A stretch of 60,374 nucleotides of DNA from Octopus sinensis (GCF_006345805.1 NW_021832568.1:1-60374), one strand, 5' to 3'; numbered from the stretch's first letter, positions 1-60,374 are shown. Notes: generated by a model not told the origin, from the letters alone. Made by a program: numbers and translations.

Positions 1-336
1 CTGGCTTCAAGCACCTTTGGATGGTGCTTTTTACATACCATCAGTGCGGGACTCAGTTGGGGGGCATTTCTGGTTAATGCTTTTCATGATAACTCGGAGG
101 TTTAGTAGTGTATTAATAAAAGGAAAACATCCCTCGCAAGAACATAATGTTACTTTCCAGTAGAATAATATTGACTAGTTACATAGTTAATAATCAGCCT
201 GTCAGATCTTACATGTGTTTTTGCAGGTATGCTAAAGAACAATAATAAACCTGAAGTGAAGAATAAGTATATAGTGTATGAGTTTATTTGGCAAAAAAAA
301 AGAAAGAAAATAAAGATCATCCTCAAATATAACAAT

Positions 337-748
337 AGGTGCAGGAGTGGCTGTGTGGTAAGTAGCTTGCTTACCAACCACATAGTCTTGGGTTCAGTCT
401 CACTGAGTGGCACCTTGGGCAAGTGTCTTCTACTATAGCCTCGGGCGAACCAAAGCCTTGTGAGTGGAAACTGGAAGAAGGCCATCATATATGTGTATAT
501 ATATATATGTCAGTGTGTGTGTGTGTGTGTGTGTATATGTTTGTGTGTCTGTGTTTGTCCCCCAACATCGCTTCACAACCGATGCTGGTGTGTTTACATC
601 CCTGTAACTTAGCAGTTCAACAAAAGACACCGATATAATAAGTACTAGACTTGCAAAGAATAAGCTCTAGGGTCAATTTGCTCGACTAAAGAAAGTGCTC
701 CAGCATTGCCACAGTCAAATGGCTGAAACAAGTAAAAGAGTAAAAGAG
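337..748 (+). mobile_element. tRNA-derived SINE with CORE-like block, internal microsatellite and AGTAAAAG tail
   Basis: A/B-box-like head, ggcaccttgggcaagtgtc block; homologous to 37710-38115 and, inverted, to 5355-5700. Confidence 0.75.
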
Positions 749-1004
749 AGATATCTATTTATCTATCTACCAGCCAAAATTGCAAAGATAATCTGGAAAT
801 CGACTGAGGAAGGAAAACTCCGAATGAACAGTCCTTGTTTTCTTTGCATCATCTATCTGGATGTTTTGTTGTCCCTTTTTTGTATCACCTAAATGTCTAG
901 ATGTTTTGCGTTCTTGTCCCATTTTGTATTTATATATATATATATATAACGGGAAGGTTTACGAAAATAAACAAAAGACGAAGGCAGGTTTACAAAAATA
1001 TATA

Positions 1005-4000
1005 TCATCATCATCGTTTAACGTCCGTTTTCCATGCTAGCATGGATTGGACGGTTCAACTGGGGTCTGCGAAGCCAGGAGACTGTGCCAGGCCCAGTCT
1101 GATCTGGCAGTGTTGCTACAGCTGGATGCCCTTCCTAACACCAACCACTCCGTGAGTGTAGTGGGTGCTTTTTATGTGCCATCTGCACAGGTGCGAGACG
1201 AGGCTGGCAACGGCCACGTTCGGATGGTTCTCTTACATGCCACCGGCACTGGTATCTCAGCTACAATTTCCATTGATGTTGAGAGATTTCAATTTCGATT
1301 TTGATTTTCATTTTGATTTTGATTTTCACTTGCCTCAACAGGTCTTCACAAGTAGGGTTTGTGTCACAAGAAGGAAAGGTATGCATAAGTGGACTGGCTA
1401 CGTCCCAGGTAGGGGCCACGGGTTATGGTCTCACTTGTCCTGCCAGGTCTTCTCACGCACAGCATACTTCCAAAGTCTGGGTCTCTTGTCATTTCCTCGG
1501 TGAGACCTAAAGTTCGAAGGTCGTTCTTCACCACCTCATCCCGGGTTTTCCTGGGTCTACCTCTACCACAGATTCCCTCAACCGCCAGGGTGTGGCACTT
1601 TTTCACACAACTATCTTCATCCATTCTCGCTACATGACCATACCAGTGCAAACGTCTCTCTTGCACACCACAACTGATGCTTCTTAGGTTCAACTTTTCT
1701 CTCAAGGTACTTACACTCTGTCGACTATGAACACTGACATTACACATCTATCGGAGCATATTGGCTTCATTTCTTGTGAGCTTACACATATCCTCAGCAG
1801 TCACGGCCCATGTTTCACTGCCATGTAGCATGGCTGTTCGTACTCATGCATCATACAGTCTGCCTTTTGTTCTGAGCGAGAGGCCTTTTGTCACCAGCAG
1901 GGGTAAGAGCTCTCTGAACTTTGCCCAGGCTATTCTTATTCTAGCAGTTACACTTTCAGCACACCCGCCCCTGCTACTGACTTGGTTGCCTAGGTAACGG
2001 AAGCTATCAACTGCTTCTAGTTTTTCTCCCTTGAATGTGGCGGAAGTTGGTCCCTGCGCATTTTCAGTGTTTATTGCTCCTGAGCATCTGCCACATACCA
2101 AAACTATCTTCCCAGTTAGCCTTCCTTTGACATTGCTGCACCTCTTATGTGTCCATAGCTTACACTTAGTGCATCTTATAGAGTTTCTACCTACACCATT
2201 TCTACAGATTGAGCAGGGCCATCTACCTGAAGGCGTTTGTGATTTGCCTGCCTTCCTACATATTAAGACTTTGGTTTTAGCTAGGTTGATTTTAAGGCCC
2301 TTTGGTTCTAATCCTTGTCTCCACACTTGAAACTTTGCCTCTATTTCTAATAGTGACTCAGTAATTAGAGCAAGGTCATCAGCGTAGAGGAGCTCCCAGG
2401 GGCATCCTGTCTTGAATTCCTCCGTTATTGCCTGGAGGACTATGATAAATAGGAGGGGGCTGAGGACTGAACCTTGGTGGACCTCTACCTCTACTTTGAA
2501 TTCTTTAGTGTACTCGTTGCCAACCCTCACCTTAGTTACAGCGTCTCTGTACATGGCTTGCACAGCTCTCACTAACCATTCATCTATCCCTAGTTTCCTC
2601 ATTGACCACCAGATAAGGGATCGGGGGACCCTGTCAAAGGCGTTCTCCATGTCAATGAAAGCCAGGTACAGGGGCTTATCCTTGGCTAGGTATTTCTCCT
2701 GCAGCTGTTTCACCAGAAATATGGCATCAGTGGTGCTTTTTCCTGGCACGAAACCAAACTGCATCTCATCCAAGCTGACTCTCTCCCTAATCAGTTGGGC
2801 TATGACCCTCTCCGTAACCTTCAATACCTGACTTAACAGTTTGATACCTCTGTAATTATTTGTATCTAAAGCGTCACCCTTACCTTTGTAGCAGTTGACT
2901 ATTATGCTGCTACACCAGTCATTGGTATGACTCCTTCGTGTATCACCTGGTTAACTATATGGGTGACTAGGCTATAGCCGACACTACCAGATATTTTAAG
3001 CATTTCTGCAGTAATTCCTGATGGGCCTGGGGCTTTCCCTGTCTTCATACTACTAATTGCCTTAACTACTAAGGAACTGTTAACTCAGATAGCTGGTCCC
3101 TCTGTTGCGTCGACATTCAGCAGACTCTCTTTATCCCATTCATTTTCCTTATTTAGCAGCCTCTCATAAGGATGTCTCCAAACCTCTCTCTTTGCATCCT
3201 CATTTAGCGCAAGTGAACCATCATCCATGTGAACACATTTCTCTCCTCCCACATCACGATTCTCTCTCACACACTGTCTTGCAACACGGAATACCTCAAG
3301 TCTTTGGTCCTCACAGTGCAGAACATTGGCAAATTTTTTCTTGTCTGCTTCCCCTCTGGCTAAATAAACCTGTCTCATAGCTTCTCTTTTGGTAGTCTGA
3401 TACAATTCCCTGCTACCACCATTTTTCCAGTCCCTCCAAGCCTGTCTCTTTTCTCTAATAGCCCTGTCTACAACATTGTTCCACCACCACGTTATTTTGG
3501 ATCGAGAGGGGACTTTGCACCAGCCATATATCTGGTCCGTGGCTCTCAGCAGGTTGTCCCTTAGAAACGTCCAGTTGTCTTCTACCCCCTGTGAAGCTAT
3601 ATCCCCTTCTACTTTGTCAAAGGCTTCAAGTAATATGTCCCTAAGTCTCTGTTCATTTGCAGGATCTTTAAGCTTCCAGATCCTTCTTCTCCAAGTTGGT
3701 CGTCTTCTGGTCGTCCTCTTAGTCCTGATCCTAAAGTCACTAACTACCAGTCTATGTTGTGGGGTACATTCTTCGCCTGGGAAGGTTTTGGCATTTATAA
3801 GCAGCCATCTTTCCGTTTTCCTGGCAAGGATGTAGTCAATTTGGCTGGTATGTCGGCCCGATGGGTAGGTGACTAGGTGGCTGGTAGGTTTCTTGAAGTT
3901 AGTGTTGCAAACCATAAGATCATTTGCATCGCAGAACTCCAGCAGCCTGGTTCCCTCGTCGTTGCGGGAGCCATAACCATAGCCCCCATGTACACCATGG

Positions 4001-4303
4001 AAGCCTCCAGCATGTCGTCCAATGTGACCATTGAAGTCACCAGCCACAAAGCGAAGGTCTCTGTCGCTCGACAGTAGAGTGTCATAGAATCGGTCTTTCT
4101 GTCCATCGGGTAGCCCCAGGTGAGGGGCGTAGGCCGATATAATGGTTGCTAATCCATGATGAAGCACTAATCTAATCTTAAGTATTCTGTCACTTACTCT
4201 GATTACCTCAATTACCTTATCTACCCATTTTTCAGCGAGAAGTATACCACGCCTCCAACCCCGTCAGTGTTTCCTGCCCAGAAAATCTTGTACTTGTGTT
4301 CTT

Positions 4304-4306
<3 letters not shown>
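1005..4306 (-). mobile_element. RTE LINE family A copy 1 (5'-truncated, ORF2 frameshifted)
   Basis: EN 4167-3085 (YAPH, GDFNGH, QIDYIL), RT 2824-1844 (QFGF, HQGSVLSP, LYADD), C-terminus 1747-1364; 3' UTR with ctggatgcccttcc motif and (GAT)n tail; (TA)n at both ends. Confidence 0.95.
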
Positions 4307-4352
<46 letters not shown>

Positions 4353-5354
4353 TAACACAGTATTTTGGGGTATATAAGACACACACCAATTTTAGTTGGC
4401 CTAATCTACAAGAAAGAAATTACAGCTAACCCAAACTAAATATCTCACACATTCATATATAGGAATCACAGAAAATTTGGACTAACATCTTTTGGTAGGA
4501 TAAGTTACAATAATTATCTTAACACTACCAAATATCCCCACTGACCTCCACTGCTACCAGTATTGTCCATCATTAATAATATTAACCAAGTCTACCCAAA
4601 GCCTGAGTGTCAACATATAAGGACAGGGCAATTTTTGAGGGAATTTTTAAGCAAAATGTGTGCTTTATATGCTGGAAAATATGGTATATATATATATATA
4701 TATAAATACACACACATATACATGCCTATCAACGATAAACTTATACACATAATTTGCTTATATCTTTTAAGAATAAAAACACTTTGAGAATATAACATTA
4801 TGCAGTCACGTGTGGGACAAGACCAGTTGTCAACTGAGTCTATCATAAATATTGCCCCGTTACCTTCCTTTAACCAGGAAGGTGGCTATGGTGAAACATT
4901 GTGTATGGTGGATTCATTTGAAGGCTTAGAGACAAATACTTTTCTCTCTGGCCAACCTGTCATCAACTTTTTTAAGTAATACTTGAAAAGGAAGGTGAGA
5001 GTACAGAGGGAAGTTTTGTCTAATGAAAAGTTTAATAAAAGGTGAGTGAATGTAGCAAAGATGGTATGTATGAATGATGAACCCACTTTGAGCATGAACC
5101 TATTTTTTTTGAGGTTACCATGGATTTTTTTCATAGGCTCTTCTTTCCATGGATAATCCTAGTCAGTGTTATATTTTCTCCCCCTTTTGGGGATTTCTAC
5201 TAAGACATTACCTTGTTATCTTTTTGTGTATGCATCTCAAACTGTTTTCAATCCCTCTTGATCGGTTTTGAAAAGAAAAATTCTACATTGTATTGTCGCC
5301 CCTGTGTTCAGCCCTGTGTTGCCTAATAAAGAAATCTATCTTTTCTTTCAATCA

Positions 5355-5700
5355 TTAGATTATGGCCATGCTGGGGCACCACATTAAAGAATTTCAGTTG
5401 AATGAATTGATCTCATTATCTATTGCTTTAAGTCTGGTACTTATTCTATCAGTCACTTTTGCTGAACTGCTAAGTTATAGGGAAATTAATACACCAACAT
5501 TGGTTGTCAAGTGGGTGGCGGGGACAAACACAGACACAAAGACATATATATATGTGATGGCTTTCTTTCAATTTCTGTCTACCAGATCCACTCACAATGT
5601 TTTGGTTGATGAAACCATACTAGAAGACATTTGCCCAATGTGACACACAGTGGGATTGAACCTGGAACCATGTGGCTGGGAAGCAAAATTCTTACCACCA
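5355..5700 (-). mobile_element. tRNA-derived SINE
   Basis: Reverse complement of the 337-748 head and tail modules. Confidence 0.65.
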
Positions 5701-5824
5701 GGGCATCCAGCTGTAGAAACCATACCAAATCAGACTGGAGTCTGGTGCAGTGCCTTGGCTTACCAGCCCTGGTCAAACTATCCATCCCATGCAAGTATGG
5801 TCAGTGGATGTTAAATTTAAATGA

Positions 5825-5827
<3 letters not shown>
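5700..5827 (+). mobile_element. RTE-A 3' terminal fragment
   Basis: gggcatccagctgtagaaac...gttaaatttaaatgatgat tail. Confidence 0.75.
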
Positions 5828-5862
<35 letters not shown>

Positions 5863-6147
5863 CATCATTTAACGTCCATTGTCCATGCAGGCATGGGCTG
5901 GACAGTTTGACTGGGCTGGCATGCTGGAAAGGCTGCACCAGACTCCAGTCTCATGTGGCATGGTTTTCTATGACTGGATGCCCTTCCTAACACCAACCAC
6001 TCCAAGAGGGTAAAGGGTGTTTTTACGTGCCACCGGCATGGGTACCAGTTTGCGTAACAATGGTATCTGCCACAATTGCGATTTTGTTTGGCTTGATGGA
6101 TCTTCTCAAGCACAATATAATGCCAAAGGTCTTAGTTATCATCTCCA

Positions 6148-6418
6148 TGAGGCCCAACACTTGAAAGAAACTCAGCCAACTTGCCTCTGTGAGGCCCAAC
6201 ACTTGAACAGAACTCAGCCACTTTGCCTCTGTCGGGCCCAAAACTTGAAAGGAATTCAGCCACTTTGCCACCATGAGGCCCAATGCTCGAAAAGACCTCA
6301 GCCAACTTGCCTCTGTGAGGCCCAATGCTTGAGAGGAACTCAGCCACTTTGCCTTTGTTTAGGCCCAATGCTCGAAAGGAACTCAGCCACTTTGCCTCTG
6401 TCAGGCCCAATGTTCAAA
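6148..6418. repeat. 42-bp minisatellite, about 6.5 copies
   Basis: Unit tgaggcccaacacttgaaagaaactcagccaacttgcctctg, head-to-tail with no spacers. Confidence 0.9.
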
Positions 6419-7823
6419 AGATGTTCTTTATGTGCCACCAACACAGGTGCACTTAGCTTGATGGGTTCTCTCAAGCAGAGTACATCACCAAAGGTTTTGG
6501 TCACCAGTCATTGTCTCTGCAAGGCTCAAAGTTTGAAGATCATGCTTCACCACCTCACTCCATGTCTTTCTGAGTCTACCTCTACCACAGGTTCCCGCCA
6601 CAGTTAAAGATTGGCACTTCTTTTCACAGCTGTCCTCATCCATACGCATCATGACCATACCAGCACAGTCGTCTCTCTTGCACACCTCATTCCTCTTTCT
6701 CTCAAGATGCTTACACTCTGTCAAACATGCACACTGACATTGCACATCCAGTGAAATATACTGGCTTCATTTCTTTCAAGCCTATGCATATCCTCAGCTG
6801 TCAAAGTTCATGTTTCACTGTCATGCAACAAATCTGTTCACACACACGCATCAAACAATCTGCTTTTCACTCTGAGAGAAAGGCCCTTCATTTCCAGCAA
6901 GGGTAGGAGCTCTCTGAACTTTGCCCAACCCAATCTTATTCTAACAGCCATACCCTTGGAACATCCACCTCCACTACTAACTTGGTCACCTAGATAATGG
7001 AAGCTATCTACTACCTCTACCATGCCCATCTGGCAGTTGATGGAGTTTATTTTCTGCACATTTTCAGCATTTATTGTACCTGTGCACCTTCCACATACAA
7101 AAGTTAGTTTCCCCTGTTAACCTTCCTCTGATGTTGCTGCACCTTTTATGAGTCTAAAGCTTACACTGGGTGCATCTGATGGAGTTTCTAACAACACCTT
7201 TTCTACAGGTTGAGCAGGATCATCTAACTGAAGGGATTTGTGATTTCTCTGCCTTCCTACTACCTGTGACTTTTGTTTTCACTAGATTAACTCTAAGGCC
7301 TTTAAATCTAGATTTTGCTTCAATATCTAGAACTTCATCTTTAGTTCAAGTAGTGATTCAGCTATAAGAGAAAGGTAATCAGCATAGAGGAGCTCCCAGG
7401 GGCAGCCTGTCTCAAATTCCTCTGTTATTGTTTGGAGGACTATGATGAATAATAGGGGAGTGAGCACTGATCCTGGGTGAACCTTTACTTGTACCCTGAA
7501 TTATTTGCCTGCCCTCACCTTACTGGTAGTGTCCCTGTACAAGGCTTGTATGGCTCTCACCAACCACTCGTCTATCCCTAGTTTCCACATTGACCACCAG
7601 ATAAGGGATTGGAGGACTCTGTTAAAAGTTTTTTCCAAGTCAACAAAAGCCAGGTATTTCTATGGCTAGGTATTTCTCCTGCAGTTGCCTTACCAGAAAT
7701 ATAGCATCAGTGGTGCTTCTACATGGCACAAACCCAAACTGCATCTCAACTAAATCTCTCCCTAATTAATTGGGCTACGACTCTCTGTAACTTTCATCAC
7801 TTGATCCAACAATTTAATACCTC

Positions 7824-8386
7824 TGTAAGAGTTAGCACTTCCTTCTCTAAGCTTGGATTTGAAATCGAATCCAAGAATCATCGGTCGTCAAATACCAATG
7901 CACGTTTAGGCGCGAAATTAAGATCCCTTTGTTCTGACAAAAGTGATTGATCGTTTCCCTTTGACCTCCGACCTGAGCCATGTCAGGCGAAGTTCAAGGG
8001 GACGAACGATGACCTACTTAAACAGTAGCTCTGTTGCGATATATCTATTTTTCTAGCTGTTTGAGATTTTATAAATAGAAAGGGAAAAACGACTAGAAAG
8101 AGACAACCGGAGCTGACACTCAAGCAGACACCACTACGCGTTTCGGAGACGACTAGAGAATATGCCTACAGGTTACGGTTCTGAATGATTACTCACACAC
8201 ACACACACACACACACACACCACACACACACGCAAACATATTCTTCTTTAATATGTATTCTGTACAAGCAATGCGTAGCATTGCTTACAAAATTTATGTA
8301 GTGTAAATATTAATCCATGTAAATAAATCTCTATTTAATCATGAAACAACTTATGTATTTATTAATACACACACACATCCACTACA
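7824..8386 (+). mobile_element. Solo LTR (563 bp, probably Gypsy-like)
   Basis: TGTAAG...CACTACA termini; 4-bp TSD cctc at 7820-7823 and 8387-8390; RTE sequence resumes exactly; internal tataaata and aataaa. Confidence 0.85.
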
Positions 8387-10145
8387 CCTCTGAAATTATT
8401 TCTATCTAAGGCATCACCTTTACCTTTGTATCAGTTGACTATGGTGCAGCCACACTAGTTATTAGGTAGGACTTCTTCATGAACTACCTGATTTACAATA
8501 CGGGTGACTCGACAATAACCAACACTGCCAGATATTTTAAGCATCTCAGCAGTGATTCCTGATGGGCCAGGAGTTTTCCCTGTCTTCATAGCCTTAATTG
8601 CTTTGTCTTCTAAGGTACTGTCGATTCATTCAGGTAGCTGGTCTCTCATTTGGGTTGACATTTGGTAGACTCTTCTCGTGCCATTCATTTTCAACATTCA
8701 GCAGTCTTTCATAATAGCATCTCCAAGCCACTTTATTTGCAGACTCATTAAAAATAAGTGCTCATCATCCATGCAGACACATTTCTCCCCAATGACATCA
8801 GAATTTTCTCTCACACACTGTCTTGCAATCCAAATACTTCAGTTCTTTGGTCCTCATGACACTGAACATAGGCAAACTTCTATTCTTCTTCCCTCTTGGC
8901 TAGATATACCTGTCTCCTAGCTTCCCTTCTGGCTATCAGATACAGTTCCCTGTTTCTTTGCTCTAATGGCTCTGTCTACAGTATTGTTCCACTGCCATGT
9001 TACCTTAGGTCCAGAAGGGACTGTGCACAAGCCACAGATTTGGTCTGTGGCACTCAGTAAGCTGCCTCGCAGGAATTCCCAGTTGACCTTTTTGTCACAA
9101 GTTTGTAGCTCCTCCTCCCATTCACCAAATTTCTCAATTAGGGTGTCTCTAAATCTCTGACCTTAAGCTTCCAAATCTTTCTTTTCCAGATTGGTCTGCT
9201 TCTTGCCTTCCTTCTAGCCTAGAGTCTAAAGTTGTTAATGACTAGTTTACGCTGGGTGGGGGTACATTCTTCACCATGGAGGGTTTTTGCATTTAAGAGC
9301 AACCATGCATCCCACTGTCTAGTGAGAATGAAATCGATCTGGTTGGAAGAGTTACCTATTTGGTAAGTTATTAAGTGGCTGGCTGGCTTCCTGAAGTTGG
9401 TGTTGCAAATCAAAAGGTTATTTGCATCACAGAACTCCAGTAGCCATGTTCCCTCTTCGCTTCAGGACCAAATTTCATGGCCCCCATTTACACCAAGGAA
9501 GATACCAGGCTGCCGTCCAACAAGCCCATTGAAATTCCCAGCCACAAAGATAAAATCATTGTCACTGGTCTTTGATTATTCTGCAGAAGAATATCATAAA
9601 AGTGGTCCTCTTTTTTACTTAGTAGGCTCGCTTGTGGGGCGTAGGCAGATATAAATGTAGTCTGCAAGACTAGCCTGAGCTTAAGTACTCTATCGCACAC
9701 TATGACTACCTCTATGACCTATTTCACTGCAAGAAGTATCCTCATACCACCTACTCTGTCATTGTTACCTTCCCAGAAGATTTTGTACCTATGTGTCTTG
9801 CCTGTGAAGAACCTGGCAGAAGCTCCTCTCTTGTATGCAACATACATAAACATGCCTCCATTCAATCATTTCTACAATCACGTTAGACCAACATTTCAAA
9901 GTGCCTACAGTTACAGTGCCAACTCTGAAAACTGGGAAAGGGATGTGGGAGGGAACATGGGAAGGAGAGATGTTATTCGGCACCTGCAAAGAAGGTTCCA
10001 TGATCATTTGATAACAGATATATCACAACAGTTGTTCTTGTTTTTAACCTATCATCATTCAAACAAGTTAAAATTGTTGCCTCTACTGGGGGTGACAGTA
10101 AGGTAAGCATTGTAATATAAGCATTACTGCAGCGGAAAAATATTA

Positions 10146-11172
10146 ATATATATAAAACTGAGAATGTGTGTCTGTCTGTGTGTTTCCCTAAAACTTGAGA
10201 ACTACACAACCAATTCCATTCAAATTTTACACATGCCTTACTTAGGGTCCATGTAGTTTCATGGGCAAAAAGAATGTTCAACTTCTTGCCTAGAGCGAGC
10301 CCATAGCACTATCATATCTTCTCCACTATTTCAGTATTATGTGTTAAAAGTGAAACAAACATTTCTCTATTTTATGTCAGATACTTTCACTTTAACAATA
10401 AAAATAATAATAACAATTGAATTATATGTAGTAAGTAATAATTAAAATCAAACTAAAGTATAATATAATCGTAACATAAAAGTAAAAATAGCATTGGTAT
10501 AAAATTGCATCAATGACTTGAACTTGAATAAGTGGTTTCACATGAATGGGAATAAATTAAAATAAAATTAGCGTGCAGAAATGGAATAGTCCAGATGGAT
10601 AATAAAATATTAAACTAAAGAAAAGACTATTGTCTATAAAGTATACAATGTAGAGAAAAAAGAAGATTTGAACACATGGAGGAAAGCACCTTCGAAAAGT
10701 GTCTTGGTGCAACTATGAAAGGTATCTAACCAGTGACGGTAAATTCGCCACAATAGAAGCAAGGTTCGAGTCAACGGAGCGTGCAAGGGAGTACTCGACT
10801 CGAACTTGCAAAGTGGAAATATTTTACTTTTACCTTTATATCTGGGACGTAGGACGTCCCGGAAAAAAAATTTTAAATGCACCCCCCACCCCACCCCACC
10901 CCAGAAGTAGAGGTAGGCTGGATTGTAGCCACACTTCTATACAAGAGGGAGGACAAGATACAATTGATTGAAATTACAAGAGACGGGCTAACAATTCCAG
11001 TCTGTTATATATTTTGAGCATTGTATCACTAGCGATATCAAGATATAAATTTGTATTTTGTATTTTATGTGTAGATGTATATATATAGATGTACCTGTAA
11101 TATGTACACATATATATACACATATACACGCACTAGCACTATGACCCGGCAACGACGGGTCTTTAATGCTAG
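10146..11172 (+). mobile_element. Non-autonomous Helitron
   Basis: 5' tatatataaaactgagaatgtgtg; 3' hairpin gacccggcaacgacgggtc then CTAG|T at 11169-11173. Confidence 0.8.
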
Positions 11173-11290
11173 TATAGCTATAAATATGCCAATGTTAAAT
11201 TAAGTCAGTAAATAATGGACTGCTATTCGGTTGGGTTAGTCAAATACATATATATATATATATATACATATAGATAGATAGATATATATA

Positions 11291-14200
11291 CTAGCAGAGA
11301 TACCTGGCGTTGCCCGGTTACATTCAATTGAAGAATTAGACTTTTCTGTTGTATATATATGGATACACACACACACTATATATGTATATTAAAATATATA
11401 TACATGAAAGTACATGAAGTTTGTTAAAAAAAGGGGGATCATGTATATACCTCCTGGCTGTTGAGATTATAACACCTCGTTGTAAACAATGTTCCTTGTT
11501 TTTCCTTGTGGAGCATATACAAAAAGGTTTCTTTTGGTTCCTACTCTTGAGCAGCCAGCATACAGTTGCCCATGCGAGAAGGAGGGCTCTTCCAAGAGAA
11601 GACCTGCTACAGAGAGGGTTTGACCCTGAGATTTGTTAATGGACATGGCAAAGCTGACATGAAGGGGGAATTGCAGTCTTCTGAATGTAAATGGAATTTC
11701 TGCTCCTGATGGAGTAAGAGGAATTCTTGGAATAAAGATGTCATCATCTTTTCCACATCCAGAAAGAATAATTGCCTCGATAACGTGTGACATCATTTTC
11801 TTTATCACCAGCTGTGTTCCATTGCAAAGTCTTGGTGGTTGATTAATTTTGTTAACAGCGACATTTTTTGGAGCTAATATTGCTCTTTCACACAGCCAAT
11901 TGTGATTTTGGTAGTTTTGTGTGAAGTTGGAAAGACTTTGTTTTTGAGGTCATCCACAGAATTAACAACAGAGGAAAATGACCACACTTCCATTTGTCCT
12001 GCAGCATCGAGAGGCATCTTGCCTTCACCAAGTGTCAAAATGTCCTGTGCAAACTTTGTGGACATTTTGTCGCCATGTAGCTGAGCTCTCATGTTAGTAG
12101 TGAGACTGAGAATTGTAACATGATGCCACAGGGTAGAGGACTTTAGGTATGCTTAGACTTCATCTGCTCTAGTGCCTTTCGGAATGACAGGAAGAATTTG
12201 CCTGAAATCACCTGACAACAGAAGCGTTACACATCCCATTGGAGCCTGACAGTCTTGGATGTCTTTCAGGGCTCTATCTAATGCTTCCAAAGCTCCCTTG
12301 TGAGCCATAGTGCACTCATCCCAGACAATTACATAACACATTTAAAGTACTTGTCCCTGACCTGAGCTTTTGTTGATGTTGCATGAAGGCATTTCAAATG
12401 CTGCTAAATTGAGAGGAGTTTAAAAGTTAAGTGTGCTGTCCTGCCACCGGATAACAAAGTAGCTGCAATGCCAGAGGAGGCTACAGCTACTGCAATGTCC
12501 TGATGCTGCCTAACTTCTGCAAGGAAAAGCTTTGTAATAAATGTTTTTTCTGTCTCTCTAGGAGCATCGAGGAAGAAGATTCGTTGGCATACACTGTTAA
12601 GAATAGTTCTGTAGGCCTGCAGCTGGTCCGGAAATAATTTAGGCTCATTTTCAACAATGTACTTTGAAAGCGCTTGAGTGTCGTAGGTTGTTTCACAAAT
12701 TACAGCAGTGGGAAGGCTATTTGACCCTGACCTGAATGCTTGTGGCAGGCCATACGTCAACAATTCCTTTCCACCCAGTTTATAATTCTGTCTTCAATGT
12801 CAATGAATGTTTTGTTATAGATTTCATTGCTGATACCCTCCATGTCAGGATAGAGCAGTTGAGCTTAGCACTGAAAGTCTTCAGCCAGGTTGTCTCTATA
12901 TTTGAGCCATAGAGTGGCCGGATCACACAGTTCGCATGCCTGTAGTAATAATTCAAATAGTGCCCTGAGACTTTTAGGTGATTGTGATAAAGCAGCCTCT
13001 CCTAAAGTTGCATCCCATTGTGCACCATCTTCTAACAGACCTTGTGATAGCAGGCTTCTCTGTATGTTGTGCAGACATGTCCATGAACGGTTTTTAGGGC
13101 CTGGAAAGACGTTGGCCCTCTGACCTCATGCAGTAGTAGACAAAGGTAGAAGCACTCTTGTTGAGTGGGATGCACTGTGTATACTTTCCCAAGGCAAGTG
13201 TGAAACTTAATGCCAGGGTATCCATGAACATTTTGACCGTGGGGCCCATTTTTTTTCATTTCAAGTGTAGTACGATGGAATCTGTGGATACAGCACGGTT
13301 TGAGAAAATGGATCCACTTGACAAAGCTTGAAGAATGCAGTGAGTGTGCTATCCCTTGGTTCCTCTGCCAACAGAGAAGCATTAGCATTGGTAAAGTACA
13401 CTCTTTGACCATTTTCCAGGTGCACTGCAAGCTGTTGAATGGCGGGGTGTTGTTGGTGAATTGGAAACCAAAGATGCGCCAGAAAGCCTCGTTGCTACTT
13501 ATGTACCGTCCCACCTGATAATGCATCACCTCATCCTGGCAGTATTCTTGTTGATGTCCAAACATTGCAGTGTCAGAACCCTTGTTTACATATTTGCAAA
13601 CGTACTTGATGGATTTAATGGAGTTGCAAAACTCAACGTTGATGTGGGCATTGAAAGTCTTTGACAGGAGTGGGCAGTATGGAACAATCCATCTATTATC
13701 AATATCGTGCTGTCCGATAGTTGCTGTGAAACCTCCGTCTTCTAGTTTTCTGCGTCTTTATGATGGATACCCATCAGCACCTGAGTTTCTTGTAGGAACC
13801 TCCTTGGAAATCCTTTTGAACATATGCTGTCCCTCAAGCATGGTGTGTTTATGTTGAATCCACGCCCACATGGACCATGTACCATGTTTGCTTTAACTAT
13901 TTCGTATAGTTCTTTGTCTAAAGCTGGATCAGGAAGTTCTGCAGAGATTATGTTGTCGATGTCATTTGAATTGATCTTCGCTGAGAGCCAAAGCAGGATA
14001 TGAGCATGTGGAAGGCCCCTTTTTTGACACTCGATTGTGTACATGTCACTGTATGGGCCCAAAAACTTGCCCTTTTTGTATGAGCTCCATGAGAGAGATT
14101 AACTTCAGATGGAAAACTTGGGCATTGAGATTCCGGTTCGAATGTAAGGCAGGTTTGAAAGTGTTCCCAACAGTTATTAGTTGTAGTGGTAGAGTGTTTA

Positions 14201-15354
14201 TGCCAAATATGTACGTATGCATGAATATATATATATGTATGTATGCCTGTATATATGTACAAAATCCACTGAGAAGGCTTTTGTTGGTCTGAGGCTACAG
14301 CAGAAGACACATACCAAGTCACCACAGTGGGACTGAACCCAGGACCATGTGTTTGGAATGTAGTTTGTTACCACACAGCCACACCTGCCCCTATGTATGT
14401 GTGTGTGTGTGTGCATATGTGTGTATGGGTAGATATATTATGCATGTATATATGTGTATATATATGTGTACATATTACATGTACATCTATATATATACAT
14501 CTACACATAAAATACAAAATACAAGGTTATATCTTGATATCGCTAGTGATAACAATACTCAAAATATATAACAGACTGGAAATGTAGGTCCGTCTCTTGC
14601 AATTTCGATCAATTGGATCTTGTCCTCCCTCTTGTACGGCTGCAGTGAAATTCATTTTTGGACTTTCTTCTATCGAAGGCATTTTAACAAAAATGCTTCC
14701 ATAAAGACGGTGAAAATATTGTCAATTTCCCCAAACAGGGACACAATTCAATTTTTAAACAATAACCAAAGCCCCTTCTCCGAAAGCGGGGGGGTTATGG
14801 TTTACAATTATTTAACAAATGCAACACAACAACGTTTCCCTGATGAGGAACCAACAAACGTGATTACAATAGCCAAACAATAATAATAATAATAACAACA
14901 AACCTTTTTAATTTATCCCCATTTATGTGAAACCACTTATTCAAGTTCAAGTCATTGATGCAATTTTATATGAATTGCTAATACACACACACACACATAA
15001 TAAGGGTGAAAAATTGATTATTAATTTGATTAATATGAATTGAAAACCAGTGGTGTAGCATATAAGACCATAGCGGATCTTCTAGTAAAATGGATGACCA
15101 TTGTTAATGGTTCATCCCTGTTATATAATACTTTCACTTTAATAGTTTCAGTATTAAAGTGAAAGTGTCTGCATTACAAAGAGAGATGTTTTGTTTCACT
15201 TTTAACACGTAATACTGAAATAGTGGAGAAGATATGATATTGCTGTGGGGTCGCCCTTAAGTAAGGCATGTGTAAAATTTGAATGAAGTTGGTTGTGTAG
15301 TTCTCAAGTTTTAGGAAAACACACAGACACACACACACACACACAATCTCAGTT

Positions 15355-15372
<18 letters not shown>
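11291..15372 (-). mobile_element. Helitron with decayed Rep/helicase
   Basis: HUH motif ECQKRGLPHAHILL (13742..14062); PIF1-type helicase motifs VIVWDECTM, GDFRQILP, INKSQGQTL, HGQLY; 3' hairpin + CTAG at 11291-11320; 5' module is the reverse complement of 10146-10570. Confidence 0.95.
14265..14390 (-). mobile_element. SINE head inside the Helitron
   Basis: Same head/CORE-like sequence as 337-480, reversed. Confidence 0.65.
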
Positions 15373-15400
<28 letters not shown>

Positions 15401-15519
15401 GTGAGTAAGAGGTGAGTGAGAGGAAGATGGTTTGGGAGGGAAGGAAGGATGAAGGTATGTAGATTTTCTGGTGTGCAGAAGTGAGGCAGTGCTCTGTGAG
15501 AACTTTCGGTATAAGGGAA

Positions 15520-15640
15520 GAGTTTACTGGTATATGAGAAGAGATTACCACTATCGAGAGAAGGGATTTCCAGTACAAGAGAAGGGATTCCAGTACGAGA
15601 GAAGGGACTTCTAGTACATGAGAAGGGATTTCCGGTATAG
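15520..15640. repeat. ~21-bp tandem repeat (gagaagggattyccagtac)
   Basis: About five degenerate units visible. Confidence 0.7.
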
Positions 15641-15677
15641 GTGGTGGGGGCAGGAAAGGGTGGGTGCATCACTAACA

Positions 15678-16483
15678 GAAATGGAAGAAACGGCTAGCTT
15701 TTCCACAAGAAAATTGAAACACTGAAGCAAAGAATGATAGAGACACATGAGAATTATGATAAGCATTTAAAGAGATATGATTTTAGAAGTTATTAGAGAG
15801 AGTAACAAATTACAGGTTAGATTTGCCACAAGAAAATCGAAATAGCAGTGAAACTGAGAACGATAGCAACACATGAGAATTATGACAAGTATTTAAAGGA
15901 TACGATTCTAGATTCTAGAAATTATTAGAAAAAGTAGCAAATTACAGATCACAAAGTTATTTTAACTGAAGAATGTTAACATGTTAGTAGTAAATGTAAA
16001 TGAATAAAAAGAATGATGAATGATTAAAAAACTAGAGACGTTTCTTAATTTAGTGGCTGGACATTTCGCGTCATGATATGATGGTGCCAAATAGCAGAGC
16101 AAGTTGAGTTTGAAAGATACCATGTGCAAAAGGGTTCTTTGTATAATCTACAGCTGGAAGTAGTCAAATAAGAGGCTGGTTTGCCACAAGAAAATCAAAA
16201 TAGCAGCAAAGGACAATAAGGAAATGGAAGAGATGGCTAGCTTCACCTCAAGAAAATCGAAACAGGGAAGCAAGAGTGATAGAAACAAGAGAATTATGAC
16301 AAGTATCTAAAGGGATACAATTCTAGAAGTTATTAAAGAAAGTAATGAATTACAGGTTAGCATCACCACAAAAAAATTGAAAAAGCAGCAAAGCAAAGAA
16401 TAGACACACAAAAGAACTTATGTCAAGTATTTAAAGTAATATGATTTTAGATTCTAGAAATTATTAGAGAAAGTAATGAATTA
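15678..16483. repeat. ~120-bp tandem repeat arranged as a duplicated dimer
   Basis: ccacaagaaaatcgaaa anchors at 15703, 15826, 16184, 16246, 16366. Confidence 0.75.
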
Positions 16484-17712
16484 CAAGTGGGCTGAAAAGT
16501 TTATAGTCTGATTATTAAGGAGTGATGCTAGAGCCATGAAATTCTGCATGCATTAATTCCAACACTTCTTATTCATAACTGTGTTCTTTCTTGCTAGACT
16601 GACATCTCAATGTTCAAAGAAGACTTCAAAAATAACTAGTAGTGACTTCTCTTGAAAATAGTCAAAATTTAGCACCCTAATGTTATCAAGTATCTGCAGA
16701 AAAATGTTTTATACCCCTCACCACCAAGGACATTCATGCCAACATGGTTCCTACATTAGGGTGACGCTCCACCTTTATCAATAGTGCAAAAGTGGGCATC
16801 TGAATTTAGAATGGGAACAGAGAATAAATGAAGATGACCCAAGGTCTGGACATCCTGAAACTGCCACCACTGAAGAAAAACATTGATCATGTTCATCACA
16901 TGGTGAGGTTTACAGACAATGATAAATAGCCAATGTTGTTAGCATATCCTGTGAGAGAGTTGAAAATATTCTGCACAATGAATTTAGCATGATGAAGGTT
17001 TGTTCTTGGTGAATGTTTTGTCTTCTGACACCAGATCAAAAGCAAATCAGGCTGATCACATCATGGGAAAATCTGACATTGTTTGATGGATCTAGTTCAG
17101 TTCCTTGTACATTTCGAAACCCACGATGAGTGTTGGGCTCATCACTTTGAGTGAGAGACAGAGACAATTTATGCAGTGGAAACGCCCCTCCTCACCTGCA
17201 CCAGAGAAGACTATGGTTGTTTCATTTTCAGGGAAGGTGATGAACGTTGTGTTTATTGACTACCTTCAAAAGGGTTACACCATCAATGGAGAGTAATGTG
17301 CCAACTTGCTGAGGCAGTTGCAAAAATCATTCAGAAAACTGACAAAATGGGGTTTGTTTTGTCAGGACAATGCTCCAATACACATGTCCTTGGTTTCAAT
17401 GGCTGCTCTGTGTGATTGTAACTATGAACTGATTGATACTGATTGATCAATTTCCCCATTCTTCTGATTTGGACTCTTCTGACTATAATCTGTCCCCCAA
17501 CATGAAAAACTACTTGGTTAGGAATCAGTATTGCAGTGATAATGATGTGATATCTACTGTTGGCAACATTTTTGACCAACAGGATGAAATCTTCTTCACC
17601 AATGGAAGAAATGTGTACACTGTAAAGGAGACTATGTTGAAAAATAAAAGTCGTTTGGTCACATTCCATAAGAGTATCTTGGTCAGCCTATGAACTTTTC
17701 AACCAACCCTTG
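16484..17712 (+). mobile_element. Full-length decayed mariner transposon
   Basis: Imperfect TIRs (caagtgggctgaaaagtttatagtctga / tcagcctatgaacttttcaaccaacccttg), TA on both sides; transposase remnants ETHDECW, QDNA, HSSDLDSSDY. Confidence 0.92.
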
Positions 17713-17984
17713 TATATAGCAGAAGCAGCATTTAATATCCACTTTTACATGCTTGCATACATAGATTAGATGGAATTTGTTGAGGCATATTTTCTATGGT
17801 AGGATGCCCTTCATGTTACCATATCAACAACCTCGGCTGTTTCCAAGCAAGGTATATTTTCCATAGCTAGATATATTTTCATAGAAGACTAAAGACAAAA
17901 AAAACCCTTCCTTGTATGATGATAATGCATTTTACAACCATCATGTAAGGTCTACACAAGGGTACGTGCACACACAAATACAAC

Positions 17985-18140
17985 AGGCTTCTTTCAGATT
18001 CCATCTACCAAATCCATTCACACGGCTTTGGTGAAACAGGTTATTAAAGAAGTCACTTTCTCAAGGTGCCATATGAGGGCGCTAAACTCTAAAACATATG
18101 ACTGGGAAGCAAGCTTCTCAGCTGCACAACCACACCTGTA
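17985..18140 (-). mobile_element. SINE head, decayed
   Basis: Reverse complement of the SINE head (caaggtgcc...acaaccacacctg). Confidence 0.6.
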
Positions 18141-18332
18141 CATGAGGGGGGGTGCTAAAAAGTTCTTGGCTTTAAGAGTATCACACCCTTCTGAGTTTTT
18201 TTACAGAGCTTAGAAAAATTGAAGGACCACTGCAATAAGTGTGTGAATCTGGGAGAGGAATGCATTGAATGAAATTATAATTAACTAATCCTTTTCTACC
18301 CAAACCCAGAAACTTCTCAGCACCCTTTCATA
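18141..18332. mobile_element. Mariner-derived MITE
   Basis: Ends tgagggggggtgctaaaaagttcttgg / ccagaaacttctcagcaccctttca are inverted repeats of mariner type. Confidence 0.7.
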
Positions 18333-18340
18333 TGTGTATG

Positions 18341-18369
<29 letters not shown>

Positions 18370-18371
<2 letters not shown>

Positions 18372-18505
18372 TTTTTTTTCTCTAGTTTCAGCTCAGAGCT
18401 GCGGCCATGCTGATGCACTGGCGTTTTGTGCTACACTGTTATTGCGAAGAACCTTGTCTAATATGTGGCACTTGGTGAAGAATGGAGTTTGATATAGCTA
18501 CTCTC
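18370..18505 (-). mobile_element. CR1-clade LINE 3' tail fragment
   Basis: Near-identical to 23200-23335; related to the 46370-46410 tail. Confidence 0.7.
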
Positions 18506-18539
18506 ATATATATATATCAATGTGTGTGTGTGTGTATAT

Positions 18540-19600
18540 ATACATGTATATAAATTAGAGAAGAACCACCATGTAGCAATTCAACAATGATATACTTAAA
18601 TCATACCATATAGAAAAAAATTAAAGATACAATAAAACATTTACCTAGAACTAAATAAAGTATGAAATAATAGTGTAAAATTAGTAAATAGACTACACGT
18701 GTTTTGTGGCTATATTTTCAAATTGATAGCAGTAAAATCAATTCAATTTAAATATAGTCACTCATCAGGTGCAAGATAAAAACAATAAAATAATTAAATA
18801 AATGTACGGATATTATCTAATAAGAAAATATAAATATATATAAAAATATGTAATTTTCCAATAAAAAATCGAACAAAATTCAACAATATATCTTAAAACA
18901 AAAACACGAAATATCTTATCAAATATATTCTGTTAACTAAATCTTTAAACTTAATACAAAGGATTAAGTGTTTATAATATATTTATCTCATTAAAAACAT
19001 GGTGTAAATAAAACTAGAATAAATAGATAGAAATATTTATTTCATCTATGAAAATATATTTTAGCTTATAGAAGAACAACAAACTATAATATATCATTAC
19101 TGAAAAATTAAAATAATGTAATTAAAACAAAATATTTAAAACTATATATTTATATAAAATACATAATATACATTAAGTGAAGCTAAAATACTATAATTTA
19201 ATCTATATCCATTAAATTATTTATATATTTCTTTGATAAACATCTAAATTAAATCTTATTCTAATTACGTAATATATACTAAAAAACTTCATTCTAACTT
19301 ATATACATAATATTACTACAGACTATAACTACAAGAATTAAAAATAGAAAAATGGTTCAAATATATACACACAAATTAGTTAAACTTATATAATAAATTT
19401 ATATAGAGATTTAATGTTACACTCATTAATAGAATTATTCAAAGTTCCTATTATTATTAAAAGTATTTACTTAAATGCAATATTACATAACAAATAAAAA
19501 TTCCTACCCATTCAATAAGATTTTGTCTTACAAAACTATTTCCCAGTGTAAATTATATGTAATACGTTAAGATTATCGTTCACAAGATAATGACAATGAT
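18540..19600 (-). mobile_element. AT-rich non-coding repeat with hammerhead motif, copy 1 (Penelope-associated or retrozyme-like)
   Basis: Colinear homology with 36005-37100; hammerhead core on minus at 18691-18771. Confidence 0.7.
18691..18771 (-). ncRNA. Type I hammerhead ribozyme motif, G12A variant
   Basis: cac CTGATGA GTGACTATATTT..AAATATAGCCAC AAAA C ACGT G TA gtc. Confidence 0.7.
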
Positions 19601-19619
19601 AAAAATAAGACATATTACT

Positions 19620-21320
19620 CGAAGCCTTTGACGAAATAAAAGGGGATATAACTTCACACGATGTAGAAGACAACTGGAGGTTTCTATGGGACCTGCTGAG
19701 GGCCACTGACCAGATCTGTAGCTGGTGTAAAGTCCCCTCTCAACCCAAAATAACGTGGTGGTAGAACAATGTTGTTGACAGGGCTATTAGACAAAAGAAA
19801 CAGGCTTGGAAGGAAGGACTAGAAGAATGGTGGTAACAGGGAATTGTATCAGACAGGGAATCTAGGAGACAGGTTTATTTAGCCAGAGGGGAAACAGAAA
19901 AGGAAAAATTTGCCAATGTTCTGCACCGTGAGTACCAACGACTTGAGATACTTCGTGTTGCAAGACAGTGTGTGAGAGAGAATCATGATGTCGTAGGAGA
20001 GAAATGTGTCTGCATGGATGATGGTTCACTTGCACTAAACTAGGCAGCAAAGAGAGAGGTTTGGAGATGCCAGTATGACAGGTTGCTCAATAAAGAAAAT
20101 GAATGAGAGAAATAGAGTTTGCCGAATGTCAACCCAACAGATAAACCAGCTATCCAAGTTGACGGTACCTTGGTAGATAAAGAAATTAAGAGTATGAAGA
20201 CAGGGAAAGTCCCCCCGGCCCATCAGGAATCACTGCAGAGATGCTTAAAATATCTGGCAGTGTTGGCTATAGCCTAGCCACCCATATAGTTAACCAGTTG
20301 ATACATGAAGGAGTCATACCCAATGACTGGTGTAGCAGCACTATAGTCAACTGCTACAAAGGTAAAGGTGATGCTTTAGGTACAAGTAATTACAGAGGTT
20401 TCAAGCTGTTGGATCAGGTAATGAAGGTCACAGAGAGGGTCATAGCCCAACTAATTAGAGAGAGAGTCTGTTTAGATGAGATGCAGTTTGGTTTCATGCC
20501 AGGGAAAAGCACCACTAATGCTATATTTCTGGTAAGACAGCTGCAGGAGAAATACTTAGCCAAAGATAAACCTCTGTACCTGACTTTCGTTGACATGGTG
20601 AAAGCCTTTAACAGGATCCCCCTGATTCCTTATCTGGTGGTCAATGAGGAAACTAGGGATAGATGAATGGTTAGTAAGAGCTGTGCGAGCCAAGTACAGG
20701 GACGCTGTCAGTAAGATGAGGGTTGGCAATGAATACAGTGAAGAATTCCAGATAAAGGTACAGTTCCACCAAGGTTCAGTCCTTAGTCCCCTCCTATTTA
20801 TCATAGTCCTCCAGGCAATAACAGAGGAATTCAAGACAGGATGCCCCTGGGAGCTCCTCTATGCTGATGAACTTGCCCTAATTGCTGAGTCACTATCAAA
20901 ACTAAAATCGAAGGGCCTTAGAGTCAACCTAGCTAAAACCAAAATTCCTAATAAGTAGGAGGGCAGACAAACCACAAATCCCTTCAGGTAGATGGCTTTG
21001 CTCGATCCGTAGAAAAGGCATAGATAGATACTCTATAAGATGAACCCAGTGTAAACTATGGACACATAAGAGGTGCTGCGATATCAAAGGAAGACTAACT
21101 GGGAAGATAGTTTTTGTATGTCGCAGATGCTCAGGAGCAATAAATAAACACTGAAAATGTGCAGAGAACAACTTCCATCACGTTCCAGGGAGAAAAACTA
21201 GAAGTAGTTGGTAGCTTCCATTACCTAGGTGACCAAGTCAGTTGCGGAGGAGGGTGCACTGAAAGTGTAGCTGCTAGAATAAGAATAGCCTGGGCAAAGT
21301 TCAGAGGGCTCTTACCTCAG
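19620..21320 (+). mobile_element. RTE LINE family A copy 3, internal fragment
   Basis: RT fragments 20241..20666 and 20644..20958, decayed PHD region, GEKLEVVGSFHYLG; ends abruptly at about 21320. Confidence 0.92.
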
Positions 21321-21321
21321 A

Positions 21322-22091
21322 GTAAAAGGTTGACTGTGGTGGGTTTTTGGACTAGTTGGTCGAATCCAAACTGGTTCATAGTTGTCAAGATCTCACGGTT
21401 AGGGGAATCAAGGAGATCCACATTGAAATTAACAAGGACAATGGTCAGATGATTCCTTGGCAAATATCTTATAAGATGATGCAGGCTGGTGAGGAAAGGA
21501 GCAACTGGTACGGAAGGGGATCTGTAAATGGTGATGATACTGATTTTTGTTGATGAGATGGTTACCCCAACAGCAGTGTACTCTAAGTAACTGTGGGAGC
21601 AGCAGAAGGAAAAGTTTCAGACAACGTTTGCTGTTGAAGCCTGTTGATTTCATGAACAACAGATGAACAAGTGCAGATTGTTTCGGTACCATTTGTTTAT
21701 GTAGTTTCATCTCTTTATCCGCCAGTTTCTAATAAGCTAGATACGCAAGTAAAATTACTAATAGAGAAACAAAAATAAACTTTGGAAACAGAAACGCAAC
21801 CATAGATTACATGAAAACATGAACATGTTTTCAAAGGAGATAATCAAAGAACGTAACATTGTAATACTTCATGTAAAGCAAATATAACAAATGAAAAATC
21901 CTTCAAGAAACCATAAAATTTCCTGGACCACTACCAAAATTACATCATTTATTCCTTGTGTATTTATCAAATTTTCCTGCAAGTTTCATCAAATACTGTT
22001 CACAACATTTTGAGTTATTATGCACAAAGTGGGACAGACGGACAAACCAACGCTGATGAAAACATAACCTCCTTACTTGGCAGAGGTAATA
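21322..22091 (-). mobile_element. Probable Helentron (Helitron2) relic: DINE-1-like 5' end plus EEP endonuclease fragment
   Basis: Minus 5' end tattacctc..gaggttatgttttc hairpin then gtccgtctgtcc; ATG-less frame at about 21600-21322 reads IITIYRSPS...IVLVNFNVDLL...FGFDQLVQKPTT. Confidence 0.6.
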
Positions 22092-22301
22092 GGCCATGAT
22101 ACCACAAATCTCGACTCAAAAATGATTTAGATTGATCTCCTAAGTGGCCAAGACCAATTTTAGCCAAAATGTATCCATGTATATATATATTTAATTTATG
22201 TATGTATGTATGTATGTATGTATGTATGTATGTATGTATGTATGTATGTATGTATGTATGCATACATGCATAAATGTATATATGTATTGAAGTATATTGA
22301 C

Positions 22302-22456
22302 AGATCATAGTTAAGCTCCAGGTTTGGTGATTGTGTGAATAAGGAGTCGAATATAGGTCACATATCAGCATGTGTATATAATTTTTTTTTTCAGCATGAG
22401 ATGAAAATCCAAGCCTTATTCGCATAATCACCAACCCTGGAGCTTAACTATGATCT
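22302..22456. repeat. Fold-back element or MITE with 43-bp arms
   Basis: 22302-22344 versus 22414-22456: 40/43 complementary. Confidence 0.75.
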
Positions 22457-22534
22457 ATCCATAGCAATTACTCAGCATTACCCAGACACCTTTTGGTCTT
22501 ATTGACACCATTACCTCTCATAAGCTGTATTGAA

Positions 22535-22535
<1 letters not shown>

Positions 22536-22614
<79 letters not shown>

Positions 22615-22680
22615 ATATAAATATATATATATATATGTGTGTGTGTATATATATATGGATAGATAGAGATAGATAGATAG

Positions 22681-22720
<40 letters not shown>

Positions 22721-22743
22721 ATATATACACAGACACACAAATG

Positions 22744-22775
<32 letters not shown>
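22536..22775. repeat. (TA)n / (GATA)n microsatellite block
   Basis: Direct reading; similar blocks at 25770-25920, 30296-30510, 48453-48650. Confidence 0.95.
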
Positions 22776-22777
<2 letters not shown>

Positions 22778-23160
22778 TCATCATCATCATCATCGTTTAA
22801 CGTCCGTTCTCCATGCTAGCATGGGTTGGACGGTTCAACCGGGGTTCTGGGAAGCCAGAAGGCTGCACCAGGCTCCAGTCTAATCTGGCAATGTTTCTAC
22901 AGCTGGATGCCCTTCCTAACGCCAACCACTCCGTGAGTGTAGTGGGTGCTTTTTACGTGCCACCTGCACAGGTGCCAGGCGAGGCTGGCAACGGCCACGG
23001 TTGGACTGGTGTATTTTATGTGCCACCGGCACGGAAGCCAGTCGAGGCGGTGCTGGCATCGGCCACGAGTCGGATAGTGCTTTTTACGTACCACCAGACC
23101 AGGGATCCTGGCTGGTTCAATTCGATTTCGATTTCGCTTGCCCCAACATGTCTTCGCAAA
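22775..23160 (-). mobile_element. RTE-A 3' UTR fragment, young
   Basis: (GAT)n tail; highly similar to 23645-24060. Confidence 0.9.
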
Positions 23161-23199
23161 TACATATATATATATATATGTATATATATATATTTTTTT

Positions 23200-23590
23200 C
23201 TCTTTAGTTTCAGCTCAGAGCTGCAGCCATGCTGATGCACCGCCGTTTTGTGCTACACTGTTATTGCGAAGAACTTCGTCTAATATGTGGCACTTGGTGA
23301 AGAATGGAGTTTGATATAGCTACCCTCATTTGCACCTATTGCCATAAGGTAGGTTTTTCTGGAACTCTCACTAGGAAGAGGTCCTGCTTTGATTTAAAAA
23401 CACCTACATCTGCTTTGTGCAAGTTCCTCAGACTCTTTAGGAGATTATTAAAAAGCTGTGGGCCCTTGAAACAGGCTGTTGCAGTAACTGGTCCTGAAGT
23501 GTGATGGCATTGCTGGGATCTTTGGCACTATGCAGTGTCATCCCGTTCTGGCATTGGTGTAGCTTTCAATGCCAAAATTTGGCACAATAC
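23200..23590 (-). mobile_element. CR1-clade LINE 3' fragment
   Basis: Minus frame HCIVPKIPAMP...GPQLFNNL, homologous to 46020-46300, with tail. Confidence 0.8.
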
Positions 23591-23644
23591 ATATATATAT
23601 GCATATATATACATATATATATATATATATTATATATATATATA

Positions 23645-25763
23645 TCATCATCATCATCATCATCATCGTTTAACGTCCGTTGTCCATGCTAGCATGGGTT
23701 GGACGGTTCGACCGGGGATCTGGGAAGCCAGAAGGCTGCACCAGGCTCCAGTCTTATCTGGCAGTGTTTCTACAGCTGGGTGCCCTTCCTAACGCCAACC
23801 ACTCCGTGAGTGTAGTGGGTGCTTTTTACGTGCCACCTGCACAGGTGCCAGGCGAGGCTGGCAACGCCCACGGTCGGATTGGTGTATTTTATGTGCCACC
23901 GGCACGGAAGCCAGACGAGGCGGAGCTGGCATCGGCCACGAGTCGGATAGTGCTTTTTACGCCACGAGTCGGATAGTGCTTTTTACGTACCACCAGACCA
24001 GGGATCCTGGCTGGTTCAATTCGATTTCGATTTCGCTTGCCCCAACATGTCTTCGCAAGCAAGGGGGTTGGCATAGGTGCCTGTCTACGGTCAGATTGGT
24101 GTATTTTACGTGCCACCGGCCCGGAAGCCAGTGGAGGCGGCGCTGGCATAGGCCACGAGTCGGATAGTGCTTTTTACGTACCACCAGACCAGGGATCCTG
24201 GCTGGTTCAATTCGATTTCGATTTCGCTTGCCCCAACATGTCTTCGCAAGCAAAGGGGGTTGGCATGGGTGCCTGTCGTCGGATGAGGTTCTATATCGAC
24301 TTCGCTTGCCTCAACAGGTCTTGTGTCCAAGGGAGGAAAGGCATTCATAAGTGGGCTGGGCTCACTTGTCCTGCCTGGTCTTCTCACGTACAGAATATTT
24401 CCAAAGGTCTCGGTCGCTGGTCATTTCCTCAGTGAGGCCTAAAGTTCGAAGGTCGTGCTTCACCACCTCATCCCAGGTTTTCCTGGGTCTACCTCTTCCA
24501 CGGGTTCCCTCAACTGCTAAGGATTGGCACTTTCTCACACACCTATCTTCATCCATTCTCGCCACATGACCATACCAGCGCAATCGTCTCTCTTGCACAC
24601 CACAACTGATGCCTCTTAGGTTCAACATTTCTCTCAATGTGCTAACGCTCTGTCTAGTATGTACACTGACATTACACATCCATCGGAGCATACTGGCTTC
24701 ATTCCTCATGAGCTTACGCATGTCCTCGGCAGTCACGGCCCATGTTTCACTGCCATGTAGCATGGCTGTTCGTACACACGCATCATACAGTCTGCCTTTT
24801 ACTCTGAGCGAGAGGCCTTTAGTCACCAGCAGAGGTAAGAGCTCCCTAAACTTTGCCCAGGCTATTCTTATTCTAGCAGTTACACTTTCAGCACACCCAC
24901 CCCCACTACTGACTTGGTCACCTAGATAACGGAAGCTATCAACTACTTCTAGTTTTTCCCCTGGAAAATGACGGAAGTTATTTTCTGCAGATTTTCGGAG
25001 GTTAACGCTCCTGAGCATCTGCCACATACAAAAACTATCTTCCCGGTTAGCCTACCTTTGACATTGCTGCACCTCTTATGTGTCCATAGCTTACACTGGG
25101 TACATCTTATAGAGTTTCTACCTACACCTTTTCTACAGATCGAGCAGGGCCATCTCCTGAAGACATTTGTGGATTGTCTACCTTCCTACTTATTAGTACT
25201 TTGGTTTTAGCTAGGTTGACTCTAAGGCCCCTCGATTCTAAACCTTCCTTCCACACCTGGAACTTCTCCCCCAGCTCTGATAGTGACTCAGCAATAAGGG
25301 CAAGGTCATCAGCGTAGAGGAGCTCCCAGGGACAACCTGTCTTGAATTCCTCCGTAATTGCCTGGAGAACTATGATAAATAGGAGGGGGCTGAGTACTGA
25401 ACCCTGGTGGACCCCAACCTCTACTTTGAATTCTTCTGTGTACATGTTGCCAACCCTAACTTTACTTACGGCATCTCTGTACATGGCTTGCACAGTCCTC
25501 ACCAGCCATTCATCTATCCCTAGTTTCCTCATTGACCACCAGATAAGGGATCGGGGGACCCTATCAAAAGCTTTCTCCATGTCAACAAAAGCCAGGTACA
25601 GGGGCTTATCTTTGGCTAGGTATTTCTCCTGCAGCTGCCTTACCAGGAATATAGCATCAGTGGTACTTTTCCCTGGCACGAACCCAAACTGCATCTCATC
25701 TAAACTAACTCTCTCTCTAATTAGTTGGGCTATGACCCTCTCCGTAACCTTCATTACTTGATC

Positions 25764-25769
<6 letters not shown>
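23645..25769 (-). mobile_element. RTE LINE family A copy 4, young, 5'-truncated
   Basis: RT ORF 25122..25769 (LYADD), C-terminal ORF 24362..25027, internally duplicated 3' UTR, (TA)n flanks. Confidence 0.95.
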
Positions 25770-25827
<58 letters not shown>

Positions 25828-25883
25828 TATCTACTCAAGTATAATATATATATGTATATATATACAAATATATATGTCTTGAA

Positions 25884-25920
<37 letters not shown>

Positions 25921-25934
<14 letters not shown>

Positions 25935-28900
25935 GGCATCCTTTTTGTCTCGGGAGACAATGGAGTTGCGCATAAAATAATCTAGTCCAGCTTTTATATT
26001 TCATGTCCTAATACATCTCCTGCTGTGGCTGTGTAATCCTATCCTGGACAAACACTCCCTCTGGCAGGTGCCGCAAAGGTAGCAAAGACTTTGCCTGGCT
26101 GGTTGTAATGTCATAGTTTCTTGTTGATGTCTTTTCTTGTCTTTCCATTTCTACTCTCTCCCTCTGTCACTCCTTTGTGTTCCCTCTTTAACGGTATGCC
26201 ACCAATCTCCACGGTTACTGGCAACTGCTTCCCAGTTGCTAATATTGATGTGGCAGGTCTTCATGTCCCTTTTGCAAACATCCTTGTATCATAAGAATGG
26301 TCTTCCCACAGACCTAGTGACCCTAGCAAGCTCTCTGTAAAGTATGTCCTTGGGGATTCTGCCATCTTCTATATGGCTAGCATGTCCAAGCCATCTCGTG
26401 CATCTTTATGTGAGGAGTGTGTAGTGACATCATGTTCCAGTGTGCGCACACGCAACGTCATTCTTCAGTGTGCGTGTGCGGGGTTGGAACATTCTAGAAC
26501 CTTCTGGAAAGGCATAAGGAAGTTCCATCATGCACATGCGCAAGAGACTGAAGAATAAATTCCATAGCGTTCCTTAATAGCGTTCGGGGACTTGAGGCAC
26601 GGCGATCGAAGAGAAAGGACGTATTTTCATATGTGTAATCAACCTATTCTCCTGTCCCAGACGCTTAGGATTTAACCTGTTCTTCTGCTGCTGAATTGTT
26701 GTAAAGCTTACAAACGTTTGAATTCAGCCTTGCTGTGTTGAACTAGGTGGATACCAGCATACCATCGTGTTTCATTGTTGAAACCAGAAAATAAAGAATT
26801 ATATATATTTTTCAACTTGCTTTTCGTTCCTGACTGGTAGTTTCTAGAAACAAAAAGAAAGGAAATTGTGTTGCACACCCAAGTTGCACCCCAAAAGTGT
26901 AAAGAAGCAACCAGTTCCCCTTACAAGTGTAAACATGCTTGGTATTCCTGCTTGCTTGAGGACATCTTTGTGGGGACATGATTCTGCCATTTGATGCCAA
27001 GGATTTTCCGGAGGCAGCGCAGGTGAAAGATATTTAGGCGATGCTCTGGGCGTGTGTATGGCGTCCAAGTCTCACTTCCATACAGTAGAGTGCTAAGTAC
27101 ACATGCCTGGTAAATCTTTATTTTTGTGGTCTTGGTCAGCTTATTGTTGTCCCATGCCCATTTGGAGAGTTGAGCCATCAAGCAGCTGCCTTGCCAATGT
27201 GTATATTGAGCTCAGCATCAAGGGATAGGTTGTAGGTGATGGTAGAGCCAAGATAGGTAAAATTCTCCACCTCCTGTAGTCTGTGGTCTCCAATATATAT
27301 GTTTGGGATGTCCGATGTAGCCTGACCCATGATGTTGGTCTTCTTGAGGCTGATAACTAAGCCAATGTCACTACATGCTTGCTCAAAACAGTTGATAAGC
27401 CTTTGCAAGGCTTCTTCTGTGTGTGATACCAGAGCGGCATCATCAGCAAATAGTATTTCCTTGATCAGGACACTTCTGATTTTGGTCTTGGCACACAGAC
27501 GCGAGAGAGTGAACAGTTTCCCATCACTTCTACTGTACAGAAAGATTCCATCATCTGATGTCTCAAAGGCATGTGACAGCAGCAGCAAGAAGAAGATGAC
27601 AAATAATGTAGGAGCAAGGACACAACCATGCTTTACCCCGTTTTTTTTTTATTTGGAAGGCGGCTGATGTTGAATCATTGTGCTGTATGGTGTCTTGCAT
27701 ATCATCATGGAAAGATTTTATGATTCTCAGCAGCTTTAGTGGACATCCGATTTTTTGGAGCACAATGAAGAGGCTTTTTCTACTCACCAAGCCAAAGGCC
27801 TTTGTCAGATCAATGAAGGCCATATATAATGGCATTTTCTGCTGTCTGGACTTCTCCTGAAGTTGGCGTATGGAGAATATCATGTCAATAGTTGATCTGC
27901 TTCTTCTAAAGCCACACTGTGATTCTGGATAAATTTGAGAAGTAAGCAGTTGTAGCCTGAATAGGATAACGTTAGTAAAGGTCTTTCCAACAGTGCTTAG
28001 AAGAGATATTGCATGGTAATTTTTACAATCACCACGGTCACCTTTGTTTTTGTAAAGCATAATGATGTTAGCATCCCACATATCCTGAGCGACTGTACCC
28101 TCTTCCCAGCACTGATACAGAAGCTCATGAAGGTGCCGAAGCAGGACAGTGTTTTTGTCAGCTTTGAATAACTATGAGTGGATGCCATCTTTTCCCAGAG
28201 CCTTGTTACTGGCTAGGGAGTCAATAGCCTTGGTGAGCTCTGCAATAGATGACAGACTGTCAAGTTCACACATGACTGGGAAGATCTTGACATCCTCGAT
28301 TGCAGCCTCAGCTACTGTGGTCTCCCTTAGGTAGAGATCCTGGTAGTACTCCACCATCTATCCATTTGCTTGCTTTGGTTCCTTTTGAGATCTCCAGTAG
28401 TTGATTTCAGAGGGGCTGGCTTGGTTGCGGATGGACTGAGGGCCTTCTTCAAATCAGCATACATCCCACGGGTGTCACTACTGTCAGCAGCTGACTGGAT
28501 ACTCTGACACATTTCCTGCCAATACCTATTTGCACAGCATCTGGCAGTCAGTTGGGTTTTATTTCTTGCCTTTCTGAGTTCTTTGAGTGTCTTTGTAGAA
28601 GAATCACTCTTGTATTGCATCAGAGCTGTGCACTTTGCTTTGATAACTGGTTCCAGCTCTGAGAGCCCAGCACTGAACCAATCTGGGTTTTGCCTTCTCT
28701 CATGCTGAAAGTATCTATTGATGTGGTATACAAAGCTTCCCTGATATAATTCCACCTACTTTCAGCAGAGGAGGTTGGGTGGCTACTGAGGGCAACCTTG
28801 ATAGAAACAGCAAAACATTTTTACAGTGTAGGGTCTGAGGTTCTGGCAGTTTTAATGCATGGTCAGCCCATTTTCTTGGAGTGATGGACATTTTTAGGCA

Positions 28901-30293
28901 GAATCCTCACCCTGCTTCTTATTAGTGAATGATTCATGTCACAATCTGCGCTGTGGTAACTACGGGTCAGTTGAACAGAATTCAGAAAGGATCTCCGTGT
29001 AATGATGAGATCCAACTGATGCCAGTGGTGAAATCTTGGATGTCTCCAAGATGCCTTGTGGGATGTCTTGTTGGCAAAGAATGTGTTGGTGATGCACAGG
29101 TTATGGTATGTGCAAAATTCAAGTAGTCTCTGACCATTGTCATTCACGTTGCCAATACCAAAGTGTCCAACACAAATGGGTCACGAATCGTGGTCAGATC
29201 CCATGCAAGCACTAAAATCTCCTAGAAGGTAGATGTTTTCATTGGTTGGTATATTTCTAATGACACAGTTGAGATCTTTGTAGAACTGGTTCTTGGTCTC
29301 CTCTGAGCTGTAGAGAGTGGGAGCATAGATGCTCAGTAAATGTACTGAGCCAGAAGAGGTCGAGAAGCGCAGTGAGGGGATACGCTCAGTGCCTCCTGAT
29401 GGTGGTTCAATTGAGGAGAGTAATGAGTTTCTCATTGCAAAGCCAACAGCATGCTGACGAGGTTCTTCTGGATCACTTCCCTGCCAAAAAAAGGGAAACC
29501 CTGTTCTTTGTGTCCTGCAGTTCAGCAATGTATATGTTAAGTCTCTTTAGCTCACGGTCAATGATGGCCACCTTTCATGTGTTTTCAACCCTGAGTAGGT
29601 CATTAGATATGCCAGGGCACATAGTCCTGACATTCCAGCTTGCTAACTGCAGGACTGGTGGTTTCTCGTCTTTTAGTTGTTTGCCTGGTGCAGAGGTTGC
29701 AGGCCATTTTTCAAGTCAAACTCTTAGCTCCAAGCACCCAATGAAGCAGGCAGCCTGTGGTGGGTCAGCACCTTATTAACTGGGGGACTACCCAGCTTGA
29801 GGTGGGCAGTAGCTAACCAATGGAACACGGGACTCCCTCCCACCGTCAGAGGTAACCCGTAGCGCCCATATCTTACACCAATCTGAATGAACTTATCACT
29901 CGTGACTGCTACCTCCCGTGTTTTTTCTGCCACTTTTTACAGCAGTACCGAAGTGTCCTCTCCAATTTTGCGTAGGCCTGGGCTAGAAATAAGAAAATCC
30001 TGGGTAGCCCAATCATCAGGATTCCTCTCTCGACCTTGCTAACATAGCCCAAAGGAGTGCAGAGCATTACGTTTGACACCAGCTTGGTTGCAGGAGCTGT
30101 CGGAAGAGTGTCAAGTCGAACACTAAACCACCTTCGGTGCTCCACTCCGGATTTCTTTGTAGGTTGTCTCCTTTCTGTAACCCTGGATAGGGGTCCATAC
30201 CAATTACTGTCAGCCGGTGCCAGCTGCGCCTGGGACTTGTGTCAGGCTGGGTCATCACTCCCTGAAGTAGGGAAGAAAATCACTACCCACTAC

Positions 30294-30295
<2 letters not shown>
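25921..30295 (-). mobile_element. RTE LINE family B (BovB-like), apparently full-length but decayed
   Basis: (CAA)n tail at 25921; EN (IYAPT, LLGDF, HWHQLDLIITRR), RT (SQCGFR, LFADD); about 600 bp 5' UTR ending in (TA)n. Confidence 0.93.
26420..26925 (+). mobile_element. Solo LTR (506 bp)
   Basis: TGTAGTG...CTTACA termini; 4-bp TSD agtg at 26416-26419 and 26926-26929; absent from sister copy at 49390-49410; orientation inferred from aataaa. Confidence 0.85.
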
Positions 30296-30375
<80 letters not shown>

Positions 30376-30452
30376 TATATGTGTGTGTGTGTGTGTATAC
30401 AAATATATATGTATTGAAGTACATATATATGTATATATATATATATATATAC

Positions 30453-30506
<54 letters not shown>

Positions 30507-32100
30507 CTACCAGTATAGCCTGGCACTGTCTAGAATTAAGTTAGGATTATTAAGCTAATCAAGTGCTTTGTTTCAAACCAAACTAAGTAACACGGACATC
30601 AAATCTGAGTGAAATCTGTTGAAATTGGTAAACGTTTGGCTGAAAATAGATTGCAGACAATTTGATTGGGAAATCCATAAAGAATCGTTTTATCAATTTT
30701 TTCACTCATGATTACTTTTTTTTTCGGGGGGGGGGGGGGTTAAAGCATTCAAAGATCCCATTAGTCCTAAGTAATGTCAGCATCAAGTCTGAACAAAACT
30801 GGTAAAAGTTATGGTTGAACATAGGGTGTAGCCAATTTTGGTGGGAAATTTTATAAGGAATTGGTTTATTGATTTTTCATCCTGATTGAATGGAAAACCC
30901 CATAAGGAATCAGTTTATTGGTTTTTCATCCCAAATAGGACTTAACTGAACACAACATTGCTGACTCAAAAAATCTATATTTATACTTTAAAGTTGGTTT
31001 TCATACCCAACCCAGTTTTGCAGAATCATTGTCATAATGGGAACACACGGGTTCGAAGTTTGACTGGCAGAGGTGATCAGGTTGCTCATGCCTGCCCTTT
31101 CGAACCCTAACCCCATCATCTAACCTGCCACCCTCTAGGCCATGGGATGGGAGCCCATCCGGCAAGGAAAATAGAATGCCCAAAAGGGCTCCCAATCCTC
31201 TGTGTCAGAAGAGGTTATGTTTGGATCACAAGTAAGCCTTAACCTAAGCCTAAGCTAATCTAGTAAAAGGGGGACTGGGAGCCTCTAAAAGGCAGCGACT
31301 AATTCCAATCTAGTCCTAACTCCTCCTAGGGGTACTATCAGTCAAGGCTGTATTGAAATATACATTAGAGAAGGCTGCATTGAAGATCTGCATTGGAGAA
31401 GGTTGCATCGAAGGTTTGCATTGGAGATCTGCAGTGAAAAAGGTGACTCACAGATTTGGATTGGATAAGGTTGCATTAGAGATCTGCATTGGAGAAGGTT
31501 GATTCGAAGGTTTGCATTGGGGATCCGGAGTGGAGTAACTTAGGAAAACTCACCAACAGCCTTAACAAAAAAATAAGGGGCCTGGCCCTTCTAGCCTAAC
31601 TCTATGAGCAACTTGACCAAGTACTGATATCAGCCGAGTGAGCATTGTTGTTGCAGAAGTCAGCATTGTCCAATAAAGAAGAGGAAGAGTCCATGAGTCA
31701 TGCTGCCATGGTTTGAGAATATGTCTGGCCAATGCTTCCGTATCACCTGTTCATAACCATATCAGCTGCAGTGTTTCTACTCCCCACACGGGAGCAGGCC
31801 ACATAAAGTTGCCCATGTGAAAAGCATGGCTCCCCTAAATGGATGACCGCCACTGATAGTGTTCAGCTTTGGGATTTGTTGATAAACATAGCAATCTGCA
31901 GATGTTAAACGGTATGTCTGACCCCGTAGGATAATGGTGCAATCTTGAAATGAAAACATTTCCCCACTCCCGTTCCCCGTAACAATGGTGGCCTCAATAA
32001 AGTGGGGCGTCAGGGACTTGCCTATGAAGCAGGTCCCGTTGCACTGTTTAGGCAGATAAAGTGTGTACTCTTTATCCATTTTAGTTTTATTGAATGATTG
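30507..32100 (-). mobile_element. Helitron with helicase C-terminal fragment and internal tandem repeats
   Basis: 30507-31150 is homologous to the reverse complement of 41800-42507; HFIEATIVTGNGSGE (31777..32079); repeats at 31370-31520. Confidence 0.8.
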
Positions 32101-32388
32101 TGTAAAATTTTCTTAACAATAGGATATATTGTAAGTCTACACTCACACACACACAGACACGTGCACACACACACAAATATACACTTGCTGTTGTTGTTGT
32201 AATGCGTGTACTCTTTATCCCATTTGAGTTGTTGTTTTGAGTGGCAGGAGATAAGTTTCAGTGAACTTGAATAGCAGTTTGGAACTCATTTCTAATTTTG
32301 AAAAGCCACATATCAAAAAATGCTTTAAATCACATAGGAAGAAAAACGGCTGCAGCATGAAGTTATCGATTGCTTTGATTTGCTTTGA

Positions 32389-32447
32389 TCACCAAGAAAG
32401 CAAAAGTACATACAGAGAATTCATAAACAAAAATAATTGAGTTGTGG
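32389..32447 (-). CDS. Candidate terminal coding exon: hydrophobic tail (T)TTQLFLFMNSLYVLLLSW*
   Basis: Long pyrimidine tract ending ttattttcAG; phase 1 matches the Ig exon donor; TGA at 32391-32389; AATAAA on minus at about 32091-32086. Confidence 0.55.
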
Positions 32448-32699
32448 CTGAAAATAACAGTGAAATAAAGAATTTAAATATTAAAACAAACAGAAATTAA
32501 GAAACAAAATGTGCTAGTTGCTAATTACATCATCATTAGGTTTTTGTTTTCTAACTGAATAAACCAGTCTCACGTGTATTATATATAGGTGAGAGAGATG
32601 GTATGTGAAAGCACATGGTTGGATGTATAAAAGACAAAAAAGAGTGAAAAAACTACAGAAGGCTGGTGTGATATGGTTAAAGAATATATTTAAATCATT

Positions 32700-34390
32700 A
32701 TGTTAGAAAAATGTTATAAAATTTTGCGTATAGTAACATAATTTTTGGAGAAATAACCGGTTTCATATTTTCTTTTCAAATTTCTAAATGAAACCATTAA
32801 AAAATCACCAAAGACGTACATACATACACCAAACCCAGGGGACCTAAAACTACGACAAATTGTAGCTGGCCCAGCCTGTGAAACACACAGACTAAGTCTA
32901 TTTATGGTCATTCTCCTTAAACACATCAATAGCCATACCAGAAGTGACTTGGATATGTTAAATCACCTTCCAAAAAAAGTCAAGGAAGAAACAATTATGG
33001 TTTCATTTGATGTAGTTAATTTATATCCCAGTATACCTCATAATTATGGGATAGAGGCTATTCAGTTCTGGCTGGACCAATTTCCGGAAGAAATACCAAA
33101 AAGGATCAGTAAAAAATTCATAACTAAATCGGTTGAATTCATCCTACAAAATAACCACGTCATGATTGTCAATGCATTTTACCATTCAAAATCCAGAATT
33201 GTTATGGGTACTAGGGCAGCACCAGTCATTGCGAACCTAACAATGGGCTACCTGGAGGTAATAAGATGCCAAGAATCTTTATCTACCTTTGGAAACCCCC
33301 TTTCCCAATACATAAATGAAAATTGGAAAAGTTTCCTAGACGACTGTTTCATAATCTGGAATGAAAACAAAGATAAACTCCTAAAATTCAAAAGCCTATT
33401 GAACAGCGTCAACCCAAACATACAGTTCACAATGGAGTACAACCAAAAGGAGCTTCCATTCTTAGATATACTAATTAAAAAAATAAACCTAAAAACAGAA
33501 ATGGACATATTTTACAAAACCACAGATGCCAAACAATATCTACTTTTTGATTCATGCCACCCAAGACACACCAAAACAAACATCCCATTCAACCTTGCAA
33601 GAAGGATATGCACAATAGTGTCAGAACAAAATACCAGAAACTTTAAATGGCAAGAACTCAAAAACACCCTAATTGACAGACACTACCCAGTTCAACTCAT
33701 AGAGGATGGAATCAGACGTGCAACACAATTGACAGAGAAACCTTAAGAAAAGTTCAACACAGCAACACACCTTCACCAAAAAAACTGCTGTACATATCAA
33801 CATACAACCCCAGAAACAAAGAAGCTTTCACCATCATCACCCAAAATTTACCAATGCTACATAAGGATCCCAAATTAAAGAAAATTTTACATATACATAA
33901 ACTCATTAAAAGCTACAAACAACCGAAATCACTAAAAAAGATCCTCACAAAGGCAAAATTATTTTCTAAAATAACGGATGCAAAAGTGAAGAAATGTGGT
34001 AGACCACATTGCACAACATGCCCAAACCTTCTAGAAGGATCAGAATTCCTCTTCAAGGAGGGACAAAAATTCAAAATCAAATCAAATTTTACTTGTGCTT
34101 CAGAAAACCTGATTTATGCCATAAGATTCTTGGGCTGCCACCAAAACTACATAGGGTCCACGGGATTATCGCTCAGATGCAGATGCACTCTGCATCGACA
34201 GCAGATTGCATTCCCATAATACAGAATGATACCCTTTAGTGAACATATTGAGTAATGTGCAAAGCAACTACTACCACAATTTATAATCTTTCCATTCTAT
34301 CAATGTACCATTGGAACACCAACACAAGTTAGATTAAATAAGGAAACCTTCATTGAAAAATATAAGCCAAAACTTAACCATTTCTAACAT
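32700..34390 (+). mobile_element. Penelope-like element (RT + GIY-YIG), frameshifted
   Basis: ORF 32904..33746 (SFDVVNLYPSIP, MGT, FLDDCF, LPFLDI); 33854..34219 (CGRPHCTTC, NLIYAI...YIGSTG); terminal FIEKYKPKLN. Confidence 0.93.
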
Positions 34391-34539
34391 TTTTAAATAA
34401 GGAAACTCACCTCATTGAAAAAAATATAAAGCAAAACCTAACCACTTGTAACATTATATTCCTTCTAAACCAAATCATGTTAAATTAGTCATTCCCAACA
34501 TGCTTGATTATCTCCTGTGTAAACTGTGGTATGGAGGTA

Positions 34540-35060
34540 TGATATCTACTATGTATATTTCCTATTTAGTATTGGGGAGGTTTCCTTTATAAGGATGTAC
34601 TCCCGTATTTGTCTGAGTGTTGGGTCTTTTGGGTGCTTGGATAAGATGTGGATGTCAAGTTGACCCAAGTTACCTCCATGGTGGTCGAGTATGGAGGACT
34701 GTTTTTTGTCATCATATTGTCTCAGATGTTCATTTAGTCATTCCGCAATGCTCCTAGATGTCTCCCCTATGTACATCATGCTCATGTCTTTACAAGCACC
34801 TTCTGTGCATCTTATGCTGTAAACTACATTTTGAGGTCTACAGTTAATGCCAGGGTTAATCCTACTTACCATGCAGTTATCATTGGTGCATATGGTATTC
34901 TCAAAGGGGTACATCCTACATAGTTGTGATCTAACGGAGTTCCCTGACTTTTCAAACCCTGGCATTAACTGTAGACCTCAAAATGTAGTTTACAGCAGAA
35001 GATGCATAGAAGGTGTTTATAAAGACATGAACATGATGTACATAGGGGAGACATCTATAT
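34540..35060. mobile_element. Second Penelope-like GIY-YIG fragment with fold-back duplication
   Basis: NCRPQNVVYSIRC...YIGETS encoded on both strands (34738..34965 minus, 34847..35080 plus). Confidence 0.8.
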
Positions 35061-36004
35061 TAAGTATGCAATATGTATAAATATAAACTATTTCTAATAT
35101 AGTTTCTTTTCCCCTCTCTATTGTGTAAAAGTTTGATATATACTCAAAAGTATTCATAAATTTCTATCTTTTGTTACAATATTCTTCTTAATAATCTTTT
35201 GAATAACTTTATCTGTATACAATATAGCAACATTGTTTTATAGTATTCAACTATAGTACTACATTATAAGACTTCCCCTGTTTCATTATCAATGGTCTGC
35301 TAGTGGGTGACCCCTTAATTATCAGCTAACATCTTGTTTCAAGTTTTTTCTTACAAAATCTCATGACACTGCTTCTAATAAATCTTGATTTTTATGTCTA
35401 TACCATCTAGAATGTCTGTTTACTCCATCAACCCTACCCCAAACAGATACTACCCTCTGTTTCTCTCAGCCTTAAATATACAAGGGATAAGATAAACCAG
35501 TCTATTAATTAAAACTGACCCCATGAAAAAACAACAAAACAAAAAATCAATGACAGGCAGTGTCTTCTTGAAAAAAATTTAGTTACGACTATGCTGTTGT
35601 AGGTACAAGATGTTCTTTGTCTATCTCCTTAACTTCTTGGAGATTTTAGGTAAAATTATACTAATGTGTCCATCTGTTCTAATTTAATTAAATTCTGTCT
35701 TTGTATAGCTAAAGATTGCTCTACATATAAAATTGACGTAATGATTGCATTGTTCAATTAAATGGAGTTGCATGAAATGATCATACTGCATTATCTCTGG
35801 ATATCTTTGTTGCTTATTTTGATTATATATATAATAAAAATGATAATAATAATAATAATAATGATAATAATAATATAATAATGATAATAATGATAATAAT
35901 AATAATAATAATAACAATATCGTTATTATTATTATTATTATTAGGGGCATAACTCTAAACTTACAGGGAAAAATTTAATTTAGTATAAAATCAAATTCAC
36001 AATA

Positions 36005-37100
36005 TAAATATATATATATAAATTAGAGAAAAACAATTATTATATAATTCAAACATGATAGATGCAAATCATACTATATAGAAAAAATAAAATATATGAT
36101 AAAACATTTACCTAGATCACAATAAATTATATAATAATAAATAAACAAACAGTATATAATTAGTAAAAAGACTATGTACGTTTCATGGCTATATCTTCAA
36201 TTTGAATTACAATTAAATTTAAATTTAGATTTAATCAATCCAAATACAATTCAATTAAAAAGTATAGTCACTCCTCAGGTCAACAATAATAACAATAAAT
36301 ACATATTTTCAATAAATAATCAAACAGAATTAAACAATATTTCTTAAAGAATTAAAACATGATTCTTCTTATAAAAGAAATTCCATTAACTAAGTAGGAC
36401 CAAGTATTTATAATACAATTATCACATTAAAAACCTGACATGAAAAAATAGGGTAAATAGATAGAAATATGTAATTTATCTGTGAAGATATATTTTAACT
36501 TGAGAATAATCTAAACAAGCTATAGTATATCTTTACTGGAAAAATATATGAGTCCAATTAATTAAATAAAATACTTAAAATACATTATATACTTAAGTTA
36601 AGCTAAATTACTATAATTTAATCTATATTCATTAATAATTAAATTATATATTTATTTACTAATAAATAAACATCTAATTTGATATGATTCTAACTATGTA
36701 CTAAACCCTACACAAACATGTGTACACTTATAATATATCTTACATGAACAATGCTGCAGCCACAACCCTGCAATAGTATTTTGTATATATTTCAAAAATA
36801 TACTCACAAATAATTTAAACTTATTATATAAGTAAATTAATTTATGTCTAGAAGTAATATTGATAGAAAAACAAAGTAATTATATTATTATTAATTCAAT
36901 AGTATATAAAGAAAAAGAAAAAACTTTTCACTACCTATACTATAATATTTTACGTTACAAACTATTTTACAAACAACCATGAATAATACTTTTAGATTTT
37001 AGTTCACATATAATAATTAAATAATAAGAATAATTAATAAATGTATGTATCTTAAATTATAATTAAATAAAAAAAATTAGAAATACATATTTTTAAAATC
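36005..37100 (-). mobile_element. AT-rich non-coding repeat with hammerhead motif, copy 2
   Basis: Colinear with 18540-19600. Confidence 0.7.
36170..36281 (-). ncRNA. Type I hammerhead ribozyme motif, core intact, helix III mismatch
   Basis: gac CTGAGGA GTGACTATA..TATAGCCAT GAAA C GTAC A TA gtc. Confidence 0.75.
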
Positions 37101-37319
37101 AATAATCATATGAATTTCACCATTATTCTTAAATAAATGGTATCTTATTTTTTCAAAGATATTTATGAACTAAAAAAATTTAAGTTAAAACATATAACTT
37201 AGTGTTTATATGTCCAGATCTAATATTTCGAATATTAAGGGAAAAAAACAAACTACGTATTCGTGTCAAAATGCATTGAGTGCCTCTTTCTTTCGTTTCT
37301 CCAACCATTCAGTTCACTC

Positions 37320-37455
37320 TATAAGTTGGTTGGTGTTAGCAAGGGCATCCAGTCATAAAACCCCTGCCAAAACAGTTAGTGAAACCTGAGGCAATCTTCT
37401 GCCAAGCCAGCCTGTCAAATATCCAACCCAGTTGTGAAATGATGATGATGATGAT
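37320..37455 (+). mobile_element. RTE-A 3' terminal fragment
   Basis: ggttggtgttagcaagggcatccag ... (GAT)n. Confidence 0.7.
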
Positions 37456-37469
37456 TTGTGGTTGGAGCA

Positions 37470-39660
37470 AAGCTTTTGCCAGATCAAAGGTGATATGGTG
37501 GTGGAACAATCAGGTCGACAGGGCTATAAAAGAGAAGAAATGGGTTTGGAAAGTGTGGAAAAGGGATAGTAGCAAAGAACCATATTAGGTAGCTAAAAGG
37601 GAAGCAAGGTACTAGATTTATCTTGCTAGGGTAGAAGCAGACAGGAAGAGGTTTGCCAATATCTTACAGTATGAAGATCAGAGACTTGAGATTTTGCATA
37701 TTGCTACACAGGTGCGGGAGTGGCTGTGTGGTAAGTAGCTTGCTTACTAACCACATGGTTCTGGGTTTATTGCAACTGTGTGGCACCTTGGGCAAGTATC
37801 TTCTACTATAGCATCAGGCTGACAAAAGTGTTGTGAGTGGGTTTGGTAGACGGAAACTGAAAGAAACCTGTCGTATATATGTATATATATATGTGTGTGT
37901 TAATGTTTGTGTGTCTGTGTTTGTCCCCCCAACATCGCTTGACAACCAATTGTGGTGCGTTTACATCCCTGTAACTTTGCAGTTCAGCAAAAGAGACCGA
38001 GAGACTAAGTGCTAGGCTTACAAAGAATACGTCCTGGGGTCGATTTGCTCAACTAAAGGCACTGCTCCATCATGGCCGCAGTCAAATGACTGAAACAAAT
38101 AAAATTGTAAAAGAGTGTGTCAGAGAGGATTGAGATTTTGTGGGAGATAAAATGTGTACAGATAGATAATGGCATGCTAGTGTTTAGTGGTTTGGAAAAG
38201 AAAAATGTGTGAAAGAGCAACTGTGAAGGGCTATTAAATGTAGAGAATGAATAGAAAAAAGGAGGCTCCCCATCATGTGAACCCAACAGAGGAGCCAACC
38301 ATTCATATAGACAGCAGTATGATAAATAATGTAATTAAAGATATAGAGACTGGAAAAATCCTTGGTTCCTCAGGAGTCACTGTTGAAATGCTTAAAATAT
38401 CTATAAAGTTGGATACAGTCTAGACACTGTTTAGTTAATTAGGTTATTCAGGAAGGTATAATCCCCAATGACTGGTATACCAGGATCATAATCAGTGACT
38501 AAAAGAGTAAACGAAATGCACTAGATAGAATTAATTATAGAGGCCTCAAATTGCTCGATAAAGTGATGACAGTTATGGAGAGAATAATAAGCCAATTAAT
38601 TAGAAAGAAATGAAGCCAGATGAAATGCAGTTTGGCACAGTAATGGGAAGAAGTCAGGCAAGTACAAGGGTAATATTAAGCTAAGAATAAGCTGTAGTAC
38701 TTGGCATTAGTTGACCTGGAGAAAGCATTCAGCAGGGCACCCTGCTCTGTAAAATGCTGGTCTTTCAGGAAGCTAGAGATAGATAGACGGCTTGTGAAAA
38801 GCAATTCAGGTATTGTACAGGGTTGCTATAAATAATGTTAGAATTAGTCATGAGCACAGTGATAAATTTAGTGTAGGGTTAGGTGTTCATCAAGGCTCAG
38901 TCCTCAGCCACCTCCTATTCAGAATTGTCCTCCAGGTCATAACAGAGGAATTTAAGCCTGGAAGCCAATGAGAACTACTATATGTAAATTACCTTGCTCT
39001 CACAGCAGAATCAGTAACAAAACTAGAAAAAGGTTTCAGGTGTGGAAGCAAAGCCTGGAATCAAAGAGCCCTGAAGTTAAGTTAGCAAAGACAAAAGCCT
39101 TTGTAAACAAGAAAACAAACAGGACCCTACTCACTTCAGGTAAATGGTTTTTCTCAGTATGTAAGAATGGTGTAGGCAGAAATTCATTTCAGCGTATTCA
39201 GGGTATGCAATGGATGCAAAACAGGTGCAGTGGAACAGTAGGGAGGTTAACAGAGAAATTAGTGTCTGTATGTGGAAAATGCATAGGAGTCATAAAATCT
39301 ACAAGAATACAAGAAATGGATTTTCACAAATGCCCAAGAGGTGCTCTAAAGGTACTGGGCAATTTCTGCTAGCTAGGTGACCTAATTTTCAGTGGAAGAG
39401 GAAATGAAATTGCTAGAATAAGATGGAGAAAGTTCAGAGATCTTTTACCTCAAGTGGCAACCAAAAGTCTCTCTTTCTGAGAGAAAGGAAGGTTGTGTGA
39501 TGCCTGTGCACAAACAGCAATGCCACGTGATAGGCAGACATGGTCCTTGAATGTAGAGGGCATGCAAAGACTAGAAAGGTATGAAGTTACAATGTTCAAT
39601 ATGATGTGCAATGTTTGTCTGCATGTTTGTCTGCATGAAGTTACTATGTTCAGTATGATG
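37470..39660 (+). mobile_element. Old RTE-A copy interrupted by a SINE
   Basis: WWWNNQVDRAIKEK, HQGSVL, decayed PHD (CKNGVGRNS), CDACAQTAM. Confidence 0.85.
37710..38115 (+). mobile_element. tRNA-derived SINE
   Basis: Colinear with 337-748. Confidence 0.8.
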
Positions 39661-39920
39661 CGCAATGTTTCTCCTCACCATCTCCAGCATCTCAGCCTTA
39701 TCAACCTACAGAAGTCAATGGAGCCTGGTACAGCTCCTGGCCATGCCAGCTCCAGTCAAACCATCTCATTCATACCAACATGGAAAATTGATGCTAAACG
39801 ATGACAATGATGATGGTGATGATGATAATATATACTTGTGTGTATGTGCGTGTGTGCATATTCAAGAATAACATTTCTGATGACAATCAGAAATCCAACC
39901 AGTATACACACTAAAAAAGA

Positions 39921-40083
39921 TAATGCATTGAAAGAATGTTCATTTTAAGATACGAAGATGATGATGATGACTTCTCAGCTTTTTAGAATAATTAACAACA
40001 TATATAGGATAAAATACTTACAGAAAAGAAAAATCATCATCATCTTCATCATGTATTAAAATGAACATTCTTTCAATGTATTA
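39921..40083. repeat. Inverted repeat with ~50-bp arms
   Basis: 39921-39970 versus 40034-40083; outer 28 bp 27/28 complementary. Confidence 0.8.
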
Positions 40084-40224
40084 TTGGCAGTATTAGTTTG
40101 TTACAATATTTTGTGAATTGACTGAAACTCAAAGTTAGTGTTTATAGAAATATACTTTCTTCATGGTCATAATAGATTAATATTGACAGGAAAATACATA
40201 CAAATGATTTATATTTGTACTTAC

Positions 40225-40497
40225 TGAATAATGGTTTTGCATGAAATCTTGTCTTCTCACCAGTGGTGCTTTCACAAACAATTATTTGCTCAATATTTTG
40301 AAGAAGTGTGATGTTTATGATCCTGACATTGTTAGGAAGCACATTTGCTTCAAAGTATTCAGTTTTAGCAGTTCTGCTAATGATGTATCTATCAATTCGC
40401 CAGTGTTTAAGGTTTTGCTTTTCAAGAGGACATTCAAAAGTTACTGGTTGATTCTTCCTGGTAAATTTTGTGCCACCCTCAATTAATCCAAGAGAAA
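40225..40497 (-). CDS. Host gene coding exon 2: single Ig-like domain
   Basis: ttttcatttccttcAG acceptor and GTAAGT donor; 273 nt, phase 1-1 as typical of Ig exons; VTFEC...HWRI...IVCES gives B-strand Cys, C-strand Trp, F-strand Cys; NIT sequon; lies inside ORF 40142..40531. Confidence 0.8.
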
Positions 40498-41074
40498 CTG
40501 AAGGAAATGAAAATATAAAACACATATACATATCATTTAATAGCTACCTTGTCATTCCAAGAAGTAATTTTTCTAATGCAAGAACAACAACTTGAAATAA
40601 ATTAAAATTAAGAGGATTAATTGAAAAATTCCTTTTAAAGCATAATTTAAAATTAAATGTGAATAGATGTACAGAGAATATTTCAGAGAGAATAGGAATC
40701 ACACCCATGTATCATAGATAATGCCTAAGGCATTAACTTTCTGTCAATGACTCAAATATTATAATCATATCATCTGATCAGGAGAAATGTAAAAGAAACA
40801 TGTCAATCAGAAGCACACACCTACTTTAGGATGTGAAATCAGACATTCAAATATGAAGAGATATTCGGTTCCTGAACTTTATTTAAATAACACAAATGAT
40901 TACCATTTTGTTCTATTTTCTGTGAAATCTGTATTTGTATTCACATTTAGTTTTAAAATTTAAAAGATTTTATTTATTATATTTAATTGGGCAAAAATTA
41001 ACAGCGGACAGAATGATGAAGAAGACAGTGAAAATATTGATTTCAAATTTTGGTACAAGGCCAGGAATGTTGGG

Positions 41075-41255
41075 GGAGGGGATAAGTTGATCACATTGAC
41101 CCCAGTGCTCAACTAGTACTTATTTTATTGACCTGGAAAAGATGAAAGGCAAAGTCTCAACCTCAGATGAATTTGAACTGAGAATGTAAAGCCGGACAAA
41201 ATGCCACTAAACATTTTGCCCAGTGTGCTAACGATTCTGCCAGTTCACCACCTTA
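41075..41255 (-). mobile_element. Second tRNA-derived SINE family
   Basis: Minus: aaggtggtgaactggcagaatcgttagc...gttcaaatt...tttgcctttcatctttt...gtcaataaaataagtact. Confidence 0.65.
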
Positions 41256-41278
41256 AAAACAATGAGAATATTAAAAGG

Positions 41279-43650
41279 TAGGGAGTGGTATTAAAAAGTT
41301 CCCAGATTAGTTATCTGTATATATATAAAAGGCATGATTTGTGTGAGTGTGTACGTGTGTGTGTACGTGGATGTAATTTATGCATGTCCACATAGCATGC
41401 ATGTCGCTCCAATTTTAGGACATTCATCATGACCCTAGCTGTATTTTTGTCAACTTATTTTTACCAGAGGCACCAGCATAGTGGTAAAAATAAATTTCTG
41501 ACCAAAACTTTTAGTAATTTTCAAGTCGGAGAAATCCACCATTATTTACAACAAGAGTTAAGTCCCCTTCTAGTAACAAGTAAGTTTTTGTTAAAAATTT
41601 GTTAAGTATTTTGTCGATATACGGGCAACACACACACACACATACACACACACACGAACATATATCTGAACAAAACACATGTATGCAATATGTGTATGAT
41701 CGTGTGTGTGTGTGTATATATATATATATTCTTAAAACTTAGTTGTGATCTGAATGTAACCACTTCTGACACAGAGGAGCGGGAGCTCTTTTGGGCATTC
41801 TATTTTCCTTGCTGGAAGGCTTCCCAACCCACGGGCAAAGGGGGGTTAGATGATGGGGGTGGTGTTTTCAAAGGGCTGGCATGTGCAACCTGATCACATG
41901 TGCAACCTGATCACATGTGCATGTGCAGCCTGATCAACCCATGCGCTCCCATCACGACACCGATTCTGCAGAACTGAGTTGGGTGTGAAAACCAACTTTA
42001 AAGAATAAATATTTATGTTTTGAATCAACAATATTGTGTTCGGTTAAGTCCTATTTGGGATGAAAACCAATTAACTGATTCCTCATGGGGTTTTCCATTT
42101 AATCAGGATAAAAAAATAAAAAAAAATCGATATAAACCGATTCCTTATAGGATTTCCCAATAAAATTGGCTACACCCCATTTTCAACCATAACTTTTACC
42201 GAATTTGATGTATTTTGTTCAAACTTGATGCCAGCCTTACTTAGGAGTCATGGGATCTTTGAATACTCTCAGTTCTCTAAAAACGAAAAAAGATCGATGA
42301 GTGGGAAAAAAATCAATAGACCGACCGATTCCTTATGGGATTTCCCAATCAAGTCATCTGCAACTCATTTTCAGCCAAAATTTTACCAATTTCAACAGAT
42401 TTCGCTCAAATATGACATCGATGTTACTTAGTTTGGTTTGAAATAACGAACTTCATTAGCTTAATAATCCTAACTTAATCCTGGGCAAAGCCAGGCTACA
42501 CTGCTAGTGTTTAATAAAAAAATAACTTGTTTACTTAAGTTTTAACAGCATCTCTTTTGAAAAAGTCATCTTGCACAGCAATACACTGATCCCAACATTC
42601 CTGCCACTATTGGAATCTGGCCTGGAGATCATTTTCTGTAAGCAAGTCGAGCACTTTCTGTGATTCACTCTTCATCATGACAACAGTGTTAAAATGGCAA
42701 CTTTTGAGCTAAATTTTTACCTTGGCAAAGAGATGGCAGTCTGCAGATGCTAAACCTGGCAAATAGGGCAAGTGTGGGAGTGATACCATGTTGTTTTTGG
42801 CAAGGAACTCAGATAGGGAGCAGTCATCATGAAGAATCCACTTCTGTGTGCTCAATAGATCTGGTTGTTTAGCCAAATGTCCTCCCTCAAATGCTTCACA
42901 ACATCACAGTAAAATTCTCCATTGACTGTCTGGCCTTATGGGATGAATTCTTTATGCACAATACTGGTGATGTTGAAAAAACAATGAGCATGCTCTTGAT
43001 TGAGCTGTAGATCTGTTATACCTTCTTTGGTTATGGTGATGAAGGCCTCTTCCATTGGGATGATGGTTGCTTCATCTCAGGGTTGTACCCATAGACCCAA
43101 CTCTTATCACCGGTGATGATTCTTGACATAAAGGATGGGTCATCAGAAGCCTGCCAATGGAGATCTTGACAGACTTTGACATGATGTTCTTTCTGTTCAG
43201 TAGTCAGCAAGCAGGAGACAAACTTGGCAAAGACACACCACATGTTCAATTCAGATGTTAGGATTGCCTCCATGAACCAATATGACAAACCGGCATCAGC
43301 AATGTTGTTGTCTTCAGATGATCCTCATGCACAAGCTGATGAATTTTACAGGCAGACATCATGGTAGGTCACCCAGATTGCTCTCTGTCTTCTTAGGATG
43401 TTCTTCCACTTTTGAAGCATCCACACTAATTGAAACTTGCATACAACTCATTGCCTCATCGCTGTAAGCTTGCCAAAGCATGATCAATGTCTGTAGCAGA
43501 CTTCCCAAGTTTAACGCAAAATTTCACATTGGCTCTTGGTTCAAACTTTCAGTTTATGACAAAATTGCAAACTATAGCACAAACAAGATCACAAAAACAA
43601 ATTTCACAACTTGCGAAGTAAACACTAGCACCGCTGAGGGTAATATTCTC
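41279..43650 (-). mobile_element. Mariner transposon split by a Helitron; 5' boundary uncertain
   Basis: TIR-like gggagtggtattaaaaagttcccag at 41281; transposase AKFVSCLLT..IITGDKSWVYGY (43031..43288); C-terminal remnants 42560-42760. Confidence 0.85.
41314..42507 (+). mobile_element. Complete non-autonomous Helitron
   Basis: A|TC start at 41313/41314; hairpin cctgggcaaagccagg and CTAG|T at 42504-42508; no TSD. Confidence 0.9.
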
Positions 43651-44049
43651 TGCAGATGCACAAAAGCTTTTTTCAGAGTTATTTACTTTGAATTGTTATT
43701 ATCTCCTATCATTAGCCTGTCCTTACATAACATGCTTCATGATTTTAGTATACATACCTTATCAGTGCTTCCTCTTAAGTTCTATATACTCTGGAATGTA
43801 TTAAAGCCATTTTGGGGCTACTTTGTTTGAAATCTTACTATCGGGTAATTAATTTCATGTTATTACATAACTGACTTCACAATTTGGGAATTCATAACTT
43901 ATTGGAATTCCTAAAAACAAGTTCCTGTGTAAGACTGATACTTTGTATTGTTGTTAATGGATTAGCGAAACAATTATGAGAATGGAACAAAGGGACAAGC
44001 CCCACTTTCCTAGGAATTACCGGTTATGTCAGCAAGTATATATATATAT

Positions 44050-44830
44050 ATAAATACATATGTATTTAAAGAATGTAGTTGTGTAAAGATGGAATAATGT
44101 GAGATGCTCACCCCTTCACGGGAAGGAGTAAATTCCATACATGAAAAATTCAACTACATTGACAGTCACATAAATTTGAAAATGAACACCCAGACAAGCC
44201 TGGATCTCTCTCTCTGCTGGATTTCCAAATCAGGATCACAGAGGATGGTTACATCCACATGAATCTTTACAAAAGAAGCAGTGACTAGGAATCTATTCAT
44301 GCATTATGATTCGGCCCGGTCCACCAGAGCCAAAACTGCACATATACAAAATTAAATAACATGCATAAGAGACAGATGCAATGAAGTAAGTGACAAAGCC
44401 ATCAGCATGAAGCGGTTCCTCAGGAACTTAGCACACAACGGTTATCCACCATCCACAGCTAAAAGACTGCCTCTGTGAATAATGAAAGTGGGTAAACTAC
44501 ACAGAGAAGCCCATAACATCAGATCAGAAACATGCTTCCTTAGACTGCCCTACTTAGATGACAGAACATCAGCAGCTACCCAACATCCATCCGCAGGGAG
44601 AGACTTAACATACAGCTGGTACACACCAGTCTATCCCTGAAGAAAGCTCTATCAAGGAAAAATACCTAAGGGAGCACTGTGGAGTGCACACTCACCAACT
44701 GCCCCATCAATGACATCAAAACATGCAGTATATGAGGTCGTCTGCAATAAATGTGGGGCACCCTACGTAGGGAGCACTACTAGGAAACTACACATTCGAA
44801 TAAACAAGCAAATGCAGATAGACACTTTGA
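44050..44830 (+). mobile_element. Decayed Penelope-like element
   Basis: SLSLLDFQI thumb region; KHAVYEVVCNKCGAPYVGSTTRKLHIRI GIY-YIG. Confidence 0.8.
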
Positions 44831-44845
44831 TAAAGAAGCCCCTCA

Positions 44846-46410
44846 ATTTGGGGTCCTTGGCGAATTTGGAGTCCTTGGCACTATGCAGTGGAGCCCAGTT
44901 CTAGTATTTGTGTAACTCTCGATGTGAAAGTTTGGGACAAGTCCTTCCAGGATCTTTCAGATGTATATTATGGCATATCTTTATCGCCTACACTCTAAGG
45001 AATAGAGTCTTAATCTCTTGAGCCTTTCCCAATAGCTTACATGCTATATAGAGGCTATCTTCTTCGTGTAGCTTCGTTGGATTGCCTCAAATTCTGTGAT
45101 TAATTTGACACTGGTTGGTGACCATAGCTGAGAGCAATAGTCAAAGTGGCTAAGGACAAGTGTCCTCCAGAGGACCGTCATGGTTTCCTGGTCTCTTGTT
45201 CTAAAAGCTCTAAGAATCCATCCGGTCAGCCACCTACATTTCATTGCCAATTTAGCAACATGCACATGAAAGGTTGCATCATTAATCATGTAAATACCTA
45301 GGTCTCACACTGATTGTGCCTCTGGGATTGCAATCCCTCCAGGTCCAGTGTATTTATTGAGTATTGCATTTAGTTTTGCATGCTGATAGCATAAAGCTTG
45401 AAACTTTCAGCATTGAACTGCATGCTATTCTTTTCAGCCCATTTGTATATTTCATCCAGCTCACATTGCAGGTGCATAGTGTCTTCAGGGTTCTGTATTA
45501 CTGTGAAACTTTTGTATCATCGGCATAACTTGTGATCGTGGCTCCCTGCATGGATGAGGGCATGTCTGAGAGGGCCATTATGAACAGTAGTGGTCCCAAA
45601 ATAGTGCCTTGAGGAACACCGCTCACTATTTGCATGTTATTGGAGGTGGCCCCATTGGAGGTGGCCACCTGACTTCTATCCTTCAGAAAGTCATGAAGCC
45701 ATTCTCCCAATTTCCCAACTATGCCAAGATCACACAGTTTGTGACATATCATTCCATGATCGACTTTATCAAAGGCCTTTGCAAAGTCGAGATATATGAC
45801 TTCCACATTTGAGTGGTTGAGCAGTTGTTTCAGTACCCAGTCATTGTGTTGTAGGAGCCGAGTTAGGCAGCTACTTCCTGGCTGGAAACCATGTGGTGTC
45901 AGGCAGCAAGTTATTTTCTTCAAGGAAAGCAGACTCAAGAGATTAAGACTCTATTCCTTAGAGCGTAGGCGATAAAGATATGCCATAATATACCTCTGGA
46001 AGATCCTGGAAGGACTTGTCTCAAACTTTCACATTGAGAGTTACACAAATACTAGAACTGGGCTCCACTGCATAGGGCCAAGGACTCCAAATTTGCCATC
46101 AAGATGTAGGACAAGATACTGTGATAGCCTGGGCTTCAAAGGTCCACAGCTCTTCAATATCCTCCCGAAGGACCTGAGAGACCTGCATGGTGTGGATGCA
46201 GATGTCTTTAAAATAATGCGGGACCTCTTCATATCAGGGTCCCAGATGAACCAACATCACAGCAGGAGGTGTGCAGATAAGGGCAGCTGCATCAAACTCT
46301 CTCATGCACCAAATGTCAATTGCTAAAAAGCATTCGTGAAGTAAAATCATGTAGCAACACCAAATGGCGGTGCCCCAGCATGGCCACAGCTCGTGAGCTG
46401 AAACTAGATA
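44846..46410. mobile_element. CR1-clade LINE with inverted 5' segment
   Basis: Minus RT 45498..45938 (YLDFAKAFD, GVPQG, SYADD) and 45044..45289; plus-strand C-terminus and tail 45924-46410. Confidence 0.9.
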
Positions 46411-46459
46411 AAATGAAAAAATGAAAAAATATATATATATCCACATATATATATATATA

Positions 46460-46945
46460 TGGATAGTAGAAATATGTTACGGAAAGAAAATAAAAAATAC
46501 ACATGGAAATGTAAGGGTAAAATAAGAAAAATCAACGAAAATGCACATTGCAAATAGAAAAAGGCTATTTATGACAGGTAACGACAAATATATACATTTA
46601 GATTGACTGAGGTAGTAATACGAGTCATAAAAGTCCTTATTATGAGATGATTATAAGATGATAATAATGTAGGAGAACAAAACGAATGATGGTTTACGCA
46701 AAACTATTCATCGTTTGAACAACACCGGTTAATGAAGGGTGTCAGGTCTAATAGTTCCTGAGAAAAAAGATTATTTGTAAGGGAGGTAAGTAGTTCTGGA
46801 TTTAGAGATGTGAGTAGTGTAGGAAGTGTATAGGGTTTAGTGGTTTCAATTGAAGAGTTAGTGGTGTTCTGTATTGAGTTGTGTGTTCATATTTAGTTGG
46901 GGGAGAAATTTATTGATGAAAAATGCCTCTTTATAAATGGATATA
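46460..46945 (-). mobile_element. Possible Penelope-like 3' end
   Basis: Minus frame IYKEAFFINKFLPQLN resembles the GIY-YIG C-terminal motif, followed by UTR-like sequence. Confidence 0.5.
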
Positions 46946-47014
46946 TATATATATATATATCCATGTATATCATATATATCCATATATATCATATATATCC
47001 ATATATATCATATA

Positions 47015-47300
47015 TATCATCATTTAATGTCCGCTTTCCATGCTAGCATGGGTTGGACGATTTTGACTCAGGGCTGGTGAACCAGACGGTCGCACCAAGC
47101 TCCAATCGTGATCTGGCAGAGTTTCTACAGCTGGATGCCATTCCTAATGTCACCCACTCCAAGAGTGTAGTGGGTGCTTTTTATGTGCCACCAGCACGGG
47201 GCTAGTCAGGCGGTACTGGCAATGACCTCGTTCAAATCTTTTAACACATGCCACTGGCACAGGTGCCAGTAAGTCGATGTTCGTAACAATCACGCTTGAA
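47015..47300 (-). mobile_element. RTE-A 3' UTR fragment
   Basis: catcatttaatgtccgctttccatgctagcatgg ... ctggatgcc. Confidence 0.85.
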
Positions 47301-47325
47301 TTGTGCTCTTTCACGTATATATATA

Positions 47326-48198
47326 ATAGAAGAGTTACCCGGCGTTGCCCAAGTTACACACAATTGAAGAATTAGACTTTTCTGTTATATTTTCTGTAAT
47401 GAACTGGAATACCTATGTTTCGAATTTCATCAAAATTGCAGATGAGGGTTATTTCCCTCTTTACACACACAAACAAAATTGTAATTGTGCCACATGTATC
47501 CCATACTACTGATTTTTATGCGCATATTCCAAAATTCCAGTCTTATGGAACCTGTTAAAAGGATTTTGCTCCTGAAAAGTGGAGGTCATAGAGCTCTAAA
47601 ATGTGAGAGTTAATGCCCCTATTGGGGGTGGGCATCTTAATGTCAACCAGAGAAGTTGAATTGTTGAGAATCTTTTTAACTTTGGTCTTATATCTATTGC
47701 TTGAATTTCTTTGAAATAGGAAATATATGTTCACTGGGTTTGTAAAAGAGAGCAAAGCTACAGGAAACCAAAAGACGAATCATCACAATAAGCGGTCTGC
47801 TATCCTACCCTAGTAGATACCACTCCCAATGTAGGATTCCTCACCATAAATAATGCTCATCTTTTATGCTCAGGTAACCCTACAGCTTCCAAGAGCACAA
47901 CTGTATTCATTTATGCTTAGATAAAGTGACAAAATTGTGGGTGTTAAGTCCCCATGGAGGGGTCTTTCTAACTTGTAAGTAGATGAAATTTTATAAATAT
48001 TACTTCATTTGTGTCTAATACCTATGATTAAAATTTCATCAAGAGCAAAATTATATGAATTGTCATGGGGTTTATGGCCCTTATGCATAGAATATAATTT
48101 CCAAATTTCATAAAGATTCATTCAGTACTTTTGACCTAGTTTTGGATCATAAAAGAAATTACTAAAATTTGGGAGTTAAGGCTCCCATTAGGGTGTTA

Positions 48199-48200
<2 letters not shown>
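47326..48200 (-). mobile_element. Non-autonomous Helitron, decayed; 5' end uncertain
   Basis: 47326-47385 matches the 3' terminus at 11291-11350. Confidence 0.6.
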
Positions 48201-48238
<38 letters not shown>

Positions 48239-48446
48239 TATTTGAGGAAATAAAATCCAAAACTTATTTAGAAGTACTAAATCAAGTTTCACACAATATA
48301 ATATATATTATTATTTTATTTTTTAGCAATTTACTTAATCATTGACATTTTATTGCTATTTTAATGTTAATATTTCTATTATAGGTAACTTTCTAAAGGG
48401 TGTAATTTAATTGTTCATTTTGAATTGATAAAAGATGGTTTTTTTC

Positions 48447-48508
<62 letters not shown>

Positions 48509-48910
48509 TAGATAGATAGATAGATAGATATATAGATAGATAGTTACATACATACATTCATACATACATACATACATACATACATACATACATACATACA
48601 TACATACATACATACATAAATACATATAGATATACACACACACACACATAAAAAGACAAATTGATAGATACAACTGAGTGGGCAAACAAAAATATGAGAC
48701 ACAGCCTAGTGCTTTATTTATGTCGATAAGCCTGGTACTTATTCTATTAGTTTGTTCTTGTGAAAACAGTCGGTTGTGTGGATGTAAATAAATGAACAGC
48801 AGTGATGAGGGTGAAACACAAAGACACACACATACACTTACATATATACATACATATATATATATATATACAGTTGATTTGTTTCAGTTCCTGTCTACGA
48901 AATCCATATA

Positions 48911-51320
48911 TATTGTTGTTGGCATCCTTTTAGTCTCGCGAGACAATGGAGTTGCATATAAAATAATCTAGTCTGGCTTTTACATTTCATGTCCTAATAC
49001 ATCTCCTGCTTTGGCTGTGTAGTCCTATACTGGACAAACAATCCCTCAAGCAGGTGCCACAAATGTAGCGAAGACTTTGCCTGGCTGGTTGTAATGTCAT
49101 AGTTTCTTCTTGAAATCTTTTCTTGTTTTTCCATTTCTCCTCTCTCTCTATGTCACTCCTTTGTGTTCCCTCTTTTACAGTACGTCGCCAATCTCCACGG
49201 TTGCTGGCAACTGCTTCCCAGTTGGTTATATTAATGTTGCAGGCCTTCATGTCCCTTTTGCAAACATCCTTGTATCGTAAGAACTGTCTTCCCACAGACC
49301 TAGTGCCCCAAGCAAGCTCTCCATAGAGTATGTCCTTGGGGATTCTGCCATCTTCCATATGGCTAACATGTCCAAGCCACCTCATACGTCTTTGTGTGAG
49401 GAGTGCAAACAAGCTTGGTATTCCTGCTTGCTTGAGGATATCTTTGTTGGAGACATGGTCCTGCCATTTGATGAGAAGGATTTTCCAGAGGCAGTGCAGG
49501 TGAAAGATATTTAGGCGACGCTCTTGGCGTGTATATGGTGTCCAAGACTCACTTCCATACAGTAGAGTGCTAAGTACACATGCCTGGTAAATCTTCATTT
49601 TTGTGGTCTTGGTCAGCTTATTGTTGTCCCATGCCCATTTGGAGAGTTGGGCCATCACAGCATCTGCCTTGCCAATGCGTATATTTAGCTCAGCATCAAG
49701 GGATAGGTTGTAGGTGACGGTAGAGCCAAAATAAGTAAACTTCTCCACTTCCTGTAGTCTGTGGTCTCCAATATGTGTGTTTGGGATGTCCTATGTAGCC
49801 TGACCCATGATGTTGGTCTTCTTGAGGCTGATAACTAAGCCAAAGTCACTACATGCTTGCTCAAAACAGTTGATAAGCCTTTGCAAGGCTTCTTCTGTGT
49901 GTGATACCAGAGCGGCATCATCAGCAAATAGTATTTCCTTGATCAGGACACTTTTGATTTTGGTCTTGGCACACAGACGCGAGAGAGTGAACAGTTTCCC
50001 ATCACTTCTACTGTACAGAAAGATTCCATCATCTGATGTCTCAAAGGCATGTGACAGCAGCAGTGAGAAGAAGATGCCAAATAATATAAGAGCAAGGAAC
50101 AACCTTGCTTTACCCCATTTTTTATTTGGAAGGCGGCTGATGTTGAATCGTTGTGCTGTATGATGTCTTGCATATCATCATGGAAAGATTTGATGATCCC
50201 CAGCAGCTTTAGTGGACATCCGATTTATTGGAGCAGGATGAAGAGGACTTTTCTACTTACCAAGTCAAAGGCTTTTGTCAGATCAATGAAGACCATATCT
50301 AATGACATTTTCTGCTGTCTGGACTTCTCCTGAAGTATGGAGAATATCATGTCAATAGTTGATCTGCTTCTTCTAAAGCCACACTGTGATTCTGAATAAA
50401 TTTGAGAAGTAAGCAGTTGTAGCCTGGACAGGATAACGTGAGCAAAGGTCTTTCCAACAGTGCTTAGAAGAGATATTCCACGGTAATTGTTACAATTACC
50501 ACGGTCACCTTTGTTTTTGCAAAGTGTAATGATGTTAGCATCCTGCATATCCTGAGCGACTGTACCCTCTTCCCAGCACTGATACAGAAGCTCATGAAGG
50601 TGCTGAAGCAGGATGGTGTTTTTGCCGGTTTTGATGATCTCTGAGGGGATGCCATCTTTTCCCGGAGCATTATTTCTTGCTAGGGAGTCAATAGCCTTGG
50701 TGAGTTCTGCTATAGATGGCAGACTGTCAAGTTCACACATGACTGGGAAGATCTTGACATCCTCGATTGCAGACTCAGCTACCGTGGTCTCCCGTGAGTA
50801 GAGATCCTGGTAGTACTCCACTAATCTATCCATTTGCTTGATTTGGTCCTTGATGAGATCTCCAGTAGTTGATTTCAGAGGGGCTGACTTAGTTGCGGAT
50901 GGACCGAGGGCCTTCTCAAACCGGCATACATCCCACAGGTGTCACCACCGTCAGCAGCTGACTGGATACTCTGACAGATTTCCTGCCAGTACCTATTTGC
51001 ATGGCGTCTGGCAGTCAGTTGGGTTTTATTTCTTGCCTTTCTGAGTTCTTTGAGTGACTTTGTAGAAGAATCACTCTTGTATTGCATCAGAGCTGCACAC
51101 TTTGCTTCGATAACTGTTTCCAGCTGAGAGCTCAGCACTGAACCAATCTGGGTTTTGCCTTTCTCTCATGCCGAAAGTATCTATTGATGTGGTATACAAA
51201 GCTTCCCTGATATAATTCCAGGGAAGCTTTCAGCAGAGGAGTTTGGGCAGCTACTGAGGGCAAACTTGGTAAAAACAGCAAAACATTTTTGTAGTGTAGG
51301 GTCCAAGGTTCTGGCAGAGT
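48911..51320 (-). mobile_element. RTE LINE family B copy 2, 5'-truncated
   Basis: ORFs 50225..50833, 49791..50102 (LFADD), 48987..49748 ending in CGTCLRDCLSSIGLHSQSRRC; (CAA)n tail. Confidence 0.95.
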
Positions 51321-51324
51321 ATTT

Positions 51325-51830
51325 TTTCAATTCAATTCAATTTTTATTGGCTCAAAAAGCAAAAGCAAGGCCATGTAGGGGGACAGAGAGATATGTACAG
51401 GGAGGGTGGTCATACAAAGAGTTCAGGCTATTTCTGGTCAAGAGAGACTTTGAACCGAGCAGTCATCGGCATCTTCACTATCTCATCCGGCAGCTTATTC
51501 CACGGATCCTCAACCCGGACGGAGAAAGCCCCTCTCCTTCAATTGAGATGAAATCGTCATAAATAGAGCTTTTCGGAGTGACCCTGCAACCCACGCTCTG
51601 GAGCAGGAGTGAAGAACAGCTCTTTTGAGAGGTTACACTTTCCGCTTATGATGTTGTGAGTGAGAATGAGATAACCACGGTGGCTGTGTTTTTCGAGAGA
51701 ATAAAGGTCGAGCGTCTTCAGCCTTTCTTCATAAGACAAATGCTTGAGATCAAGAACCATGCAGGTAGCCAGCTTCTGGACTCTTTCGAGATGATGTATG
51801 TCTTTGAGGAGATAAGGAGAAGAAGCTTGA
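51325..51830 (-). mobile_element. CR1-clade LINE 3' fragment with (TTGAA)n tail
   Basis: ORF 51557..51955 homologous to the C-terminus of 51861..53747. Confidence 0.9.
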
Positions 51831-51837
51831 GGAGATA

Positions 51838-53835
51838 AGGAGAAGAAACACAAGCCCTGGGTGACGAAGAAGGTTAAACGAGAACGTCGACTCAGAGATA
51901 TTGCTTGGGCTGAATTCAAAAATCTGGATTCGACTGCAGCTTTTGAGGTGTACAAAACTCAACGAGACCGAGCCGTGAAAATTGAAAAGAAGGAACGCTT
52001 CAGTTATGAATACAAAATCGCGGCAAATGCCAGTAGCAATCCCAAAACCTTCTTTGCCCATGTCCAGCGGAATTCCCGCTTGAACAACCAGATTGCAACG
52101 TTGGTAGACTCAACAGGCGTATCGATTGAGGATCCTTATCAACAGAGTCAATTATTTGCTGAGGCTTTTTCAACTATTTTCAAACAAGATGATGGTCGTG
52201 AACCCCCTCCATTTGATAGATCGGTACCTCCAATGCTTCGATTGATCATCACGCGGGACCAAGTCAAACGTGTTATTCAAGGCCTCGATGTCAACAAGGA
52301 TCACGGCCCTGACGGCATACACCCACTGGTTATCAAAGCGTTGGCTCCGGTCATTTGCGAGCCCTTAACACGACTATTCAATATGTCATTGGCGACGGGT
52401 GTTATACCTGCAGACTGGAGAACAGCGATAATCTGCCCAATTTTCAAGAAAGGGAGCCGCGAAGGCCCGCTTAACTACCGACCGGTTTCCCTTACATCAA
52501 TAATCAGCAAGATGTTGGAAACCATCCTTAAGAAAAGTATGATGCTCCACCTCCTAAACACAGCCTCGATCACTGATTCCCAACACGGCTTCGTGCCGAA
52601 GAGATCATGCTTGACCAACTTACTAGTAATGGAAGAATTGGTGACGCGCATCCTCGATGATAGTGATGCTGTTGACATCGTTTTATTGGACTTTGCCAAA
52701 GCTTTTGACTCGGTAAACCACCGCCTACTACTTGTCAAGCTTCAAGCATATAGTTTCCATCCGGATATTGTACGATGGGTTGGTGCCTTCCTCTCAGATC
52801 GCTCCTTCCAAGTTCAAGTTAATGGTTCACGGTCCAACGTCTCCAGTGCGAGCAGTGGCGTGCCTCAAGGTTCAGTGCTTGGGCCCTTGTTGTTCTTAGT
52901 CTTCATAAACGACTTGCCCGACGACCTCACGCAACACACCCTTCTATTTGCCGACAATATCAAACTGGTCGCTCCTCGCGGTAGTATAGAGGATCTTCGT
53001 CGATGCCTCCACCAAATTTGGAAGTGGTCTAACGATTGGGACCTGTGTCTGAACGTGTCAAAGTGCTGTCATCTGCCTGTCGGCTCTACTCCTGCAACTC
53101 AACTTGATTTCGAGCCGGGTCGTCTGCTGCTGGAGAGGACCGATCAGGTAAAGGACCTGGGTATCTTGGTGGATTCCTCCTTTTCGCCTTCGGCCCAGTG
53201 CGTCCATGCTGCCAACAAAGCGCGCGGAATTCTGTTTTTGATTCGACGGTCATTCGGAATGCTCACAGCAGCCATATTCCTGCCACTCTATGTCACGCTG
53301 GTGAGACCCATATTGGAGTATGGGATTCAAGCCTCTTCTCCTTATCTCCTCAAAGACATACAGCACCTCGAAAGAGTCCAGAGGCTGGCTACCCGCATGG
53401 TTCATGGTCTCAAAAATTTGTCCTATGAAGAAAGGCTGAGGACGCTCGACCTTTGTTCTCTTGAAAAACGCTGCCGCCGTGGTGATCTCATTCTCGCCCA
53501 CAACATCATAAGCGGGAAGTGTAACCTCTCGAAAGAGCTGTTCTTCACTCCTGCTCCGGAGCGTTGGCTGCGGGGTCATTCCGAAAAGCTCTACCTGCGA
53601 CGATTTCATCTCAATCGAAGGAGAGGAACTTTCTCCGTCCGGGTTGCAGATCCGTGGAACAAGCTGCCAGACGAGATGGTGAAGATGCCGACGACCGCTT
53701 TGTTCAAAGCCTCCCTGGACCTCAAGTGGCCTGAACTCTTTACATGAACACCACCCTGTACTTAACTCCATGTCCCCCTACATGGCTTTGCTATTTGCTT
53801 TTGAGCCAAATTAACTAACTAACTAACTAACTAAA
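51838..53835 (+). mobile_element. Young 5'-truncated CR1-clade LINE, 628-aa open RT frame, (TAAC)n tail
   Basis: GPDGIHP, NYRPVSLTS, QHGF, LDFAKAFD, GVPQGSVLGP, LFADN; no endonuclease domain. Confidence 0.95.
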
Positions 53836-53920
53836 TATATTTTTTAACCTTTTAAAACAAGCCTTCTGTAGTTTTTTCACTTTTTACTATTTTCTATATA
53901 TTCAACCACGTGCTTTCTCA

Positions 53921-53973
<53 letters not shown>

Positions 53974-53974
53974 G

Positions 53975-54100
53975 ATGGGCTTTCAGTTATATCTGCCACA
54001 TCTACTCAGAATGCTTTGGTTGATCTGGAGCTATAGTATAACATACTTGCTTAAGGTGCCATGCAGTGAAACTGAACCCAAAGCTAGTTGTTTGGAACAC
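53975..54100 (-). mobile_element. SINE head, decayed
   Basis: ttaaggtgccatgcagtgaaactgaaccc matches the SINE head reversed. Confidence 0.6.
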
Positions 54101-54417
54101 AAACTTCTAAGCTCTATAACTGTGCCAATATATAGTAGCCATGAAAATAGATGTAGGCTAGTCAGGTTCAAGTCAATCTGCTAGAAATAGCAGCCAAATT
54201 CACCTCAAATCACCACTTATCACCTTAATAATGGAAAATGAAGCTGCAAAAACAATATGAAATATCAACATATGCAACACCTTTAAACATAATTTATCAG
54301 CACTGGCCTTAGGATCAAACAGCAATAGTTATGATTAAATTCTACAGTGGATACAAATTTATGACAATTAAAAATTCTGAATAAAAATGTTTATATAAGA
54401 GACATATTGTTACTTAC

Positions 54418-54472
54418 CACAGAAGCATTGTGCAAGGAACAAGTATTTCAAATATAATGGGTTAAATTCCAT
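54418..54472 (-). CDS. Host gene coding exon 1: signal peptide MEFNPLYLKYLFLAQCFC (exon starts at 54475)
   Basis: Minus strand: ttttctttgtAG acceptor, ATA ATG..., 18 codons + 1 nt, then GTAAGT donor (phase 1); joins in frame to the 40497 exon. Confidence 0.7.
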
Positions 54473-57139
54473 TATCTACAAAGAAAATGATAAATACTGA
54501 TAGGAACAATTTCTACAAATAGTCCGTGATGCAAAATAATAGTGTAAAAAATAATTCAACATAAATCATAGGAACTTGTCTTTGCAAAAACAGGAACCCA
54601 TGAGCAAGTATTATCATGGTGAAATTAGGAAGAGCAGTATAGAGGATAAGTAATAAAAATACTAGACACAGTTAATCTAAAAAATGCAAAGAAAAAACAG
54701 TGTTTTGTTTAGTCATATCTTTAGCATCTTCCATTACACTCTCTCTTTCAAATACCTCAGAACATCCAAGTAAAATATGATTTTCTATAGGGGTCACTAT
54801 GAATTTTTGAAACTATTTAAATGTAATTTCTACTGTACATTTTCTTGGAGAGCATCCAAAAACAAACATTTTGATACCTCATTTGTGAAATTTGAATGAA
54901 TATTTTAGGAGATATGATGACTTGGGTGTCCAGTGAATTTGTTAAAATCTTGCCTAATTAGCCTACATGAATAATTGACCATTTTGTAATATATCTTTGA
55001 AACTGAGGTGATAACCAACTTGTATTACACAAATAGGTGGCTTTCTTTTTCTTTCTATTTTTTTTCAGGTTTTTGAATATAAAACTTTGTTTTGGGAGCA
55101 ATTTTAAAAATATTTATGTAAAACCTATTTTGTTACATGTAACAAACAGTCAATTTCAGGGTTTTCAGACTTAGCTAAATTCAAAAGTACGAGTCACAAG
55201 GACTTGAGTTTTGGCATATTTGTAATAGATACAAGCTAAATAAATCCTGAGATTTGGGATCATGACACCATTTCAATACAATTTTAATGGGCTATTAAAA
55301 ATAGCTATAAGCAGCAGAGTTTGGGGTCAGGATGTCCATCTAAGCTGAATTTTGATGGGGATTTTTCCAATTTTCTTTTCACCACCGCCTTGGATATGAC
55401 AGGGCAAGGTATGTTATAGAAAAATTTATTGAAAATCTATGATTTTTTCCAACCTCCTTTCCTCCCCTCTGGACTGATTTTGGTCTCTTTTTTCTGTACA
55501 ATGCACTTAAAAAAACAAGAGAAACGTTTGGGTTATGAAATGATCTTTGAAAACATTTTCAAATGAAAAAGTGTATGATTTACAGAAGATTTAGCTGTTG
55601 CTTCTAGCACATGACATGATGACCTGGCACCTTTCTCAGAATTGCATGTAGACCCAGATTAAAAGACAAACAAAATGTAAAATCTAATTCCTTGCTTTAG
55701 CATTAAAAGCTTGAATTAAAGATATTAAAAACATCTGTAACATAGCAAACTTGTTAGTAGGAGAGAGAGACAAAAACCTAAAATGACTATGTAAACACTA
55801 CTACAAATTATCCAACTATATTCAAAATTGGGAAAGAAAATGCTTCATATTGAACCTAAATAGTCTACAAAATAATATTCATTGTACAATATAATTGTGT
55901 TTGCAAAATTTGACCAATATTTCTCAATGAAATTTACATGTACAAGAATATCCACAAGGTATAATTCAGACATCAATCTTCACACTTTGTTACACAACAA
56001 GAGGGAATAAAGATTCACAATACAATCATTCTATGCTAATTATGGGTTCTAGAAGTCTGAAGCAGCTCATTTTAGTGCATTTTTCTATAGAAATATGTTT
56101 ACTTAGTAATTAGTTCATTTCTTGAAACACTGGCCCAAACCAGAGCCTTGGATTCTGAAACCTCAGATTTGTGTTCTGTTTAACCTCTCACCACAGAGAC
56201 TAGTAGTGTCAGTGTACCATTTTCTTTATTGACTTTGCACTTTTTCACCATACTGTGGCCAGATTCAGCAATGATCATATCTAACTGGCAAGTAATTTTT
56301 CTTTCTTATGACATAAAAATCTTGAAGAAAATGTACTATTTTCTAAGTGAAAGTTGATGATAACATTTTCACTTTTATATGTCATAGGGAATATTTGACC
56401 TACTTTCATTGATTTTTATATCAAAATAAAGCAGTAAAAGTCCTTTTCATGACAGTATGGTCTGCAAAAGAATCAAGTTATAGTGCTCCAGCACACTGAA
56501 CAAAGATGAGAGCTACCTTTCAGTAGTCAAAATAAAAAAAAAAAAGGACAAACTTTGTGAATGGGTGGAGATACCAGGGTGATTGAAGGAAAATGGCATA
56601 AAATGCCATGAGTCGGATTTTGATTCAAATTATATGAGAAGAAAGTTCACATAGAAAACTTTCAAATGAAATATGATTTTGACAAAAAAATGATAAAGCA
56701 AACAGTGTATTCTTGTATTGTCAAACTGTACTTGTCTCCCTCCTATGGTGCTTTATAGTGATAGCTTTCCAGAATCAGCACTGCCAGTTACAACATTTGC
56801 GAATGAATATGTCTATGTAAACAATGCAATTGAAGAGAGAAAATGAAGGTAATGGGTGTATTTACATATTTCAAGAGTTATTGCTCTTTCATTAATACCA
56901 CATCTAACCCACCAACAGTCCATGGATACATTGCTTCAATACCCAATATGTTCAACAGTGTGACACAACTGGATAGACTAATTTACATATTAAACGCATT
57001 CCTGGCAAACAGTACACACATATAAATTGCTGGCAAGGTCAGATTATATCATTTTGCAAACATAATATATGATACTATACTTACACTAGTATAGTATATG
57101 CTATACTTACACTAGTATAGTATACTATTACACATCCAG

Positions 57140-57420
57140 CAGACTATGTTCAGTTCATTTAATTCTACTCTTCATAAATTTGCACTCAAAGAGGCCCATG
57201 TCTCACTTTTAAACAGCATCACACTTCATATACAAGCATCATGTAATCCATCTTACACTCTGAGAAAAAAACCCTTTGTTGCCAGCAGAGGTCATAACTT
57301 TCTGAACTTCTTCCAATCAGTTCTTACCTTTACTACTATGCTCTCTGATCCCCTGCCCTTTTCATTAATTAGGTAATATAAGTTATTAACTAATCCTAGA
57401 CAGCTCATCAACCACTTTAT
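57140..57420 (-). mobile_element. Old RTE-A C-terminal fragment
   Basis: Minus KVRTDWKKFRKLCPLLATKGF..LYDACI. Confidence 0.7.
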
Positions 57421-59511
57421 AGAATGATATGAGTGAAATTTTAGTAGTGATTGCCTTCTACACTGTAAGGTGAAAGAGACTTTACCAGCTGAATAGTTAG
57501 ACAGAACAGTGTTGGGGGAAATAGCATGAGTGAGAGAGGATAGTAAGAGTGTGACTGAAATAAGAGGGCAAGTAGATAAGTAAGTGATAGCCATGGATTA
57601 AGAAATCTGATACAAATGAATTGTTCAATGTCCCCATCCCACAATGTTGGTCTACACCTAAACAATGGATTGGGAATTTCTCATGGCCGCAATGATCATA
57701 CTCACTACCTTTAGTCAATTAAGCCTCAAAATCACAGTCATGACCGATTTGTTAAAAGTCAATTTTAAGATGTTTCCCGAGATCTAAACTTTCACTCTAA
57801 TAAACCATATCATAAACGCAACAAGAAACTTAACTGCACTCACAAGCAGTTTTGCTACCAGGTTTAGAAACCTGATAGCTAAACATTAATAGCAGGATAT
57901 TTAACCTCTCTTCCACTAAAGAGATTTTTGATGAGCCTCTTACTATGAAAATGTCCTAGGTAATGGTAGCTTCAAAGATAATTTATGTTACAACTTTTCT
58001 AGTAATAATATGAATAATAAAAGATGCACCTTAGAATAGGAAATTAATTTGGTTTGCCCTCACTCTCCCAAAATGTTAAAGCTAATTTAGTTTAAAAATT
58101 CCTCTCTCTCTCTTAGATAAGCGTTTCTCAGAAAATCACAAGTACAGAAAGATCTTTAACAGATAAATAAATTATCATAAAGCTGCTGCCCCCAATATAA
58201 AGAGCATCATCATCCATAACCACCACCAAGAGCCCACTTCCAGTTATAACTGCTGAGACTCTGAAGCTTGTCCATTCGTTGTCCACTCAACTAGGGGTGC
58301 CCAATAAACTTCATCTTATATGAAGCAGAAATTACAGTTACACTATATGACAACATAACTAAAAAGAAGAATTACATCAGGTTGTATAAAGGCAACTTCA
58401 AAAAATGCCACACTGAACACCTATGTTTTTCCGGCACATGGACAAAACTAAGTCAGCTAGCCATATATGGGTTTTACGACACACTCCACACCACATACAA
58501 TCAAGTGGAAAACTATAGAAAAATCCATGTCATATGTTAATGGATAAAACAAATGAAAGTTATGCAGTTTTACACATCCTTTTTAGATCTAAAACTTCCA
58601 CCACACTGTTGAATTCCAGATCAGAAATTTTCAGCAAATGTAAACATATGGCAAAGTTTCTTTTGGCAAACTGGAGAATACCAACCTCACCAGAATGAGA
58701 AGCTGTTTTGTACACTTTAGACCCCTTCCAATGATTCTGCCTCATCTAGCCTTATGATTCTACAGTCAAAGGGAATGTAACTAATTCTTTTTTACCTTTC
58801 TTTTTCCATTTTTTTCACCAAACATAGGCATGCTTTAAAACTTGACTAGATAATATCTTCAATATATGAAAATATATACTAAGTACATTAAACAACATAC
58901 ATATATATATTATATATATGATATATATATATATGACATATATATACAAGCATTAAAACAATAACATAGTTATCGAACTTTCTTTCTTCCTGCGTTGACC
59001 TTTTTAACGTTTATTTTCTTTAAACTATATATGTTTGTGCGTGCAAGTGTGTGTGAGTGTAGACTCACTTTTTTTTTAGATTGAAACCAGGATTATAGGA
59101 ACTGAAACTTGGGACAGTGGAAATACCATGAATGATGAAGAGTTACAGCATATGGGATGGGTGTTAAAGAAGAGTGGGCCATCTGGAGGACTTTTCTCTG
59201 CAAATGTATTAACATAACTGCCTATTTTGTTCTTATATGAAGGCAATTCCTGGCAAGTACTGAAGTGATACATGTGAACTGGTAAGATATATGATTGATC
59301 TTTCTCACTTAGAAGGTTTAACAGCTGGGTATGAGACAAAGCGACAGGAATCAGATGTACAAAGCAGCTAGTTCTTTACCTGATAGAATAAGTGTATACA
59401 ATTATCTGTTTCTATTGACAAGTAACATCTTATTCAACTGCCAACTACTTTCATACTGTTCTTTTGGAAATATTTTCATAGGAAATTTGATATTTTAAAT
59501 TTTATCAAAAA

Positions 59512-59899
59512 CTAGCAGTATCACCTGGTGTTGCTTGGGTTTGTTTCAACCCTTTAGAATTGGAATTTTTGAAAAGTAAAAATTTTGCATTATGCAACTT
59601 GTTATTCTCTTCAAGTAAACATTTTTCCAGTTGAAATACACCGAAAAATAGTGACACAGCAGTCAAAAATCATAAAAAATAGGGATTTTCATAGAAAAAA
59701 AGCACCTTTTTGATGTAAATAATTTTTGGTGTTAACATGGTCCGATTTGAATTTTATCTTCTACAGAATGAAGAGCAAGCCTTCATCTATTATACTCTCA
59801 ATTTTGGTCAACTTGTGCTGCAGGGTCTCGAAGGAGATAGAGTTAGTTGAAGGCTACCAAACCTGCCACAACAGACAACTTCAGCTTTATATATATAGA
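59512..59899 (-). mobile_element. Complete 388-bp non-autonomous Helitron
   Basis: Minus A|TCTATATATATAAAGCTG start; hairpin and CTAG|T end. Confidence 0.85.
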
Positions 59900-60374
59900 T
59901 TTGCTACACACTACTTTCTATCCTTAATAATGAAACTTGGTAGATCCAAAAGTTAAACACACAAACACAGATACACACACAGACACATAAGTTGAGTTTT
60001 ATATATATAGATCTCTCAACGGGGATTTCAGGGGAGAGTTTCAGGGAGTCGCTGGCGATGTATTGTGATGATCAAAAATCCGGCCTGCTAAAATTTGGTT
60101 AAAGTGATTCAAACTGCAGACACAATGCAAAATGGTCACATTTAATTCAAAGCGTTAAAAATGTTATGAAAACAATTGGTGTGTTCACAAAGTCCAAATG
60201 ATTAATATGAAAAAACCCTCCAGGCTACATCCCGAAAATTCATTTCTTTGCCAAATTTCTACAATGTTTACAGCGATTCGTTTTTATATCTTGATTTTTT
60301 ATTTTTCATGCAATTTACACATGCCTGCACGCGTGGTGAACACAGTTCACGTCAAACAGCTGAGTAAAGTTCAC

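Follow-up and report, generated by a model that had tools for sequence, protein, structure and literature searches.

LOC118761327 of Octopus sinensis: a probable secreted, single-domain offshoot of a multi-Ig receptor family

The closest relatives of the gene considered here are multi-Ig type I proteins of octopuses, including O. sinensis LOC115212116 (1220 aa), LOC115212114, and O. bimaculoides LOC128247863, LOC128247864, and LOC106874545. These five proteins are annotated as “uncharacterized” or “Ig-like domain-containing.” Among better described systems, LILRA3 in the LILR cluster is a soluble, truncated member of the vertebrate Ig receptor clusters, and soluble truncated Ig receptors of this type can compete for the ligands of the receptors. 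The FREPs of Biomphalaria are diversified secreted recognition proteins that combine Ig-like domains with a fibrinogen domain. Exons that evolve faster than introns are found in conotoxin and snake-venom PLA2 genes. To our knowledge, cephalopods have so far yielded hardly any variable recognition molecules. The VCBPs of amphioxus are diversified secreted proteins with N-terminal Ig-like domains and a chitin-binding domain (PMC13428168).

LOC118761327 shares with the octopus multi-Ig proteins a homologous putative signal peptide (MEFxLLxLKYL..QCFCVSL) and a first domain with matching C/W/C and NILNIT positions, and with their genes the exon layout and a conserved block opening the following intron. 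However, it ends after domain 1, without further Ig domains, a transmembrane helix, or Tyr-motif cytoplasmic repeats, its terminal exon is repeat-derived, and the identity of its domain to domain 1 of the multi-Ig proteins is only 33–54%. LILRA3 serves us as a working analogy: the octopus product would likewise be secreted, would lack transmembrane and signaling parts, and would stem from a fast-evolving, tandemly duplicated Ig receptor family, although there is no sequence relationship and just one domain is kept in LOC118761327. Points of likeness to VCBPs and FREPs are predicted secretion, N-terminal Ig-like domains, and a high level of variation among copies or alleles that centers on the Ig domain. 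In contrast to these proteins, with their chitin-binding and fibrinogen domains, respectively, LOC118761327 has nothing after its Ig domain. The resemblance to conotoxin and PLA2 genes lies in the invariant signal peptide, the conserved flanking intron, and the hypervariable exon for the mature peptide, but the fold is another one and the pattern in LOC118761327 comes from six sequences.

The window (the whole stretch of DNA analyzed, 60,374 nt) is the entire Octopus sinensis contig VCDQ01000950.1. Exons 1 and 2 on its minus strand encode residues 1–110 of the RefSeq “uncharacterized protein LOC118761327” (P0001, 113 aa) with 100% identity. The locus is this annotated gene, a computational RefSeq prediction with a CDS range of 54472..37510, three coding exons (Table 1), and a 113-aa precursor. 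The initial annotation of the window had proposed a spliced gene with phase-1 introns, and the match of exons 1 and 2 to the annotated protein, with junctions as described, bears this out. It had also called the gene cryptic and liable to be missed by gene finders, which the existing RefSeq entry contradicts, and it had recognized no orthologue, whereas there are two close paralogues and a multi-Ig receptor family with a common signal peptide and first domain. Beyond its RefSeq entry the gene is unstudied, and the earlier finding loses most of its novelty. Literature searches returned no paper on the family and none naming LOC118761327, its two paralogues, or three of its larger relatives.

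Table 1. Features of the LOC118761327 locus in window coordinates.
Feature	Position	Strand	Remarks
Coding exon 1	54418..54472	-	ATG and first 18 1/3 codons of the predicted signal peptide (MEFNPLYLKYLFLAQCFC); donor GTAAGT
Intron 1	40498..54417	-	13.9 kb, phase 1, retroelement-inflated
Retroelement in intron 1, antisense to gene	51405..53752	+	628-aa ORF with RVT_1 (51861-53747) between 426-nt inverted repeats
Coding exon 2	40225..40497	-	273 nt, phase 1-1; end of predicted signal peptide (to G22) and complete Ig-like domain
Hypervariable core of exon 2 (codons 43-68)	40349..40426	-	BC loop, strands C, C', C'', and start of D (model)
Conserved intronic block directly 3' of exon 2 donor	40125..40224	-	Identity across family copies
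Intron 2 (annotated model)	37524..40224	-	2.7 kb, phase 1
Annotated last coding exon	37510..37523	-	Completes T110, adds L-S-T and TGA; acceptor ttcttctcttttatag
Probable 3' UTR portion of terminal exon	37290..37509	-	Conserved above introns
Proposed exon 3 (hydrophobic tail)	32389..32447	-	Not supported

The ATG lies at 54472, and an in-frame TAG is located at 54478–54476. The start first proposed, at 54475, includes an extra ATA codon, but both donors, acceptor 1, the length of exon 2, and an acceptor-like site at 32448/32447 were placed correctly. Donor 1 reads GTG/GTAAGT (54418/54417), acceptor 1 ends in ttcatttccttcag (40498/40497), and donor 2 reads TCA/GTAAGT (40225/40224). The Ig-like domain is thereby encoded by a single symmetric exon, whose homologue in Logan contig L004 measures 282 nt. 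Exon 1, including its flanks, is 98.9–99.6% identical to the two paralogue loci. It also matches the 5′ end of the O. bimaculoides LOC128247863 locus, at 76% identity, and the counterpart of intron 1 in that locus spans ~3 kb. As anticipated, the introns are rich in transposons, and retroelements with reverse-transcriptase ORFs were found. In tblastn, independent O. bimaculoides proteins matched exon 2 with E values of 1e-17 to 1e-19. Exons 1 and 2 stand well above anything expected by chance. The annotated C terminus is TLST followed by the stop, and the product ends four residues past domain 1. The last coding exon and its acceptor are present in both paralogues (80–83% identical), with identical splice sites there.

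A profile search of 1.84 billion representatives (hmmsearch) returned seven Octopus proteins with E values of 1.1e-7 to 8.6e-27. Five of the seven (P0004–P0007, P0009) are matched at their extreme N terminus, and six carry Ig_3, I-set, or C2-set_2 matches. The multi-Ig relatives are 400–1220 aa long and occur in Octopus only, and some have a transmembrane helix and a tail with repeated Tyr motifs. When the family alignment was used in a word-indexed search for homologues, nothing beyond the three paralogues and one Logan ORF came up. All named relatives come from Octopus, in agreement with the lineage restriction first suspected. The predicted signal peptide and the domain are homologous to the N terminus (signal peptide plus domain 1) of the multi-Ig proteins, and at the DNA level the window and the 5′ portion of the O. 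bimaculoides LOC128247863 locus (L005) are collinear. The window extends 40 kb downstream of exon 2, and only exons 1 and 2 of the family were found in it; exons for domain 2 or later domains gave no match anywhere in the 60-kb window (tblastn, E up to 10). Neither O. vulgaris nor O. bimaculoides has an annotated small orthologue.

The product contains the cysteines 52 aa apart (C41 and C93), the Trp at +10 (W51), and the NIT sequon (N80-I-T82) that had been reported, and C41, W51, and C93 are invariant among 10 family sequences. AlphaFold2 (AF2) modeling with the three paralogues alone was unusable (pLDDT 41), and was rerun with a 10-sequence alignment, which gave a pLDDT of 80.4 overall and 82–95 over residues 30–110. 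The predicted structure is a β-sandwich of nine strands (28–31, 36–40, 48–53, 56–58, 61–63, 67–71, 78–83, 89–95, and 100–107), in which C41 is placed at the end of strand B, W51 in C, and C93 in F. The top Foldseek matches in the PDB are mostly Ig domains (TCR alpha chains, obscurin Ig58, and a CD226/CD155 D1 complex), with a probability of 1.00, an E value of only ~1e-3, and a TMt of 0.62 to obscurin Ig58. A Pfam scan of the 128-aa product initially proposed found no family (E up to 10), sequence searches of the PDB with either the protein or the family profile were empty or irrelevant, and hhalign of domain 1 against an I-set domain of the family gave a nonsignificant result (E 0.048, probability 1%). 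The assignment of a single Ig-like domain holds on the basis of the modeled fold and the invariant Cys and Trp residues, although sequence-based Ig membership fails.

The N terminus, as read from its residues, has K9, a hydrophobic core at 10–21, and small S20 and G22 at positions −3 and −1, and the AF2 model contains a detached helix at residues 5–19. The same segment also heads type I membrane relatives. We infer that this segment, already described as signal peptide-like, is a signal peptide cleaved near G22/L23, which would leave a mature protein of ~91 residues with a predicted C41–C93 disulfide and N80 glycosylation. Because there is no hydrophobic C terminus, a product consisting of a signal peptide and one domain is likely to be secreted. 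Of the two fates initially offered, secretion fits the annotated structure, but membrane anchoring does not.

Between copies, exon 2 diverges by 9.5–11.4% vs. 4.5–5.6% for introns (p 2e-3 to 1e-4), a 2–2.4x excess. The difference is greatest in codons 43–68, a segment picked after the data were seen and tested on 40350–40427 (a 1-nt offset), where divergence reaches 18–30% (p 3e-5 to 7e-11), 4–7x faster than introns. This core is 58–82% identical between copies, whereas the adjacent 100 nt of intron are 86–100% identical. Values of dN/dS are 2.3–6.4 for the core and 1.8–2.1 for the mature region, the dN/dS tests alone being nonsignificant with so few sites. Codons 56, 62, 65, and 66 are different in each of the three paralogues, and codon changes confined to single lineages number 23 nonsynonymous vs. 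4 synonymous. Exon 2 copies have no indels and no stops, in contrast to 6–13 indel events in the introns. All three copies retain an intact frame, both Cys residues, the Trp, the sequon, all splice sites, and the signal peptide, which has no amino acid changes.

The exon 2 pattern repeats against L004, L005, and L006; six sequences underlie it, and it suggests diversifying selection or gene-conversion mosaics. The faster change of the domain exon relative to its introns falls on the face with which V-type Ig domains bind. Instead of selection acting on the LOC118761327 protein, gene conversion involving other members of the family could also have produced the excess divergence. All three copies are located on short unplaced contigs. 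From 60374 to ~41620, the window shares ~99.9% identity with L002, but only ~95% beyond this sharp break; therefore, independent copies are harder to count, since assembly duplication, allelism, or a recent crossover may be involved. Should the two sequences be alleles, a single animal would carry extreme polymorphism in this domain as well.

The last coding exon lies inside a dispersed repeat, with further copies at window positions 3264–3489 and 19756–19811 and antisense copies in L005. A tRNA/SINE origin of this repeat was considered and set aside, as no tRNA-like sequence was found. In the 220 nt after the stop, paralogue divergence is 0.5–2.3% vs. ~5% in introns (Fisher p 0.04, 0.006, and 0.0006), and this stretch is a probable 3′ UTR. 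Homology between the window and each of the two paralogue contigs runs out at ~37245, ~265 nt past the stop codon. A canonical polyadenylation signal is absent within the conserved 3′ block, and the nearest AATAAA is at 36656.

We favor, as reasonably probable, the explanation that LOC118761327 is a secreted, domain-1-only offshoot of the receptor family with a repeat-derived terminal exon. The promoter region, signal-peptide exon, and domain-1 exon at the 5′ end of a receptor gene would have been copied, and the copy would have gained a terminal exon from a repeat. Further duplication would then have raised the truncated gene to two or three copies at least. The fast-changing BC/C′-C″-D face would be a candidate binding surface. 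One possibility is that the soluble domain serves as a free recognition molecule; another is that it acts as a decoy or competitor for the ligand of the membrane-receptor domain 1. On this explanation, LOC118761327 shows that a repeat-derived terminal exon can turn a receptor gene into one for a secreted single-domain protein.

It is unlikely, though a serious alternative, that the copies are dead or functionless 5′ fragments of a multi-Ig receptor gene, for which the 113-aa model merely closes the frame at the first usable repeat acceptor. Transcripts would then be noise, and hypervariable functional receptors would be the source of the clustered differences, by way of gene conversion. Such fragments would be consistent with dN/dS at or above 1, without evidence that purifying selection acts on the domain, with a terminal exon in a transposon-derived repeat, with small, unplaced, repeat-rich contigs, with the identity mosaic and its break at ~41.6 kb, and with the lack of a comparable small protein annotated in other Octopus species. 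However, neutral decay predicts equal divergence of exon and intron, not the 2–7x higher values found. An exon 2 without indels, the intact features listed above in three copies, and a post-stop region more conserved than introns also speak against dead fragments.

We consider it very unlikely that a normal full-length multi-Ig receptor gene starts with exons 1 and 2 and has its remainder off the contig or in a misassembled region, with the TLST exon an annotation artifact or minor isoform. Family introns can be very long (domains 1 and 2 are 21.5 kb apart in L005), ranges as long as 144 kb and 780 kb are reported for family genes (O. sinensis LOC115212116 and O. vulgaris LOC115212114), and the L002 and L003 contigs end ~2.5 kb past the annotated stop. 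Nevertheless, the 40 kb downstream of exon 2 contain nothing that matches the well-conserved domain 2 or later domains, even at E up to 10, homology between the window and the paralogues stops shortly after the stop codon, and the terminal exon region is selectively conserved.

Least credible of all is the initially proposed splice from exon 2 to a third exon, perhaps an alternative isoform, adding a 19-residue hydrophobic GPI signal or anchor: the joined 387 nt do give the stated 128-aa product, and the site has a YAG acceptor with 12/15 pyrimidines, 19 open codons, and a tail of mean Kyte–Doolittle hydropathy 1.8 over 15 residues, but 55 acceptor-like sites with equal or better pyrimidine content lie downstream on the same strand, 23 of which open at least 19 codons in phase 1 (3 of these 23 with a similarly hydrophobic stretch). 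The stretch is T-rich, so composition favors Phe and Leu codons, and the tail, read from its residues, is short for a transmembrane helix, contains polar N and S, and lacks a hydrophilic spacer. The exon has no homologue in loci L002–L005 and is absent from the annotated model, and in a 5.8-billion-sequence collection no protein aligned with the tail, all matches covering only 86% of the 128-aa query. No C-terminal hydrophobic signal was supported in the GPI/membrane-anchor test. The anchor tail is an artifact of exon guessing.

More broadly, we speculate, as an idea that may well prove wrong, that octopuses have lineage-specific, tandemly duplicated immune-type Ig receptors in which diversifying selection, gene conversion, or both make the membrane-distal domain exon hypervariable between conserved introns, and that repeat-exonized, secreted proteins with domain 1 alone, among them the LOC118761327 product, have been spun off from this family as decoys or in an opsonin-like role. 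For comparative immunologists, such a diversified family and its soluble forms would be a concrete, testable candidate, with a handful of sequences behind it.

The start of intron 2 was also considered as a conserved exon, with a mini-intron or alternative acceptor ~97 nt past the exon 2 donor (CACTAAC..TTTCAG, ~40128). This candidate was rejected because L004 has CAT for CAG and because the tails differ and stop at different places. The intronic block itself is 100% identical in the three paralogues, 93% identical in L004, and 90% and 82% identical in two O. bimaculoides family genes, making it more conserved than the adjoining exon 2.

The initial annotation proposed three exons, and their joining on the minus strand, with both introns in phase 1, gives exactly the 128 residues quoted. 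The first two exons, the signal-peptide-like segment, and an Ig-like domain in this model hold; 52 residues separate C41 from C93, W51 lies at +10, and N80-I-T82 forms a sequon. The proposed start is correct except that the ATG lies three bases further in, at 54472, with an in-frame TAG two codons 5′ of it. A search of 5.8 billion clustered proteins with the 128-aa product returned three matches, each of 113 aa and each from Octopus sinensis. One of these, “uncharacterized protein LOC118761327” (P0001), is 100% identical over the 86% of the query that corresponds to exons 1 and 2, while the paralogues LOC115232233 (P0002) and LOC115230241 (P0003) are 83% and 80% identical. Exact sequence matching places P0001 on the window contig (VCDQ01000950.1 of GCA_006345805.1, 60,374 bp), with a CDS range of 54472 to 37510. 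Thus, the gene had been taken for cryptic but is already annotated.

The third exon proposed at 32447-32389 is very probably wrong, and with it the membrane anchor that it would encode. The annotated C-terminus of P0001 reads PLF-TLST rather than the hydrophobic tail, and, across the window, a phase-1 TLST-stop behind an AG occurs solely at the annotated last coding exon. Two O. sinensis paralogue loci (L002 and L003) have the same three exons as the annotated gene, with identical splice-site sequences, and share a short last exon (TLLT-stop and TLST-stop). Moreover, the 220 bases 3′ of the stop codon diverge by 0.5–2.3% between copies, compared to about 5% in introns (Fisher p = 0.04, 0.006, and 0.0006), as expected if the terminal exon and 3′ UTR are functional. 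The rejected acceptor is one of 55 downstream acceptor-like sites on the minus strand with at least equal pyrimidine content; 23 of these keep at least 19 codons open, and three of the 23 match the proposed tail in hydrophobicity. The stretch is T-rich, and this composition alone gives Phe and Leu codons. No homologue of 32447-32389 was found in L002, L003, a Logan contig carrying a fourth copy (L004), or the Octopus bimaculoides LOC128247863 locus (L005), and no protein among the 5.8 billion clustered sequences aligned to the tail. Absence from L002 and L003 is not decisive by itself, because those contigs stop about 2.5 kb past the stop codon and window homology to them is lost at about 37245.

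Positions of exons and repeats in the window
Feature	Position	Strand	Remarks
Exon 1	ATG at 54472	minus	55 coding bases, then GTAAGT donor
Exon 2	40497-40225	minus	273 bases; good polypyrimidine/CAG acceptor, second GTAAGT donor
Annotated last coding exon	37523-37510	minus	TLST-stop; acceptor ttcttctcttttatag
Copies of the terminal-exon repeat	3264-3489, 19756-19811		
Repeats matching the LOC128247863 C-terminus	20280-20500, 2795-2923, 38443-38595		
Retroelement in intron 1	51405-53752	antisense to gene	Reverse-transcriptase-domain ORF and inverted repeats
Other reverse-transcriptase ORF fragments	1844-2824, 25122-25769, 32904-33746, 50225-50833	both	
Long microsatellites, of (AT)n and (ATAC)n type, plus one 42/126-nt minisatellite	22537-22775, 25769-25921, 30296-30506, 48456-48650, 6145-6421		

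In our best reading, the gene is an offshoot of a multi-Ig receptor family specific to Octopus that has kept domain 1 only; its predicted product, a secreted protein with a single Ig domain, is probably a soluble binder or decoy. The initial annotation recognized no orthologue, but the gene is not without relatives: besides the two paralogues, a profile built from the three paralogous proteins retrieved seven further Octopus proteins from 1.84 billion representatives (E-values of 9e-27 to 1e-7). Five of the seven (P0004–P0007 and P0009) match at their extreme N-terminus, where they carry the common motif MEFxLLxLKYL..QCFCVSL; the match begins at residue 84 in P0008 and at residue 45 in P0010. 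The relatives are 400–1220 aa long, except for one 107-aa ORF call from a genomic Logan contig, and six of the seven have downstream hits to Ig_3, I-set, C2-set_2, and further Ig models. A transmembrane helix is present in P0007, P0009, and P0010, and in the latter two a Tyr-containing unit is repeated along an extended tail. Every member with a name is listed as “uncharacterized” and comes from O. sinensis, O. bimaculoides, or Octopus vulgaris. Two of those from O. bimaculoides are numbered consecutively as loci and are separated by about 0.5 Mb on chromosome CM046605.1. A literature search with six family LOC identifiers found no mention of them in the papers covered.

The cytoplasmic tail of P0009 (O. 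sinensis LOC115212116; residues about 870–1220) consists of repeats of about 25 residues with two tyrosines each (..EPRYLPMKHPD..DVYVSVSRKPD..), whose YxxM-like and YxN-like contexts suggest SH2-type signaling. The reported range of this gene is 780 kb and encloses another Ig gene, so the P0009 model may be chimeric.

Pfam detected nothing in the 128-aa product, and sequence searches of the PDB gave nothing relevant. AlphaFold2 performed poorly with the three paralogues only (pLDDT 41). Given 10 aligned first domains from the family, it produced a model with nine strands and a detached N-terminal helix (residues 5–19) at pLDDT 80.4, reaching 82–95 over residues 30–110. Most of the top Foldseek matches of this model in the PDB are Ig domains, at E-values of about 1e-3, including T cell receptor alpha chains, obscurin Ig58 (TMt 0.62), myomesin/obscurin-like-1, and the CD226/CD155 D1 complex; a few generic bacterial beta-sandwiches are also among them. 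C41, W51, and C93 are invariant in the 10-sequence alignment and fall on strands B, C, and F of the model. In a profile–profile alignment to a genuine I-set domain from this family, the Cys and Trp residues fall in register, but the match is not significant. We accept the predicted domain as “Ig-like” on the strength of its structure and context, and not of sequence models.

When seven family proteins were compared to the window by tblastn, only exons 1 and 2 were matched, and the well-conserved second domain had no match in the 40 kb downstream of exon 2. The window and O. bimaculoides LOC128247863 are collinear over the 5′ flank, exon 1, the domain-1 exon, and the beginning of the intron after it; in that gene, intron 1 spans about 3 kb, and domain 2 is encoded 21.5 kb beyond domain 1. 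In the window gene, the last annotated exon falls within a dispersed repeat, antisense copies of which occur elsewhere in L005. The simplest history would be that the 5′ portion of a receptor gene was copied, that this copy gained a repeat-derived terminal exon as a cap, and that it was afterwards duplicated. In the 446-aa LOC128247863 model, about 70 residues at the C-terminus (374–446; L005 54833-55033) match several dispersed repeat copies in the window. Thus, the final exon of this model, too, is transposon-derived, and the model may represent a truncated or mis-terminated family member.

The main rival to a functional secreted offshoot is that the gene is a functionless partial duplicate. 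Among the three paralogous proteins, the signal peptide is identical and the C-terminal half nearly invariant, and residues 43–68 are highly different. Flanking introns diverge by 4.5–5.6% of aligned bases between copies, compared to 9.5–11.4% for exon 2 (Fisher p = 2e-3 to 1e-4) and 18–30% for codons 43–68, a segment picked after the data were seen (p = 3e-5 to 7e-11). Exon 2 has no indels or stops, compared to 6–13 indel events in the introns. Nei–Gojobori dN/dS is 1.8–2.1 for the mature region and 2.3–6.4 for codons 43–68, single-lineage codon changes comprise 23 nonsynonymous and 4 synonymous, and each copy has its own version of seven codons, four of which are 56, 62, 65, and 66. The exon–intron contrast is seen again against L004, L005, and a second O. 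bimaculoides family gene (L006), to which the exon 2 center is 53–68% identical and the first 100 bases of intron 2 are 79–93% identical. Simple neutral decay fits this pattern poorly. In V-type domains, the BC loop, strand C, and C′-C″-D region carries the CDR1 and CDR2 equivalents, and residues 43–68 occupy this region in the model. The pattern is compatible with diversifying selection on a putative binding face, or with gene conversion in which other hypervariable members of the family donated short tracts, two explanations that are inseparable with six sequences.

The first 100 nucleotides of intron 2 (40125-40224, minus strand) are better conserved than the adjoining exon, with identities of 100% among the three paralogues, 93% with L004, and 90% and 82% with the two O. 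bimaculoides family genes. They include a branch-point-like CACTAAC followed by TTTGAGTTTCAG. An alternative acceptor here is not consistently usable, as L004 has CAT and the tails differ.

Window positions 60374-41620 and L002 positions 4100-22830 are about 99.9% identical over about 18.7 kb, a stretch that takes in exon 1 and almost the whole of intron 1 with its retroelements; the two genes carry separate annotations. Identity falls abruptly at about 41620, just upstream of exon 2, to about 95–96% across exon 2 and intron 2, and the sequences are unrelated past about 37245. Such a mosaic may stem from gene conversion or a crossover in the recent past, from haplotigs that are alleles, or from duplication during assembly. 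Because there are three distinct exon 2 sequences, a diploid must carry at least two loci.

Outside the two coding exons, the contig looks like mostly retroelement debris. In the intron 1 element, the ORF with the reverse-transcriptase domain (51861-53747) runs for 628 aa without interruption and lies between inverted repeats of 426 nt with 88% complementarity; the element is also found in L002 and L003.
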